Virus record (IMG/VR): IMGVR_UViG_3300037504_000213
Span: 12,274-76,273 of that record
DNA: 64,000 nt
Reading direction: 5' to 3' (one strand)
DNA from: a virus
Numbering within the stretch: the first letter of the stretch is position 1; every line of letters starts with the position of its first letter. The position numbers and the translations under genes were made by a program. Under the pieces are notes generated by a model. The model saw only the letters and a list, made by a program, of their open reading frames with translations. It did not search any database and was not told the DNA's origin. Positions 1 through 64,000 of this stretch are shown here, in pieces.

Positions 1-1674
1 GTTGTATGTGAAATCCTCAAGTTTCTTTTCTGCCCACAGTCTTAATCTTACTATAATGTTCGCTTCTTTTTCGGATTCAATTGTTTTTTTGTTTACACTC
101 AGGAATGCTTCTTGTGACGCATTTCTGGCTGCCTGTCGTTTTCGCATAGCGTCGTCTAATTTGGATTGCTCCTCATCTAGTTTCTTTTTTGCTTTTGCTA
201 CTTTTATAGACTCTTCCATGCCAAAAGCGACGCGGAGTTCCATCTCCTCTTGTTCTGTTGCTGTTTTAATAAGTTCTTGCCGTGCGGCGTTAGTGAGACC
301 AGTTTTAATACCGAGTTCTTCCTGCCTGTTTGCTACAAGCTGATCTGCTTCAGCAACAGCGCGTTGGTAATTCAGCAGCGCGTCTAGCTGTTTTGTTGTG
401 AGCTGTCTGCCCTTCACGAGTCCATCAATAGCTTGAATTTGTTCTTCAAGCCTCTGCTTTCCGACTTTCCTAACTTCATTTATATCGTACTCGCCGTTGA
501 TATAATTTGATATTGCAGTCTGTGCATCGCGATACATTGAAACAAGGCCAGCTGTAGAAGCAACAATTTCACTAGCAATTACATTTCCTATATTCGATGC
601 GGCTTCTGATATATTTTGAACCTGCTGTTCTCCGATAATAGCTGATGCTATTTTTGGAGCAACAGAACTAGTAACAAAATTAGCTATATCACTAAATGCG
701 CCCTTATATATCTTGGCGGTGTTTTTAATTACATCTACTCCCAGGCCAAGTGCGGTTGGCGTAATGGTACCAACTGCTTCGCCTAGTGCCCCGCCAGTTT
801 GCATATCTTGCAATCTTCTAAGCCTGAGTTCCGTTAATCGTTCTTCTTCTCTTGCAAGGCCAAATTCAGCACCACGGGCGCGTTCTTGTGCTTTTTGTCC
901 CTGATAGGCTCTGTAGGTTCTGCCAGCGCCCATTAACGCGCCCATTGCAAGACCAGCACCACCAGCGATAGGGGCAATGCCGCCAGCAGCGGCAAAGGCA
1001 CCAGTCGCAAAGCCTGCGGCAGATATTGCTGGCGTAGCAGTGGCAGCAGCGACCATTATTCTTCTGCGTTTTTCAAAGCCCTCTGCAAGTGCATCTGTGT
1101 TCTCTTCAAGGCCAAAAAGAAGCTGATCAAACCTTTCAAGCATAACAGCGTTGACGACAGATTCGTTAAACGCAGACCACACGTCAGCGCGCCTTATCAG
1201 AAGGTCAATTTGTTTTTCAATAGCATTTGAGCCTCCCTTTATCATTTGTATTTCTTTTCGTAGTTCTAGTTCTCGCTCTTTTGCGGCAGAACGTTGGGCT
1301 TGACGCTGCGTTTTGCGCTCATGCTCGGCCTTCCTGTTAATTTCCCTTTGTTTTTCGGTTAGTCTTGTTTCCTCGGCAGTTAACTTGACACGCTTCGTGA
1401 CCTCTTTAGATCGCTCCTCACCAGCTTTTGATCTTACGGTTCTGAGCATTTGCTCTGTGAGCTTTTTCTCTTCGTCTGTAAGCTGCTGGATGCCACGCTG
1501 CATTTGTCTCAACATTGGTTCAGCTTCGTGCTGGAATGCCTTAAAGAACGCCTCAACACTGTTGATTGACGTTCTGGCCTCGCTCTTGATCTGATCGATT
1601 TCAACGCTTATTCGATTAAGCGAGTTGCTTACATCTTCAAGTTGTCTCGCTACATCACGCGGCGTATCTGCCAT
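1..1674 (-). CDS. Tail tape measure protein (N-terminal part; runs off the window)
   Basis: Absent from the ORF track because it has no stop in the window. Reading from ATG at 1674 gives MADTPRDVARQLEDVSNSLNRISVEIDQ..., coiled-coil-like then Ala/Gly-rich (AAATATPAISAAGFATGAFAAAGG). Directly follows the chaperone pair. Confidence 0.8.
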   Translation of the reverse strand, partial: MADTPRDVARQLEDVSNSLNRISVEIDQIKSEARTSINSVEAFFKAFQHEAEPMLRQMQRGIQQLTDEEKKLTEQMLRTVRSKAGEERSKEVTKRVKLTAEETRLTEKQREINRKAEHERKTQRQAQRSAAKERELELRKEIQMIKGGSNAIEKQIDLLIRRADVWSAFNESVVNAVMLERFDQLLFGLEENTDALAEGFEKRRRIMVAAATATPAISAAGFATGAFAAAGGIAPIAGGAGLAMGALMGAGRTYRAYQGQKAQERARGAEFGLAREEERLTELRLRRLQDMQTGGALGEAVGTITPTALGLGVDVIKNTAKIYKGAFSDIANFVTSSVAPKIASAIIGEQQVQNISEAASNIGNVIASEIVASTAGLVSMYRDAQTAISNYINGEYDINEVRKVGKQRLEEQIQAIDGLVKGRQLTTKQLDALLNYQRAVAEADQLVANRQEELGIKTGLTNAARQELIKTATEQEEMELRVAFGMEESIKVAKAKKKLDEEQSKLDDAMRKRQAARNASQEAFLSVNKKTIESEKEANIIVRLRLWAEKKLEDFTYN

Positions 1675-2008
1675 AACGCTTCATTTCCTCTACCATATGC
1701 TTGGTTAATTCCATTGCGGCATTGAAGGACTGCATGTTTTGCATTCTAAAATTAGTCGCTTGCTTGCCTTCCATCTTGTTGTATGTGTCCATAAAATCAT
1801 AAGCATCAAGATATTCTCTAACACGAAGCAAGCGGTTGAGGTCGCCATAATCCATTTCTGTATACTCTACTACAGATGGCGTGACGTTCAACCGCTCTCT
1901 TCTAAACAATTTTGTCACACAGAATGGTTGCCTACCGCCTTGATATAGATAGGCACCTATCTGCGCTATTTCGTAGGGTCCAAGCTCGTGGCTTTTTCCT
2001 TGGCATCG
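1655..2008 (-). CDS. Tail assembly chaperone, -1 frame extension (gpT-like)
   Basis: -1 frame is open from 2008 across the stop of the upstream gene to 1655; position between chaperone and tape measure. Confidence 0.6.
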   Translation of the reverse strand, partial: RCQGKSHELGPYEIAQIGAYLYQGGRQPFCVTKLFRRERLNVTPSVVEYTEMDYGDLNRLLRVREYLDAYDFMDTYNKMEGKQATNFRMQNMQSFNAAMELTKHMVEEMKRYGRYAA

Positions 2009-2409
2009 TTATAGCATTCTGTAAACCAAGACGACATCCCAATTGAGTTATACTCGTTCTCAAATGTCATGCCCCAGAAGCCATCATCAATATCTTTATA
2101 TGCCTTTTGCTTGTGGGGATATGGCGGTTCTGGCCATTCTTCATCAAATCCGTCAGTAATGTGCCACGCAGCTACATTCCGAAGCCTAACGGCATTCATA
2201 TCACGCATGAGCCTGTCTGCCATGTCTCTTGGAAGATCAACCTCTTCTCTGCTCTTCCCCTGCTCTTCGCAGAGGTGCACCACCTCGGCGTCATATCTCT
2301 CATACACATCACGTATGGCTTCTTCGTCTCGTGTAAGCCACGGACCCCTAAAATCAATCCAGTTGTCTTCGTGACCCTCTAACGGGCACTCATAATGATA
2401 TTTGTTCAT
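1966..2409 (-). CDS. Tail assembly chaperone (gpG-like)
   Basis: 147 aa acidic protein between major tail and tape measure genes. Confidence 0.65.
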   Translation of the reverse strand: MNKYHYECPLEGHEDNWIDFRGPWLTRDEEAIRDVYERYDAEVVHLCEEQGKSREEVDLPRDMADRLMRDMNAVRLRNVAAWHITDGFDEEWPEPPYPHKQKAYKDIDDGFWGMTFENEYNSIGMSSWFTECYNDAKEKATSLDPTK

Positions 2410-2858
2410 TAGACTGTCACCGCGCCTGTTGTAACAGAACCATCAAAAATGTTGAGCGTCGCAGTCATCTTTACCATTTCCTGACCAGGAATGTCGAACG
2501 ACATGTCTGTAACAATCATGGATGCAGACCACAACGGATAAGAGGCAAGACAACCAGCTGGAGCAAGCTGTACCAGAAATGATGTTTCTTCGTCATAATA
2601 ATGTTTGATTGCGCAAGCGGCGTTGGATGCCGTAAGACCAACCCAAAACCCGTTGATGTCAATGGAAAATTCCTTGAGGCCAGACGAAGAGTACGAGCGT
2701 GTTGTGTCACACATTCGTGTGGTCTCTGGAACCTCTCTCGTGAAGTTAGCTGTGATCTGTTCAAGGTCACAGCTAAACTTGGTTAACGTACCGTCGCCAG
2801 CAATATCGTCGAAAAGCAGAACAGCATTTCGACCGTGTGCTTCTATATTTCCTGCCAT
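2409..2858 (-). CDS. Major tail (tube) protein
   Basis: 149 aa; HGRNAVL, ETT..D, GLKEFSIDINGFW pattern typical of siphovirus tube proteins; AAGGAG SD; synteny. Confidence 0.75.
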   Translation of the reverse strand: MAGNIEAHGRNAVLLFDDIAGDGTLTKFSCDLEQITANFTREVPETTRMCDTTRSYSSSGLKEFSIDINGFWVGLTASNAACAIKHYYDEETSFLVQLAPAGCLASYPLWSASMIVTDMSFDIPGQEMVKMTATLNIFDGSVTTGAVTV

Positions 2859-2916
2859 AAATAACTCCTTGTCTGATAGCTATCATCGCTATCAAGATGT
2901 GACAAGGGGTTGTGGG

Positions 2917-3378
2917 TCAACAATTTCCGCTTGGTATCCCAGACTGCACAACATCAACGCCAACATAAATATCGGCCCATCTCCTGGATTTGTAGGCCAG
3001 GCCGCTTTTCAGGTCTCTCTTTGTCACCCTGACATTTTGCACATGTATATTGTCTGATGCGGCGTATCCAAGCTGTTGATTTGCCAATATGGAAGAGGCG
3101 GCAGCATGTGCAGCGTCATAAAGATTGCCTAGCGTGCCCACTGCATCCCTGGCGCTCTGTACACCTATCGTGATGGTAATTGGGATAGATAGCTCAAACG
3201 CTCCACCTGTACGTATAATGGAATAATCCCATCCCCCATCTGGTGACACAAAAAGCGCGCAACCGCTGTTTAAACTGAACACCTGTGCGTTGCAAGCACT
3301 GATTTGATATTGGTCAAATTCTGGGGCCGCTACCATCGTTTCAACGACTTTAACAATAATTTCTTCTGGTGATTTCAT
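2917..3378 (-). CDS. Tail terminator/completion protein
   Basis: 153 aa, immediately upstream of the tube gene; call from synteny. Confidence 0.5.
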   Translation of the reverse strand: MKSPEEIIVKVVETMVAAPEFDQYQISACNAQVFSLNSGCALFVSPDGGWDYSIIRTGGAFELSIPITITIGVQSARDAVGTLGNLYDAAHAAASSILANQQLGYAASDNIHVQNVRVTKRDLKSGLAYKSRRWADIYVGVDVVQSGIPSGNC

Positions 3379-4007
3379 AAATCAATGTCCAAATCCAAGT
3401 TTTCTGTCCAATCCTTTGCCAACATGCCTGAAAAATCCTTGGCCAATGACACAAAAACATTATCTTCAGCAATATCGTCTTTAAATGGATAGGCATAAAC
3501 GCCTCTCTCTTTAATCTTTCTCCATATCGGAAACGCTGGCAAGCTCCTTGCGTCAGCCCATAACATAATGGGCGTCCAAGGCAGGTTTGGTATTGGATCA
3601 GTCCCGAACTCAAGGTTGGCGGCTGCCAGAAACTCTTTCCCGCCAGAATTGTAATAATACAAGTCACTGTACACCGTCATGCGATTTCCATCAATAACGT
3701 ACTGCCAGCTTTTGGAAAGCTCTCCAGTGTAGTAGTGATCTTCGTTGGCAATGAAGTCTTGTATCTCGCTGATTATTGCGTCTCCAACCTTTTCAAGGAA
3801 AGACTCTGCCAATTGCTCTGGAACCATTGAGGCCACCGTGACAAGAAATTGCATCTCGTCAGTGGCCTCAATTGTCAGCAAATCTTCTTCTGATGGCAAA
3901 TCTGGTCGAAGGCTTGCTATCATTTCCTTAATCTTAGATTTTAGGTCATTTACCCAATTCTCAAGCCTGTCCGCAAGGCCAGTTATTCCATTAAACAGTT
4001 TTTGCAA
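3375..4007 (-). CDS. HK97 gp10-like neck/tail completion protein
   Basis: TGELSKSW...LEFGT...P..PI..W...I...G..AYPF motif order; synteny. Confidence 0.6.
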   Translation of the reverse strand: MQKLFNGITGLADRLENWVNDLKSKIKEMIASLRPDLPSEEDLLTIEATDEMQFLVTVASMVPEQLAESFLEKVGDAIISEIQDFIANEDHYYTGELSKSWQYVIDGNRMTVYSDLYYYNSGGKEFLAAANLEFGTDPIPNLPWTPIMLWADARSLPAFPIWRKIKERGVYAYPFKDDIAEDNVFVSLAKDFSGMLAKDWTENLDLDIDL

Positions 4008-5352
4008 TCTCCCTTATAAGCTGCGCAACGTTTTTTGCCCCACTGCCAGTGCCCTGATCCATTCTTCTCACAAAGTCTGCCATGTCTTTTCTGTAGTCGT
4101 ATTCACTTGTAATGTGAATACGAATAGCTTCCGCAATATCATCGACATTCATATCTACATCCATTGGGTACTGCGTGCCGTAAACCTCATCTTTGTACTC
4201 ATCAGCGTAGATGAGGGGAACGCCATCCAACACAGCTGCTTCTGTAGCAGAATTTGTGGCTGTGCACGATATGAGCAGCGACGCACTTGCAAGGACATTG
4301 CGGTATTCATCAAAGTCTGTAATAATACGAAGATCTAGCGATTTGAATGGTTCAACGTGTTCTTGCACATGAGCCTCGCTTGGGTGTGGCTTGTACACCA
4401 CAACAACTTGCTTATCTGTGCTTTCTGCAAACTTTTTTACCGCCTCGGCTATTGTAGACATCCATCTGGTCACAACGCCAAAGCCATGCTGGCCAGCGTG
4501 AGCCTGTTCTTCTGTGCCAATAACTGTGAGTACAATGGCGTCAAGGGGAAGATCAAGTACACGTCGTGCCATATCGCGTGATATGGCGTCTGCGGCTTGC
4601 CACATTTCATCAAAATGAGGGTTGCCAGTTACGATATACTGGCACTCATCGTTCCCGCGTTCTCTGTACCAATCAACATGATGCTGTCCTCCACAGCACA
4701 GGTGTGTAGCAAATGTGATGTCATGTACGTCTGGCTCATTTGGGTCAAACTGCCTGTAGTGATTGGCATGAGGGATGTGAATGACATTTTCGCCAAGATG
4801 ATTCAACATCATAGCCGTTGGTCTGGCACGTGCTGTTACATCCTCCCATGTCAAGAATCCTACAAAGTTATCAATGCGTTGCGACACCCACCAAGCTCTG
4901 AACATATCTCTTGCAGCCTCAATGACATTTCCCAAAAGAAGGGCATCTTCTGGCACATGATGTTTGGCAATTTTATCAAGAAACGTTCGGCTGGCGTCAT
5001 GTATATATTTCCCAAGTTCGACCTTGGGAAGCTCCATGTTCACCACATGGTATCCACCTCTCGTCATGTATTTGCTAATATCATCGGATATTGGCAAAAA
5101 GAAAAAGTCATCCTTCAGGTGTGGAAGCACTGGCAGTACCGTATGCCTGCCACCAACGTGAACCATAATTAATGGCTTCTCTAGTGAAATTGTGTCTTGT
5201 GAGGGCGGTTTAGTGCGAATTTTTTCATGCGCCCAAGGCAGCATTGCGTATTCCAACGCCACGTTGAGATCTACCCCGTCCACCATGCACCCCTGCCATT
5301 TAAAGGCTGTGTCGAGGGCTAAGTGGTGCAACTCACGATTCTTGTCTGTCAT
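3991..5352 (-). CDS. GT-B glycosyltransferase, sialyltransferase/capsule-polymerase-like (HP motif)
   Basis: HIPHA, VTGNPHFD, VVYKPHPSE and NSATEAA motifs of CMP-/CDP-donor GT-B transferases. Confidence 0.65.
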   Translation of the reverse strand: MTDKNRELHHLALDTAFKWQGCMVDGVDLNVALEYAMLPWAHEKIRTKPPSQDTISLEKPLIMVHVGGRHTVLPVLPHLKDDFFFLPISDDISKYMTRGGYHVVNMELPKVELGKYIHDASRTFLDKIAKHHVPEDALLLGNVIEAARDMFRAWWVSQRIDNFVGFLTWEDVTARARPTAMMLNHLGENVIHIPHANHYRQFDPNEPDVHDITFATHLCCGGQHHVDWYRERGNDECQYIVTGNPHFDEMWQAADAISRDMARRVLDLPLDAIVLTVIGTEEQAHAGQHGFGVVTRWMSTIAEAVKKFAESTDKQVVVVYKPHPSEAHVQEHVEPFKSLDLRIITDFDEYRNVLASASLLISCTATNSATEAAVLDGVPLIYADEYKDEVYGTQYPMDVDMNVDDIAEAIRIHITSEYDYRKDMADFVRRMDQGTGSGAKNVAQLIREIAKTV

Positions 5353-6754
5353 TAAACATCTCCTGGTATGTGCTTGTAGCTGGTGCAGATGGAAGCTGGC
5401 GTGTTTGCTTAACTTTCATGGCATTTACAGCAAACGCTATGTAACGATGTTGATTGGCAAATGCTGTAAGATTTTGCCTTGCATGCCTCATTGCGCCTAG
5501 CATTTTTTCCTTCTCCGCACTTAGGTTATCAATAACCTGTCTTAACTTATTATACCATGCAGATTGTGTATTTTCAACTAAATGACCAAACGAGTTTGCC
5601 ATTAGCTTGGGTGCTGCACTTGGGATGTAGCTGTCCTTATCCTGGTATGGCGCGCCGTTTGTTGCAATAAATGGTACACCAGCCATCATGTATTCCAGAA
5701 CCTTAATCCACGATCTGTGCTCATCATACGAATAGCCAAAGTCATCTATTGGTTCAAGCTCAAGTGGCGCAATACCAACGTCAAACGTAGACACAACCAG
5801 TGGCCATGTGTAGCTGTTTACATAACCCTGGTGAATAATACGATCCTTTGGTACGTTGCCAAGTGGACCATCAATAATTCTTGTGTCGCCACCGCAAATC
5901 TTAATCATAACATTGTCTGTCTCTTCAATTATTTGCTCAAGCGCTGGCACAATGTTGCTCAGATAAAAGCTGTCAAGGTGACCAGAGCTTCCACCCCATC
6001 CAATGATGATCTGGCGTTCGCTTCCATCTCTTTCAGCTACATCAAATCGTCTTTGATCTGCCAAATGAGACACTGCATTAACGAATGATCTTGCTGGCAT
6101 ATTGCCCCACGATGGAAGATAGGCAGATATGTTGTCCTGCATAAGCTGGTGCATCACATCTGCATCTATTGGCCTATTGTGCGGTTCGAACATAACGTCT
6201 GGCGCGCCGATTTGTTTTTGTCTAACGGTTCTATATGATCGCGGGTCTGCAAAGTTTGGAAGATGAAATACTGGCAGTGTTGCATCAAATCTCTTCCAAG
6301 ATTCCAACAAAACCTTCGATGGTGAAACGACACCGTCGCTGTGATTTACGACACCTTCTATTAGACCTTCAACAGTGTCGTACGGCAATCCAGATCTGCC
6401 CTTGACCCAGTACTGGTGCGCTGGGTTAATCGGCGGCAGGGCAGTGTAGTGATCATCCAAATCTACCAAGACAACCTGCCCGCGCAGCCTAAAACGATCC
6501 ATTGCCTCCATAATGGATTTATCAAAGACGTTTCTTTCCATAATGATAATATCGGCAGTTCCGATCAGCCTGTCAACTTCTGGGTCTCTCCAACGCGCTG
6601 CCGAGTTTAGGTGAATAACCTGAGCTTCAAGGATGTTGCCACCACCAGTTATGTTTATGCTGTCTGCTGGTGTTCTGGATCTCCACTGAGAGACATTGGC
6701 GTTTCTAATATCATCAGCATACAAAAACATTAACTTCAACTTGTTCTCTTGCAT
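5333..6754 (-). CDS. GT4-like glycosyltransferase
   Basis: VDLDD, IGWGGSSGH, FDVGIAPL, SWIKVLEYMMAGVPFIAT motifs; GGAGG SD. Confidence 0.8.
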   Translation of the reverse strand: MQENKLKLMFLYADDIRNANVSQWRSRTPADSINITGGGNILEAQVIHLNSAARWRDPEVDRLIGTADIIIMERNVFDKSIMEAMDRFRLRGQVVLVDLDDHYTALPPINPAHQYWVKGRSGLPYDTVEGLIEGVVNHSDGVVSPSKVLLESWKRFDATLPVFHLPNFADPRSYRTVRQKQIGAPDVMFEPHNRPIDADVMHQLMQDNISAYLPSWGNMPARSFVNAVSHLADQRRFDVAERDGSERQIIIGWGGSSGHLDSFYLSNIVPALEQIIEETDNVMIKICGGDTRIIDGPLGNVPKDRIIHQGYVNSYTWPLVVSTFDVGIAPLELEPIDDFGYSYDEHRSWIKVLEYMMAGVPFIATNGAPYQDKDSYIPSAAPKLMANSFGHLVENTQSAWYNKLRQVIDNLSAEKEKMLGAMRHARQNLTAFANQHRYIAFAVNAMKVKQTRQLPSAPATSTYQEMFNDRQES

Positions 6755-6771
6755 GTTTCCTCCGAATCAAA

Positions 6772-6813
6772 TAAGTCCGACCTAATTATAGATCGGACTT
6801 AATATTATGTCAA
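6772..6813 (-). promoter_or_regulatory. Consensus sigma70 promoter overlapped by a hairpin (terminator/operator)
   Basis: Minus strand TTGACA (6813-6808)-17 bp-TATAAT (6790-6785); inverted repeat TAAGTCCGA..TCGGACTTA at 6772-6801 spans the -10. Confidence 0.75.
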
Positions 6814-6823
6814 TACCAATATA

Positions 6824-7330
6824 TTAATTGTAGTCGAACTGATCTTTCCTAAACGAAGGCTGCACAAGATCTGAGTCGTCAAGAAGCTCTTCTTTGTCGG
6901 TTTTGCTTTGTCCAGTTATCTTGACATGTGTGTTATAAGTAAGGCCAAGCTCACTGAGTTTTGAGCACTTTAACATATCCAGGTTTTCAAGATACTCTTT
7001 TCGTCTCAACTCCCCCCTGGTTCTTTCCTCTATGGAGATCGTTGCAGATATTTGCCTATCCTCTGCTCTCCATGCGGCATACAGCGCGCTTGTGATAGTC
7101 AGGAATGGATAAAATGCTATGTCACTTCCGACTGGAACCGTATATCCGCGTGTCGCTAAAACAGCATTTATTTGCTGATCTGCGACATTCAACCATGTGT
7201 TTACAACGGTCAGTGAAGGATTAGTGTCACTGGCAAAATTACTTGCGCCAGTGCCACCATAGTCGGCGTCCGTAAATATGACTCCTTCTCCGACTATGGC
7301 AGCAACATCAGAGGCGGATGCGTACGACAT
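6824..7330 (-). CDS. Head-tail adaptor (Mu gp36/DUF1320-like)
   Basis: MSYASASDV, A..QINAVLATRGYTVPV pattern; follows the capsid gene. Confidence 0.65.
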   Translation of the reverse strand: MSYASASDVAAIVGEGVIFTDADYGGTGASNFASDTNPSLTVVNTWLNVADQQINAVLATRGYTVPVGSDIAFYPFLTITSALYAAWRAEDRQISATISIEERTRGELRRKEYLENLDMLKCSKLSELGLTYNTHVKITGQSKTDKEELLDDSDLVQPSFRKDQFDYN

Positions 7331-7336
7331 TAAATA

Positions 7337-8323
7337 CTAAGCTAAGCAGTCCGATACGAGGAGTCCAGCCTCAGAGCTAACGACCACTTCGTCAACAAAG
7401 TGCTCGGCAACCATCTTGGTAAAGCCTTCCTCGTCATATCTGAATTCCTTGATTTGTCTTGGAACGCCGATATAGTCTGGAACCCATTCTACAATCGCAC
7501 CAGCTGTTGGATTCATGAACGCTGGAGCGGCATCAACGTAACCCCACCAACAGTAATCGCCATCCCATATATCTGACATTGACGATTCCTCGCCCTGATC
7601 AGATGTGTCATAGATGGCTGTACCGATAAGGATTCTTTCCATCTCCCACATAGCCTGAAGAAGCTGCACGGTGACCATAGCTGGTTGGCCGTTGGTCGCA
7701 CCACCTTCTACACGAGCAAGCATATCTGGATGATTCCTGAGAGCCTGCCACGTCTTGGCACCCATAACAACAGTGTTTGGATACACGCCCATCTGTGTTC
7801 TGAACGTTTCTCTAATATCAAGGCCACCCTTGATAACCTCAGCAGTGTCGTCATTAAACTGAGCGCCAAAGATGTTTGTCGCAGTATCAGAGTTGCTGCT
7901 CCAATTGCCACTCGTGTTAACCATGTCGGCAACACGCTTTTCCATGCTCAGGAACAGTGCGTCCATCGCCAATTCCATAGTTGTGGTTCGTATCAGCGGT
8001 CTAGCGGCATCATCTGCGATGTCAAGCGTGTGATCCAGCAATCTTTCACCGTGAGAATAGTTCTCACAATTATATGTCCCTGGATCCCCCATACCCCACG
8101 TCGATGTGGAGTACTTGGTGCCTGGAGCATGAGCAGTCGCCTTCAGTCTAAATCTGTCGTTCTTCTGTAACTTTCTGAACTGACCAGACTGCTGATCGGA
8201 TCTGAACATTGGGAAAATGAGTTCGGCAATGTACTGCATGTTGGAGTAGCCCGTAGCCAGCTGGCTAAGGACACGGTTAATTGCATTGATTTGATTCTTA
8301 CCTAAAGTTGGATTATAAGCCAT
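7337..8323 (-). CDS. Major capsid protein
   Basis: 328 aa; YIAELIFP, PNTVVMG...WQALRNHP, DIW motifs of lambda gpE-like HK97-fold capsids; GGAGG SD. Confidence 0.85.
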   Translation of the reverse strand: MAYNPTLGKNQINAINRVLSQLATGYSNMQYIAELIFPMFRSDQQSGQFRKLQKNDRFRLKATAHAPGTKYSTSTWGMGDPGTYNCENYSHGERLLDHTLDIADDAARPLIRTTTMELAMDALFLSMEKRVADMVNTSGNWSSNSDTATNIFGAQFNDDTAEVIKGGLDIRETFRTQMGVYPNTVVMGAKTWQALRNHPDMLARVEGGATNGQPAMVTVQLLQAMWEMERILIGTAIYDTSDQGEESSMSDIWDGDYCWWGYVDAAPAFMNPTAGAIVEWVPDYIGVPRQIKEFRYDEEGFTKMVAEHFVDEVVVSSEAGLLVSDCLA

Positions 8324-8334
8324 TATTGTTCCTC

Positions 8335-8772
8335 CTAGCTCGCAATGCCGTCGCCAGCATCAGTATCAAAGTGTGGCGGCAAAATGAGACCAGTACCCAA
8401 CTTTGAACCACTTGTAAATGTTGGCCCAAGGTAACGACCGTATCTCGAAGACGCGCCAGAGGCCGCAACAACAGCGCCATTTGTGTGAACAGTAAACCAA
8501 TCACCAGTGCTAAGACCATTGCTTGCTCTGACAATTGCCTCACCCATATAAACAAGTCTTACGAATTCACCAGGGCACGAAGAAAGGTTAAACTGTGACG
8601 GAAGCACTCCAAGTGCCGTTGGGTTGCTGGCACCAGTAGCCTTGGCGACATATGGAATTTCGTCATTTCTTGTCGCACTCCCGTTAGGGGCGAAAAAATA
8701 GCCCATATCAGAAGCATACAAAGCGTTTGAAGCACAAACCCCAATTGTAGCCTGCCATCCTTCAGTAGGCAT
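8335..8772 (-). CDS. Head decoration/cement protein
   Basis: 145 aa, Gly/Ala-rich (LGVL..GE.V..V.MG...VRA...L.TGD), between protease and capsid. Confidence 0.6.
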   Translation of the reverse strand: MPTEGWQATIGVCASNALYASDMGYFFAPNGSATRNDEIPYVAKATGASNPTALGVLPSQFNLSSCPGEFVRLVYMGEAIVRASNGLSTGDWFTVHTNGAVVAASGASSRYGRYLGPTFTSGSKLGTGLILPPHFDTDAGDGIAS

Positions 8773-9863
8773 TACATACCCTCCTTAATGAGTGTGGCGT
8801 ATTCTGGCTTGTTGCTCATGTATACAAGCGCCTTGTTCAGGTCGCCACTGAACTTCTCGTCTGCAACCGATCTCATTGCATCAATCAGCTTTTGCTCTGG
8901 ATCCCCGTCGCTAGATGGTTCTTCCGTAGAACCCTGCATCTGAAAGTTTGTCTTGGCAAGCTCATTGACTTTGGCCAACCAACCAAAAACTTCCTCTACC
9001 ATTTCATCATTAACCCCAGAAACCAGCTTTGTTACAAAGCCAGCGTCTGGAAGAGCGTTAAAGTGCTCAACGCGAGCCTGTAACTCGGCGAACCGCATCT
9101 TCTGCTGCATCGCAGAAAAATTAGCCTCCATGTCCCGAAGGCGCTTTTCCATCTGATCGCGTTCGCGTGCCAACTTTTCGTTCTGCCGTCTCAGCAGGTT
9201 GTCAACATCGCTCGCGTGGTTAGCAAAGCCTTCAGGAGTGTCTGGCTGCGGCACCGCTTCAGCTTCAACGTCAGAAGCGTCGATAACCTCGACCTCTTCA
9301 ACGTTTGGCTTGTTGCCGTGTTCATCTGCCATAATATCTCTCCTACTCGTTAAATCTGCGAATACAGCCGTGTTCTCTCCGAAATACGGCTGGTTGGTGA
9401 GGGCCACCGCAACTAAAACGTTGTCGATTTCCTCACCATCTCTTTTCTGATATAATGTGTCGAAGAAGTTGGACCAAACCACTTCAGCGCTTGCATATTC
9501 ATATTCTCCACGCGACAGAATATCCATGCCAGCCTCGTTGTATTCTGGCGTGACATAAAGGCCTTCTCCTGGCTCATACCGAAGACCAGCAACGTTGCCA
9601 ATCTTGGGCGGGTCTTCTGAGAAGCCAGGATGTCCAGCCCAAATTGGTATTTTCATGTCTGGGATATTGGCATCGAAGTTAGCTCTCATTTGTGCTAATC
9701 TGGCATCTGTGACCTCTATTTCTCTGTCTCCACGCTTAAATGTTCCAATAGGAAACAGAAGGAACTCTTTGCCTTGCTCTAGCTTGGCAAACTTATCATT
9801 CTTCCGTTTCTGTGTCTGGTTCAGATTCTCCCTCTGGCTCAGAATCCAATCCGTCTTCATCAT
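8772..9863 (-). CDS. Prohead protease (Mu gpI-like) with C-terminal scaffold
   Basis: GH, YEYASAE, VALTNQPYF motifs; coiled-coil C-terminus; start chosen by GGAGG SD. Confidence 0.8.
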   Translation of the reverse strand: MMKTDWILSQRENLNQTQKRKNDKFAKLEQGKEFLLFPIGTFKRGDREIEVTDARLAQMRANFDANIPDMKIPIWAGHPGFSEDPPKIGNVAGLRYEPGEGLYVTPEYNEAGMDILSRGEYEYASAEVVWSNFFDTLYQKRDGEEIDNVLVAVALTNQPYFGENTAVFADLTSRRDIMADEHGNKPNVEEVEVIDASDVEAEAVPQPDTPEGFANHASDVDNLLRRQNEKLARERDQMEKRLRDMEANFSAMQQKMRFAELQARVEHFNALPDAGFVTKLVSGVNDEMVEEVFGWLAKVNELAKTNFQMQGSTEEPSSDGDPEQKLIDAMRSVADEKFSGDLNKALVYMSNKPEYATLIKEGM

Positions 9864-11193
9864 TTTGCATACCTCCAATTATTGCTTCTTTTTGCGCCTC
9901 TTTTTCTTCTATAGCCTTTTGGTATTCAGATTCATCAAATGGAAGGCTGGAGAGTTCGTGCATGAACTCACTGATTTTTTGTGTTGGCATGATATAGCCC
10001 TTGTCTGTCATAAGGCCAATAAACGCCCCCATCTTCTCAAGATCATAAGACATTGAGCTTGCTGGTTTAAACCTTGGTGCCTTGGTCAAGTCCATTCCGT
10101 TTATTCGCATCAGCCTTGGAATGGCAAATCTGTTTAAGACATCAGATATTCTAGTGTTCATAACATCGATTGCTTGAAACAGAACATCAATAACGCGATC
10201 TGCCAATGCCTGAGTTCCAGTTGCGCTCATACCAAGAAAAATAAATTGTGCCAGTGCTGACATAGCCATTCTTTGCTCATAACGTTCAATAACGCCATGA
10301 AATGTGCCAGCCTGAAAACTGCCAGCGTTAAGCAACTCCAGCCTGATGCCCTTTCCTTCCTTGGCACCCTGGCCCATCTTTGCATATGGCAATACCACAC
10401 CGCCACGCTCATCAATGCGAATGTCTTCAACTATTTGCTCTAGCTTTCCGCTTTCAATATCCTCTCTTGCCTCGTCTGAGGCATAGATCACTGGGAAGCC
10501 AGCACCCATGCGTTCTAGGGCTATTGCCTCTACTTCGCCAAGCCTTGTTGCATAATAATACGGAACATAGGCGTTCCTGAGCACAGATCTTCCTTCTGGC
10601 CTTGCCGAACCACCATAAGTATTGAATAGCAGCATCTTTTCTATACTAACGTCAATTAGCTCACCACCCTCAGCACGTAGGTCTTGCCTGATCGACATTA
10701 AGCCGCCATGTGCATCTAGCCCCCAAGGTTCATCTACATAAAGGCTTTCTGCATCCCACGGTGCCCACTTACGCCACCCTATTTTCCCGTCATCGTATTT
10801 ACTTGGCGTCGTGGCATCAAGCCCACGTCTGTATTTATATACAATTTCAAACACACTGAAACCATAATAAAGCATGGTGAATATCTGGCTTAGCGTATCA
10901 GACCATGAATGCGTCATGTCTTTCCAGCACTCGTCAACAAACTGAAATTCTTGTTCTCCGTCAGGTGCTGGCTCAAGTTTCCACTCAACAGACATAGCCA
11001 TTAGCTGTATCGCCATGACGATAGCACCAAGCACTGGATTGTTATCGCGCATCTCCCTATACGTCTTAAGGCCCTTTGCGCCCTTAAGGGACGGGAGGAA
11101 ATCATCATACAGCTGGTTGTCATAGCGGTGCGGATCGTAATTGCCGTATTCTTGAAATTTACCGCGTCTTGGCCTGCCACGTAATCTAGGCAT
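9796..11193 (-). CDS. Portal protein (DUF935/Mu gp29-like)
   Basis: YREMRDN, YGFSVFEIVYK, DGKIGWRKW, PEGRSVLRNAY, ERMGAGFP motifs. Confidence 0.85.
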   Translation of the reverse strand: MPRLRGRPRRGKFQEYGNYDPHRYDNQLYDDFLPSLKGAKGLKTYREMRDNNPVLGAIVMAIQLMAMSVEWKLEPAPDGEQEFQFVDECWKDMTHSWSDTLSQIFTMLYYGFSVFEIVYKYRRGLDATTPSKYDDGKIGWRKWAPWDAESLYVDEPWGLDAHGGLMSIRQDLRAEGGELIDVSIEKMLLFNTYGGSARPEGRSVLRNAYVPYYYATRLGEVEAIALERMGAGFPVIYASDEAREDIESGKLEQIVEDIRIDERGGVVLPYAKMGQGAKEGKGIRLELLNAGSFQAGTFHGVIERYEQRMAMSALAQFIFLGMSATGTQALADRVIDVLFQAIDVMNTRISDVLNRFAIPRLMRINGMDLTKAPRFKPASSMSYDLEKMGAFIGLMTDKGYIMPTQKISEFMHELSSLPFDESEYQKAIEEKEAQKEAIIGGMQNDEDGLDSEPEGESEPDTETEE

Positions 11194-12871
11194 ACTTAAA
11201 ATTCCTTCTTCCGCTTCCTAATAAACTCTTTGTCGGGTTTCGCCATTTGGATGGTCTTCTTGGTCCTCTAGGGCTTGCGTGATAATATGGTTTGTTAACC
11301 ATACACAACACAAAAGCGTCTGCAAAGTCTGGGGATCGCCCAATCCTGGATTTAATCTTAGACTTTTTGTGAACATACCTTCTGTTTCTGGCATCTGTAT
11401 CCCATGTGATGCTCGTTAGCTCACTTAGCAACATTTCGTAGTCTTCTTCTTCTATTCTGCTAAGATCCACTGGTGTGTCAGCCAAGGTTTGCGCTATGGC
11501 AAAATGTGTTTCAGACCGTAAGTAGTCATACTGTTCTGGTACATTTGGAGATGCCCCGCCATTGTATGGAACTATATCCCAGTTTGGTGGTGCCTTGGTG
11601 GATAGAATATCTGTAATAGCACCGCCACTTCCAACATCGTCTATCCTAACAGTAACTCTGTCATCTCTGTTTGCGACCATTAAAATACTGTGTAGTGCCC
11701 TGTTGGCACTGTCATCCAAATCTGCCTTTATCCAATACTCACACTTAAATACAACCCAACCACGTCTAAAAAACAAAACTGTCTTATCGGCACCATGTCT
11801 TGCCACATCAATGCCAACTGTAAGTGGCAAGTCGTTAAGACTATCCCAGTCCGTACTGCCATCTTCTTCAGAGTATGTTTCTCTCATTCTCGCCTGTTCA
11901 ATATGCGTAATGTTGAACAAGTTGTCTGTTTGCGTTGTAGGAAAGCGGCCAAGCATCTTAGCTTCTGCCATAGGCTTGGGCTTGTACCACTCATTACTGT
12001 TAGGAGGAAACTCAAAGCAGTCTGGGGTAATTTCATTCATCGATACACGTTGGCACCACATTGGGTTGGTCAACTTGTCTTCAATCCAGTCCAACGTAAC
12101 AGCACCTGGAAAAATTGGTGGTTTGCCATCAAGTTGTGCCTGAATGTTTGGGTGCTCTAGCGTAGACACAGTAATAACATGCCAGCTGTTGTCTTTTTGG
12201 GCACGCCGTGCAGCATTATAAAAATAACCATGAGACACAGTCGGGTTGCCAATAGCTAAGATATGGTTGCTTTGTCCAGTTGCAATAGAGTCTAGGCCCA
12301 TCCATACCTCTGGCGCAATGCCAGGCCCCTCATCAAGGACAACAAGCATGTGCTCTGCGTGACGACCCTGCATTGCCGTACTTCCCATTTCATCTGAGCT
12401 TTTAGATACTTTGGGAGACATACCGTAAGCAAGGTGTTTTGGTGAATACTCATCTTTAATACGTAGCGTTAGTGGTTCCCCTGGTGCGTCATTGGGCCTA
12501 AGGTCATTGATCTCGCTCCACAAAACATCTTTGACCTGTGGCCACGTTGGAGCCGTTGTGATAGTTAAGGATGGATCAAATGAATCAAAATGCCAGTTAA
12601 CCAGGGCCGCCGCCAAGAACGTCTTACCAACTCCATGCCCAGCCTTTACAAGTACGCGACGGTATTTCTGTACAGCATTCGCAATCTCTATCTGCTTGCT
12701 CCACAGCTTTACGCCAAGGATATTGTGTGCATATCCTACTGGATCGTTGGGATAAGCAGAGAAGCGCCTGTAGTTTTCTAGGCGCTTCTGCTCATCTTCG
12801 AGGTATGCTTTTAACTCCTGAAGTTCATCAGGATCCATTTCGTCAATCCATTGCAGTTCGGCTCTCGGCAA
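11186..12871 (-). CDS. terL: Terminase large subunit
   Basis: Walker A AGHGVGKT, Walker B LVVLDEG, IGNP, nuclease VGIDVARHGADKT and SPDFADA. Confidence 0.92.
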   Translation of the reverse strand: MPRAELQWIDEMDPDELQELKAYLEDEQKRLENYRRFSAYPNDPVGYAHNILGVKLWSKQIEIANAVQKYRRVLVKAGHGVGKTFLAAALVNWHFDSFDPSLTITTAPTWPQVKDVLWSEINDLRPNDAPGEPLTLRIKDEYSPKHLAYGMSPKVSKSSDEMGSTAMQGRHAEHMLVVLDEGPGIAPEVWMGLDSIATGQSNHILAIGNPTVSHGYFYNAARRAQKDNSWHVITVSTLEHPNIQAQLDGKPPIFPGAVTLDWIEDKLTNPMWCQRVSMNEITPDCFEFPPNSNEWYKPKPMAEAKMLGRFPTTQTDNLFNITHIEQARMRETYSEEDGSTDWDSLNDLPLTVGIDVARHGADKTVLFFRRGWVVFKCEYWIKADLDDSANRALHSILMVANRDDRVTVRIDDVGSGGAITDILSTKAPPNWDIVPYNGGASPNVPEQYDYLRSETHFAIAQTLADTPVDLSRIEEEDYEMLLSELTSITWDTDARNRRYVHKKSKIKSRIGRSPDFADAFVLCMVNKPYYHASPRGPRRPSKWRNPTKSLLGSGRRNFKYA

Positions 12872-13385
12872 GCCGCTTATCCTCCAGTCTTCCCTTCGCC
12901 ATTTCGCTTAGCCTACTCATTTGCTCCATAATATCTTTCTTGAGCTGCTTCTTGTTTTTTGCAGAACGACTATTAGTTGTTTTCTCAAACTGTGATGGAA
13001 ACCGCATTCTTAGTGTTTTCTCTGCGTAATCTGGATCCCCATGCGTCTCTCTGCCAGTTGCTCTAGACCACAAAACATTCCATAAATCAGTTTGAACAAA
13101 CGCCTCTGCATAAGATATGCTGTCATAAAGATATAATACAATTTTCTCATATTCAGAAAGCCTATCTTTGTCTAAGGCCCCAGAAGCAATTTGTTCTGAG
13201 ACATAATAAGCATCATCCATCATAGCCTCGAAAATATCGCTGTTGACTCCAGCCATTCTCGCCGCTTCTGTTGGCTTTGTCGCGGAATCCATGATGTGCA
13301 TCTTGATTTTATTAATCTGTTCTTGAGTAATGCTATGACGCATCGTATATAACCATATCGATGTGATTTGCTTTTCTGTACTCAT
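12843..13385 (-). CDS. Terminase small subunit (putative)
   Basis: N-terminal HTH-like AARMAGV, helical protein directly upstream of terL. Confidence 0.6.
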   Translation of the reverse strand: MSTEKQITSIWLYTMRHSITQEQINKIKMHIMDSATKPTEAARMAGVNSDIFEAMMDDAYYVSEQIASGALDKDRLSEYEKIVLYLYDSISYAEAFVQTDLWNVLWSRATGRETHGDPDYAEKTLRMRFPSQFEKTTNSRSAKNKKQLKKDIMEQMSRLSEMAKGRLEDKRLAESRTAMD

Positions 13386-13842
13386 GGTTCTGTCTACAGG
13401 ATGAGTATGGAGAATTAGGAAGAAGAGGGTCTGTCATGTTAGGGTCAATTCCATAACCCTCAAGCTCCCAGTAACTCCTGGAATGCCAACCACGAATCTG
13501 CCTTCCAGTAGTGTGTATGGCCAAGCCACTTCTTTCTGGCTCTGGGTACATCATGACAGTAAAATACTGAAGATCAACACCATCAACCTGCTCTGGCATG
13601 GCAACCTCGTAACCGCTCTGCCGATGCCTGTTGGCATTGTGATACCTGTTGTCTTCCATGCGTATCAATGTCCTTAACCAGGGTTCATCATGGCGTCCAG
13701 CGTATTCTTTATTGCACTCAACACATAAAGAAAATCTTTTAGAAGACAATCTTCTGTTGCATATTGCGCAATGTTTTTTATCTATTTGATACCTGTTGTC
13801 CCTTATTGTTGTCATCATCATCACCATTACTGTGACATTCAA
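13333..13842 (-). CDS. Zn-finger hypothetical protein
   Basis: CAIC...CVEC; start uncertain. Confidence 0.5.
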   Translation of the reverse strand: MNVTVMVMMMTTIRDNRYQIDKKHCAICNRRLSSKRFSLCVECNKEYAGRHDEPWLRTLIRMEDNRYHNANRHRQSGYEVAMPEQVDGVDLQYFTVMMYPEPERSGLAIHTTGRQIRGWHSRSYWELEGYGIDPNMTDPLLPNSPYSSCRQNHEYRKANHIDMVIYDAS

Positions 13843-14827
13843 TCTCTTCCCTAATACTGTCTTTTAAAGACAGCCACCACGAAGATACAGTCTGCTGAGC
13901 AACACCATAGTGCTCACCTATTGTGCGTTGTAGGTGATTCTGCAATATTGCTGCCAAGATCCATTTGTCATGATCAGACAAACCCTCTACAACCGCCTTA
14001 AGCTCTGGGTTTTCAAACTCAAGTATTTCCAAAGGATCGCCCTGGAACTCAGTTATGGTCTTGGTCGGTACGCTTGAGTTAATTTCAGCAACCTCTGGGT
14101 GTTCATCAAGCCAAGTCACCAGGTCACTTAACTTGCTGGACTTCATTGGCATTTCTTTGTCAACTGCCCTTAGCCATTCAATATCCTTCTCTGTATCCAC
14201 CTCAACTCTATACTTTGGACGCCAATAAATATCGTCGTCCTTTAGTACACCAACCCTTATCTTTGAAGCATCCTTGAGGTCATTAATGTTCTTGTACATC
14301 CATTGTCCAGCGTGCTCAAGGTCATCCTTAGACTTGCTGTTTTCAACAATCATATCCCATGCCTTGATAGACCAAGGGCTTTCGGCTGATCCGTACAGCG
14401 GCCAATTTCGTTTACCATTTGCTGGAAGAGACTTTGGTATCATGACATCCATGTTGTGTAATGCCATGTGCTCATATGCCCATATTACATTGTTCCACTC
14501 AATGTACGGGCAATCGCCAAGACCCCTGAAGATGTACTTGACATCTGGGAACATGAGCCTCACCAAGTTCATGTTGTGTACAAGGTTGCCCATCTCAGAT
14601 CGCGCAACCTTTATGCCACGCTTTTTAGCAACCTCAACAATAACGTCGTCACAGCTGTTAATTGTTGTTGCAATAGCAACACTAACATCTGGAGCGAAAA
14701 AAAACAATCGGTCAAGCCATTTTTCAACTAGTGGCTTGCCATTTATGTCTGCCATCATCTTTCCGTGACGTCTCTTTGCGCTCATATGGGCGCATAAGAC
14801 AACTAGCATATCTTTATTCAAACTCAT
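13778..14827 (-). CDS. SpsF/PseF-like cytidylyltransferase fused to a C-terminal sigma70 region-4-like HTH
   Basis: AHMSAKRRHGKMMADINGKP, ATT..CDD, RGLGDCP, RVEVDTEKD; tail LSDHDKWIL...LQRTIGEHYGVAQQTVS; start MSLNKD after GAGGGG. Confidence 0.75.
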   Translation of the reverse strand: MSLNKDMLVVLCAHMSAKRRHGKMMADINGKPLVEKWLDRLFFFAPDVSVAIATTINSCDDVIVEVAKKRGIKVARSEMGNLVHNMNLVRLMFPDVKYIFRGLGDCPYIEWNNVIWAYEHMALHNMDVMIPKSLPANGKRNWPLYGSAESPWSIKAWDMIVENSKSKDDLEHAGQWMYKNINDLKDASKIRVGVLKDDDIYWRPKYRVEVDTEKDIEWLRAVDKEMPMKSSKLSDLVTWLDEHPEVAEINSSVPTKTITEFQGDPLEILEFENPELKAVVEGLSDHDKWILAAILQNHLQRTIGEHYGVAQQTVSSWWLSLKDSIREEIECHSNGDDDDNNKGQQVSNR

Positions 14828-15998
14828 ATGTCCCCTCAAGATATTCAGCGCCAGCACGGGCGGCCATATCTGCCTCAATAACATTGTTGGCAACTACTAT
14901 CACACTTCCAAGCCTATCGCCGTGGCTTTTAACACCATCAAACTTATCGCCAACCTTCTTATATTTGACCTCCATAACGCCAACCGCGCTATTCGTTGAC
15001 GGCATTGGCATTTCATCGTAACATACGGATGGCTCTGGGCCACGTACAATAGTTCCGTTTTTAGGAAAGCCGTAGCGTTGCGAAAACCACTTGCCATTCC
15101 ATGACACATTACCAGAAACATCGTGATCCATGTCAAGGGCGTGCATTATCGCGTGCCCCACAATGTCCATTCCTGGAAACACGGCGTCAAATATATCTGA
15201 CGCCAAGTAGCCGCCACTTAGCCTTGGTGCTATCTCAAGCACATAGATGTTTTCTCCGTCATATATGGTGTCAAGTTTTAATGCGGCTCCCTCTTCTACG
15301 CCGAAGACGTCAGCAACCTCATCAAAAGCCAATTTGTTTATAAGGTAAAGATCGCTGTTGATAACAGGACCAATACAGCCGTCCTCTACTGGATGTGTGC
15401 CAAAGGTTTTGTCGTAATTTCTCATTGCGACACCAATTAGCGGAGAACCAACGACACCCTCCACACTAAACTGCTTTCCTTTTATTTCCTCGGAGACAAT
15501 AATGCTTCTAAGTATCTGTACATTTTTTGCACCCCTGCTTTTATTAGCTGTATATATATAAAAATTACCATGCTTCTTGGGCGGGGACAAGAAACTAACA
15601 TAACCAGCCTTTTGCAATCCAGACAGGGTGCTATAAAGCCCCATTTTGTCAACACTCAGTATCGCAAGTTCTTCTGGAACAGCGGCTTTGCAAGACAACG
15701 ATAGTGCAACTTGACATTGTACATCAGCGGCATCGGTTGCCGCGCACATTACACCATCAACCTCCAACCCGTCAATCAGTTGCTTGTAATACAATTCTCT
15801 GATAATTTCGTCTGCGTCATAGCATGAAGCCTTTACAAAAACATCAGCCTCTTGGACACAAAACGCATTTGGGTCCATGTCAATTGCCACTATGCGACAG
15901 CCAAGCTCCCGTGCACGATTATAGATGCTGGCAGCCTCTATGCCAGCACCCAACATCGCAATTGTCATCCCATTAGCAGCACCACGATCAACCTTCAT
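14814..15998 (-). CDS. ATP-grasp ligase
   Basis: LGAG, IVAIDMDPNA, EEIKGKQFSVE, VLEIAPRLSGG; start uncertain (15968-16049). Confidence 0.75.
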   Translation of the reverse strand: MKVDRGAANGMTIAMLGAGIEAASIYNRARELGCRIVAIDMDPNAFCVQEADVFVKASCYDADEIIRELYYKQLIDGLEVDGVMCAATDAADVQCQVALSLSCKAAVPEELAILSVDKMGLYSTLSGLQKAGYVSFLSPPKKHGNFYIYTANKSRGAKNVQILRSIIVSEEIKGKQFSVEGVVGSPLIGVAMRNYDKTFGTHPVEDGCIGPVINSDLYLINKLAFDEVADVFGVEEGAALKLDTIYDGENIYVLEIAPRLSGGYLASDIFDAVFPGMDIVGHAIMHALDMDHDVSGNVSWNGKWFSQRYGFPKNGTIVRGPEPSVCYDEMPMPSTNSAVGVMEVKYKKVGDKFDGVKSHGDRLGSVIVVANNVIEADMAARAGAEYLEGTYEFE

Positions 15999-16272
15999 CT
16001 GTGCCATCCTCACTCGCATCTCTGGGCGTACGGTCAGATTGTTCCTCAATTCTTAATATCTTAACGACACCAGACCGCCTACAATATCTGGTAGCCTCTG
16101 GCTTTCCATCATCATTTTTAGAAATATCGTATGTCATTGAACCCATTACTTCATGGGCGTGTTGCTTTAGCCACACCTCTGGATCTGTAGCAACAATACC
16201 ATCTTGGTATACCTCATTCTTTACCTCACCACCCAACGATGGGTCGATTTCGATATGTCTAGCAATATACAT
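15988..16272 (-). CDS. Hypothetical protein
   Basis: Fits the operon, GGAG SD. Confidence 0.5.
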   Translation of the reverse strand: MYIARHIEIDPSLGGEVKNEVYQDGIVATDPEVWLKQHAHEVMGSMTYDISKNDDGKPEATRYCRRSGVVKILRIEEQSDRTPRDASEDGTDEG

Positions 16273-16372
16273 TTAATACTCCTTCAGTATTTCATTTACT
16301 TTCGCTACTGCAAAATCAATATCTCTCCATGCAAGTGTTGTAATGTTAGACAGCCGTCTAATTAACTGATCG

Positions 16373-16666
16373 TCAATCACTACATTGCTCACAAGGACAC
16401 TTCTCTTCTGTTGTCTGCGTCTGTCCACCAGCTTTACCTCTGTCAACATGCGTACTCCGTGCACAATATTCTCGTATATTGACAGTCTTATCATCTTTAC
16501 TCCCAAGCGTATTCATGCCAACGTTATTTATGGCTTCGCACACAGCATCCCATACAGACATTGGATCTATGAACGTGTTTGCACTAATACTGTGCGTTCC
16601 ACCCCTAGTGCCCATTGCGAATTCACAGACAACACCTTCTTCATCGACCTGTATAAAAATTTCCAT
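16373..16666 (-). CDS. Hypothetical protein
   Basis: Abuts the upstream gene, SD-like AAGGA. Confidence 0.45.
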   Translation of the reverse strand: MEIFIQVDEEGVVCEFAMGTRGGTHSISANTFIDPMSVWDAVCEAINNVGMNTLGSKDDKTVNIREYCARSTHVDRGKAGGQTQTTEEKCPCEQCSD

Positions 16667-17863
16667 TTATCCTTTATCCTTTATCCAAAGTTGAATTGCA
16701 TCTAACGGCAGTTTGCTTTGCATCGCATAATCCATCTTTACATAGTGTTCTCCTCTCGTAACAGCCCAAACCATGTCAACTGGAAGGCCGTGATCCCCAA
16801 CGAAGCCTACAAACTGCTGTGGTGTTTGCCAATTTTGCTTGTGTGATGGCATAACTGGCACACCCCACGGAAATTGCTTCTCCAAAGGGACCTCAAGAAT
16901 TAAAAGCCCACTTTCGCCTAGCATCGTCCATAGGTGCCATAGCGCAACCTCTGGCTCATCAAGATGTTCAAGCGTGTGGCACGACACAATGAGATCAAAG
17001 CCACCATGTGACTTTTTGTTGATAAGTGCATCTGGCAACGTGTTCCTTTCCATATCCCAATACACAAGGTGATTGCCCTCACTTCTACAATGAGAAAAAT
17101 CAATATCAGCACCAACAACTTCACGCGCATATTTGTTCATTGCATTTGTGCCACTTCCCGTGCCACAGGCTGCATCAAGTGCAAGATCAAACCAGTCAAC
17201 GTCATAGTGCTCAGACGCCAGCTTCAAGAACTTATTATATTTACCGTAATTTCCAAGGTCGTGCCTCTCAAACCAGCTTGGCTTATTTCTAATCTCCTGT
17301 ACTGACATTATATCGCCGTATTCCCTTGGATAGCACGGCGCTGATTTGAACTCATCATCATGATGCAGTATATAGTTCCACGGCCTCATTTTCACGGAGC
17401 TTTCGTGTTCATGTGACGCAAGTTTCTGAACCGCCTCGCGTGAAAGTACGTCAGCACCAGCGTTCACGTTCCAGCTATGTGGAAGATGAACGTAGTCTAG
17501 GTCTTTATCAACAAGGAGTTTTATCTGCTGAGCAATAACTTCCTGAGACGAGTAAAACCTTGGAAAAATAGTTCTGACAATAACATCGTAATTGCATGAT
17601 TCTGCGAAAACCCTCATTTGACCAACAAGATCTTTGTTTGGTAAAAAGTGGCGGCTTGCTATATCCCATATATTGCCGAGATAATCGAAGATGCTATTTT
17701 CTGGACCAAAGTCACTGCAAATCGTCATACCCCAAGAATTGTCAAATGCTCCTGGTGCCCAGTTTGACTTGTCAAGAACATCAAGCCAACTCATGTCATC
17801 AACAATGTCTGTATGGTGGGCCTGAATAAAAACACCTATCTTCTTACCCTTGTACGAACGCAT
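16667..17863 (-). CDS. Degenerate SpsF-like domain fused to a class I SAM methyltransferase
   Basis: N-terminal GVFIQAH...DVIVR...DLDYV; C-terminal LDAACGTGSG, FDLIVSCHTLEHL, GLLILEVP. Confidence 0.75.
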   Translation of the reverse strand: MRSYKGKKIGVFIQAHHTDIVDDMSWLDVLDKSNWAPGAFDNSWGMTICSDFGPENSIFDYLGNIWDIASRHFLPNKDLVGQMRVFAESCNYDVIVRTIFPRFYSSQEVIAQQIKLLVDKDLDYVHLPHSWNVNAGADVLSREAVQKLASHEHESSVKMRPWNYILHHDDEFKSAPCYPREYGDIMSVQEIRNKPSWFERHDLGNYGKYNKFLKLASEHYDVDWFDLALDAACGTGSGTNAMNKYAREVVGADIDFSHCRSEGNHLVYWDMERNTLPDALINKKSHGGFDLIVSCHTLEHLDEPEVALWHLWTMLGESGLLILEVPLEKQFPWGVPVMPSHKQNWQTPQQFVGFVGDHGLPVDMVWAVTRGEHYVKMDYAMQSKLPLDAIQLWIKDKG

Positions 17864-18626
17864 TGACCTTCTCCTCAATTTTGTCTGCAATCCTGCACGC
17901 AGCGTCACTCCTGACAACCCTTTCTGGTCTATTGTACATTAATCTGTCAATTACGTCGGCCAAGTCTTCCCATCGCATATCTTCGTTTACAAAAAACACC
18001 TCTTGTGCAACACCACGCTCTAACATTAACATGGCATCATCCATTCTTTTCTGATCCACCGCCAGCAACACAACTGGCTTTCTCATGGCGTTGGCCTCAT
18101 AGGCAATGCGCCCTGGCGCAGTCAAAACGACTGCACTGTGACCAACGACATTATACCACGCTTGATGCGGAATCTCAACGACATTTTTAGGTATCTCGTA
18201 ATCCTGTTGCACAAGATTACCCCTCCCAAGCATAAACTTCATGGTAGGCCAATTCGTTGCAAGTTCGGCAAGAACGCTGTTACCAAGATCATCAACATCA
18301 GAGGAACCAAACGCAACTGCCACATAACCATCAGACCTTGTGTTCTGAAACCACTTCTTATCAACCACAACGTCCTGCACGCTATCAACAAGCTCGCTAT
18401 AATATATCGTTAGCGGAAGAAAGTATCTTCCGTCGGCCTTCCACCAGTCATACACGACAGCATCTGTATCGTGATCTGGGGTAAAGACCTGATCCACGTT
18501 TAGCCTGTAGAGCCATGCGTCATGGCCCCTATTTCTCATCTCTTGAACGATAGGTTCACACCTTGCCGCATGACCGCCACCACAGCAAGTGTCATATGAA
18601 ACAACAAAATCCACTTTCATAACCAA
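17844..18626 (-). CDS. PseG/SpsG-like nucleotide-sugar hydrolase (GT28 fold)
   Basis: GGGHAARC, VAFGSSD, APGRIAYEA correspond to PseG GxGHxxRC, FGGSD, AGGSTxYE. Confidence 0.7.
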   Translation of the reverse strand: MVMKVDFVVSYDTCCGGGHAARCEPIVQEMRNRGHDAWLYRLNVDQVFTPDHDTDAVVYDWWKADGRYFLPLTIYYSELVDSVQDVVVDKKWFQNTRSDGYVAVAFGSSDVDDLGNSVLAELATNWPTMKFMLGRGNLVQQDYEIPKNVVEIPHQAWYNVVGHSAVVLTAPGRIAYEANAMRKPVVLLAVDQKRMDDAMLMLERGVAQEVFFVNEDMRWEDLADVIDRLMYNRPERVVRSDAACRIADKIEEKVNAFVQG

Positions 18627-19258
18627 TATCCTTCTCTATATGGATTTAGGGCCGAAACATCATCTCTTTTTGTAGGACCAATAAATGGCATGTCCATTAT
18701 ATCAAAAAAATTTATCTCTGTAAATAGAGCTTTATGAGGACTTCTCGACACGACATCATTAGTGGCCCTTTCCCTTATGACCAGTTCTCTGACGCCCCAA
18801 TAATTTTTTACATTTCTTGGCCCAACACGCCAGTCGTCGTTCAAGCAGCCGCCGTACATTCTATTAGATATAAGTGTCCTCCAAAATTCATTGGAAGACG
18901 ACAGTCTAAGCCTTGCGCCTCCCCACCCAACCTGAGACGGGGGAGTAACAATCTTAACCTTAACGCCATCAATTTTTGTTCTTACTATCTGCCCCTTTCT
19001 CATTACCTTTCGCTTGTAGTCAAGTTCAAATTCAGCCTCTATGCCAGCGTCTTGCACAGCACCCCTTATATGTGCCCAGGTGTAAGAGGTAAAAGGCTTG
19101 AGGTGCCCGTAAGGAAGTCCAAGTGCGGTAACAGCCATAACGTTTTCATGTAACATATAGACATCACCGCACGGAACCAACTTGGCGTAAACGCTCTTAA
19201 ACAACACTTTGACTTCTTCAAATATCCTTTTGCCCTCTTCAAGAGTTACGCATTTCAT
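18617..19258 (-). CDS. Minimal DNA polymerase X-like protein, degenerate active site
   Basis: WGGARLRLSSSNEF and TEINFFDIMDMPFIGPTKR match the PolX WG..LL..TGS..F and E..IF..LG..YI.P..R motifs; GS.RR and DxD are not conserved. Confidence 0.6.
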   Translation of the reverse strand: MKCVTLEEGKRIFEEVKVLFKSVYAKLVPCGDVYMLHENVMAVTALGLPYGHLKPFTSYTWAHIRGAVQDAGIEAEFELDYKRKVMRKGQIVRTKIDGVKVKIVTPPSQVGWGGARLRLSSSNEFWRTLISNRMYGGCLNDDWRVGPRNVKNYWGVRELVIRERATNDVVSRSPHKALFTEINFFDIMDMPFIGPTKRDDVSALNPYREGYWL

Positions 19259-20405
19259 TTAACACCTCTACTGCTTCTTTCGCCAACGATATGGCATCTT
19301 CCTTGGTGTGTATAAGTGTTGCAAAGTTTGGACGCCACACTAGATGCCCGCGCCGTAGCAATTCCATACTAAACTTTTTCATAACACTGTCTGGCACATC
19401 AAACCATGTTCGCGTTGGGTTGTTTCCAACAATGCGATAAGAAATATAGTTTTCGTTCGCAAGGCCATTGAACGTTGACATAAGTGTATCACCAACACTG
19501 TAAATGTGATCGTAAAGCTCTGGGTGATCTCTATAATACTTCAAGTTTAACTGTGCCGCCCGTAAACCACGCGGGTGTCCAAAATATGTCCTACTGAAAT
19601 GAACATGTTTCCCGTGAAAGGGTGAGAGCATTAACATTACATCTTTGTTGCCAACAACAGCACTAATGGGTTCGTCACCGCCAAGCGCCTTACCATAACA
19701 GGCCAAATCTGGTATGACACCATAATGCTCAGTCGCACCGCCAATCCCGTAACGGAACCCAGTCACCACCTCGTCAAAGATTAACAATGCTCCGAGCTTG
19801 TCGCACACTTCTCTGCATTGTGTCAAAAATTCTTTGTATTCCTTATATGGCATTTTGCCATCGTCTTCAACAATAATAGCGGCTACTGAACCAGCCATTT
19901 TTGTATTTCTTAGCCACTGCAAAGAGTGTTTATCCAGCTTCAGTATATTGTTGTTTTTATTGAACTGCGCTTGAGTTCCATACTTTGAGTCTGCCCAGAG
20001 AAAAGATGAGCCATGATAGCCATAGGAATAAACATTCTCTCTGTTGGTATAAGCTATGGCCAGCTTCACAGCCATTTCTGTTGCATCACCTCCACTTAGG
20101 GCAAAACGCGCCATGTGATCCTGCGTGTTTGCCCAAGGCAACACCTCTATCAAAAGCCTTGCGACGCGACTTTCTAGCGGTGAACGAAACGAACCGCATG
20201 GATTGGCCTCTACGCCACCCCAGTAGTTATATCCAAGCAATGGGCCGTATTGACCCATAACCCAACTTGTACACGGATATTCAGAACCGTCACTTGCAAT
20301 CACAGTTTCGTGTACACCTTCACAAATTAACGTCTCGCCATCTAATGGGCGATACTTTAGCGTCCTGCTGTCTAACGACGCACCGCCTGGAACGAGATTA
20401 TCCAT
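19239..20405 (-). CDS. Class III PLP aminotransferase (GSA aminomutase-like)
   Basis: GPLLGY, SGGDATEMAVKLA, GYHG, LIFDEVVTGFR, PDLACYGKALGG. Confidence 0.85.
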   Translation of the reverse strand: MDNLVPGGASLDSRTLKYRPLDGETLICEGVHETVIASDGSEYPCTSWVMGQYGPLLGYNYWGGVEANPCGSFRSPLESRVARLLIEVLPWANTQDHMARFALSGGDATEMAVKLAIAYTNRENVYSYGYHGSSFLWADSKYGTQAQFNKNNNILKLDKHSLQWLRNTKMAGSVAAIIVEDDGKMPYKEYKEFLTQCREVCDKLGALLIFDEVVTGFRYGIGGATEHYGVIPDLACYGKALGGDEPISAVVGNKDVMLMLSPFHGKHVHFSRTYFGHPRGLRAAQLNLKYYRDHPELYDHIYSVGDTLMSTFNGLANENYISYRIVGNNPTRTWFDVPDSVMKKFSMELLRRGHLVWRPNFATLIHTKEDAISLAKEAVEVLNEMRNS

Positions 20406-20730
20406 CTGTTACCTCCACATACCCCAAACTTTCTATAGCGTTGGCAATCGCAAGATCAACAGCACTGTCCAAAACAACTTCTAATTTGGCAACATAATCA
20501 TAGTCCATTGATGATGCAGCCATAATTGATATGCAACCATCACATGTCTTGACAAAAACCCGATACCGCTTTTCGTCAGGGCAAAATGGCCGTGGGTCAC
20601 CGCCTATGATATAACTCTCACCTATTGGCTTAAAGCTACCAGATGTCCATTCGCCAAAAGTAACCTTCTGGGCTAACCAATCAGTAGAATCACAGCGGAT
20701 AAGACCATCAGCTTTTATTTCTTTTCCCAT
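20398..20730 (-). CDS. Hypothetical protein
   Basis: Overlaps both neighbours in the operon. Confidence 0.5.
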   Translation of the reverse strand: MGKEIKADGLIRCDSTDWLAQKVTFGEWTSGSFKPIGESYIIGGDPRPFCPDEKRYRVFVKTCDGCISIMAASSMDYDYVAKLEVVLDSAVDLAIANAIESLGYVEVTDG

Positions 20731-21830
20731 GTCTTAACTTTCTCCAATGTTGTTTTCACATCAAGTTTGTTATGCGCGTCTGTCGCATAATTTCTATTCC
20801 ACATGATAATGCCATTATCGAACATGTGCTTGGCAAAACTCTTTCGCTCATCCCTGGGCAGCCTTATTGAAAAATTAGTGTCTTGCCCAACTGTTCCAAA
20901 GCCAAGGTCCTGAAGTCCTTCCTTTAGGCTGTGTCCAATCTTGGATATTTTTTCAAATACGCTATCAAACCTTGTGACATTTTCAAGAAAGGCTATTGCT
21001 ATAGATACTGCAAATGGGTCCCCAGAAAACGTTGATGAAGAATACACATCATCAGCAAGGTGTTGCATAAAATCGATTTGTCCACCCAACACGGAAACAG
21101 GTGAACCCCACGCTTTCCCATATACAACCATAGATGGGTTTATATCAATACCAACTTTTCCGTAATACTCAACTGCACCACGCAAGCCAAGTCTGAACCC
21201 AGTTACTACTTCGTCAAGAATAATTGGTATGCTAGATTTTGTGCATAGGTCAATGCCAAGCCTCAACCAATCCAGGAAATCATCAGTTCCATCATCCATC
21301 GACAGATCCACAATCCAACACGCGGCCATACTGTCCAGACGACGCTTCAGCTCCTCAGAGTCGCGATATGGCACATAGCGAGTGCCCTCAGCCGTTCCAT
21401 AAGTAATACCACCATCTCTGGGTGGCCGTATAAAGCTACTGCTCATTCCGTGATAACCAGATGAGACAACCCTGTTCCTGCCCGTTTCTGCACGAGCAAT
21501 GCGTACAGCAGCCTCACAGGCGTTACCACCAGTTTGACTTAGCCAAACAGCTTCAACATGTGGCATAATGTCACAAACCATGCCAGCAAGCCTGTTTTCA
21601 AGTTTATGCCCAGACGACCCCAGTGAGCCGTTGCCCATAAAGATTGGTGTCCCTGGTATGTTCCTGGGATGATGAAAACCAAGCACGGGACCATAATGGC
21701 CCATCTGCCATGACTTGTACTTATTCCCATCTTCGCCAACCTCTACAGCACCCCAATAGCCATATGTTTGTTGGCCTATAGCATTGTACAAGGACGAACG
21801 CGCTAAACACGATGATTTATTAATGAGCAT
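20715..21830 (-). CDS. Class III PLP aminotransferase (second copy)
   Basis: GPVLGF, TGGNACEAAVRIARAETGR, GYHG, ILDEVVTGFR, YGKAWG. Confidence 0.85.
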   Translation of the reverse strand: MLINKSSCLARSSLYNAIGQQTYGYWGAVEVGEDGNKYKSWQMGHYGPVLGFHHPRNIPGTPIFMGNGSLGSSGHKLENRLAGMVCDIMPHVEAVWLSQTGGNACEAAVRIARAETGRNRVVSSGYHGMSSSFIRPPRDGGITYGTAEGTRYVPYRDSEELKRRLDSMAACWIVDLSMDDGTDDFLDWLRLGIDLCTKSSIPIILDEVVTGFRLGLRGAVEYYGKVGIDINPSMVVYGKAWGSPVSVLGGQIDFMQHLADDVYSSSTFSGDPFAVSIAIAFLENVTRFDSVFEKISKIGHSLKEGLQDLGFGTVGQDTNFSIRLPRDERKSFAKHMFDNGIIMWNRNYATDAHNKLDVKTTLEKVKTWEKK

Positions 21831-22014
21831 ATCCTGGCTTCATCCTTTTATTTGGCACATCTGACATATCGTCGTTTTCCCAGATCTTGACACACGCAAC
21901 CTCATCAGATTCTTTCATCCTCTGAATGCCTAATGCGTCAAGCGCCTTCCAGCTGCGCCACTTTTTCTGAAATGTACATATGCCGTTCCAGTCATATACC
22001 TTCATGATAGCCAT
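21820..22014 (-). CDS. Hypothetical protein
   Basis: Small ORF filling the operon gap exactly. Confidence 0.45.
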   Translation of the reverse strand: MAIMKVYDWNGICTFQKKWRSWKALDALGIQRMKESDEVACVKIWENDDMSDVPNKRMKPGYAH

Positions 22015-22943
22015 TAAAGCACGCCCCTAACAGCACGAAGTGGTCGCTTTTCGTCAAGCGGATCAGCACGCCAATAAACCTCGTCTCTTTCACATTCTTG
22101 CGGAAACTTATAGCCATCGCCAAGGCGTTCGTCTCTCTGACTTTCAAATTCATTGTCTGGCGTCATATTAATAATGTTTCTAGCGTCTCTTGAATACCCA
22201 TAGGGGTCATCCAAAAAATAAGAATGCCCATTTTCATTCCCAATACTATCTAAATCGAAATGAACCTCTATAACCTCGGCACCAAGATTCACGGCCTGTA
22301 TTACAACGTTGACGTTTGCAGTATGGTCGCTATAGCCAATTGCAACTCCAGGAAACGCTCTTTTTAGTGCCTCAATGGCAAGAAGATTAACTTGATCCTC
22401 TGGCGTTGTATAGGCAGACACACAATGCAATATTGACAACTTGCCATCAGGTAAATCAAGTGCCCCACCCAAAGACAGGGAGGACATAATCTCTGGCATT
22501 GTGGCGGCCCCAGTAGACACAATGATGCCCTTTACCCCAGAGTTTTCAGACGACACAATCTTAGTGGCTTTTCGCATCATTTTATAGTTCAACAGTTCAT
22601 AGCTGCCAAACTTGATGTAATCAATGCTTTGTCCAGCAGACCACTTCATTTGACTTATTCTATCAAGATTATTTGTATTCAGTGTAGTAACAATGTAGTC
22701 CATCCCAAGCTCATGTGTGTATTCGCAAAGCATTGGATGCCAACTGTTTGGCGTAAATGGATAATACGGATTAGACTTGTACTTCTCAACTGCATATCTT
22801 TCACAGTAGACGTCTTCCCACTTAGAAAGCATTTGGGTTTTCACTGCGTCAAACCCAACATCCTTGACAGCCTCAATTAGCTCAAGCGCCCTGTGAATGT
22901 CACCATTGTGATTACTGCATAACTCAGCGATATAGTATGTCAT
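22014..22943 (-). CDS. neuB: NeuB/PseI-family nonulosonic acid synthase
   Basis: IAELCSNHNGD, DAVKTQ, KFGSYE, VSTGAAT, LHCVSAY, GYSDHT, IEVHF; start MTYYIAE; C-terminal SAF/AFP domain apparently absent. Confidence 0.9.
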   Translation of the reverse strand: MTYYIAELCSNHNGDIHRALELIEAVKDVGFDAVKTQMLSKWEDVYCERYAVEKYKSNPYYPFTPNSWHPMLCEYTHELGMDYIVTTLNTNNLDRISQMKWSAGQSIDYIKFGSYELLNYKMMRKATKIVSSENSGVKGIIVSTGAATMPEIMSSLSLGGALDLPDGKLSILHCVSAYTTPEDQVNLLAIEALKRAFPGVAIGYSDHTANVNVVIQAVNLGAEVIEVHFDLDSIGNENGHSYFLDDPYGYSRDARNIINMTPDNEFESQRDERLGDGYKFPQECERDEVYWRADPLDEKRPLRAVRGVL

Positions 22944-22947
22944 TGGC

Positions 22948-23928
22948 CTAGCCTTCCCTCCCGAACATTGCGATATGATCATTATACACCTCATCAACCA
23001 TTTTTTCAAGTGGAATGCCAAACATCGCGGCGTCTTCAGAAGAACGCATGGCCACATGTGGTAAATCTGTTTCCTCGCTCCCACATTTATAGATAGCGAT
23101 TATCTCGTTTACCAACTCAAGCACCTTGACCTCCCTTTGGTTAATCAGGCTTTCATGTTGTTTTTCCTCTTGGCCAAGGCCAATCCATCTCACACCACCT
23201 AACACATTCAGTGTTGCCAAGTCACCAGAAACCATTTTGAATAACACCTCTGCAAGCGCAGTTATAGAAGAAGCATTCATACAACGAACATACAGGCCAC
23301 TGTCCATCTCAAGGACATTGTCTATAAAAGTTACTGCTTCTCTGAACGTCATCCAATACCTAGTTACTATAGGTAGGGGGCCAACTATCGTTAGAAGTTG
23401 ACTTGCATTAATTTGATCAATCCATTTCCAGAAAACACTTCCTCTGCTACCAAGGACATTCCCATACCTTATAACTTGCGAGCACAAGCCTTTATTTGCC
23501 AATACCAGTCGCTCTGCAACAGCCTTTTGCATTCCATATATATTTACTGGTTCCACAGCCTTGTCGCTACTAATTTGCAGGAACTTCCCAATATCAGCGG
23601 CAACAGCAGCATAGCTAGCATTAGCAGCGCCAGTTGCATTTACAGAATGCGAATAATATGGATTGCGGTTACATGCACCAACAGATTTAACTGCGGCTGC
23701 ATTTACTACAGCATCAATATCGTGCTCCTTGAATATTCTTGTCAGTTCATCCGTGTCCCGAATATCACAAGCATGAAATTTGGGTAATTTGGGATAATTT
23801 TGTGATAAAGACTGAATTTCGTCAAACTTATGCCAGTCCCTTGCACACCCAGCCACAATCTCATGCCTGGAAAACATCATCATTGCTCTGCCCAAGGTAC
23901 CAGTGATGCCAGTAACAAAAATTCTCAT
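22948..23928 (-). CDS. PseB/CapD-like UDP-GlcNAc 4,6-dehydratase
   Basis: TGITGTLG, AAVKSV, ISSDKAVEPVNIYGMQK, RYGNVLGSRGSV. Confidence 0.88.
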   Translation of the reverse strand: MRIFVTGITGTLGRAMMMFSRHEIVAGCARDWHKFDEIQSLSQNYPKLPKFHACDIRDTDELTRIFKEHDIDAVVNAAAVKSVGACNRNPYYSHSVNATGAANASYAAVAADIGKFLQISSDKAVEPVNIYGMQKAVAERLVLANKGLCSQVIRYGNVLGSRGSVFWKWIDQINASQLLTIVGPLPIVTRYWMTFREAVTFIDNVLEMDSGLYVRCMNASSITALAEVLFKMVSGDLATLNVLGGVRWIGLGQEEKQHESLINQREVKVLELVNEIIAIYKCGSEETDLPHVAMRSSEDAAMFGIPLEKMVDEVYNDHIAMFGREG

Positions 23929-23929
23929 A

Positions 23930-23996
23930 TTGCATACTCCAATAATAGATGATATAATACCAAAAAGATCTTATCACATAAAGGAGAACATGTCAA
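23930..23996. promoter_or_regulatory. Interlocked divergent sigma70 promoters
   Basis: Plus: TTGCAT(23930)-17-TATAAT(23953). Minus: TTGACA(23996)-17-TAAGAT(23973). Both have extended TG. Confidence 0.7.
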
Positions 23997-23997
23997 G

Positions 23998-24549
23998 GTG
24001 TCTCGAACACAGAAGTTTGCCAATACATGCAGGTTTTGCGGATCAACGTTTTACAGAAAAACGAGAAGAAAAAAGGTCTTTTGTCCAGTTTGCGACTGCA
24101 ACCCAATGATTAAGCACTACAATAAAATAGTCAATAACGCCAACAGGCGAACACGAAAGCTAGGGCTTCGCTCTGATTTAACGCTTTCAGAATGGTTTGA
24201 CACACTCAGAGATTTTTCATTTTTCTGCTGCTTCTGTGGAACACACCCAGCAAGCGACCTAGAGCATTTCATACCAGTGTCAAAGGGCGGCGGCACAACT
24301 AGAAAGAATGTACTGCCAGCATGTAGATACTGTAATAGTCAAAAGGCTAACCTTGTGCCTTTTGTTGACGAAATGGACGACATAAGGTTTTCTATATCAA
24401 GGTTGAGGAGGGCATTGGATTATTTAGAGCAATTCGGAACCGTAGAGATACCAGGGCTGTCAGATGAAATGGCATATCAATTGACACAAAACAGGAAGTT
24501 CCTTATCCCAGGAACAGCAACCTACAGAAAGCCAGAAAGGGCGTGGTGA
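23998..24549 (+). CDS. HNH endonuclease
   Basis: CCFCG...DLEHFIPVSKGGGT...NVLPACRYCNSQK; N-terminal CxxC pairs. Confidence 0.88.
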   Translation: MSRTQKFANTCRFCGSTFYRKTRRKKVFCPVCDCNPMIKHYNKIVNNANRRTRKLGLRSDLTLSEWFDTLRDFSFFCCFCGTHPASDLEHFIPVSKGGGTTRKNVLPACRYCNSQKANLVPFVDEMDDIRFSISRLRRALDYLEQFGTVEIPGLSDEMAYQLTQNRKFLIPGTATYRKPERAW

Positions 24550-24584
24550 TTAGCCACACCCCTTCCAACTCGAAACCAGGAGGC

Positions 24585-24977
24585 CTAGAATTCAAATCCA
24601 TCCATCGCAGACGGATGATTGTTATCTACATCACGATAGTTATCATCACCACCACCTCGCCCACCCATAAACTTCACGGTTTGTGCCGTAAGCTCAAGCT
24701 GTGCACGCGGTTCGCCATCAGCGCCTACCCAGGCATTTGCTGATGGGCGACCAACGACCATTACCTGACTTCCCTTTGACAAATATTCAGAGCACGTCTC
24801 TGCCTGTCTTCGCCAGACATTAACACGATACCATGTGGTGCGCTCTTTCTTTTCCTTATCCTTATACCAGACTTCGTTAACGGCCACAGAAAAGTTTGCA
24901 ACCGCAGTTCCATTGTCAAGGTACTTGAGTTCTGGGTCACTACCGAGGTTTCCTACAATAATCAACTGGTGAAACAT
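24585..24977 (-). CDS. ssb: Single-stranded DNA-binding protein
   Basis: IVGNLGSDPELKY..G.AVANFSVAVN, TTWYRVNVW, YLSKGSQV. Confidence 0.95.
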   Translation of the reverse strand: MFHQLIIVGNLGSDPELKYLDNGTAVANFSVAVNEVWYKDKEKKERTTWYRVNVWRRQAETCSEYLSKGSQVMVVGRPSANAWVGADGEPRAQLELTAQTVKFMGGRGGGDDNYRDVDNNHPSAMDGFEF

Positions 24978-24980
24978 ATT

Positions 24981-25316
24981 TTATTTATCCTCCTGGATAG
25001 TATCTTTACTAAAACGAGTATAGCACATCGCGTCACACGAGTCAATAGAATTCCGCTCTTTCCACCAAGGGCTGTGAAACTTCATGCCCTGATTAATTTC
25101 AAACGACGTGTCAGCATTGTTGGCGTCTATAGCGAGTCTCAGGTAGCGCAGCTTTTCTTGAGAACAACCATCAAGAAGTATAGAGCAGCTTGTCGTTACG
25201 ATATATATACTCTTGTCATCTTCCATAAAATGCGTAACGTTTCGAGGATTTATCCAGACGCCATCTCCATTAACCGTTCTTGCATAAATCATTCTGAACC
25301 TCCAACAGATTGCCAC
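24981..25316 (-). CDS. Hypothetical protein
   Basis: Fits the operon. Confidence 0.45.
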   Translation of the reverse strand: MAICWRFRMIYARTVNGDGVWINPRNVTHFMEDDKSIYIVTTSCSILLDGCSQEKLRYLRLAIDANNADTSFEINQGMKFHSPWWKERNSIDSCDAMCYTRFSKDTIQEDK

Positions 25317-25621
25317 ACATGAATAATTTTCTCAACTTTCTTAACACGTATCATTTTGTCACACGTATTATAATGATAATCTGTGAAGTAACTACCAGAA
25401 AGAGTAACATAAAGTTTGTAAAACGCCCCAGGGTAATCAGCATGTTTGATAATGAGTTCCCTTTTGAAGTATTTTCCTTCATCGGTCCACAACCCCTCTT
25501 CAACCAACTCAACTTCCTCTGGTCCATCCTCAATATCAAATCCAGATGCAGGCCAAAAGTCTTGGTTACTCCCAAACCACTCAGACGTATTAATCACATC
25601 AGGATAACTGTCATTGCACAT
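25289..25621 (-). CDS. Hypothetical protein, paralogue of 27458-27907
   Basis: Shares D(Y/F)PGA(F/Y)Y and RV.K..K.I..W. Confidence 0.55.
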   Translation of the reverse strand: MCNDSYPDVINTSEWFGSNQDFWPASGFDIEDGPEEVELVEEGLWTDEGKYFKRELIIKHADYPGAFYKLYVTLSGSYFTDYHYNTCDKMIRVKKVEKIIHVWQSVGGSE

Positions 25622-25636
25622 TTTATTTCTCCTAGC

Positions 25637-25846
25637 CTATCGCCACACTACACGATTGCGAACAGACACGCCATATGTTCCATTTGATTTTTCCAGTCTA
25701 AACACCCCCATTACTGCATCGAAGTGGTCCTCTGGCTCCCTCTCGCATTCAAGCCACAGCACCCTGCTGTCAGGGTCCTGCACGACATTGACAGCACTCT
25801 TGCACTCAGGGCATTCACATACGCCACGCTGAATTGTTTCCTTCAT
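25637..25846 (-). CDS. Small Zn-ribbon protein
   Basis: CPEC...C...H; GGAGG SD. Confidence 0.5.
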   Translation of the reverse strand: MKETIQRGVCECPECKSAVNVVQDPDSRVLWLECEREPEDHFDAVMGVFRLEKSNGTYGVSVRNRVVWR

Positions 25847-26512
25847 TTATTCCTCCATTGGCACTGGTTCAATAGTATTTCCGCTAAAATCTTTGATCTC
25901 AAAATCGCAATCCACTTCATTGCCCCACACATCGTATCCAGGTTGCTTTTTCCTTGCAAATATCTCACACCTGTTAACGCGGTCTGGATACAACGCATCT
26001 ATCATGTCATATTGAGAGTCTGGCTTCTCAGAATGTTGTCTGCGTATGTCCAATAACACAGTATGATCCAACAAATTTAAGACACCATGATCTGACACTG
26101 GTGCACTGCCGCCATTCTTGACACAAATCCAGAGTTCCTCCACACAACCGCGTGTATAATAACCCATTGACATAGCAGGGCGGTGCGGTTTGCCCTTAGT
26201 GTGCTTAACCCAGTACACTTTAGTACGAGCACTAAAGCCCCATCTGTGCAAAAGGGAGGCAACTGGATTGACTATATAATCAATGCCATCGACCTTGACC
26301 TTTTTGAAATCAACGCTGTGTGGCGTAGTTGTCCACAAGAACATAACAGCATCGTCAGTCGTCAGATCTCGCAAATTCATATTCATCAAAAAGTCATAGC
26401 CCTGAACAGGGTAGTGCTGTTCAGCAGAGCGACCAGTACCCTTAGCAGACCAAACACGAAACCTCCACGGAGGATCGATTAAGACTAAGCTGTACTTATC
26501 GTTCCCAAGCAT
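25847..26512 (-). CDS. MT-A70 family adenine methyltransferase
   Basis: LIDPPW, FLWTT, GYYTR, HSEKPD, EIFARK...WGNE. Confidence 0.9.
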   Translation of the reverse strand: MLGNDKYSLVLIDPPWRFRVWSAKGTGRSAEQHYPVQGYDFLMNMNLRDLTTDDAVMFLWTTTPHSVDFKKVKVDGIDYIVNPVASLLHRWGFSARTKVYWVKHTKGKPHRPAMSMGYYTRGCVEELWICVKNGGSAPVSDHGVLNLLDHTVLLDIRRQHSEKPDSQYDMIDALYPDRVNRCEIFARKKQPGYDVWGNEVDCDFEIKDFSGNTIEPVPMEE

Positions 26513-26807
26513 CTATTTTCTCCGTCCATTTTTTAAGGTCCGCTTCGTCAACAGTATCTTCGCTTAAAAGGTTTGTAAAAATCTTGTACAGTGCAGAAGA
26601 GCGTTTGCCTATATCATGACAGACATCATCTTCACACACAATTTTTAGCACCACAACATTATTTTCTATGACGTAATAAGCCTTATCAGCACCCCAGGAT
26701 TTTACTAACAACCTAAGGCAAAACGCAAGCGTTGTATTGACTGGACTGTCGCAGGCCAGAAAATAAACATTGCTAGAGTCTTTGTCCTGTTGCCCTTTCC
26801 CAGGCAT
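26496..26807 (-). CDS. Hypothetical protein
   Basis: Fits the operon. Confidence 0.5.
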   Translation of the reverse strand: MPGKGQQDKDSSNVYFLACDSPVNTTLAFCLRLLVKSWGADKAYYVIENNVVVLKIVCEDDVCHDIGKRSSALYKIFTNLLSEDTVDEADLKKWTEKIDAWER

Positions 26808-27288
26808 CTATCTTTTCCCTCCACTTCCTCTCTGTCTTTGTCATCCTCTTTTGTTTGGCAATGGGCTTAGCTTTGCCATCAAACTGCCATGATCTTATTG
26901 TACCATACTTTGCCTCGCTTGGATATACAAGCTCTACATTACCAATCAGTTCTAACAATGTTCCAATACAGGCATGAACACTTTGGCTAACCCCCTTCCC
27001 AAAACACATTAACTTAAGAGAGGAAAGCCAATAGGCTGCGCAACCCAAAACATTCATGTCGCAAAAAATGTTATCTGTTAGCAGTTGAATGCTCTTTCTG
27101 AGGTTTCGTTCAATGTAGGTATTAGCAAACTCGATTGGATCGTCCTTCATGTTAGATTGTATGTGAGACAGACTTTCGTCATTCATCTCAAAATATTTCG
27201 CTGGATAAAGAACACAATCCCTAATGGACGCTAAAAAGGATGTTTGCCAAGGTTCAGACTTGTAGTAAACGACATCGTATTCTTTCAT
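26773..27288 (-). CDS. Hypothetical protein
   Basis: AAGGAGG SD. Confidence 0.6.
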   Translation of the reverse strand: MKEYDVVYYKSEPWQTSFLASIRDCVLYPAKYFEMNDESLSHIQSNMKDDPIEFANTYIERNLRKSIQLLTDNIFCDMNVLGCAAYWLSSLKLMCFGKGVSQSVHACIGTLLELIGNVELVYPSEAKYGTIRSWQFDGKAKPIAKQKRMTKTERKWREKIDAWERATGQRL

Positions 27289-27300
27289 TTATCCTCCTTG

Positions 27301-27372
27301 AGGCCCAGGTGAGACTTGCACTCACATGAAAACGCTTTGCAGGCGTATACCTTTCTATTCGGACACTGGGCC
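27301..27372 (-). tRNA. tRNA-Cys(GCA)
   Basis: GGCCCAG/CTGGGCC acceptor, U73, ACGC-CTGCAAA-GCGT arm, T arm GTGAG-TGCAAGT-CTCAC; no CCA. Confidence 0.85.
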
Positions 27373-27374
27373 TA

Positions 27375-27447
27375 AGCTCCGAGTGAGATTTGCACTCACG
27401 GCCTCCGCGTTACAAAGGCGGCGCTCTACTAACTGAGCTATCGGAGC
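27375..27447 (-). tRNA. tRNA-Thr(UGU)
   Basis: GCTCCGA/TCGGAGC acceptor, loop TTTGTAA, C31:C39 mismatch, T loop TGCAAAT. Confidence 0.85.
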
Positions 27448-27457
27448 GTTGTACTAT

Positions 27458-27907
27458 TTAGCTACTTGGCCTCGACCAAGCTTCAATGGTCTTCTTCTTC
27501 TTTTCTACGCGATACCCCTTCGAGTCAGTGTAAAAAGCCCATTCTGCTCTGCCAGCCCCATTGCGCTTCCACTGGTAAAATATATAGTAAGCACCTGGAA
27601 AGTCATCAAACTGAAGAATGTATTCATGGCATGGTGAGTTCCATCCATTTCCTGCAAGTTTGTTGTGATCTATGAACTTGACGTTGTCAATTTTGTTGTT
27701 ATAACCCAAGTCTGCTATAAACTGCTCCCAACTCTTCCAACTTTTCAGGTTGCCAATACAAGGGCGATTCCTAAGATCGACATAATCTAAGGCTTCAATC
27801 GTGTCTGGTGCATTCACATTGTTTGGTGTACTCATGCCATTCTCCTTATTTGACAACTGTGGTTCAAGGCCAGTTATTTCCGCATTGTCCTTGCCTAATG
27901 TACTCAT
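27458..27907 (-). CDS. Hypothetical protein
   Basis: AAGGAG SD; paralogue of 25289-25621. Confidence 0.55.
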   Translation of the reverse strand: MSTLGKDNAEITGLEPQLSNKENGMSTPNNVNAPDTIEALDYVDLRNRPCIGNLKSWKSWEQFIADLGYNNKIDNVKFIDHNKLAGNGWNSPCHEYILQFDDFPGAYYIFYQWKRNGAGRAEWAFYTDSKGYRVEKKKKTIEAWSRPSS

Positions 27908-27918
27908 GTTTTTCTCCT

Positions 27919-28194
27919 TTAATAGTCCATTAAGTAATACTTATTATCACTTGACGATTTTACGTACTCGCCACCAACCCCAACATTCTTAAATCCACAC
28001 CTCATCAGATCCCCAATATCTATGGGACTGGATATGACATATCGATCAGGCTTAACCAGAAAATCATCACCTCCTAACATGTCTTCAAATTTTTTACGTG
28101 CGTCCTCCTCACTTTTTGCTGTTACAAGGGCTTGCCTAGTAGAGAAGCCACGCGGCCATTTAAATACCCACAGGTTGTCCTTTTCTGTTCTCAT
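27919..28194 (-). CDS. Hypothetical protein
   Basis: AGGAGG SD. Confidence 0.55.
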   Translation of the reverse strand: MRTEKDNLWVFKWPRGFSTRQALVTAKSEEDARKKFEDMLGGDDFLVKPDRYVISSPIDIGDLMRCGFKNVGVGGEYVKSSSDNKYYLMDY

Positions 28195-28221
28195 TATACC
28201 TCCTAACCTTAATTAAACCCA

Positions 28222-28294
28222 TGCTCGCGGCTGGACTCGAACCAGCAACCTGTCGGTTATGAGCCGAATGCTCTAACCATTGAGCTACGCGAGC
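28222..28294 (-). tRNA. tRNA-CAU (probably Ile2; elongator Met possible)
   Basis: GCTCGCG/CGCGAGC, loop CTCATAA, no initiator GGG/CCC stem; D and T arms resemble bacterial Ile2. Confidence 0.85.
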
Positions 28295-28594
28295 TTGTAT
28301 ATATTCTACCACTTGTTGTGTGGTGCCACAAGGGCAAGAACACAAGCGAGACCAAGGCGGCCAAGCAGCGCCAATGCCCTCAAGTTGGCTAAGTAGACAG
28401 ATCCCCGCATAACCTCATCTCCGTTATCTTCGCTAATAGCTTCAATCTCTAAGACTTTTTGTCCACCAAGATCACTTGGAGCATAAGCTGCCCACCAACA
28501 TCCGTGGTCATATTGCTTGCGCTCAATAGTATAACCAAGACCCTTAAGGGTCTCAACGATAAGTTTTGCGTCAGGGGGTTTTTCTTCCACCGTT

Positions 28595-29002
28595 TCACTC
28601 CTCCTCGACTTCCAGCTTTGCCATCTTGATCGTCGGGGCACGAGCATCGTCCCATACCCACATGGTATTGTGGTGCAATGCACGTGTAAAAAGTTCATCG
28701 GCGGGTCCTGCATAGTAGGTAATATAAATGTGAAATCCTATTCGGTGAAAGCTTCCCAAAACGGATATTCTAATACCGTTGGCTAAATGGTGTTCACCTC
28801 GGCAGTACCACAAATCATACTCACCACGATCCTTTGTCCATTCAAGATCGACCGCATCCTCACCAAGTGGAAGCGCGCCAAGCGCAAGGTGCGCCAACTT
28901 GTCGAAGTGAGGAATAGGGTCGCCAGCGGTTTTCGCATTTTTAAGCTCATTCTTCATGGCACCGTAAACGTTCATTGTTTTAGTCCTCCTCGTCTTCCGC
29001 AC
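28595..29002 (-). CDS. Hypothetical protein
   Basis: GAGGAGG SD before MNVYGAM (likely true start, ~28975). Confidence 0.5.
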   Translation of the reverse strand: MRKTRRTKTMNVYGAMKNELKNAKTAGDPIPHFDKLAHLALGALPLGEDAVDLEWTKDRGEYDLWYCRGEHHLANGIRISVLGSFHRIGFHIYITYYAGPADELFTRALHHNTMWVWDDARAPTIKMAKLEVEEE

Positions 29003-29024
29003 GCCACAATTTAAAAAGACAAAG

Positions 29025-29097
29025 CACCTGCTACAGGATTCGAACCTGTGACCAAGAGTTTAGAAGACTCCTGCTCTGTCCTCTGAGCTAAGCAGGC
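29025..29097 (-). tRNA. tRNA-Arg(UCU)
   Basis: GCCTGCT/AGCAGGT, GGAGT-CTTCTAA-ACTCT, GGTTCGAATCC. Confidence 0.9.
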
Positions 29098-29148
29098 TTG
29101 TTGCCAACGGCAAGATCGCTTTATAGACACGCAAGCTACGTTGGCAAA

Positions 29149-29220
29149 TCGGGCAGGGTAGAATCGAACTACCTTCAATTTCTTCATGAGAGAAATGCAC
29201 CTCCATTGTGCTTCTGCCCG
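29149..29220 (-). tRNA. Atypical tRNA with CAU anticodon
   Basis: Full cloverleaf: CGGGCAG/CTGCCCG-A, TTTCT-CTCATGA-AGAAA, GGTAG-TTCGATT-CTACC. Confidence 0.75.
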
Positions 29221-29223
29221 TAA

Positions 29224-29296
29224 TCTGGGTGATTGGACTTGAACCAACGACCTCCTCGACCCAAACGAGGCGCGCTACCATCTGCGCTACACCCAG
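29224..29296 (-). tRNA. tRNA-Pro(UGG)
   Basis: CTGGGTG/CACCCAG-A, CCTCG-TTTGGGT-CGAGG, GGTTCAAGTCC. Confidence 0.9.
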
Positions 29297-29305
29297 TTAA
29301 CACAA

Positions 29306-29941
29306 TTATACCCAATCATTTGGACTTTCAACACTAAAGTCTTGTTTATAATAAATGTAGCTTCTATGTTTTACTGGCCCAAGCTCAACCAATCCACGTA
29401 CAGCATCGTTAACATCATGTTCAAAAATAACATTGACACCCCACAACTTATCTGGAGTATAGCACCAACCGCTTGTTGTCCGTTTCATTACACCATTAAC
29501 TTTCAGTTCATCTACAAAACTATCAACACGCTCGTAATCGCAGGCGTCAAACTTTTTTGAATGTAACGTCATGCTGTGATGGCCAATGCGAACAATGGTA
29601 ATTGTAGCTTTAATTTCTGGTTTGACGGCTTCAGTTTTGCCAAGAAGATATGCCTCTAAGGCTACTTTATCGTACAAGTGTTCTGGTCTTATGGTCACAT
29701 GGCAATGCGGTGTAATACCAGAACGGACAACGTCATAAGAAATACTATAATTAAACTTGCACAGCCTTCTTTTTAATTTGTATATATTAACATCTCTAAA
29801 CGTAAGTCTAATCGGTACAACCTTAACAGAACCAACCCCATCTATGTTAAAATGCTCAGCGCTGTTGTAAATACGAATGGCAATATATGCCCAAATCAAC
29901 AAGATCAATAAGATAATTGCCAAGCCCACTGTTATCTCCAT
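29306..29941 (-). CDS. Hypothetical membrane-anchored protein
   Basis: N-terminal hydrophobic helix VGLAIILLILLIWAYIAI. Confidence 0.55.
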   Translation of the reverse strand: MEITVGLAIILLILLIWAYIAIRIYNSAEHFNIDGVGSVKVVPIRLTFRDVNIYKLKRRLCKFNYSISYDVVRSGITPHCHVTIRPEHLYDKVALEAYLLGKTEAVKPEIKATITIVRIGHHSMTLHSKKFDACDYERVDSFVDELKVNGVMKRTTSGWCYTPDKLWGVNVIFEHDVNDAVRGLVELGPVKHRSYIYYKQDFSVESPNDWV

Positions 29942-30000
29942 TCCATTTGTCTATTGAGCCAAAATTGCCATCTATTCAAAGAACCTCTATCTACGCAATA

Positions 30001-30399
30001 TTATACCCAATCGTCTGGAGAAGGCAAGTTAGAACTTCGTTTGATTTTTGTCTTGCCACATTCTCCACATGACGCAGAACTTGGGGGAACAATGCAACCA
30101 TGCGCACTTCCAGAAACAATGATTGAGTTACCGCCTGGGAGATCACCCTGAGAGATGTCGTATTGGTGCTGGCGTTCAAGCCAAAACTCACTCGGAATGC
30201 CAAGCCCGACACTTAGTTTGTCGGCAATCATGTTGTCTATAGACGTTCGTCCATCTAACACCATATCTGCTGCAAACGGAGAAACATTAAGCATTCCAGC
30301 AAGATCGAGCCTGTTCATGTTGGCGTCAGAAAGCACCTCACGCAACGTTTCAAACGGAGGTGTCACATAATCTGGATCATATTCCAAATAGTTCGTCAT
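30001..30399 (-). CDS. HigA/VapI-like HTH antitoxin with Cys-rich tail
   Basis: PPFETLREVL...DLA..L...I...A.KL...LG.P.EFWLE.Q..YD pattern. Confidence 0.7.
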   Translation of the reverse strand: MTNYLEYDPDYVTPPFETLREVLSDANMNRLDLAGMLNVSPFAADMVLDGRTSIDNMIADKLSVGLGIPSEFWLERQHQYDISQGDLPGGNSIIVSGSAHGCIVPPSSASCGECGKTKIKRSSNLPSPDDWV

Positions 30400-31072
30400 G
30401 TTTTCTTTTCTCCTCTGGGGACATCATGGTTTCAAGCGTTGCAATATCATGCAAGTCAGCAAGCACGTTTTTCCAATACTCAACATTCTGTCCGCGAACA
30501 CGGGAAATGACTGGCTCCCTTTTCTGTCCCTGGTATTTGCCGTTTCTATCAGCATACGATACAGCTGGCTCGTCTATCCATCTGAAGACTAACTGTGCCA
30601 CACCTTCTCCAACACGCAGCTTGATGGGCCTAGGAGCAGCGTTAAACAATTCAAGTGTGAGGTATCCCTCCCATTCACTCTCTGCTGGCGTTAATAATGG
30701 CAATATACCAACACGGGCAAGTGTAGATTTTCCCAAACACTCTACCATAATGTTTCTTGGTATTCTTAAATATTCTATAGAGTGTCCAAGTACAAATTGC
30801 CCTGGCTGAAGAATAATGTGATTTTTTCTATGAACAACCTGAAAGTCGTCTTCAGCAACATGTGCCAAGTCCAAAACTTCGTCAGACGGGATCATAAACT
30901 TGAACGTTTCACCAAGCCTAATATCATAACCGCTTGATGACAGACCATATGATATTCCATCGCTGACTTGGTGAGAGACGAATGGAGAAATCATTGGTTG
31001 CTGTTTGTCACACAGCTGTGCTATTTGCTTGTCGTTTAGTGTCCCTCTCCCCCCTCCTATCTCTCTCTTCAC
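30377..31072 (-). CDS. dcd: dCTP deaminase
   Basis: ISYGLSSSGYDIRL, CLGKSTLARVG, TPAESEWEGYLTLE, GEGVAQLVF, GKYQGQ. Confidence 0.93.
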   Translation of the reverse strand: MKREIGGGRGTLNDKQIAQLCDKQQPMISPFVSHQVSDGISYGLSSSGYDIRLGETFKFMIPSDEVLDLAHVAEDDFQVVHRKNHIILQPGQFVLGHSIEYLRIPRNIMVECLGKSTLARVGILPLLTPAESEWEGYLTLELFNAAPRPIKLRVGEGVAQLVFRWIDEPAVSYADRNGKYQGQKREPVISRVRGQNVEYWKNVLADLHDIATLETMMSPEEKRKHDELFGI

Positions 31073-31079
31073 TACACTT

Positions 31080-32445
31080 ATCTACTATACCACAACATCT
31101 CCACCTCATCAACACATCCCCTTGATTCTAACACTATTCTTATACTACAAGACATCGAATATAAGAGATATGTTAGAAATAAGCATTCTTATGAATTTCT
31201 TACTTGACAAGGGTAATTTTCTGGAGTATAAAAGAGATATGGGTTGATCTACCTGGTGGGGGGCGTTGATCTATAAGATATGATTACTATATATTATATG
31301 ATCTAGATATATATATGTATATTTTCATGAATATATACTTCGTATATATTCATACAATCTCAACATCAACATCAAGTGAGACCTTTAGGACAACATTAAC
31401 GCTTGACTATTCGTTCTCTTTATGATACAATTCAGATACCCCCCAAAAAGGCAGAGGACAGTTGCAATTCCTGCGCTGTCCTTTGTCTATTTGGGGTATC
31501 CTCTGAAACACGTTTCCCATCTCTTTGTTTCAACATCATGTCATATACACATTACCAACGTCTAAACGGCATTGTGCTGCATGTAGAACAATGCTGTGTG
31601 ATGCTATGTCCTCATTCAAATATTACATTTCACGAACATATACCCTCTAATCAACGATACACAATTCTATGACGTATATGACCTGTACTCAATGCATATC
31701 GCCACAGAGCTTATCCTGGTGCACAAGAGCAGTGTTTTTGATGATTTAGACACTGACTGCTGAGGATAAACGTTGATGTCGTTGATTGTAATAGCAAATC
31801 TAAGTGCTCGCAACATTCGATTGACAGTGTATATAGTATATAGATCTATATATAATATTCTTTACTCTATAATATATATATAGACATATAATATACACTA
31901 GCGATCTCGATCTCTTCGTATGATAATTGTAATCATACAATGTGTTATTTGTGTTGCTTCACAGAATATCTGTATCATTCAAGGAAAATTGATGTCATGA
32001 TGTGTAGTTAGAAGTATTCGTGTTTATTTTCGATAAAACGACCGTATTCCGCGCTATTAGTCGATTTATTTATGAAAAATGGCTTTTCTGTGAACTTTAT
32101 GTTGCTTTTTATTGCAAAATGATGATGTGCTAAGCATATTGCACTTAGCACATGGCATACATGATAGCTTTTGGTAGTATTTGGTAGCTTTTGACAGACT
32201 TGTGTAAGTGTTAATTGATGTGTGTTGTAGGCTTGTTGATAGCATGTGTTATGTATTTTAGTAAGAGCTGCGATTCTGTTGGTATATGTGCTGTTTGTGT
32301 TGTGGTAATAGTGTGTAATGAGATGTGATTAGTGTGGAAAGTGTTAAGTTAAGAACGTAGATCTAGGGAATCTTTAAGAAGTGTAAGATTGTGCATATCC
32401 TGTGCATATCCTGTTCATAACTTATACACCGTTCCCAATTCGTAT
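31080..32445. other. Long AT-rich non-coding region, candidate replication origin
   Basis: No credible ORF; AT tracts; C/A-rich left end and G/T-rich right end; four DnaA-box-like 9-mers at 32390-32430. Confidence 0.5.
31403..31500 (+). ncRNA. Promoter plus long hairpin, candidate small RNA
   Basis: TTGACT-17-TACAAT with extended TG; hairpin 31435-31500. Confidence 0.4.
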
Positions 32446-32782
32446 CAACTCACCTAACATCGCTCACGCTTAAACTTAACATACACATGCAATCCACCAC
32501 AGCTGTCGCTACTGTACGTTTCGCCATCAACCGTCCATCCTATGAACACAAAGCCGTAGCCCTGTCTTTCAATGGCATCTGCCATAAGTGGTTGAACAAT
32601 ACCGACATAATCCACTTCTCTGCCACGAAATCTTTCTCCAGGCTCTGGAATATCTCTATGAATCATGCTTACCCCTATCTTTAGATCCAGTATGTAGAAT
32701 ACACTTTGTCTTCAACATTGCCATCAAGACCAACAAAGACATCATCGTGCCCATAACCCCCATTGTGGCTGTTATACACATG

Positions 32783-33064
32783 TTAGAATGGCTCTACTTT
32801 GTCTGGGTGCGTCCAGATTATAACTCGTGATGGGTGCTCTGAGAACCATATCTTTACCATCCGAGGGTCACCTAGGTAATGCGCAGGTGGTTCAACCCAG
32901 TTTTCATCCAGAAAAGTTGGTTCGTATGCAGTATGTTCCCATTCATCAGTCGTGTTTTTCACTGTTTCGTCGTCTACTCTCTTTGAAACACCAACTATCA
33001 CATCTACATCGCCAAGATCTTCCATATAGTCTTGCAGGTCAGCAATCAGTTCACTTAATTTCAT
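32783..33064 (-). CDS. Hypothetical protein
   Basis: MKLSELIADLQ..GDVDV start typical of small phage proteins; GGGAG SD. Confidence 0.55.
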   Translation of the reverse strand: MKLSELIADLQDYMEDLGDVDVIVGVSKRVDDETVKNTTDEWEHTAYEPTFLDENWVEPPAHYLGDPRMVKIWFSEHPSRVIIWTHPDKVEPF

Positions 33065-33656
33065 TTTTATCTCCCTTGCTTTTATTCCACCACCATTCCA
33101 TTGTAACTGGGAAGTGGCTCTTTGTCAATGATTGCATTGCCCAGGCATAGCTGGCTGTTTCTGGCTGAGCGTGGTCACTGCATCGAAGGTCGAAGAAGTT
33201 GAGCAAGCTGCGGAGGTTCATTTTCATCTGGAACACGGTGTATGTTCCCATAGGCAGCACCGAACGAGCATAGCCAGGGCGTTCCCCGCGATCAAGCATG
33301 GTGTAGTACACCTCTGTAGCTTGGTCGTATACAGCATAAAGCTCAGGCTCGCCCTGGTCAAAGAATTTCAAATCGGATGGCACTACATATCTCAGTGACC
33401 TTTCAAGGTATGACGCAATGCGATGCCTCATAATTTGTCTCTGCACGAAGATAGGGCATTCCAATCGAAAGTGCATGGATGCGAACTCGAATGGGCTGGT
33501 GTGCCCAAGGTCAAGTAGCTTCCTGACGAGTTGCTCGTTGCTTTCACCGTCACCCTCTGACTGCCAGCTTTCTCTGGCCACGTTGGCAATTAGCTGGTCA
33601 CTTCCGTAGTGGCCGATGTATTCCACAAAGCCATCGTAGACTTCTATTTTGCTCAT
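33051..33656 (-). CDS. thyX: Flavin-dependent thymidylate synthase
   Basis: GHTSPFEF, PIFVQRQIMRHR..SY.ERSLRY, ARSVLP, MNLRSLLNFFDLR..HAQPE. Confidence 0.93.
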   Translation of the reverse strand: MSKIEVYDGFVEYIGHYGSDQLIANVARESWQSEGDGESNEQLVRKLLDLGHTSPFEFASMHFRLECPIFVQRQIMRHRIASYLERSLRYVVPSDLKFFDQGEPELYAVYDQATEVYYTMLDRGERPGYARSVLPMGTYTVFQMKMNLRSLLNFFDLRCSDHAQPETASYAWAMQSLTKSHFPVTMEWWWNKSKGDKNEIK

Positions 33657-33887
33657 TTGGCCTCCCTGCTGCTTCGCAAGAACTCTACAAGTTCATTGCC
33701 TGGGTCTACTCTATCTAGTTCTTTCTCAAGGTAATCAATTATGATCGTTGCCATTTCGCAAGTTCGTGGGTAATGGCACACTGTGCAAAAAATGCCCTGT
33801 GCACCATCAAACCAGCAATTGTCACATCTTCCACCATCACGCACAAAAGATGCCCTGTTGATTAGCTTTTCCACTGACGTTTTCATA

Positions 33888-34166
33888 TTACACATCTTCG
33901 TTTTCAGCAGCCAGTTCAACAAGTTTCTCAGCTGCGTTCATTACCCGCTCGCGGAAATTACCACTTGACCCGCGCCAACACAAGTTGATGTCTTTTGGCT
34001 TGACATGATCTGCAAAAAGCTGGATTAGCATTGTCCTTGCGGTTCCCCTCGACGCGAAAGCAGCCGCCTCAAGGTGTGCTGCGCGGTCATTCGATAGTTG
34101 ATCGTGTGCAAGCTCTTCATAGTAGATCGATGCAGCGTTGATTAAATTCTGTTTGTCAATGTACAT
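33888..34166 (-). CDS. Hypothetical protein
   Basis: Overlaps the Ro60 stop. Confidence 0.5.
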   Translation of the reverse strand: MYIDKQNLINAASIYYEELAHDQLSNDRAAHLEAAAFASRGTARTMLIQLFADHVKPKDINLCWRGSSGNFRERVMNAAEKLVELAAENEDV

Positions 34167-35688
34167 AGTTTCTCTCGCCTACAAAGTTAGAAATCAAACC
34201 TGGGACATTGGCATCAAACCCAACAATGTCTATCATACCAGGATCGTTGGGATCGGCGATGCTGAACTCTGTCGCTGTGGTGGCAGCAACCAACAGCTTG
34301 GCATTGTGAACGCCTGATTGTTCGCGGTACATCCTGAGGGCATCAGCAGGCACGTACTTGTTGACATTGGTCTCGTTATCTGTGTAAATCACAAATGCGT
34401 CGTACAGCAAACCCTTTTCCATTGCCCAAACCATTGGCATGTCGCATGCCGTTGCGCCGAAATTGAGAGATCGTATCTCTGCGATTATCTCTCCAAGGCT
34501 CATTCTGTCATGCAGCTTTAAAGGAACAATGTCTTTCGAGAAAGCTATAATATCCCAGTCATCCTCAATGCGCATTGTAATCATAGCCATTGCAGCACTG
34601 ATTTCCCTGGGTGTAAGGCCACCCCATGCGTTATCGAATGTCATGGAGCTTGACACGTCAAGTGCAATGCAAATGCGTTTTCCAGTTGGCTCCACGTTGT
34701 CAAACGCAAGGTAAAACATTTCATCAAGCGCAGATATAATGTGTCCTATTGGATCCCACGAGTTGCTGCCCCTAATGCCCTCTCCGTTGCTGTATGTAAC
34801 CAACGCCGACAAAACTGTAATGGGGTGAATGCGTGACCTTATAACAGATGTTCTGTCTGTAAGCATTTTGGCAACACTTCGAACGTTGTCACGAGAATCG
34901 AAGTAACCTGATCGGGTGATAGTGCCAAGGTTTCGAACAATTTCCCAAAGACCCATGTTGGGCATAAGGGCTTCCCAGGCTTCTGAGAATTTCCACAGTT
35001 CTCCTGGTACAATTGAGCGAGGGAGGCCGTATTCTTCAATAATTGCTATGGCCCTGCGTGCATCGTTGGTATCTTTCAGTAGTTCGTACCCCACAGTAAG
35101 TTTTGTGTTTGGGTTTTCCTTGCCAACGGTCCATCCAAACAGCCTGTCGTGCCATACGCTAGCTGGCTTGACGTGTGCCAGCCTGAGGACATCTCGGTGA
35201 GACATGCCACCGCGCTGTCCATACTTTACGATTTGGTAGTCAACAGCATCCTTTGTGTTATACCACGCCGCAAAGGCTCGCCGTATCATTCTCCCCCATC
35301 CGCGCATATCGTTTATGAAGTTGGCTATAGTCAAGAGGTGAGAACCTGTTCTGACTGTTTTGAGGAATGTGCTAACGAAGTCTTCGTGCGCACCAGTGGT
35401 TGACACTAGCGCAAGCGCAAATAACGCTGGATCGTTTGATGGTGCACGCCCGCTATCGCTAATGTCGCCGATTAGCTTAAGCGTTCGTTTGGGATTTTCT
35501 CGTGCACACTCAAGTACAACATCTGCATTGTCTTCTGTGAGTTTGCTTGAGTTTGCATAATACGTCGAGGCACTTCCTATAATAAGAAAGCGTTCCAAAC
35601 GTGTCCATTTGTCAACGACATATGACATGCCGCCACCATTATTGTGTCTTAAGCCATCCTTATGTCTTTTGCTGTAGTTTCTATACAT
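34156..35688 (-). CDS. rsr: Ro60/Rsr TROVE-vWA RNA-binding protein
   Basis: NNGGG, RLERFLIIGS, GWGRMIRRA...WY, KYGQRGGMSHRDVLRLAH, RNLG, ALDVSSSM, GATACDMPM, YTDNET, FSIADPNDPGM..IVGFD; start MYRNYS after AGGAGA. Confidence 0.93.
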   Translation of the reverse strand: MYRNYSKRHKDGLRHNNGGGMSYVVDKWTRLERFLIIGSASTYYANSSKLTEDNADVVLECARENPKRTLKLIGDISDSGRAPSNDPALFALALVSTTGAHEDFVSTFLKTVRTGSHLLTIANFINDMRGWGRMIRRAFAAWYNTKDAVDYQIVKYGQRGGMSHRDVLRLAHVKPASVWHDRLFGWTVGKENPNTKLTVGYELLKDTNDARRAIAIIEEYGLPRSIVPGELWKFSEAWEALMPNMGLWEIVRNLGTITRSGYFDSRDNVRSVAKMLTDRTSVIRSRIHPITVLSALVTYSNGEGIRGSNSWDPIGHIISALDEMFYLAFDNVEPTGKRICIALDVSSSMTFDNAWGGLTPREISAAMAMITMRIEDDWDIIAFSKDIVPLKLHDRMSLGEIIAEIRSLNFGATACDMPMVWAMEKGLLYDAFVIYTDNETNVNKYVPADALRMYREQSGVHNAKLLVAATTATEFSIADPNDPGMIDIVGFDANVPGLISNFVGERNYVH

Positions 35689-35706
35689 AGTTTCTCCTAA
35701 CAAGCA

Positions 35707-35734
35707 CGGGATGCCATTTGATTCTGGCATCCCG
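35707..35734 (-). terminator. Strong hairpin between Y-RNA-like leader and Ro60 start
   Basis: CGGGATGCCA-N8-TGGCATCCCG followed by TGCTTGTT. Confidence 0.55.
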
Positions 35735-35745
35735 CTATGTGCTTT

Positions 35746-35800
35746 CGGTCAAATCAGTGTGGGTCGAAATTTTCCGAGATAACGAACCACTTCGTACCGT
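35746..35800 (-). ncRNA. Y-RNA-like element
   Basis: 5' GGTACGA pairs with 3' TTGACC (Y RNA GGUCCGA/UUGACC bulged helix); internal GTTATC; starts just after a promoter. Confidence 0.6.
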
Positions 35801-35806
35801 ATTTAT

Positions 35807-35834
35807 AGTATAGCATGTTTTGTCGTATTGTCAA
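35807..35834 (-). promoter_or_regulatory. sigma70 promoter for Y RNA/Ro60
   Basis: TTGACA-16-TATACT with extended TG. Confidence 0.7.
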
Positions 35835-35944
35835 GTATCAATTTGGTATTAATCACCAATATCGCGAAATACGTAAGCGATATAGATTGCAAGGGCCAAA
35901 ATTGACAGTATTATCACAAATGCGACAATTACCGTCACGTCAGA

Positions 35945-36238
35945 TTACTCCAGTCCCATAGCGCCTGTCATGTCAGCGCCCTTGAGGTTTGTTCCTTGCA
36001 GGTTAGCGTTCTGTAAATCTGCGCCACGAAGGTTCGCACCTGTCATATCGGCATCATGAAGGTCTGCGCCACGCAAATCTGCGCCACTCAGGTTTATGCC
36101 ACGAAGATCTGAGCCTGCCAGATTGATGCGGCGAAGGTCCATGTTACTAAAATCAAAACCACTAAGGTTCATCATGCTCATGTCGTGATCGCGCAGGTTT
36201 TCGTGTGTGTTGCGAATTTCTTGATCTATCTCAGACAT
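35945..36238 (-). CDS. Pentapeptide repeat protein
   Basis: A(D/N)LxG repeats; start MSEIDQ. Confidence 0.85.
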   Translation of the reverse strand: MSEIDQEIRNTHENLRDHDMSMMNLSGFDFSNMDLRRINLAGSDLRGINLSGADLRGADLHDADMTGANLRGADLQNANLQGTNLKGADMTGAMGLE

Positions 36239-36267
36239 CTGTTGCCCTTTCATGTTACATATCCTAT

Positions 36268-36879
36268 TTATTTCTGCTGATTCTCCAACAACAATTTCCC
36301 CCATTGTTCTGCCATTGCGTTAGCAATCCCACGGTAGGTTTTTGACCTCAGCTTTGAGCGATTCTTTGACGGTGGCATATAGTGAATTCTGTTTTGAACA
36401 GACTTTGGTAGTGTTAACATTTCATCATATACATTGTTTGTTGGTTTTAAGGGTGGCAACCCCTTTAACCACAGACATGTCGATTTCTTTTCTGGGTGAC
36501 CAAATTGCCACGGATGAATGATTTGATCTGGTTTTCTCCATTGTGTTGACATAATGCCAATGGGGTTTTCGATTGCCACATATGGGTTATCAAGGTTTGC
36601 AAAAAGCATGAAAAAGTCAATGGCCTTTTGCTGTCTTCCGTCCTCTCGTTTTTGTTTAAACCACCTGGCCCCACTTGATGCAAGGTGTGTACACGGCGGG
36701 AATGCTATGATCATGTACCACGACTCAAGGTCAAGGACAGATTTTACATCCTGTTGGATGTGAAAGTCTGGTCTTGGGCCAGACGTTGGTTGCAAGTCAC
36801 ACGAGAACGCGATTATTCCCAACCTGCGCATTGCCATCGTTACTTCTTGGCTCTCTTCACATGCAACAAGTACTTTCAT
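36268..36879 (-). CDS. Phage DNA cytosine methyltransferase-like protein
   Basis: MKVLVACEES, AFPPCTHL, IENP, KKSTCLWLKGLP, RSKTY.GIA.AMAEQWG. Confidence 0.8.
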   Translation of the reverse strand: MKVLVACEESQEVTMAMRRLGIIAFSCDLQPTSGPRPDFHIQQDVKSVLDLESWYMIIAFPPCTHLASSGARWFKQKREDGRQQKAIDFFMLFANLDNPYVAIENPIGIMSTQWRKPDQIIHPWQFGHPEKKSTCLWLKGLPPLKPTNNVYDEMLTLPKSVQNRIHYMPPSKNRSKLRSKTYRGIANAMAEQWGKLLLENQQK

Positions 36880-37160
36880 GTCAACTCCCAGTTTAGCCAC
36901 AGTCGCATAACGGCTAGGCTGTAGCTGTCATTTGTAAACTGAACTTTTTTGATATTCCTGAAGTCAAAGCGTTCGACCGTTGGCCTTCGCCTCGTTTCCA
37001 TAAGCCATCCCTCTGATTTGGAATACATTTTCGCAGATGGAATTTCCGCGAAGGCGCTCATCACCTCTGCGCTTGTTGATACTTTCATGTACGGGCAAAT
37101 CTTTTTCATAGCTTTGGACAGTCTTTTGTGTCGCTCTGCGTTTAATCGTGTTTTGTTCAT
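36876..37160 (-). CDS. Hypothetical protein
   Basis: AAGGAG SD. Confidence 0.5.
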   Translation of the reverse strand: MNKTRLNAERHKRLSKAMKKICPYMKVSTSAEVMSAFAEIPSAKMYSKSEGWLMETRRRPTVERFDFRNIKKVQFTNDSYSLAVMRLWLNWELT

Positions 37161-37175
37161 GCTAGCTCCTTCGTG

Positions 37176-37643
37176 TTACTTTCCAGTCCATTCGTGGATC
37201 CAACAGATATTAGGCAGAGGCCGTAGTGCCTTTTCCATTACTGGCTTTACAACCTCCCACTCAAGTCCACCGAGTCCACATCCTAACATTGGGAACGCAT
37301 ATTCATGCTGGTGCGCTGTATTTATTGCCTCGATGAGCTTTACGCAGTACGCAAGGGTTTCTTCTACAAACAACTTTGTGGATTTTTCCCAGTGATTAAC
37401 CTTGGTTGGCAAGCTGATGAACGGCTTTGTGATGCCACCATCTGTTGCCACGAGCATCAACACTCGTGCTCTGTCATAGTCTCCAGCACGGCAGTGCAAT
37501 CTGTGCTGCTTTAGAAGCTCTGGGTAACGATCTGCAAACTTTTTGGCAAGTCCAGCGCCCATGACGCCAGACTTGTTTGTCGGAATGACCTGGATAACGT
37601 TGATTGGGTGATTAAAAATGCTGTCATTGGTGTATTTAATCAT
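37176..37643 (-). CDS. Macrodomain ADP-ribose hydrolase (DarG/TARG1-like)
   Basis: N..GVMGAGLAKKF..RYP, LPTK.NHW..S, AFPMLGCGLGGLEW. Confidence 0.85.
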   Translation of the reverse strand: MIKYTNDSIFNHPINVIQVIPTNKSGVMGAGLAKKFADRYPELLKQHRLHCRAGDYDRARVLMLVATDGGITKPFISLPTKVNHWEKSTKLFVEETLAYCVKLIEAINTAHQHEYAFPMLGCGLGGLEWEVVKPVMEKALRPLPNICWIHEWTGK

Positions 37644-38308
37644 AGGATTTCTCCAGTGTTCAGTACTCGCGTTGTCCCCATTTGTGACAATGCGTATAAT
37701 GTTAAGTCAACGTCTTGTGTTATTCCATACAGTACGGGCATATGCCCGTACTTGTCCCTAAAGGTTCCGCACGCCTCACATGGGCCAAATCTTTCCGACA
37801 TTGAGGATATAAGATAACAGTTTTGTTGAACATATTTCAGGTCCTCACTGCTAACAATCACAAGTGGGTGGTAATTGGTGTCTGCCCAATAGGGGCTTTC
37901 GCTTCCACAGAACAAGCGCCCATTTGCAATGCTAAATGATTGCTCTCTGTCTATAAAATAAACAGCAGAGTCAACCCCCTGTATCATGATGGGTTTGTGC
38001 TTTTTTCCAAGCAACATCAATGATAAAGCGTCATAGTTGAGAACATGGCGCGAAAACACATCTATTTTTAGGTCTGCGACACCAGAATGGTACAGATTTT
38101 TATATTCTATGTCTATGTAATCAACGTATTGTTCGATTTCGCGACGTACCTGATCTATGTTGCCTCGCATTTGTATGGTGCGTTTGTGCTGATCCACCAT
38201 TTCGCAAACGATGCCCATTAGCAGGGTGTCATTTCTTTTTGAGTACCTTACCCTCCTTCCTGTCGTGTTGCATTTTAATAATCTTTTAATCCTATCTTTG
38301 ATTGACAT
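37640..38308 (-). CDS. Hypothetical protein
   Basis: Fits the operon. Confidence 0.55.
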   Translation of the reverse strand: MSIKDRIKRLLKCNTTGRRVRYSKRNDTLLMGIVCEMVDQHKRTIQMRGNIDQVRREIEQYVDYIDIEYKNLYHSGVADLKIDVFSRHVLNYDALSLMLLGKKHKPIMIQGVDSAVYFIDREQSFSIANGRLFCGSESPYWADTNYHPLVIVSSEDLKYVQQNCYLISSMSERFGPCEACGTFRDKYGHMPVLYGITQDVDLTLYALSQMGTTRVLNTGEIL

Positions 38309-38312
38309 GTTT

Positions 38313-38828
38313 CTATAGCTCCCAGTTAATATTGTATCGTTTCACGACTTCCCATGCTACGTCGATCATGGCATTTGCTATGTCGGATCCCTTGATGGTG
38401 CACAATGTTCTTTCTGCCCCTATTGCTGGAAAGCCAACTACAACCCCAGGGTCTCTGTGGTGTCCATGGTTGACAAAGCAAAAGGATATACGTGCTTCGT
38501 ACCCAATGATGTTCTGCACGTCCGACATGAAGATCATGGCGTTTTGGATGTTGTCTTTTATTGAGTAGCCATCGTAAAAATAGAGGCCACTCAATGGGGT
38601 CAGAAGTATGTCATCCTTCATGATTGCGACCACAGAAGGGCTGTAGCTGTGTAGAACTTCGTACACCTGCCCTTCGTTATCGCTATCTATTTTTCTGAAT
38701 TCAAAGCCATACCACTCTAAGATTTCTTTGTTAGTAGGCATCGTTATATTCCAGTTCTGGAGCGCCAAACTTTTCATCTGGAACAGTAATTTCAGCAAGG
38801 TCAAGGGACAAGGTCTTATACGCATCAA
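38313..38828 (-). CDS. Hypothetical protein
   Basis: Likely start MPTNKE near 38741. Confidence 0.5.
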   Translation of the reverse strand: MMRIRPCPLTLLKLLFQMKSLALQNWNITMPTNKEILEWYGFEFRKIDSDNEGQVYEVLHSYSPSVVAIMKDDILLTPLSGLYFYDGYSIKDNIQNAMIFMSDVQNIIGYEARISFCFVNHGHHRDPGVVVGFPAIGAERTLCTIKGSDIANAMIDVAWEVVKRYNINWEL

Positions 38829-38948
38829 GCGCTAACCCCTTGTAGTATTTGTACTGGGCCTGATCGAGTGCCGATCCTCCGTTGATCACCTTGGCGTAGT
38901 AAGCCAACATTTGGCCAACAGCACGCTCAAATTGATTGGCATCCAAAT

Positions 38949-39395
38949 CTACTCTTCGCATTCTTCCCTCCGTTTTCTGTATCCAAGCCACAAAAGGGCG
39001 TAGTTAGCAAGATCCATGATGGTGTCCTCAAACCTCTCGTCCTCAAAGTCCTGGTTTGGTGTCTCCGTTATTCTGGCCCACTTCAGGGCCATGTAAAACA
39101 AAAACGCTTGGTCAATCGGCATTCCAGTAAGCTGGCTTACTTTTTCAAAGTTAACGAACGGGTTGGGGTTCTGATCTTCATGTCCAGCGTATTTTCGCCT
39201 GCGATCAGCCACGACATCGCCAGCTTCCAAAACGGCGCTGAGCCACCACTCGTTGGCAGATTTGACGTTTTCTTCCCAAGACTCTAGTTGGATATTCCCC
39301 AACCACCCAAAGAAACTGTTACAATTCTCACACATAACCTCCCGCGTTTCTTCATCTATATTGAATGTGTCGTTGCCGCAGTTTTTGCATTTCAT
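38949..39395 (-). CDS. Zn-ribbon + DUF1599/Nmad1-like (MazG-fold) protein
   Basis: CKNC..CENC; KYAG..PFVNF..K.ARI..E.FEDT.MDLANYALL. Confidence 0.7.
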   Translation of the reverse strand: MKCKNCGNDTFNIDEETREVMCENCNSFFGWLGNIQLESWEENVKSANEWWLSAVLEAGDVVADRRRKYAGHEDQNPNPFVNFEKVSQLTGMPIDQAFLFYMALKWARITETPNQDFEDERFEDTIMDLANYALLWLGYRKRREECEE

Positions 39396-39910
39396 CGGTT
39401 ATCTCCTTCTCCGTGAATAGCGTTGCGTTGTGCTCTGTCCGTTAGCTTTGCAACGTTCATGTCCATGATTTCTTCGATTGACGATCCAAGGCGGCTGGCA
39501 AGTTCGTTTATGGCGCTCAGGGAAATTGTGATAGAAATCTCAAGGTACGGCAGATCGGGAAAAATAATGTTGTTCTCTATCTGAGACAGGTTTCTTGATA
39601 TGATATTGAGAAGGCTTGACCATGAAAACTCTGCCAGTTCAGTATATTTCATTTCATGTCCAGTATGATCGGCAACCCTGGCAATATACCACAGCACATC
39701 ACCAAGTTCATCAAGCACCTTGGCGCGACGTTCCTCAGTAAGCTCTGCTTTGTAGTCACTGACGGCACACCCGTCGTCTCTGATAGCCTTCTTCAGTTGG
39801 TTGCGAACCTCGCCCCATTCCCAAAGGCCGTGCGGTACATAGTCTTTCCACATGTCGTGGTCATACTTTGCTGTTGACCGCGTGAACTCCATATATTCCT
39901 GTGGTTTCAT
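39392..39910 (-). CDS. MazG-like NTP pyrophosphohydrolase
   Basis: E.GEV..KK.IRD, DELGDVLWY, N..KL.DR..R..I.G.GDNR. Confidence 0.85.
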   Translation of the reverse strand: MKPQEYMEFTRSTAKYDHDMWKDYVPHGLWEWGEVRNQLKKAIRDDGCAVSDYKAELTEERRAKVLDELGDVLWYIARVADHTGHEMKYTELAEFSWSSLLNIISRNLSQIENNIIFPDLPYLEISITISLSAINELASRLGSSIEEIMDMNVAKLTDRAQRNAIHGEGDNR

Positions 39911-40817
39911 TCTGACTCCTGTGGCTGAATTTTGACTAAATCTTGTGCTACGGTTTTCTCAAGGCCACATCGTGGGCATTTCCATTCGCCCATACACAGC
40001 GTATCGAAATCAAGCCCTGCTATTTCAAAATCGCATCCGCATTCTTTTTCATATGTGCCATATGGTCGCGTCTGAATATCCACCGTGCTCGTACAATGGA
40101 ATAGGAGGTTAAACCGAACTCCTTCAAAACCATCAATTAGAGCACCCCTAAGTTGTTCGTTCATTCTGGTAACCCCAATTTGGCGATTAGCTCTATGCGC
40201 CTGCGTAAGTACGATACGATGACATCGCTCCACTCAGCATCCTCAGATTCTTTTGGTGTTGTCACTGGGAATCTGTATTGAAGTTCTCTTGTCATTATCC
40301 ATGCGTAACCAGATTCCATTGGTATATTCCGTATAATTGTTATTTCTGGCACCTCTCGTTCGCCAAAAAACGCCTTTGCGGTAATGTCAAAGGACTTGTC
40401 TGCTCTCTCGGTGACATCATATACGATCTTGCTGAACTTCACTTGTATTCCCCATCTTGTGCTACTTCGAAAAACCTTCCGCAGTGCGCACACAATATGC
40501 GCTTTCTGCTCCAAGGTCTAAAGCGACGTGGTGGAAGCTGAACGCTTGCACGAATGCAACACGGGTTTTGCCCGCATTCGGGGCATTCACCATGCCACTT
40601 GCTTGATAGGATAATGGTCATTTCTCTTGTCTCTTTTCTTGCTGTCATATAGATCTCCATAGTACTAGCACTGTGCCTGCAATAATCATTGTTGCGCCAG
40701 CCTTTGATGTGTCATCACTTTCACCGATTATTGTAATGACAGTACCAAGAGCGATCAGCAGCCACGGCGTTAATTTCATTGCGTTAGCGTCAACCCAATT
40801 CATAAAGTATTTCATTG

Positions 40818-41402
40818 TCACTCCTCTACTTTCTCGATTAATACTAGACGCCCGCATCGAATTTTTCCATTCGTGTTGAATGGCACGATAACATCAGCCA
40901 AATCGCACCATTCGATGCGGCATCGCCATATCACCACGTTTTTGTAGTGTTCCCGAACCCAATCCAACGTGGCTGCTGCAATACCGCAACCACACTCCGT
41001 GCATGGGTCTGGATTCACCGTCTCCGTGAGAACCGCACCAGGGGCGAACAGCCAATGGTCAGGATTATCAAATCGGCCCTTCTCGCTGCGGTACACAATG
41101 TATCCGCGCTCATCAGACTCTAAATTTTTTCTCATCCACTCGGATGTGGATACGAGGCCCGTTGCACCGCTTAGGTCTGCGTAGTGCAGGTCCGTATAGC
41201 GCAGGTCCGTGTTGTTGAGGTTCGCGTAGCGCAGGTTTGCGTCGCTCAGGTCCGCATAGCGCAGGTCCGCGAAGCGCAGGTTCGCGCCGCTCAGATTTAC
41301 GCCGCTCAGGTTCGAACTGCGCAGGTCTGCGTAACTCAGATCAGGGGTTTCGCCTCTCTCGCGGGCGTCTTCAACTATCCTTAATACGTCTTGTCTGTTC
41401 AT
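40818..41402 (-). CDS. Pentapeptide repeat protein with C-terminal domain
   Basis: ADLRY/ANLRY repeats; CGCGI...GKIRC C-terminus. Confidence 0.85.
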   Translation of the reverse strand: MNRQDVLRIVEDARERGETPDLSYADLRSSNLSGVNLSGANLRFADLRYADLSDANLRYANLNNTDLRYTDLHYADLSGATGLVSTSEWMRKNLESDERGYIVYRSEKGRFDNPDHWLFAPGAVLTETVNPDPCTECGCGIAAATLDWVREHYKNVVIWRCRIEWCDLADVIVPFNTNGKIRCGRLVLIEKVEE

Positions 41403-41404
41403 TG

Positions 41405-42016
41405 CTACCGTCGCTTGCAGAAGCCATCAGCAGGCCAAGGATTGGGAGGGCCGTCTGGCACATCTCCGAGTAAAATACCGCGCTCAACGAGTTCATCTCG
41501 AAATGCGTATCGAACGCTGTCGGAAAATATCAACTTGTCACGCTCAAAGGTGGTGATTCCTACGTTATCATTCAAATCGCGTCCAGCATCCGTACCCGCC
41601 GACATGCTGCGGGTCATGCCACGATAAACAACTTCTTGTTTGTCGTCTTCCTTCTCAGACCATACTGCAACGGCCACAACACCCTCGTTGCCACCAAGCC
41701 CGCTCTTGTAAGCGTAGCTCAATTTACTATATGTGGCGACAAATGCCATAACGTTATTCATTGACGTTCGCCAGCCCTTGACGACAACATCAAGTGGTGC
41801 GATGAGGCCGCGATTGTGTTGCGATGCTTTCTTGCCACTTATAACATCTACGCCGTCAACAGAAACGACGTACTCTCGACGCGCCCAACCATACCCGCGT
41901 GGTTCAATTTCCACACGAAATTCCTGCCCAGGCCTTACCTCATACCATCGCTTCCCTTCGTGATTATAAGAAGGAAGCTCTTTACCGCGATTGTCCGTCA
42001 ATTTCAAGTAAAACAT
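41405..42016 (-). CDS. Conserved hypothetical protein
   Basis: VSVDGVDVISGK, GWR.S...V.AF, SYA, GVVAVAV motif series; AGGAG SD and TGGTACAAT promoter. Confidence 0.6.
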   Translation of the reverse strand: MFYLKLTDNRGKELPSYNHEGKRWYEVRPGQEFRVEIEPRGYGWARREYVVSVDGVDVISGKKASQHNRGLIAPLDVVVKGWRTSMNNVMAFVATYSKLSYAYKSGLGGNEGVVAVAVWSEKEDDKQEVVYRGMTRSMSAGTDAGRDLNDNVGITTFERDKLIFSDSVRYAFRDELVERGILLGDVPDGPPNPWPADGFCKRR

Positions 42017-42106
42017 TTTGTCTCCTTTTGCTGTTCTGATACGCTCCTATTGTACCATGTCGTATGGCATCATATATTAGAATTGTATATGATCTCTCGG
42101 TGGCAC

Positions 42107-42135
42107 TTGATAGTATTTGCCTGGGATGATATGAT
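42107..42135 (+). promoter_or_regulatory. sigma70 promoter of the replication block
   Basis: TTGATA-17-TATGAT with extended TG. Confidence 0.55.
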
Positions 42136-42173
42136 GGTGACATCGAATAAGCAACTTCAACTATGGAGGCAAA

Positions 42174-43262
42174 ATGCAACAAAACGATTTTGAGTTTTTA
42201 ACGAGTGATAAGGTTCGTCTTCGGATTGCCGTTATGGGGCCTACCAAGGCTGGAAAGTCTACCACAGCAATACGGCTTGCGACGCTAATTTGTTATTTAC
42301 GTGGCATAGAGAAACCGAACATTATCGTCATCGACACGGAGTCTGGGAGGTCATTGATCAATAACGGTGTTCGGTTTGAGGACGACCCTCTTCCGATGCG
42401 CTTTAAGGTTATTGGTATGGACCCGCCGTATACGCCAGACCGTTACATTGCGGCCATGCAACATGCCGCAGAGTTGGAGCCAGACTTTGTTATCCTCGAT
42501 CAGGCCAGCAATGAGTGGCAGGGGGAGGGCGGGTGTCTTCAGATGGAGGCCGAACTTGAGAGTCGTAGCGATTACAATCGAATGCGGGCCTGGGGCGTAG
42601 TCACAAAGAAGCACGACCGATTCATCAGCACCATTGAAAGTTACCCGTACGATCTTATGGTAAACATTCGAAGCAAGTCCAAGGTGGTTATTGAGGATGA
42701 GAGTGGTGGCAAGGCCAAGAGCAGGCAGATGGCCCTCGACGCGATTCAGCGTGACGACTTTGAGTTTAATCTCGACATTGTATTTCGTGGCTCTGAAAAT
42801 GCAGAGTTTGTGGTTTGGAGTCGCTTTCCTACGCTGAACGACAAACTTTTCATAAAGCCTGGCATGGAAGTGGCAAAATTGATTGTTGCTGAAATGGATC
42901 GCATCAAGAAGGCTGAGGATACGATTATCTCGCTTGATGATCTTGGTGACGTGCCAACATATAGCATTGAGGATATTAAGAAAGAAATTCAGGCCCACAT
43001 CGACTCGGCAACGAAAAAGGGTTTTAGCGATGATGTGCCAGAAGCAGACAGCCCTGGTCGCCTGCGTGCTGCAACAGCTATTCAACAAGCTGTTGGCACC
43101 ATTTCTGATGAGTTCTACAGCACAATGTTTGGAAAGGATGACTTTAATTCGCTTTCTCAGGCTGAGCTGGTTGCTGTAAGTAATTGGGTTAGCGAAATGG
43201 AAAACAATCTTGGCGAGACACAACTAAAGGTTGAGTTGTCAAGGTTTGACAATGCAAGCTGA
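42174..43262 (+). CDS. AAA_24/Sak4-like ATPase (recombination/annealing)
   Basis: GPTKAGKS, VIDTE, ILDQASNEW.G.GG.L, IQRDDFEF. Confidence 0.8.
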   Translation: MQQNDFEFLTSDKVRLRIAVMGPTKAGKSTTAIRLATLICYLRGIEKPNIIVIDTESGRSLINNGVRFEDDPLPMRFKVIGMDPPYTPDRYIAAMQHAAELEPDFVILDQASNEWQGEGGCLQMEAELESRSDYNRMRAWGVVTKKHDRFISTIESYPYDLMVNIRSKSKVVIEDESGGKAKSRQMALDAIQRDDFEFNLDIVFRGSENAEFVVWSRFPTLNDKLFIKPGMEVAKLIVAEMDRIKKAEDTIISLDDLGDVPTYSIEDIKKEIQAHIDSATKKGFSDDVPEADSPGRLRAATAIQQAVGTISDEFYSTMFGKDDFNSLSQAELVAVSNWVSEMENNLGETQLKVELSRFDNAS

Positions 43263-44598
43263 GAAGGTATGGCCTGCGTCGGTCGATGCAGAGGAGGCAC
43301 TCTTGGGGTGCCTCCTCATCAACCCAGATGATATTTGGTCTGTTGCAAACAAGATAACGCAAGAAGATTTCTTTTTGCGCAAGAACGGCAATATCTATGA
43401 TGCCATGATGCACTTAGCTAGCAATGGGCATGGCATTGATAACATCACCGTTTCTGAGCAGCTGGACAAAAACGATCTGTTGAACAGTGATGTGCAGGCC
43501 CATATGGCGCATCTCCTTACCGTGGCACCGTATGGCGCTAACATAGAAACGTACGCAGAGCAGGTTATCGAAACATCTGTTCGTAGGCGGCTGTTGGATG
43601 CATGTAACAAGGCTGCCAAGCTAGCCTTTGATGAAAAGACCCCGCTGTCTGATGTCATACCAAACATCACATCAAGGTTCTCAGAGGCGTCTGGTCACGG
43701 GGTTGGCGATGACATCCTGAGTGGTCATGACCTCGCAACACTGCATAGTGAGCACGTAGAGGCCTTGCGACAGCTGGATGAACCCCCTGGGATAAAGACG
43801 GGCTACAGCAACCTTGACAAGTTAATTGTAGGCATCCAGCCAGGAGACTTCTTTGTGCTTGGCGCTGGCACAGGGCACGGCAAAACGCAGATGTCTATCA
43901 ATATTGCGCTAAATGCCATATTGCAGGGTCACGGCATCATGGTTGTGTCTTTTGAGATGCGCCCAGAGCAAATGATGAATCGTGTGGCTGCACTCATGTC
44001 AGGTATTTCATCTCGGAAGTTCAAGTCTGGCGATCTCACTAACGACGAGATGTCAAGAGCTTACGGCGCTTGGGATAGCATAAGCAGGATGCCACTGTGG
44101 ATTACGAGGCCTAGCATTGGCGGTAAGACAATGTCAAACATCATTGCTAATGCCTCAAGGTTGCAGATGCAAGAAAAACTCGATCTTGTGATAATAGACT
44201 ATCTCCAACAAGTTCAACCAGAGCGAGCAGGCAACAGAACACAAGAGGTTGGTAGAATAGCCGATGCTGCCAAGAACATGGCAATGGAGCTTGGGGTTGG
44301 TGTCCTGGCGCTATCTCAGTTGAATAGGCGCGGGCAACGGGATGATCGCCCTAGCCTGAATGACTTGAGGGAATCTGGCAACATGGAAAACAATGCGGAT
44401 GGCGTGTGGCTGTTATTTAACCATGATGCAGCGCACGGCCCTGATGCAGAGTACCCTGGTATAATAGAACTTGATGTTGCGAAAAACAGGGATGGGCCAA
44501 CGGACACAATCAATTTGCATATCAACTACATAAATGGTAAAATCACTGAAGTCAATCGCGTCAGTGATGATTATGGGAACAAGATACACTTGCCCTAG
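43252..44598 (+). CDS. dnaB: Replicative DnaB helicase
   Basis: AEEALLG, GIKTGY, GAGTGHGKT, SFEM, IIDYLQ, LSQLNR, DLRESG.ME.NAD, VAKNRDGPT. Confidence 0.95.
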   Translation: MQAEKVWPASVDAEEALLGCLLINPDDIWSVANKITQEDFFLRKNGNIYDAMMHLASNGHGIDNITVSEQLDKNDLLNSDVQAHMAHLLTVAPYGANIETYAEQVIETSVRRRLLDACNKAAKLAFDEKTPLSDVIPNITSRFSEASGHGVGDDILSGHDLATLHSEHVEALRQLDEPPGIKTGYSNLDKLIVGIQPGDFFVLGAGTGHGKTQMSINIALNAILQGHGIMVVSFEMRPEQMMNRVAALMSGISSRKFKSGDLTNDEMSRAYGAWDSISRMPLWITRPSIGGKTMSNIIANASRLQMQEKLDLVIIDYLQQVQPERAGNRTQEVGRIADAAKNMAMELGVGVLALSQLNRRGQRDDRPSLNDLRESGNMENNADGVWLLFNHDAAHGPDAEYPGIIELDVAKNRDGPTDTINLHINYINGKITEVNRVSDDYGNKIHLP

Positions 44599-44607
44599 GA
44601 GGTACAG

Positions 44608-45222
44608 ATGCCAGTGTCCACTACATGGGATGGCAAAAAGAAGCTCAAGAGCGGTTCCAAGACCGCAGACATTTTTATGACCAAGCATAAGCGTGGCCCT
44701 AAAAATGCTTATTGCATGGACTTGGATTGTGTGATCTATGATTTTAAAAATAGGATTATCGCTGTTGTAGATCACAAGCACATAAAACGAAGGCACAATC
44801 TTACGTCTGGCGAGGTCACTGTATATGACCAAATGCTTGAGATGGGTATCCCAGTGTTCATTGTTGCTACTAATGATGATGTGACGTCGCTGTCGGTATA
44901 TCAGTATCTTGGTGCTCACCCAAGAAAAAGATGGCCAAGTTATAAGAAGCCGTCTTTTGACCTTGACGTCGTATTTGAGGATAGCGACTGGAATGATTAC
45001 TGGAAATGGGAAATGGGGCTGCGGCGTTCTGTTGCTGTTGAACGTGGCGGTATTGGAGAAAATAATCATAACGCTCATATTAGCGAGCACGACGTTGATA
45101 TGATACGATATTTATACGGTGACGGAGATGACCTGACACAGCAGGATATTGCGGATTTGTTTGGCATCTCACGGCAGCAGGTTTCTAAAATCGTAAGGAA
45201 AGAGATGTGGAATCATGTCTAA
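44608..45222 (+). CDS. PD-(D/E)xK-like nuclease with C-terminal HTH
   Basis: DLD...VDHK; GENNHNA..S..DV..IR...TQQDIADLFGISRQQVSKI. Confidence 0.55.
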   Translation: MPVSTTWDGKKKLKSGSKTADIFMTKHKRGPKNAYCMDLDCVIYDFKNRIIAVVDHKHIKRRHNLTSGEVTVYDQMLEMGIPVFIVATNDDVTSLSVYQYLGAHPRKRWPSYKKPSFDLDVVFEDSDWNDYWKWEMGLRRSVAVERGGIGENNHNAHISEHDVDMIRYLYGDGDDLTQQDIADLFGISRQQVSKIVRKEMWNHV

Positions 45223-45395
45223 AAATACGGTTCACCCGATAATGGCATGGGCATCTATAGCTTCGACTTACAATCGATTGCTCATGGCCATAAGGCAGTC
45301 CAAGCAAATCGACAGTGTTGATGTCGTGTGGATGCTGAAAGAGGCCGCCGTCTTGATCAGGTGTGCAGAGCAGATGTTTAAGAGAGGAAACAGTG

Positions 45396-45848
45396 ATGAG
45401 TGATTATGTAGAGAGGGTGAGAGAGTTAAAGAAGCTGTCTGGTGAGTATCAAAAATACATGAAGCTGTGGATTAAGATGGCAAAGCTGGATGGCTACAAA
45501 GTGGTTGAACAGAAGAGTAACGGCGGCAAGCCATATTATCAGATAGCTAAAGGCGACGTCATGCTCTACGACTGTGGGGCTACACCAGAAGAGGCGTGGG
45601 AAAATGCATATTGGGATTACGACCTACCAGATTACTTGAACTCAATATCTGATGTTTGGCCTATTCTTGTGAAGCTGCTTAAGGCTAACCTAGGTACATA
45701 CAACGAACCACAGGCAGCGCAGCTTGACGACAGCGGGTTCTCGTTTAGCGCGAGTCCGTTTGCTTGTGACGAGGTTAGGTCTAGCAGTTCAAACGAAGAT
45801 GATGTTGCGTATGCAATATGCAAGGCTGCTGAGAAATGGTTGACTTAA
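45396..45848 (+). CDS. Hypothetical protein
   Basis: GAGGA SD; PDYLNSI...AICKAA. Confidence 0.55.
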   Translation: MSDYVERVRELKKLSGEYQKYMKLWIKMAKLDGYKVVEQKSNGGKPYYQIAKGDVMLYDCGATPEEAWENAYWDYDLPDYLNSISDVWPILVKLLKANLGTYNEPQAAQLDDSGFSFSASPFACDEVRSSSSNEDDVAYAICKAAEKWLT

Positions 45849-46073
45849 ACTTGTGGGCTAAGGTGCAAATTGATGGCGGGAAAGAGGCACTGTCGGCAAT
45901 TGTAGATTTGCTGATGATCAACTACCCAGTGGTTAAAGAATATTTTAGAAAGTTGCCTGGAAGGGATGAGTACCGTGTCGTCTTACAAGTCAGGACAACC
46001 ACACTGCCAGATGATGCCCCAGAAGACATTTTTAAGGCACTGGACTTCTTTGATCAAGGAACGGGAGGTAACG

Positions 46074-46805
46074 ATGAAAATCAATCTTCATAGTGATATT
46101 GTTGGTGCTATGTCATTGTTTAACGATGCCCCAAGCAATACGCTTGGCCTGCTCCTAACAATGATGCAGAAGTCAAAGAATGGCCTCTGGACTGGATACA
46201 AGAAAGAGCTTTACAGCGCTATTGATATGTCATATGGTAAACTGAACACGCGCTTGGAGTGGCTCAAGGAGCATGTTTGCATTGTTGAGGTCGAGTCTGT
46301 GTCCGACAAGCGCATGACATCGATGGTGATCACGGGAATCGTTGGTCTATCTGATGTTGCCTACCCGCTGTTGGGCGTGTGGCCAGAAAGCCTGGATATG
46401 ATAGGTGTCCCCACGAGCTTCACTGGCACGCTTGTTGGTGACACGATCCCAGTATATGATATGCTCAAAAGCTGCGCTGGCATTGGGCGTGACTGTTGTG
46501 ATGAAGAGGACGTTGTCGAGGCTATGGCTGAAGCTATTGCGAAGATGTTGTTTAATGTTTCCCCTGGGTTGCTGTCTTTATCGAAGCGCAAGCAGCTTGA
46601 GCAATACGCCAATGTGCTTATAACCAATAAGCCAGACGTGACACCAGAGGTGTTGCGTGGTTTTCCTGCGTGGTGGTATAAGCGTGGCAGCGGCAGCTGG
46701 TCGGACAGCAAAAGACCGCAGTTAGGACATCTTCGCAATGAGCTTGGCGCTTATTTAGAGGATAAGGAAGAGACAAAAGAAGTGGAAGACGTCTTTGGAC
46801 TCTGA
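46074..46805 (+). CDS. Possible replication initiator
   Basis: GGAGG SD; wHTH-like N-terminus; lies shortly upstream of the DnaC-like gene. Function inferred from position only. Confidence 0.4.
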   Translation: MKINLHSDIVGAMSLFNDAPSNTLGLLLTMMQKSKNGLWTGYKKELYSAIDMSYGKLNTRLEWLKEHVCIVEVESVSDKRMTSMVITGIVGLSDVAYPLLGVWPESLDMIGVPTSFTGTLVGDTIPVYDMLKSCAGIGRDCCDEEDVVEAMAEAIAKMLFNVSPGLLSLSKRKQLEQYANVLITNKPDVTPEVLRGFPAWWYKRGSGSWSDSKRPQLGHLRNELGAYLEDKEETKEVEDVFGL

Positions 46806-47255
46806 TTGTGCTACTTTGCGTTTTGTGATATAATGATATAGGAGGAAACATGAAGGACATTTGGATACTTGAGTTCGTCACGAACGGCGGGCTTGTACAG
46901 GCCAAACGTAATGACGTGTGCAATACACTTAGATCGCGATAGCAAAAATGGAGGTTGCAATGGATGGAGCCAAAGAATTATCCGAAAAGTTTGGTGTCGT
47001 TGTATTGGTAATTTTGGTGGTTTTGGCGGGGATTGCGGTTGTTTTGTTGTTTGTTGATGTGTTGGGTGATATTCTAAACGGCAACTTCTACGTTAGGTAC
47101 AGAGTAGAAGACATAGACGACGGATATATTACACTTTCAGACAGACACCGCACTGTAACGTGCAGGGTTAACGACTGGGTGGTTGACTTTATCACGCATG
47201 GCGGCAAATTAGAAGCTATGCACAGCGATGTATGCGGTACCTTGAGGGCGCAATA

Positions 47256-47957
47256 ATGACATGTGACCTTTGTAATGGCACTTCATACGTAACTGGCGAA
47301 GATGGTCGGCCAGCGCGCTGCCCAAAATGCAATAAAGGGCCACGTCGCTCTGACATCATTCTCTCCAGGGCTGGTATACCGCCACGATTTGATAAGTCAA
47401 TGCCCTTGGCAGATGCTTTGTCATCGCTGTCTACGTCTATTAACGAGCAGGCTCGTACAAATGTAGCCAAGTATGCCGAGTCCTTGACTGTTGTTCGCTC
47501 ATCTGGACAGGAATTGCACTCCCTGGTGTTCTATGGCAAGCCAGGGAGTGGCAAGACCAGCCTTGCAACCACAGTGTTTAAGCAAATCATATGCAACGGC
47601 CTTGTTGACAGCGCCTTGTGGGTAAATTCATCGGACCTACCAACCATGGTTCGTGCCACCTACGGCACATCTACATCTGAAGATGATGTCATCGATAAGT
47701 ACAAAATGACTGACTTACTATTGCTTGACGATTTCGGCAGGGGAAATATTACCAAGCACGCAGAGGATTTGACATATCGTGTCATGGACTATCGATATAG
47801 ATGGGATTTGCCACTGATTGTTACGACAAACGACGATCCCAGAGAGTTGGTTGAAAAGTTTGATATGGCCGTTGTGCAGCGTGTAGCAAGTACAGCGGCG
47901 TGGATAAGAATGGATGCACTTAAACGTGGCATTAAGCTAGAGGAGTGGGAGAAGTGA
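47256..47957 (+). CDS. DnaC/IstB-like helicase loader ATPase
   Basis: CDLC..CPKC, GIPPRF, GKPGSGKT, LLLLDDFG, IVTTN. Confidence 0.88.
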   Translation: MTCDLCNGTSYVTGEDGRPARCPKCNKGPRRSDIILSRAGIPPRFDKSMPLADALSSLSTSINEQARTNVAKYAESLTVVRSSGQELHSLVFYGKPGSGKTSLATTVFKQIICNGLVDSALWVNSSDLPTMVRATYGTSTSEDDVIDKYKMTDLLLLDDFGRGNITKHAEDLTYRVMDYRYRWDLPLIVTTNDDPRELVEKFDMAVVQRVASTAAWIRMDALKRGIKLEEWEK

Positions 47958-48207
47958 CGAGGTTCTTTGTATTCTTGCTTGCCCTGTGCATTGCGGCAAT
48001 AGGCGTTATCATGGTCATTAACGAGGTAGAGAGGCAGGGCTTGGTAATCATTGGCATTTCGTATACGGGTAGTGGCAAACTGCTGTTGTTTGAGATCGGT
48101 GGCCGCAAGGAAGCCTGTGTTATAACGGATGAGCAGATTGAGGCATTGCAAAATGGCGCTATGCTGTATGCCAGTATAGACAGGCCATGCGAATGGGAGA
48201 TACGGTA

Positions 48208-48732
48208 ATGGCTGTTTTAGGAGAATCCGCAACGTCATATAATGGTGACGGGGCATTAATTATGGTCAAGCAGGCTAGTGGTGATAAAGGTTTCCAAGAT
48301 CCAGGCAATATGTTATGTATAGATGCCACCAATCGTCTGGTAGCTATGTATGAGACATGGCTATATGACAATGACATAGGATACAAATATATTAATTTCG
48401 ATAGGCTTGGTGGTTTATTTAGATCGGTAACAATTCTTGCAAATGACGGTCATGGCTTTTTGGAACAAGAAACTGGATTTCATAGGTATGTGTCAATAAA
48501 TCCATACGACTCGATGTCGCGCCGATGGACCGTGTTTGTTGGCGTAAGGGTCGTTAGATCAAATATTTCGTTTCTTGAATATCTTAATCTTGTAGATGAA
48601 GGGTTAAGCCCCTGTCGAAGCTATGACATTTACAGGGGTCGCATAACAAACGAGCGAGAAGGAATTAGCACCGACAAAGTTGAAGAATATTTTAACGGTA
48701 ATTTAGGGCTAGTGAGGAGAAATAATGGCTGA
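48208..48732 (+). CDS. Truncated release factor 2 homologue (PCRF domain, no GGQ domain)
   Basis: MY..W, RSVTI, GFLEQETGFHRYVSINPYD..SRRWTVFVGV, CRSY, R.G..T..V..Y.NGNL; start after GGGAGA. Confidence 0.75.
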   Translation: MAVLGESATSYNGDGALIMVKQASGDKGFQDPGNMLCIDATNRLVAMYETWLYDNDIGYKYINFDRLGGLFRSVTILANDGHGFLEQETGFHRYVSINPYDSMSRRWTVFVGVRVVRSNISFLEYLNLVDEGLSPCRSYDIYRGRITNEREGISTDKVEEYFNGNLGLVRRNNG

Positions 48733-48967
48733 GACAGTAGACGCAACGACAGTAGTGTTTGGAATCCCTGTTGATGGAGAAACCCCAGTTAACGTTGAGG
48801 TATCTCCAAGTGGTGCCAGAATTGGCCCTATGCCTTGGATGTCTGGCGAGGGCATAGCATTAAACGGAGATAATGTGATTGCGAGGTTTGCAGCGCTCAA
48901 AGAGGCCCTTGCACACACAGAGAGGCTGTATATCGCAATGACAAGTGCCAGTGGGCTGGAAATCTAA
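48725..48967 (+). CDS. Hypothetical protein
   Basis: GAGGAG SD. Confidence 0.55.
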   Translation: MAETVDATTVVFGIPVDGETPVNVEVSPSGARIGPMPWMSGEGIALNGDNVIARFAALKEALAHTERLYIAMTSASGLEI

Positions 48968-48977
48968 AGTGTTACGG

Positions 48978-49030
48978 TACCTTACAAAATGTTGTAAGGT
49001 ATTGACATAGAACTAATTGCATGATACAAT
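48978..49030 (+). promoter_or_regulatory. Palindrome plus sigma70 promoter
   Basis: TACCTTACAA-N4-TTGTAAGGTA (48978-49001) abutting TTGACA-17-TACAAT with extended TG. Confidence 0.7.
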
Positions 49031-49064
49031 AATGTTGTATAAAAGTAGAAAAGGAGATGAAATA

Positions 49065-59123: not shown

Positions 59124-59420
59124 TTAACCGTTTGATGCCTTGTAAAATTCTTCCCTAGACGCCTCTAGCAGTTCCTCAATCTCAAGCTCAAAGGCCTCAA
59201 TTTCATCCCATGTGAAAATCCCACGCGCCACAGCAGCGTCACTCATGTGTTCGTGTATTTGGAAGATAGGGCGGTTCAATGCTTGTTGCCATAAAAATGG
59301 GTCGTATTGGTTTGGGAACGCTGGCAATTCCCACGCAAGATTGAGGTCATAGAATGGGTCTACTTGTTGCCAAAAGTCTAGCATATGCTTAAGTTGCTCT
59401 CTCAAAATTTTCTTGTGCAT
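59124..59420 (-). CDS. Hypothetical protein
   Basis: AAGGAG SD. Confidence 0.55.
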   Translation of the reverse strand: MHKKILREQLKHMLDFWQQVDPFYDLNLAWELPAFPNQYDPFLWQQALNRPIFQIHEHMSDAAVARGIFTWDEIEAFELEIEELLEASREEFYKASNG

Positions 59421-59422
59421 TT

Positions 59423-59683
59423 TTACTTCTCCTTCTTTTCCCTAATGGCGATTTCCACAATTCGCTGGTTTTGTGTGGACGTGAAAAATTTCCTTTCGAC
59501 CGCCGTCATATCGACGAAGGACGCTGGCATAGTTCGTGCTTCATGAATCTTTTCCAGTGAAGCTGCCAGATCACTATAGTGATCGTTGGCTTCTTCGATG
59601 GAGTCAAACTCACTGACTCCATCGTCTCTTTTGACGATATGAGGGGAATCCTCAGTGAACCGCCATGTTACAATATATTTCAT
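59423..59683 (-). CDS. Hypothetical protein
   Basis: Fits the operon. Confidence 0.5.
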   Translation of the reverse strand: MKYIVTWRFTEDSPHIVKRDDGVSEFDSIEEANDHYSDLAASLEKIHEARTMPASFVDMTAVERKFFTSTQNQRIVEIAIREKKEK

Positions 59684-60033
59684 ATCTCCAACCTCCCGTC
59701 CACAATCTCATAGTTGGCGGCTTCGTTATCCCGCCAGTCATTCGTCCACGCTGCGATATTGATTGTTAGCTTCCCGTTCTTCCACAAAATATCAAGCTGG
59801 AAGTAAACATCTAGCCAACTGTGGCTCCACAGCGTTGAAAATTTGCAATTTTCCCGCTGATTTTCTATAATTGCGGCTAGTTCTCTAGTTAGCCGCAAGT
59901 CTGTGCTGCCCTCAATTATCACCCGCGCCGCTTCTGCTACGTCATAAAATATATTCTCATACAGGCGGTCGCTGCCACCCGCATATCTTGTAAGCATTGA
60001 TTCGAGTTCTTCTAAAGATTCCTCATACTTCAT
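59680..60033 (-). CDS. Acidic hypothetical protein, paralogue of 60512-60916
   Basis: Shares LEELESML..Y and FY.VA. Confidence 0.6.
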   Translation of the reverse strand: MKYEESLEELESMLTRYAGGSDRLYENIFYDVAEAARVIIEGSTDLRLTRELAAIIENQRENCKFSTLWSHSWLDVYFQLDILWKNGKLTINIAAWTNDWRDNEAANYEIVDGRLEI

Positions 60034-60097
60034 TTTTATCCCCTTTTATATATAGGTGGGGCGGTTCATGTGATAATCCCCGCCCCTGTGAGTGAGT

Positions 60098-60451
60098 CTA
60101 TTTATCCTCTTGCGTCCATTCTGGGAAAGGTTCCTCGAAATTATCCACAATCTCCTGAGTGCCGAACCGCACGGTTGAACCGCCCCGATTCAAATCGATG
60201 CTTGCAACCATCCTGATATAGTGATCGCCGCTTCTGGTATATGTTATCAGAGTCCCCGATAACCCGCACTCATCTAAGGATTCGACCTTTAGGTACAGTT
60301 TCGCTTGTGTCATGAATCCAGCGGTGAAATTTGCGGACCGAATATCCCAGGTTTCCCCGCTGGCATACTTGCCGCTTGCGATCTTATGCCAGCATCGCAC
60401 GTTGTAAAACGGCAAACGCTTTGCAATCTCATTAAAAAATTCGTCTTTCAT
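60098..60451 (-). CDS. Hypothetical protein
   Basis: GGAG SD. Confidence 0.55.
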   Translation of the reverse strand: MKDEFFNEIAKRLPFYNVRCWHKIASGKYASGETWDIRSANFTAGFMTQAKLYLKVESLDECGLSGTLITYTRSGDHYIRMVASIDLNRGGSTVRFGTQEIVDNFEEPFPEWTQEDK

Positions 60452-60511
60452 CTCAGTATCTCCATATGTAGTAATTTAGGTTAAATAGGGCGGTCCATGT
60501 AACAAGTGAGT

Positions 60512-60916
60512 CTAGTTTGCGATATAAGCGCCGCTGCTATACCAACTTACTTTGACTTCGTGATCAAGGGGTTCTTGTTCATCGAAGTTCCCCAACCAAC
60601 TGGTTAACCGAATATCAATGTTATCCCCGTCCCATGAGATGCAAAGCCTAAACCACGCTTCTACCCTATGGCCTATCGGGTAAATTGAACGATTCCACGA
60701 TTCTTCAAACAGTACGCAATCTGGATCGTTATCAACTAACTCCCCGCCAGTGCTTACAAAATCACATTGAGCATACTTGTCGATAGCATCGCTAATATAT
60801 GCTGCTACGTTATAGAACTTATCCTCATCAAGCTCTGATTCCCCGTCTGACTCTGTATACTCTTCAAGCATTGATTCGAGTTCTTCTAAAGCCGACCTGT
60901 AAGTCGTGTTATCCAT
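60512..60916 (-). CDS. Highly acidic hypothetical protein
   Basis: GGGGAG SD; D/E-rich. Confidence 0.6.
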   Translation of the reverse strand: MDNTTYRSALEELESMLEEYTESDGESELDEDKFYNVAAYISDAIDKYAQCDFVSTGGELVDNDPDCVLFEESWNRSIYPIGHRVEAWFRLCISWDGDNIDIRLTSWLGNFDEQEPLDHEVKVSWYSSGAYIAN

Positions 60917-60919
60917 TTT

Positions 60920-61189
60920 TTATCTCCCCTTTGCGCTTTCATCTTGTTTACGAAACCATATATCAAAGATGGACAATTGCTTGCCCCAAACGTAGTTCAT
61001 CGCTTGTACCGCATTTGCAATATCACCCGCGTTAAAGAGCGCGACAATCAAGTCTTTTTCTGCATTCTTAGGGTCAAGGATTATCTTGGCTAATTCGAGT
61101 AGCGTTCCAAGGCTTTCGCCGTGATGGTGACGCCACCACCACAAAAATTTAATCCTTCGAGGTAAAGATTTAATAAATTCCTTTTTCAT
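60920..61189 (-). CDS. Hypothetical protein
   Basis: Start MKKEFIK after AGGAG. Confidence 0.55.
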   Translation of the reverse strand: MKKEFIKSLPRRIKFLWWWRHHHGESLGTLLELAKIILDPKNAEKDLIVALFNAGDIANAVQAMNYVWGKQLSIFDIWFRKQDESAKGR

Positions 61190-61262
61190 CTCGTTATCTC
61201 CTGTATATAATGTAGATTGAATAGGGCGGTTCATGTAATAATCCCCGCCCCGATTGAATTAG

Positions 61263-62024
61263 TTAGCAGTCTATGGTAATATTCGGGCCGTCGTCTTCAG
61301 ACGACCAGCTTGTACCATAGGTCCATGCTTGGCCGTCGTAATGAAAATAGTCAGACTCGAATTCCATTGCATTATGCACAGCTTGGCCGTCGTGAACGAT
61401 AAACGGGCGCAGTTGCATCATTGCATATACGCCGCCAGTTTCCCAGTTAGGGTAAACGTACATATCGAATATTATTCTTACTTCATATTCCGTGCTTCGG
61501 CAAAAATTGTCAAAAGGCCCGCGCCCCCAACGTCTGATATTATTCGTGTCTAAGCGAAGTACAATCCCGTTACCGAGATCGATCTTAATGATCGGAAACT
61601 CATGATCGCGATCATATGGATCGTATTCAAAGTCACTGGGATCTATCTCTTCCCCAACTTTATATGATATGATTTCGCTTTCTTTCATTTGTGCTAGCCC
61701 TACCATATAATCATGGCCCTTGCCCAACCGTCCCGATTCAAACTCTGAGATTTCAAGGTCTTGAGCGGAATCAAACCAATAATGATTAGAATTGTACGAC
61801 TCCCAGTAATGGCGGTCATGCCCAAATTCCGCCAAGGCGTCACTTTCATAAAGCACCGTTGCGTTAAATACCGTCGAGTCTTGGTACTCGTACTGTGCGA
61901 TTTGTTCCATTATCTTGTTGTGTTCTGCTGGAGTCAACGGCAATGAAGCCGAATCCCCGCAACGCTCGCACGTTTCAAATTCTGACACATTACCGCAATT
62001 TTCACAAAAATAATGCTGGTTCAT
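61263..62024 (-). CDS. Acidic hypothetical protein with N-terminal Zn ribbon
   Basis: CENC..CERC; AGGAG SD. Confidence 0.6.
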   Translation of the reverse strand: MNQHYFCENCGNVSEFETCERCGDSASLPLTPAEHNKIMEQIAQYEYQDSTVFNATVLYESDALAEFGHDRHYWESYNSNHYWFDSAQDLEISEFESGRLGKGHDYMVGLAQMKESEIISYKVGEEIDPSDFEYDPYDRDHEFPIIKIDLGNGIVLRLDTNNIRRWGRGPFDNFCRSTEYEVRIIFDMYVYPNWETGGVYAMMQLRPFIVHDGQAVHNAMEFESDYFHYDGQAWTYGTSWSSEDDGPNITIDC

Positions 62025-62096
62025 GTTTTTTTGTCTCCTGTATATAATGTAGATTGAATAGGGCGGTTCATGCTAGGCAATTCCCGCCCGTGTGCC

Positions 62097-62576
62097 TTAG
62101 CGCGAAAGATTCGGAAGTAAGCCCTTCAACACTTTCGAATAGTGGCGCTTCCATTGGAACCGCGAACGTTCACGGTACGGCTCAATAACGCGATCATAGA
62201 AGTTGTCGCGCCCGTCATCGGCGTATGTGACCTTTAGTATGTCATGGATTAATTCCTTATATGCCTCTGGTGCGTGATTTTCTATGAATGCGTACAGATC
62301 AATATATGCATATTGCACTAACGGGCGCTGCTCTGAGTTGAGCTTGTTATAAATATAATGTTTCCAGTAACGCTTAATCTCGTTCCATCTTTGCCAATAG
62401 GCTTTATTGGCACGTCGAACAGCGCTTGCATTATAGCCAGCACGGTTCATTTCACTTACCAAACCGTAATGAACAAGTCCATAGTGCGCGATCTCGTTTG
62501 CCACGATCCAGCGTTTTAATCCAACGCCATACGAAAAACTGGCGTATCGCTTCTTAGCTTTCTCTAAGTTACTCAT
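62097..62576 (-). CDS. Hypothetical protein
   Basis: AGGAG SD, first gene after a promoter. Confidence 0.6.
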   Translation of the reverse strand: MSNLEKAKKRYASFSYGVGLKRWIVANEIAHYGLVHYGLVSEMNRAGYNASAVRRANKAYWQRWNEIKRYWKHYIYNKLNSEQRPLVQYAYIDLYAFIENHAPEAYKELIHDILKVTYADDGRDNFYDRVIEPYRERSRFQWKRHYSKVLKGLLPNLSR

Positions 62577-62612
62577 TTTTTATCTCCTGTGCTCTCTCTC
62601 ACTCACATTTAC

Positions 62613-62727
62613 ATTATAGCACAATTGGATAAAATATATTCTGTATAATGTCACATTTTCACGCGATTAATGTCATGCTCAAATAATGACATTTATCAAT
62701 TGGATTGATCTTGCATTATGGTATACT
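62613..62727. promoter_or_regulatory. Divergent extended -10 promoters sharing three TGACA-type sites
   Basis: Minus TGCTATAAT, plus TGGTATACT; sites at 62642, 62664 and 62687. Confidence 0.7.
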
Positions 62728-62760
62728 AGATGCAGATTAGATAAGCAAAAAGGATTAAAA

Positions 62761-63147
62761 ATGAATATCAATGAATTTAAACAATTGATTAATCAATACC
62801 TTAACGGACTCGACGTGCGTGATCTTCCTGACATTGACTTTTACTACTATTACGATCCCGACCTATCCGATGCCGATTTTGATGCAATGGCGCAAGACTG
62901 CGCCACAGATATTTTGTATGATGCGGGCCTTTTACAAGACGAAGATGATGATGACTGGCCTACCGATGAAACAATCCGCATTATCGAAAATACGGAATAT
63001 TTGTATTTACGTGCTGTCAATATTGCGGGGGAGGGGGCAAGGGAATTTAAAGAGGAATTTAAAGATGATATGTATGATATGATTGGCACCGATGCTTATT
63101 GTGTAGATTGGTCTAAGGTGGCAAATTATTATTGCGATGATTGCTAA
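62761..63147 (+). CDS. Very acidic 128-aa protein (possible DNA mimic)
   Basis: Start MNINEF after AAGGA; about 34 D/E versus 8 K/R by manual count. Confidence 0.6.
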   Translation: MNINEFKQLINQYLNGLDVRDLPDIDFYYYYDPDLSDADFDAMAQDCATDILYDAGLLQDEDDDDWPTDETIRIIENTEYLYLRAVNIAGEGAREFKEEFKDDMYDMIGTDAYCVDWSKVANYYCDDC

Positions 63148-63169
63148 ATAAAGGGCTAGCAACCCAACT

Positions 63170-63198
63170 AAAGGACTCCTCATCACTGGGAGTCCTTT
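63170..63198 (+). terminator. Intrinsic terminator
   Basis: AAAGGACTCC-N9-GGAGTCCTTT then ATT. Confidence 0.7.
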
Positions 63199-63319
63199 AT
63201 TGATTCTGTATATTAGCACTATGCCTGTATTACGGGGTTTCTTAAAATTCCCAGGTTTTTTGAGAATCCCTGAACTTTCACCTTACGGTCTTAATATATC
63301 TCGTTATACATTACAAAAA

Positions 63320-63398
63320 AAATAAATGTCATGGTTTCAATAGTGATTGTCATAGTTTGATATATGACATTTGTCAATCTGAAATATGACATTTGTCG
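63320..63398. promoter_or_regulatory. Cluster of four TGACA-type sites
   Basis: 63320, 63341 (both degenerate), 63365 TGACATTTGTCA, 63387 TGACATTTGTCG. Confidence 0.65.
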
Positions 63399-63866
63399 CG
63401 GTAGGTGAGACTTGGGCAAGTATTCTTAATATATATTTAGGTTGGATAAAATTTAGTGTGTGAATAGGTCACCTATGCCGCAATAGGCCCCCTACTACTT
63501 ATTTAATTTCATTCATACCTCTTATCTCACCACAAACACACACTTAGCACACACTAGACTCAATCACTTAGTAACATCAATACAATACATAACAACACAC
63601 TTACATAATAGCAGATCATGCCGTCCTGGCTACCTACCCTACGCCATAGACCGCATTTTCCGAAACCGCCATATATACGATTCATTCTACATTACGCCCC
63701 CACATATACGGCAGTATTAGACCTGTAATGCGGCGAGATACTGGCGTAATGGGCTACCTAATTCTGATACTACAGAACGTGAAGCTAACCACATTGTAGC
63801 CTAGGCACTAAGTTTTTATAGCTCAATCGTTCTAATTGGCACTAGTGGAGCCTGGAGAAACCAATT

Positions 63867-63880
63867 AGAACATGTGTTCT
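63867..63880. promoter_or_regulatory. LexA (Cheo-type) SOS box
   Basis: AGAAC-ATGT-GTTCT. Confidence 0.55.
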
Positions 63881-64000
63881 ACAGCACCTGTTATATAACT
63901 TGTATTGTGGATATAAGTTGTCTAGATTGTAGACAAAATAATAGCACGCTATCCGTTAAGATAACGTGCTAAGTGAAGGGATGAGGGGGGTTAGGCTAAG

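What the first reader, a model, noticed from the sequence alone, without database searches (positions are those of the whole stretch)
3991..23928. Phage-encoded nonulosonic-acid pathway linked to glycosyltransferases inside the virion module
Seen: 13.8-23.9 kb encodes PseB-like dehydratase, NeuB/PseI synthase, two class III aminotransferases, PseG-like hydrolase, SpsF-methyltransferase, ATP-grasp ligase and SpsF-like cytidylyltransferase. All read in the same direction into terminase and head genes. Two GT-B transferases sit between the head-tail adaptor and neck genes, one with the KPHP motif of CMP-nonulosonate transferases. Established: PseB-PseG-PseI-PseF is the backbone of CMP-pseudaminic/legionaminic acid synthesis, and some actinobacteriophages glycosylate their virions using structural-region GTs. 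I see no PseC/DegT aminotransferase and no PseH acetyltransferase. Inference: the phage makes an unusually decorated sialic-acid-like sugar and attaches it to capsid or tail. Host-surface conversion or DNA modification are alternatives.
Basis: partly seen in the sequence, partly recalled or inferred. Interest (0 to 1): 0.85.

Follow-up and report, generated by a model that had tools for sequence, protein, structure and literature searches.

The report
Phage-made sialic-like sugar and transferases
An uncultured tailed phage, and a whole clade of its relatives, carries its own pathway for a sialic-acid-like nine-carbon sugar plus a fixed pair of sugar-transferring enzymes wedged between its head and tail genes, which most likely coat the virus particle with that sugar, something not yet described for any phage.

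Summary
Window 13.8-23.9 kb (minus strand) encodes a PseB-like dehydratase, a NeuB synthase of the SAF-less subfamily, two class III aminotransferases, a PseG-like protein, a methyltransferase with a degenerate SpsF-like N-domain, an ATP-grasp ligase and an SpsF/PseF-like cytidylyltransferase. These run into terminase, portal and capsid genes. No DegT, GNAT or Maf gene is present in the 76-kb record.

Two GT-B genes follow the adaptor-like gene. 5333-6754 is GT4-like. 3991-5352 belongs to a rare, metagenome-only TagF/epimerase-like family with a conserved KxHP motif.

New here:
- The order adaptor-GT-GT is fixed in about 40 uncultured phage contigs.
- 15 of 18 contigs with the 3991-type gene also carry NeuB; the three exceptions are fragments. 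None of 7 contigs with only the 5333-type gene carries NeuB.
- The sugar cassette changes position between genomes, and uses either a class III or a DegT aminotransferase, never both.
- Fifteen bacteria with the homologous sugar cluster (Shewanella Sfm-type flagellin glycan) lack the 3991 family.

Best reading (about 0.5): a CMP-activated, acylated and methylated pseudaminic-like sugar is put on virion proteins. The acceptor, and the transferase role of 3991-5352, are inferred.

The parts
22948..23928 (-). PseB/CapE-like UDP-GlcNAc 4,6-dehydratase (SDR), first gene of the cassette
   Evidence: Polysacc_synt_2 165 bits; PseB TIGR03589 129 bits, FnlA 102 bits; nearest solved structures CapE, FnlA and FlaA1
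23949..23996 (-). Promoter-like sites just upstream of the cassette, between the SSB gene and pseB
   Evidence: TTGACA-17-TAAGAT with TG, 10/12; the upstream gene 24585-24977 is SSB (phrog_44, 128 bits). Consensus match only
22014..22943 (-). NeuB-family nonulosonate synthase, SAF-less subfamily (309 aa; the open frame extends to 23084)
   Evidence: PF03102 124 bits; 309-aa gene call, with nearest relatives of 285-310 aa that lack PF08666; residues equivalent to E25, K53, Q55, K129, H215, E234 and H236 of N. meningitidis NeuB are invariant in the subfamily (mapped with PMC8208679)
20715..21830 (-). Class III (GSA-aminomutase-like) aminotransferase 1
   Evidence: Aminotran_3 63 bits; NF000818 131 bits; PLP lysine motif YGKAWG
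20398..20730 (-). 110-aa ORF of unknown function inside the cassette
   Evidence: No Pfam or PHROG match and no relative in the fetched loci
19239..20405 (-). Class III aminotransferase 2, the copy shared with related phages and some bacterial clusters
   Evidence: Aminotran_3 93 bits; 97-135-bit homologues next to NeuB in viral loci L004, L005, L013, L026 and others
18617..19258 (-). Mini Pol-beta/Pol X-like nucleotidyltransferase-fold protein; role in the pathway unclear
   Evidence: ESM Atlas feature score 0.96 and TM 0.66-0.71 to viral DNA_pol_B_thumb clusters; no Pfam or PHROG hit
17844..18626 (-). PseG-like nucleotide-sugar hydrolase (short GT-B/GT28-type)
   Evidence: PseG TIGR03590 E 2e-3; Atlas structure TM 0.79-0.85 to Glyco_tran_28_C/PseG clusters and PseF-PseG fusions, feature score 0.95; no sequence relative found
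16667..17917 (-). SAM-dependent methyltransferase (residues 247-348) with a degenerate SpsF-like N-domain
   Evidence: Methyltransf_23/11/12; 45-53-bit matches to methyltransferases in bacterial NeuB clusters; N-domain residues 93-180 weakly similar to the CTP_transf_3 core but without P-loop or DCP
14814..16049 (-). ATP-grasp carboxylate-amine ligase (L-amino-acid-ligase type)
   Evidence: LAL_C2 25 bits, ATP-grasp_3; 60-91-bit homologues in 44 bacterial NeuB loci; the Rhizomicrobium homologue scores LAL_C2 69 bits; equivalent of SfmE (PMC3765264)
13778..14893 (-). SpsF/PseF-type cytidylyltransferase (residues about 24-300) with an extra C-terminal region of about 90 aa
   Evidence: CTP_transf_3 and KdsB hits, weak; 32% identity over residues 24-302 to the G004 homologue; P-loop and DCP motif kept; homologues sit directly upstream of TerL in L173, L181 and L185
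11186..12871 (-). Large terminase
   Evidence: phrog_2, 85 bits
9796..11193 (-). Mu-like portal
   Evidence: Portal_Mu 114 bits; phrog_113 177 bits
8335..8772 (-). 145-aa Ser/Gly/Ala-rich head protein (scaffold or decoration); candidate acceptor, as a lead only
   Evidence: phrog_673 E 4.5e-4; 7 Ala-Ser dipeptides against 1.8 expected; 37 homologues in clade loci
7337..8323 (-). Major capsid protein
   Evidence: phrog_1005, 187 bits
6824..7330 (-). Adaptor-like 168-aa gene that always precedes the GT pair
   Evidence: phrog_195 head-tail adaptor E 3.5e-3; in every family locus with enough sequence the GT pair follows it
6772..6813 (-). Perfect sigma-70 consensus promoter overlapping a 13-bp hairpin in the 69-nt gap before the GT pair
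   Evidence: TTGACA-17-TATAAT, 12/12, at 6813-6785; hairpin at 6801-6772 followed by TTTGATT. Consensus match only
5333..6754 (-). GT4-like (retaining type) GT-B glycosyltransferase
   Evidence: Glyco_trans_1_4 weak; phrog_7162; model pLDDT 83.8; VIA Z 25.9 BshA (rmsd 3.5, 337 aligned) and 25.3 PimA; family of 65 proteins, nearly all unnamed metagenome sequences
3991..5352 (-). TagF/epimerase-like GT-B protein with KxHP motif; proposed CMP-nonulosonate transferase (database gene call 3991-5286, 431 aa)
   Evidence: Glyphos_transf E 7e-4; 48 of 71 family members hit Glyphos_transf and 26 of 71 hit Epimerase_2; model pLDDT 86.7; VIA Z 21.8 NeuC, 20.1 TarL, 19.8 TagF; co-occurs with NeuB
3375..4007 (-). 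Conserved 210-aa gene that follows the GT pair (neck or tail-completion position)
   Evidence: 21 homologues directly after the pair in clade loci
2409..2858 (-). Major tail (tube) protein
   Evidence: phrog_1407 and phrog_10528

Best explanation
Proposed mechanism. The phage makes its own CMP-activated nonulosonic acid of the pseudaminic type during infection and uses two late-module glycosyltransferases to put a short glycan carrying that sugar on one or more virion proteins.

Proposed steps:
1. The PseB-like dehydratase acts on host UDP-GlcNAc.
2. A class III aminotransferase, standing in for PseC, adds the 4-amino group.
3. The ATP-grasp ligase, standing in for the PseH acetyltransferase, N-acylates that amine with a carboxylic or amino acid. 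The methyltransferase methylates the product.
4. The PseG-like enzyme removes UDP.
5. The SAF-less NeuB condenses the hexose with PEP.
6. The SpsF/PseF-like enzyme makes the CMP-sugar.
7. The GT4-like enzyme (5333-6754) attaches a priming hexose or HexNAc from a UDP/GDP-sugar. The TagF-like KxHP enzyme (3991-5352) then transfers the nonulosonate from its CMP donor.

Shown: gene identities, clade-wide synteny, and co-occurrence of the 3991 family with NeuB.

Inferred: the order of steps, the acyl group, the second aminotransferase's role, the transferase activity of 3991-5352, and the virion as acceptor.
For: (1) Pathway genes identified.

(2) The SAF-less NeuB keeps the catalytic and metal residues (PMC8208679).

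(3) Bacterial homologues of NeuB, the ATP-grasp, the methyltransferase and the cytidylyltransferase sit together with PseB and PseC.
- Seen in Marinobacter, Rhizomicrobium, Shewanella and many MAGs.
- This matches the Shewanella sfmABCDE operon, whose product is a 274-Da nonulosonate carrying a methylated 236-Da moiety O-linked to flagellin serines (PMC3765264).

(4) Aminotransferase type in related phages.
- NeuB-bearing contigs carry either a class III aminotransferase (10, next to NeuB where I compared the coordinates) or DegT (5).
- None carries both. This fits a functional replacement of PseC.

(5) The order adaptor-like gene, GT5333, GT3991, g3375, tail tube is conserved.
- It holds in about 40 IMG/VR contigs at 25-40% protein identity.
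- The NulO cassette moves: upstream of terminase, after the tail genes, on the opposite strand, or 20-57 kb away.

(6) Co-occurrence with NeuB.
- 15 of 18 contigs with a GT3991-family gene have NeuB. The 3 without are 34-40% complete.
- 0 of 7 contigs with only a GT5333-like gene have NeuB, and 4 of these are at least 92% complete.
- Fisher p = 2.5e-4, not corrected for shared ancestry.

(7) The GT3991 family is absent from 15 bacterial genomes that have the homologous sugar cluster. It is therefore not needed to make the sugar.

(8) Genetically validated Pse/Leg transferases of Tannerella are TagB/GT-B proteins with an HP motif (PMC5420450). GT3991 is in the same superfamily and has the same motif.

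(9) The GT genes are tightly packed with the head and tail genes.

(10) No thymidylate-synthase-like gene is present that would point to DNA hypermodification.
Against: - No glycan, acceptor or enzyme activity has been observed. Everything is from sequence.
- The GT3991 fold ties with hydrolysing UDP-GlcNAc 2-epimerases: NeuC Z 21.8, TarL 20.1, TagF 19.8. The sequence profile also ties: 5.8e-6 against 8.6e-6.
- The pathway scores are well below the equivalog cut-offs. The PseG and cytidylyltransferase assignments rest on weak or indirect evidence.
- No N-acetyltransferase was found.
- A perfect sigma-70 promoter directly upstream of the GT pair could mean expression apart from the late genes.
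- Every detected clade member has the GT pair, so co-occurrence with NeuB is confounded with ancestry.
- The record is about 65% complete.
Confidence: 0.5

Rival explanations
1. Host-surface conversion. The pathway and the GT pair remodel a host structure during infection (flagellin, pilin, S-layer, LPS or capsule). The purpose could be to block superinfection or to keep progeny from being trapped on cell debris. The virion is not the target.
For: - The closest cellular systems are flagellin and surface-glycan pathways (PMC3765264).
- Phage-borne enzymes that alter host nonulosonate capsules are known (PMC12053666, PMC6586298).
- A consensus sigma-70 promoter in front of the GT pair would allow expression by host RNA polymerase independently of late genes.
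- TagF-like enzymes normally act on envelope polymers.
Against: - The GT pair keeps one fixed slot between adaptor-like and tail genes in about 40 contigs. That is unusual for host-conversion morons, which usually sit near lysogeny genes or genome ends.
- I came across no lysogeny gene, but I did not run a dedicated search (for example for an integrase family), and only some ORFs of the window were scanned. The phage carries 6 tRNAs.
- No Maf or FlmG-type flagellin transferase is present.
- The GT3991 family is absent from bacteria with the same sugar cluster.
Confidence: 0.2
2. 3991-5352 is a biosynthetic enzyme, not a transferase. It would be a NeuC/LegG-like nucleotide-sugar hydrolase or 2-epimerase of the nonulosonate pathway. 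In that case only 5333-6754, or a host enzyme, transfers sugar.
For: - The top structural match is NeuC 5zlr (Z 21.8, rmsd 4.5, 333 aligned), followed by other UDP-GlcNAc 2-epimerases at about 20.6.
- 26 of 71 family members hit Pfam Epimerase_2.
- The profile aligns end to end with Bacillus UDP-GlcNAc 2-epimerase, and HxD aligns with HGD.
- Strict co-occurrence with NeuB fits a pathway enzyme just as well.
Against: - The epimerase catalytic Glu of HVEAG is replaced: the family has HVPHA. The PEEMNR region is replaced by DIHD.
- No family member reached the Epimerase_2 cut-off in 19 contigs.
- A PseB-type pathway needs PseG, which is already present, not NeuC.
- The gene is never inside the sugar cassette. 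It is always next to the GT4-like gene in the structural module, even when the cassette lies 20-57 kb away.
- 15 bacteria with the homologous sugar cluster lack it.
- More members hit TagF-type Glyphos_transf (48 of 71).
Confidence: 0.15
3. DNA hypermodification. The sugar is attached to phage DNA bases to evade restriction, as with glucosyl- or arabinosyl-hydroxymethylcytosine.
For: - Phage GT-B enzymes do glycosylate DNA. T4 alpha- and beta-glucosyltransferases appear among the structural matches of 5333-6754 at Z 20.5 and 16.9.
- The cassette begins next to the replication module (SSB).
Against: - No thymidylate-synthase-like hydroxymethylase in the record.
- The GT pair sits inside the head-tail module, not with replication genes.
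- I know of no nonulosonate-modified DNA (own knowledge).
- The better matches of 5333-6754 are GT4 enzymes that act on small-molecule or lipid acceptors (Z 25-26).
Confidence: 0.03

Closest known systems
Virion glycosylation in mycobacteriophages (Che8, Rita and others; Freeman et al. 2023, read only through its citations in PMC11256854 and PMC12619734)
   Same: Phage-encoded glycosyltransferases modify capsid and tail-tube subunits, producing a glycan shield. This is the only described case of tailed-phage virion glycosylation that I could find.
   Different: [quoted passage not shown]
- Here the GT pair is inside the head-tail module. A 10-kb pathway for a nonulosonate is encoded by the phage. 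The GT families are different and have no match in isolate phages.
- The primary paper was not available.
Shewanella oneidensis sfmABCDE / PseB-PseC flagellin modification (PMC3765264) and the homologous clusters in Marinobacter and Rhizomicrobium
   Same: - SAF-less PseI-like synthase, SAM methyltransferase, ATP-grasp ligase, PseB, and a PseF(-PseG) cytidylyltransferase.
- The product there is a 274-Da nonulosonate with a methylated 236-Da substituent, O-linked to serine.
   Different: - The cellular clusters add transketolase-like and SDR genes, mostly use DegT/PseC, and have TPR-type candidate transferases.
- The phage uses class III aminotransferases (two copies) and has none of the TK/SDR genes.
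- It pairs the pathway with phage-specific GTs that are absent from these bacteria.
Tannerella forsythia Pse/Leg-derivative transferases Tanf_01245 and TFUB4_00887 (PMC5420450)
   Same: TagB/GT-B superfamily proteins with an HP motif that use CMP-nonulosonates to cap a protein O-glycan. This is the same superfamily and motif as 3991-5352.
   Different: The D/E-D/E-G motif was not checked. The phage family is a separate, metagenome-only group.
Autonomous glycosylation of giant viruses (chloroviruses, Mimiviridae; PMC9614988, PMC4691112)
   Same: The virus encodes both the nucleotide-sugar pathways and the glycosyltransferases that decorate capsid or fibril proteins, independently of the host.
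   Different: These are eukaryotic viruses with other sugars. The 2022 review contains no mention of nonulosonic, pseudaminic, legionaminic or neuraminic acids.
Prophage-borne nonulosonate-modifying genes of Acinetobacter baumannii (epaA/epaB; O-acetyltransferases; PMC12053666, PMC6586298)
   Same: Phage-carried enzymes that act on pseudaminic or legionaminic acids.
   Different: They only tailor the host's capsule sugar in lysogens. They are not a full pathway and have no link to virion genes.

Membership tests
CMP-pseudaminic acid pathway (PseB-C-H-G-I-F) | PseB: inverting UDP-GlcNAc 4,6-dehydratase of the Polysacc_synt_2 family | tested here: met
   Polysacc_synt_2 165 bits. PseB TIGR03589 is the best NCBIfam hit at 129 bits, below the 408-bit equivalog cut-off, so this is family-level membership only.
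CMP-pseudaminic acid pathway (PseB-C-H-G-I-F) | PseC: DegT/DnrJ-type aminotransferase | tested here: not met
   No PF01041 match in the 76-kb record. Two class III aminotransferases are present instead. In relatives, class III and DegT are mutually exclusive.
CMP-pseudaminic acid pathway (PseB-C-H-G-I-F) | PseH: GNAT N-acetyltransferase | tested here: not met
   No PF00583 match in the record and no Hexapep hit in the cassette ORFs. An ATP-grasp ligase is the only candidate N-acylating enzyme.
CMP-pseudaminic acid pathway (PseB-C-H-G-I-F) | PseG: GT28-type UDP-sugar hydrolase | tested here: inconclusive
   TIGR03590 E 2e-3, 17.7 bits. Atlas structure TM 0.79-0.85 to PseG-type clusters. No sequence relatives.
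CMP-pseudaminic acid pathway (PseB-C-H-G-I-F) | PseI: NeuB-family PEP-condensing synthase with metal and catalytic residues | tested here: met
   PF03102 124 bits; the subfamily keeps the E25, K53, K129, H215, E234 and H236 equivalents. The score is below the PseI and NeuB equivalog cut-offs, so the exact sugar is not assigned.
CMP-pseudaminic acid pathway (PseB-C-H-G-I-F) | PseF: CTP_transf_3 cytidylyltransferase | tested here: inconclusive
   Pfam 19 bits against a cut-off of 22.6. It aligns over about 280 residues with homologues whose bacterial counterparts score CTP_transf_3 113 bits. P-loop and DCP motif are present.
Canonical NeuB/sialic acid synthase (two-domain) | C-terminal SAF (antifreeze-like) domain contributing Arg314 to the active site | tested here: not met
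   The 309-aa protein has no PF08666. Its nearest relatives also lack it and share a different conserved tail, WRAxPxDxxRP.
TagB/TagF-like and bacterial sialyltransferase-like GT-B enzymes (CMP/CDP-linked donors) | GT-B fold with a conserved HP motif in the C-terminal domain | tested here: met
   Model pLDDT 86.7. TarL Z 20.1 (rmsd 4.4, 325 aligned) and TagF Z 19.8. KxHP is conserved in at least 90% of the family and aligns with the conserved His of the TagF-like Cps3D.
TagB/TagF-like and bacterial sialyltransferase-like GT-B enzymes (CMP/CDP-linked donors) | Pfam Glyphos_transf membership above the curated cut-off | tested here: inconclusive
   The window protein scores 19.1 bits against a cut-off of 22.1. 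48 of 71 family members match, with a best E of 5e-11.
TagB/TagF-like and bacterial sialyltransferase-like GT-B enzymes (CMP/CDP-linked donors) | Transfer from a CMP-nonulosonate donor | not testable with these tools
   Needs an enzyme assay. Indirect support comes from co-occurrence with NeuB.
UDP-GlcNAc 2-epimerase / NeuC (Epimerase_2) | Catalytic acid residues D95, E117 (HVEAG) and E131 | tested here: not met
   In the profile alignment to the Bacillus enzyme, HxD aligns with HGD. However, HVEAG is HVPHA and PEEMNR is DIHD in the family. No member reaches the Pfam cut-off.
GT4-type retaining GT-B glycosyltransferases (for 5333-6754) | GT-B fold closest to GT4 enzymes; Glycos_transf_1-type C-domain | tested here: met
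   VIA Z 25.9 BshA, 25.3 PimA and sucrose-phosphate synthase. Glyco_trans_1_4 23.5 bits (below cut-off) and phrog_7162 E 5e-10.
Phage virion glycosylation systems | Glycan covalently attached to capsid or tail proteins | not testable with these tools
   Only gene position and synteny are available.

The most novel reading that the evidence does not exclude
A widespread clade of uncultured aquatic or sediment phages 'sialylates' its own virions. A phage-encoded pathway makes an acylated, methylated pseudaminic-like sugar. A previously unrecognised, phage-specific family of CMP-nonulosonate transferases (the 3991-5352 family) caps a glycan on head or neck proteins with it. This would be the first nonulosonic acid on any virus particle made with virus-encoded enzymes. 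It would also define a new nonulosonate transferase family, and a class III aminotransferase/ATP-grasp route that bypasses PseC and PseH.
Probability: 0.4. Interest if true: 0.85.

Novelty: new variant of a known kind. Interest (0 to 1): 0.72.

Why it matters
Virion glycosylation in tailed phages has so far been shown only for some mycobacteriophages. Virus-encoded sugar pathways coupled to capsid decoration are otherwise a hallmark of giant eukaryotic viruses.

If this phage clade builds a sialic-acid-like sugar and puts it on its particles, three things follow:
- The sugar repertoire of the virosphere would include nonulosonic acids.
- Nonulosonate transferases are scarce and poorly defined. 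The 3991 family would be a new, testable one.
- A non-canonical route would be exposed, with a class III aminotransferase and an ATP-grasp ligase in place of PseC and PseH. That route also exists in bacterial flagellin-glycan clusters whose chemistry is unsolved.

A negatively charged, host-like sugar coat could change adsorption, aggregation, grazing or recognition of phage particles. It would also be relevant to engineering phage surfaces.

Tried and rejected
- Near-identical DNA in GenBank phages: none.
- tblastn of NeuB, GT5333 and GT3991 against 50,697 phage records: 3 records, 3 weak partial records and 0 records. No cultured relative carries the system.
- Single-protein scans of IMG/VR with NeuB and GT3991 found nothing. 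Alignment-based scans were needed.
I therefore could not read the genomic context of the best NeuB, GT5333 or GT3991 database hits directly. I used the search for related loci and the genome search instead.
- Homologue search for the PseG-like protein found only itself. Local iterative searches found no relatives for 17844-18626, 18617-19258, 20398-20730, 16373-16666, 15988-16272, 13333-13842 or 12843-13385.
- Foldseek against the PDB for GT3991 gave only generic GT-B hits led by epimerases. The VIA search could not separate the epimerase and TagF classes.
- A within-clade control (relatives with the adaptor-like gene but without the GT pair) could not be built. Every locus found through that gene has the pair.
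- BLASTP of the methyltransferase N-domain against the cytidylyltransferase: no similarity. 'SpsF-methyltransferase' is therefore kept only as a weak, degenerate resemblance.
- DNA-modification reading: no ThyA-like gene.
- Maf-type flagellin transferase: none.
- Freeman et al. 2023 could not be read.
- Literature searches for phage or virus nonulosonate pathways found nothing relevant.

Full report
**What the record is.** The window is bases 12274-76273 of a 76,273-bp linear IMG/VR virus record that CheckV estimates to be 65% complete. Everything between 1 and about 42 kb is read on the minus strand. There are six tRNA genes at 27.3-29.3 kb. No near-identical DNA exists among 50,697 GenBank phage records. 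The major capsid protein is only about 25% identical to those of any isolate. This is therefore a deeply uncultured tailed phage.

**Checking the observation: the cassette.** Reading the minus strand from 23928 downward, the cassette contains these genes.
- A PseB/CapE-like SDR: Polysacc_synt_2 165 bits; PseB is the best NCBIfam hit.
- A NeuB-family synthase: 124 bits.
- Two class III aminotransferases closest to glutamate-1-semialdehyde aminomutase, both with the PLP lysine motif.
- Two small ORFs and a 213-aa protein. The ESM Atlas places the 213-aa protein with mini Pol-beta-like nucleotidyltransferases common in phages.
- A 260-aa protein with only a faint PseG hit (E 2e-3). Its Atlas structure matches PseG-type Glyco_tran_28_C clusters and PseF-PseG and PseG-PseH fusions at TM 0.79-0.85.
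- A 416-aa protein with a clear C-terminal SAM methyltransferase.
- An ATP-grasp ligase of the L-amino-acid-ligase type.
- A 371-aa protein with an SpsF/KdsB-like cytidylyltransferase domain.

The cytidylyltransferase hit is below Pfam's cut-off. However, the protein aligns over residues 24-302 with homologues in related phages (32% identity). It also keeps the P-loop and the DCP motif of the family, whose bacterial members score CTP_transf_3 113 bits.

The N-terminal half of the methyltransferase protein resembles the core of that same fold only weakly. It lacks both motifs, so I regard it as degenerate.

**Checking the observation: the structural genes.** Terminase, a Mu-like portal, protease, a 145-aa Ser/Gly/Ala-rich head protein and the major capsid protein follow. 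Then come an adaptor-like gene, the two GT genes, two small conserved genes and the tail tube.

DegT, GNAT, Maf and thymidylate-synthase-like genes are absent from the whole record.

**What kind of NeuB this is.** The gene call is 309 aa and has no SAF domain. Its nearest relatives (33-38% identity) are 285-310-aa proteins that also lack SAF and share a different conserved C-terminal tail. The residues that PMC8208679 lists as catalytic or metal-binding in the Neisseria enzyme are invariant in this subfamily. That paper notes SAF-less NeuB proteins only in environmental bacteria and leaves their function open.

**The cellular counterpart.** Of these, 80 were fetched. Within 10 kb of NeuB, 44 had a homologue of the phage ATP-grasp, and many had the PseB-like, cytidylyltransferase and methyltransferase homologues.
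- In Marinobacter the order is PseB, DegT/PseC, SAF-less NeuB, split transketolase, SDR, two methyltransferases and the ATP-grasp, with a TPR protein alongside.
- In Rhizomicrobium electricum NeuB is followed by a PseF-PseG fusion, with an ATP-grasp (LAL_C2 69 bits) and a TPR protein nearby.

This is the gene set of the Shewanella oneidensis sfmABCDE operon: a PseI-like SfmA, a TPP enzyme, a reductase, the methyltransferase SfmD and the ATP-grasp SfmE. That operon is required for a flagellin O-glycan made of a 274-Da nonulosonate bearing a 236-Da moiety with up to two methyl groups (PMC3765264).

The phage cassette is therefore a trimmed relative of an experimentally supported nonulosonate pathway. 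The ATP-grasp and methyltransferase probably decorate the sugar. This is inference by homology; the exact sugar cannot be named.

**The glycosyltransferases.** 5333-6754 models confidently (pLDDT 83.8). It is closest to retaining GT4 enzymes: BshA Z 25.9, PimA and sucrose-phosphate synthase 25.3. Its 65 database relatives are almost all unnamed metagenome proteins.

3991-5352 is rarer.
- Only 120 relatives were found among 1.84 billion representative proteins.
- All ten clusters I examined come from metagenomes alone, on contigs of at most 74 kb.
- The family has the conserved motifs HxD, HVPHA, DIHD, TGxPQxD, KxHP and GPSN.
- 48 of 71 members match Pfam Glyphos_transf (TagB/TagF), and 26 match Epimerase_2.
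- The model (pLDDT 86.7) is a GT-B fold.
- Its best structural matches are tied: NeuC Z 21.8, other UDP-GlcNAc 2-epimerases about 20.6, TarL 20.1, TagF 19.8.
- The sequence profile also ties: the TagF-like polymerase Cps3D at 5.8e-6 and a Bacillus epimerase at 8.6e-6.

In the epimerase alignment the catalytic HVEAG glutamate is a proline and the PEEMNR segment is DIHD. The HP histidine aligns with the phosphate-binding histidine of both classes. Fold alone therefore cannot decide between transferase and hydrolase/epimerase.

**Comparative genomics.** An alignment-based scan of IMG/VR with the GT5333 family gave 79 loci.
- In 46 of them a GT3991-family gene follows, in nearly all directly, on the same strand.
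- tblastn shows the order portal, protease, capsid, adaptor-like gene, GT5333, GT3991, g3375, tail tube in about 40 contigs at 25-40% identity.
- In three contigs (L173, L181, L185) a homologue of the cytidylyltransferase sits directly upstream of terminase, as in the window.
- A reciprocal scan with the adaptor-like gene returned essentially the same contigs. In every locus with enough sequence the GT pair follows. In one, L264, the pair is inverted.

I then searched the whole contigs for NeuB.
- Of 18 contigs with a GT3991-family gene, 15 have NeuB. The three without are 34-40% complete.
- Of 7 contigs with only a GT5333-like gene, none has NeuB, and four of these are at least 92% complete.
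- Fisher's exact p is 2.5e-4. Because these contigs are related, the value overstates independence.

Against a purely historical explanation, the sugar cassette is not syntenic. It lies upstream of terminase in the window, G006 and G029. It lies after the tail genes in G004 and G007. It is on the opposite strand in G008 and G009. It is 20-57 kb away in G013, G016, G017, G021, G024 and G026 (positions derived).

The pathway variant also changes. Ten NeuB contigs carry a class III aminotransferase, next to NeuB where I compared the coordinates. Five carry DegT. None carries both. Two contigs lack a PseB-type gene altogether. The GT pair is kept through all of this.

Finally, 15 bacterial genomes that contain the homologous sugar cluster have no GT3991-family gene at E up to 1e-3. 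The family is therefore not part of sugar synthesis.

Genetically validated Pse/Leg transferases of Tannerella are TagB/GT-B proteins with an HP motif (PMC5420450). Taken together, this favours 3991-5352 as the nonulosonate transferase, at about 0.6.

**Target of the glycan.** This is the weakest link. The fixed position between adaptor-like and tail genes and the tight gene packing suggest co-expression with structural proteins. The only known tailed-phage precedent is glycosylation of capsid and tail-tube subunits in mycobacteriophages (as cited in PMC11256854 and PMC12619734).

The 69-nt gap before the GT pair holds a 12/12 sigma-70 consensus promoter overlapping a 13-bp hairpin. Separate regulation is therefore possible. 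Host-surface modification remains a serious rival at about 0.2.

An earlier first-reader note in this scan (e1-6067597) pointed to Ala-Ser dipeptides in exposed virion proteins. I confirm 7 observed against 1.8 expected in the 145-aa head protein. This is only a lead.

**Novelty.**
- Among isolate phages, NeuB-like genes appear in 3 of 50,697 records, and the two GT families do not appear as full-length matches.
- Full-text searches found phage work only on host nonulosonates as receptors, or on prophage enzymes that tailor host capsule sugars (PMC12053666).
- A 2022 review of giant-virus glycans does not mention nonulosonic acids at all.
- The library lacks most subscription journals, so absence is not proof.
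- IMG/VR holds at least 100 contigs with NeuB relatives. Viral NeuB genes as such are therefore not rare in metagenomes. The conserved coupling to a structural-module GT pair is the new element.

I classify this as a new variant of a known kind: virus-encoded virion glycosylation, with a new sugar class, a non-canonical pathway and a new candidate transferase family.

**Limits.**
- No experiment underlies any functional claim.
- Several assignments (PseG, the cytidylyltransferase, the ATP-grasp substrate, the second aminotransferase) are weak or inferred.
- The record is incomplete and the host is unknown.

Noticed in passing
window 6772-6813 (minus strand): A perfect TTGACA-17-TATAAT promoter (12/12) overlaps a 13-bp hairpin followed by TTTGATT. 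It lies in the 69-nt gap between the adaptor-like gene and the first GT. It could be a terminator/promoter switch that sets GT expression apart from the capsid genes.
   Followed up: partly
window 18617-19258 (minus strand): A 213-aa protein inside the sugar cassette resembles minimal Pol-beta/Pol X palm-thumb nucleotidyltransferases that are common in phages (Atlas feature score 0.96). It has no obvious role in a nonulosonate pathway.
   Followed up: partly
window 13778-14083 (C-terminal ~100 aa of the cytidylyltransferase ORF) and 12843-13842: The cytidylyltransferase carries an extra C-terminal region with a faint sigma-70 region-4/HTH-like hit (E 2e-3) and a match to phrog_13787. The two small ORFs between it and TerL have no match, so the small terminase is unidentified.
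   Followed up: no
G002 (IMG/VR contig of L026), L170:10851-14241: In a related phage (portal 34% identical) a strong PseB gene (Polysacc_synt_2 318 bits) and a methyltransferase sit directly after the major capsid gene. NeuB and a class III aminotransferase lie upstream of the portal. No GT5333/GT3991 pair was detected.
   Followed up: partly
G006:C1:35187-35798 and G028:C1:24958-25563: The NeuB frames of two clade members each contain one in-frame TGA. This may be a sequencing error, a pseudogene or recoding.
   Followed up: no
Clade contigs G004-G030: Class III aminotransferase and DegT are mutually exclusive among NeuB-bearing phage contigs (10 against 5, none with both). This suggests non-orthologous displacement of PseC. 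The same class III type also occurs next to NeuB in some MAGs (L090, L129, L137, L138, L161).
   Followed up: partly
L226, L227, L230 (contigs of about 100 kb, two of them with terminal repeats): A second phage lineage has a GT5333-like gene directly adjacent to PseB. It also has one or two NeuB genes within 8 kb, DegT, and only distant GT3991-like genes 4-9 kb upstream. This is a different, compact arrangement of the same parts.
   Followed up: no
window 8335-8772 (minus strand): The 145-aa head protein between the protease and the capsid gene is Ser/Gly/Ala-rich, with 7 Ala-Ser dipeptides against 1.8 expected. Some relatives carry two copies (L216, L189).
   Followed up: partly
window 27300-29296: Six tRNA genes (Cys, Thr, Met x2, Arg-TCT, Pro) are clustered between the replication genes and the sugar cassette.
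   Followed up: no

What the first reader, a model, noticed from the sequence alone, without database searches (positions are those of the whole stretch)
48208..48732. Release-factor-2 mimic with the catalytic GGQ domain deleted
Seen: the protein follows RF2 domains 2/4. ETGFHRYVSINPYD..SRRWTVF matches E.GVHRLVRISPFD..RRHTSF; a ~20-aa linker then leads straight to CRSY (RF2 IRSY) and NGNL (DGDL). Domain 1 and the whole GGQ domain 3 are absent, and the SPF stop-recognition loop is NPY. Established: SPF reads UAA/UGA and GGQ hydrolyses peptidyl-tRNA. Inference: an A-site-binding decoy that cannot release peptide. It could block termination or ribosome rescue, or shield the A site from RelE/HigB-type toxins. 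Phage genes here use all three stops, so recoding is not the explanation.
Basis: partly seen in the sequence, partly recalled or inferred. Interest (0 to 1): 0.8.

Follow-up and report, generated by a model that had tools for sequence, protein, structure and literature searches.

The report
Phage mini release factor lacking GGQ
An uncultured tidal-flat phage carries an intact 174-residue gene made only of the stop-codon-reading half of bacterial release factor 2. It has no peptide-cutting domain and its codon-reading loops are altered, so it may sit in the ribosome's decoding site without ending translation; its function is untested.

Summary
ORF 48208-48732 (+) is homologous to RF2 (TIGR00020 E 1e-10; PDB RF2 E 1e-6). 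A profile comparison with 14 other GGQ-less short forms gives probability 99.1%, E 1e-18.

An alignment-based AlphaFold model (pLDDT 79) superposes on E. coli RF2 at Z 17.9. Model residues 13-174 cover RF2 125-363 and skip domain 3. Domain 1 and the GGQ domain are absent from the gene, and no RF-1 domain occurs anywhere in the 76-kb phage record.

The gene is not unique. At least 16 distinct GGQ-less mini-RF2 sequences exist in metagenomes and viral contigs. One of them was already found by this scan in another phage (e1-6023765). Another is a clean 84-residue excision from a proteobacterial-type RF2. These relatives keep the GGxE, SPF and RRHTSF reading motifs.

This copy is the most diverged. 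It keeps 24 of 51 RF2-conserved positions. It has an 8-residue insert at the helix-alpha-5 tip, NPY for SPF and RRWTVF for RRHTSF.

Best reading: a non-catalytic binder of the decoding centre that competes with termination or rescue factors, with changed or lost stop-codon specificity. The decoy idea is plausible but untested. Toxin shielding has no support. I found no published description. Interest is moderate to high.

The parts
48195..48199 (+). Shine-Dalgarno-like GGGAG, 8 nt before the ATG
   Evidence: Read directly from the sequence.
48208..48732 (+). Mini-RF2 gene: 174 codons plus TGA. The start overlaps the upstream stop (TAATG). The stop overlaps the next gene's start by 8 nt.
   Evidence: The identical protein is also on record from a second assembly collection (Logan), probably from the same tidal-flat sample.
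48244..48558 (+). RF2 domain-2-like part, residues 13-117
   Evidence: TIGR00020 E 1e-10; PDB RF2 E 1e-6; structural superposition.
48289..48312 (+). 8-residue insert (GFQDPGNM, residues 28-35) at the loop and helix-alpha-5 tip, where RF2 has GGxE
   Evidence: In alignment A3 this insert is absent from all 15 other short forms and from 88 of 89 full-length RF2.
48499..48507 (+). NPY in place of the SPF stop-codon recognition tripeptide
   Evidence: Ser is invariant in the 104 other aligned sequences.
48520..48537 (+). RRWTVF in place of RRHTSF. This is the beta-strand that carries the third-base reading residues and that ArfA pairs with in RF2.
   Evidence: ArfA contacts at RF2 213-217 are described in PMC5378476.
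48559..48606 (+). Short linker, residues 118-133, standing where RF2 has about 95 residues including domain 3 and GGQ
   Evidence: Alignments A2/A3; hhalign.
48607..48717 (+). RF2 domain-4-like part, residues 134-170 (CRSY ... NGNL)
   Evidence: hhalign; model pLDDT 88-96; aligned to RF2 up to residue 363.
47232..47957 (+). DnaC-like helicase loader, upstream in the same + strand gene row
   Evidence: phrog_50, E 6e-32.
47945..48208 (+). 87-residue hydrophobic small ORF directly upstream; no family match
48725..48967 (+). 80-residue ORF overlapping the mini-RF2 stop; the last gene of the + strand row; no family match

Best explanation
The gene encodes a stand-alone, catalytically inert copy of the RF2 codon-recognition superdomain (domains 2+4). 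It lies at the end of the phage's replication-gene row.

Shown: homology, a predicted fold that matches the RF2 superdomain (the model is not independent of the RF2 alignment), absence of domain 1 and of the GGQ domain, and the same architecture in other phages.

Inferred: the protein docks in the ribosomal decoding centre (30S A site) the way the RF2 superdomain does. Having no domain 3, it occupies the site without releasing the peptide. It would thus compete with RF2/RF1 or with RF2-dependent rescue and slow or redirect termination during infection.

The U1-reading helix tip, the SPF loop and the His/Ser of RRHTSF are all changed in this copy. Its specificity is therefore probably no longer canonical UGA/UAA. 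It may read another A-site state or bind independently of the codon.
For: - Sequence homology.
- Fold: the model has pLDDT 78.7. It superposes on 1gqe and on ribosome-bound RF2 chains at Z 16-18, rmsd about 3 A over about 149 residues, covering RF2 125-363 and skipping domain 3.
- No RF-1 domain anywhere in the record.
- Recurring architecture: about 12 short forms turned up in an exhaustive search of 1.84 billion representatives. There are also viral contigs L007/8/9, L010 and L004. All 14 tested are PCRF-positive, and none has a credible RF-1 match; one reaches only E 0.004.
- The other short forms keep the reading residues: E of GGxE 14/15, S and P of SPF 15/15, H 13/15, T and S 15/15. That pattern makes sense only if they still engage the decoding site.
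- L004 is 64-70% identical to a full RF2, with 84 residues cleanly excised. The deletion therefore seems to have arisen more than once.
- The query still keeps exposed charged RF2-invariant residues: H92, R93, D101, R105, R106, T108, R137, R150.
- The ORF is intact, has an SD, and overlaps both neighbouring genes.
- Established knowledge: the superdomain binds the stop codon and decoding centre, and domain 3 carries the catalytic GGQ (PMC6742477, PMC5378476).
Against: - There is no experimental or expression evidence.
- The query is the most diverged member. It keeps 24/51 conserved positions, against 30-46/51 in the other short forms, and its terminal branch is 5.4 substitutions per site.
- The residues lost are the ones that read the stop codon, and the switch-loop Trp is absent.
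- It has no close relatives, so selection on this copy cannot be measured.
- The model rests on an alignment dominated by RF2, so its fold is not independent evidence. A single-sequence model failed (pLDDT 35).
- RF2 domains 1 and 3 also contribute to ribosome binding. Whether the superdomain alone binds stably is not known to me.
- No gene neighbour is conserved among the mini-RF2 loci.
Confidence: 0.45

Rival explanations
1. It is an RNA-binding protein that works off the ribosome. In this reading it is an RF2 derivative turned into an mRNA-binding or stabilising factor, as happened with plant chloroplast PrfB3, which lost SPF and GGQ and protects petB 3' ends.
For: PrfB3 sets the precedent (PMC5897788). 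This copy has lost SPF (NPY) and other reading residues but keeps Arg/His surface residues. The phage carries other RNA-handling genes: Ro60, six tRNAs and a Macro domain.
Against: PrfB3 keeps the full-length RF2 layout, whereas here domains 1 and 3 are physically removed. The short relatives keep intact stop-codon reading motifs, which points to the ribosome. No target RNA is evident.
Confidence: 0.15
2. It is a protein decoy rather than a ribosome decoy. It would titrate a factor that normally grips the RF2 superdomain, for example an ArfA- or BrfA-type rescue factor, and so disable RF2-dependent rescue of non-stop ribosomes. SPF is not needed for that interaction.
For: ArfA binds RF2 residues 213-217, V198, F217 and W319, and SPF mutations do not disturb ArfA-mediated release (PMC5378476). 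The query keeps the strand (RRWTVF) and F110, the equivalent of F217.
Against: The switch-loop Trp that explains ArfA's preference for RF2 is missing in the query, and V198 is Phe. The host is unknown, as is whether it has ArfA or BrfA. ArfA acts on the ribosome, so this rival overlaps with A-site binding.
Confidence: 0.12
3. It is a decaying or functionless remnant of a captured prfB fragment. The ORF would be open only because it is young or by chance.
For: It has the longest branch in the tree and has lost 27 of 51 conserved positions. No relative above 35% identity was found among 5.8 billion clustered proteins (word-based search) or 1.84 billion representatives searched exhaustively. It is held by a single sequencing run.
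Against: After that much divergence, a 174-codon frame is intact in a tightly packed phage, with an SD and overlaps with both neighbours. The retained residues are the fold core plus exposed Arg/His positions. The model is confident where the core lies. The linker length matches that of the other short forms.
Confidence: 0.15
4. It helps stop-codon reassignment: a factor that blocks host RF2 so that a phage suppressor tRNA can read UGA.
For: Some phages with recoded stops carry release factors, and full-length RF2 genes occur in Lak phages and other viral contigs.
Against: All three stops end genes here: TAA 45, TGA 36, TAG 20. The six tRNAs are Cys, Thr, Met x2, Arg and Pro, and none is a suppressor. 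ORFs are long under table 11. An occupied A site would also exclude a suppressor tRNA.
Confidence: 0.03

Closest known systems
Bacterial class I release factor RF2 (prfB; TIGR00020; structures 1GQE, 5MDW, 4V67)
   Same: Domains 2 and 4 are homologous and are predicted to form the same compact codon-recognition superdomain (Z 17.9). The GxHR, P99, D101, RR-T-F and RSY elements are conserved.
   Different: No domain 1, and no domain 3 or GGQ. SPF is NPY and RRHTSF is RRWTVF. The GGxE tip is replaced by an 8-residue longer loop. The switch-loop Trp is absent. Scores are far below the family cut-offs (41 against 370 bits; 22.2 against 24 bits).
Other GGQ-less mini-RF2 proteins of phages and metagenomes
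   Same: The same layout of domain 2, short linker and domain 4 (hhalign E 1e-18). They are PCRF-positive, and none has a credible RF-1 match (one reaches only E 0.004). They are phage-borne accessory genes.
   Different: The others keep GGxE, SPF (or SPY/SPH), RRHTSF and often the switch-loop Trp. This copy does not. No neighbourhood is shared.
PrfH (RF-H), the RtcB2-linked factor for damaged ribosomes (7SA4, 9MOR)
   Same: An RF2-family protein without domain 1 and with a remodelled reading head that recognises something other than a stop codon.
   Different: PrfH keeps the GGQ domain and is paired with RtcB2. Here there is no GGQ and no RtcB in the record. The structural match is much weaker (Z 9.9 against 17.9), and no PrfH NCBIfam model hit at E<=10.
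Plant chloroplast PrfB3
   Same: An RF2 derivative that lost both SPF and GGQ function and acquired a role outside termination (PMC5897788).
   Different: PrfB3 is eukaryotic and nuclear-encoded and is described as homologous to PrfB1. It is not a domain 2/4 minimal protein. Its target is the petB 3' UTR.
Dom34/Pelota (eRF1 paralogue)
   Same: The working analogy, from my own knowledge: a release-factor-shaped A-site binder without the catalytic GGQ and without stop-codon reading.
   Different: Unrelated fold family (eRF1, not RF1/RF2). It works with Hbs1 and ABCE1 and is archaeal or eukaryotic.

Membership tests
RF2 (prfB, class I release factor) | Codon-recognition domain 2 (Pfam PCRF, C-terminal part) | tested here: met
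   PCRF E 1.4e-4 (22.2 bits, cut-off 24); TIGR00020 E 1.1e-10; PDB RF2 E 1.1e-6.
RF2 (prfB, class I release factor) | Domain 4 packing on domain 2 | tested here: met
   hhalign spans residues 39-170. The model aligns to RF2 up to residue 363 at Z 17.9. The model depends on an RF2-rich alignment.
RF2 (prfB, class I release factor) | Catalytic domain 3 with GGQ (Pfam RF-1, PF00472) | tested here: not met
   No RF-1 hit in the protein or in six frames of the whole 76-kb record at E<=1. 16 linker residues stand where RF2 has about 95.
RF2 (prfB, class I release factor) | N-terminal domain 1 | tested here: not met
   Only 12-14 low-confidence residues precede domain 2. The upstream ORF is an unrelated hydrophobic 87-mer.
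RF2 (prfB, class I release factor) | SPF tripeptide and RRHTSF reading strand | tested here: not met
   NPY and RRWTVF. Ser98, His107 and Ser109 are invariant or nearly so in the 104 other sequences.
RF2 (prfB, class I release factor) | Whole-protein score above the curated family cut-off | tested here: not met
   41.1 bits against a TIGR00020 cut-off of 370.
GGQ-less mini-RF2 group (informal) | Domain 2, a short linker (about 10-25 residues) and domain 4 in one polypeptide of about 130-265 residues, PCRF-positive and RF-1-negative | tested here: met
GGQ-less mini-RF2 group (informal) | Conserved stop-codon reading motifs (GGxE, SPF/SPY/SPH, RR[HY]TSF) | tested here: not met
   The query has lost all three elements. 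The other members keep them.
GGQ-less mini-RF2 group (informal) | Single evolutionary origin (a true family) | tested here: inconclusive
   The quick tree on 133 columns needs 4 label changes. One origin is not excluded, and the long branches are unresolved. L004 and P0056 sit close to full-length RF2s, which suggests repeated excision.
PrfH / RF-H | GGQ domain retained; paired with an RtcB2 ligase gene | tested here: not met
   No RF-1 and no RtcB in the record. The record is estimated at 65% complete.
Ribosomal A-site binding proteins (functional class) | Physical binding to the 30S decoding centre | not testable with these tools
   Needs co-sedimentation, toeprinting or cryo-EM.

The most novel reading that the evidence does not exclude
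Phages have repeatedly carved RF2 down to its codon-reading superdomain to make trans-acting inhibitors or modulators of termination and rescue. In this phage the reading head has been retooled through a helix-tip insert, NPY and Trp for His. The change is comparable in kind to the loop changes that give mitochondrial mtRF1 its non-standard specificity (from my own knowledge). The protein would then recognise a different A-site signal, such as a sense codon, an empty A site or a damaged one, and arrest or protect particular ribosomes during infection.
Probability: 0.15. Interest if true: 0.85.

Novelty: new variant of a known kind. Interest (0 to 1): 0.62.

Why it matters
Engineered GGQ mutants of release factors are standard tools that trap ribosomes at stop codons. 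A natural, phage-encoded release factor with the catalytic domain physically removed would be a new way for a virus to interfere with the last step of host translation or with ribosome rescue.

The recurrence of the same architecture in unrelated phages, some with intact reading motifs and one with a rebuilt reading head, offers a ready series for two questions. Can the RF2 superdomain bind the A site alone? How do its loops set specificity? Such proteins could also serve as tools to pause ribosomes at defined codons.

My four full-text searches found no paper describing this, although much subscription literature is not covered by that library.

Tried and rejected
- Single-sequence AlphaFold gave an unusable model (pLDDT 35).
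- The word-based homologue search with the query alone found only the query itself. Profile and short-query searches were swamped by full-length or fragmentary RF2. P0186 looks like a frameshifted full RF2 and was not counted as a short form.
- megablast of 3 kb against GenBank phages found no match. tblastn found only domain 2 of full-length phage RF2 genes such as those of Lak phages.
- Scans of viral contigs with P0017 and P0008 found nothing. The genome-contig scan with P0163 returned only full-length RF2 genes.
- The L007, L008 and L009 loci are identical in DNA, so they give no test of selection.
- Sequencing runs: one DNA holder, a tidal-flat metagenome that is probably the source, and no RNA holder listed.
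- Complex prediction of the mini-RF2 with the overlapping downstream 80-residue ORF gave no answer (score 0.00). This is not evidence either way.
- ESM Atlas: recognition was below threshold, and the hits (BNR_4 sialidase-like clusters) are taken as noise.
- PADLOC: no match for the query, three other short forms or the two neighbouring small ORFs.
- Recoding was rejected on stop usage and tRNA content.
- A split gene or frameshift supplying GGQ from elsewhere was rejected.
- The net charge and pI of the superdomain part are like those of RF2, so they do not discriminate.
- Promoter and terminator scans were not above shuffled expectation.

Full report
**What is there.** The window is bases 12274-76273 of a 76,273-base IMG/VR virus record estimated at 65% complete. 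The only sequencing run that holds the stretch is a tidal-flat metagenome.

The ORF at 48208-48732 on the + strand encodes 174 residues. Its ATG overlaps the stop of the upstream 87-codon ORF (TAATG), and GGGAG lies 8 nt upstream. Its TGA overlaps the ATG of an 80-codon downstream ORF by 8 nt.

It is the second-last gene of a + strand row. That row holds an AAA_24 protein, a DnaB-type helicase, an HTH protein and a DnaC-like helicase loader.

**Is it RF2-like beyond chance?** Yes.
- Pfam PCRF: E 1.4e-4, 22.2 bits, just under the 24-bit cut-off, residues 41-113 on the last 76 positions of the model.
- NCBIfam TIGR00020 (prfB): E 1.1e-10 for residues 38-116.
- phmmer against PDB sequences: only RF2 chains at the top (E 1.1e-6), with residues 41-116 on RF2 144-222. 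A weak but collinear second stretch, 134-166, falls on E. coli RF2 321-353.
- PHROGs: the only hit is phrog_19918 (E 1.2e-5, residues 42-116), the same phrog that the canonical short form of L004 matches.

**Is the GGQ domain really gone?** There is no RF-1 (PF00472) signal in the protein. There is none in any frame of the whole record at E<=1, while the control genomes rang.

In alignments with 89 full-length RF2 sequences, the query passes from the strand after RRWTVF through 16 linker residues straight into CRSY. RF2 has about 95 residues there, including GGQ. Only about 12 disordered residues precede domain 2, so domain 1 is absent too.

**Fold.** A single-sequence AlphaFold run failed (pLDDT 35). 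With a 105-row alignment (the query, 15 short forms and 89 RF2), the model reaches mean pLDDT 78.7 and pTM 0.78, with 88-96 over the domain-4 part.

Foldseek returns only RF2 and RF1 chains (E down to 8e-9, query-normalised TM about 0.66). VIA-align gives Z 17.9, rmsd 2.9 A over 149 residues against 1GQE, with model residues 13-174 on RF2 125-363. PrfH scores only Z 9.9.

The alignment is dominated by RF2, so the model is consistent with the homology but is not independent proof of it.

**Relatives.** An exhaustive phmmer search of 1.84 billion representatives found 43 hits at E<=1e-3. Most are ordinary RF2 sequences that match residues 36-117 only. About a dozen are proteins of 130-216 residues that match residues 38-168 in a single stretch.

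Their sequences show domain 2, then a linker of 10-25 residues, then domain 4. More turned up later: P0056, P0182 and several viral contigs.
- L007/L008/L009 carry an identical 169-residue protein. It sits between head and head-tail connector genes of a 78-kb contig.
- L010 carries a 264-residue form with an extra N-terminal part, in a 105-kb contig.
- L004 carries a 178-residue form among phage-family genes.

All 14 short forms tested match PCRF. Only one has a weak RF-1 hit, at E 0.004. hhalign of the query against a profile of these 14, built without the query, gives probability 99.1% and E 1e-18 over residues 39-170.

The L007 protein is the one already reported by this scan as e1-6023765. 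That report called it unique to one phage. It is not.

**One origin or several?** The L004 protein is 64% and 70% identical to a full-length proteobacterial-type RF2 (L006) over its two halves. RF2 residues 174-257 are replaced by six residues, and domain 1 is trimmed off. P0056 also sits on a short branch next to full RF2 sequences.

A quick tree on 133 columns leaves the short forms unresolved. It needs four label changes, a single origin is not excluded, and there are many long branches. I read this as probable repeated excision of domains 1 and 3, but that is not proven.

**How this copy differs.** Fifty-one domain 2/4 positions are at least 90% conserved in the 89 full-length RF2 sequences. 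The query keeps 24 of them, whereas the other short forms keep 30-46. Its terminal branch is 5.4 substitutions per site, the longest in the tree.

The losses cluster in the reading head.
- The G-x-G-G-x-E loop before helix alpha 5 becomes A-S-G-D-K plus an 8-residue insert.
- The residue aligned with the loop's Glu is Leu.
- The other changes are R96S, S98N and F100Y (SPF to NPY), H107W, S109V, and loss of the Pro after RSYV.
- The switch-loop Trp, which several short forms keep just before xQIRSY, is absent.

Retained are the fold core and a set of exposed polar residues: H92, R93, D101, R105, R106, T108, R137, S138, Y139 and R150.

The other short forms keep the reading residues almost perfectly: Glu 14/15, Ser and Pro 15/15, His 13/15, Thr and Ser 15/15.

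**Mechanism.** It is established that the domain 2/4 superdomain binds the stop codon and decoding centre through SPF and neighbouring elements. [quoted passage not shown]

A protein with only the superdomain cannot hydrolyse peptidyl-tRNA. That follows directly. Everything beyond that is inference.

For the canonical short forms, strict conservation of the reading residues is hard to explain unless they still dock on stop codons. They would therefore be natural competitors of RF2, and of RF1 at UAA.

For this copy, the head is rebuilt. I think the most likely role is still decoding-site binding, because the charged surface residues are retained and the linker matches the group. The signal it recognises is probably altered or lost.

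The alternatives are:
- off-ribosome RNA binding in the manner of PrfB3 (PMC5897788);
- titration of an ArfA-type partner, which binds RF2 213-217, V198, F217 and W319 and does not need SPF;
- decay without function.

Recoding is excluded in practice. Stops are TAA 45, TGA 36 and TAG 20 in crude gene calls, and the six tRNAs include no suppressor. The RelE/HigB shielding idea has no supporting observation.

**Literature and novelty.** Four full-text searches found no description of a phage-encoded or bacterial RF2 lacking domain 3. The nearest published concepts are PrfH (PMC1586002, listed), PrfB3 and, as an analogy, Dom34/Pelota.

I rate it a new variant of a known kind. The scan had already met the architecture once, in e1-6023765. 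This report adds that it recurs in several phages and that this copy has a remodelled reading head.

**Limits.** There are no expression data. The complex prediction with the downstream ORF gave no verdict.

Noticed in passing
window 34156-35730 (-): The phage encodes a Ro60/TROVE protein with a vWA domain (PF25045 E 5e-59, PF05731 E 5e-24). No RtcB is present in the record. Earlier notes of this scan discuss a possible Y-RNA-like leader upstream.
   Followed up: partly
window 27300-29296 (-): A cluster of six tRNA genes: Cys-GCA, Thr-TGT, Met-CAT twice, Arg-TCT and Pro-TGG. None is a suppressor.
   Followed up: partly
window 37176-37643 (-), 39392-39910 (-), 40818-41402 (-): Accessory genes upstream of the replication row: a Macro domain protein (E 7e-8), a weak MazG-like match (E 2.6e-4, below cut-off) and a pentapeptide-repeat protein (E 9e-23).
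   Followed up: no
window 50406-51320 (-), 33051-33656 (-), 30377-31072 (-): An aldo/keto reductase, a ThyX thymidylate synthase and a dCTP deaminase-like gene.
   Followed up: no
L004:4026-4562 (+), compared with L006:158-1126: A viral contig carries a 178-residue RF2 that is 64-70% identical to a full-length proteobacterial-type RF2. Domain 3 (84 residues) is cleanly excised, domain 1 is trimmed, and the switch-loop Trp and SPY are kept. This is the youngest-looking mini-RF2 and a good subject for experiments.
   Followed up: partly
P0220 (241 aa, 965-base metagenome contig): An RF2 that keeps domain 1 and domains 2/4 but lacks domain 3 exactly (…SPEIDDTIVIDIKFGSQIRSY…). It may be a real variant or an assembly artefact.
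   Followed up: no
L010:7273-7878 (-) and 6965-7276 (-): A SocA/Panacea-domain antitoxin gene (E 1e-18) with an overlapping 103-codon partner lies 0.6-0.9 kb downstream of the 264-residue mini-RF2, on the opposite strand. Two IS1595-type transposases are nearby.
   Followed up: no
L002, L003, L005; GenBank Lak phages: Full-length RF2 genes with GGQ occur in several viral contigs and in all Lak megaphages. L002 has SPY and RQTSF variants.
   Followed up: no
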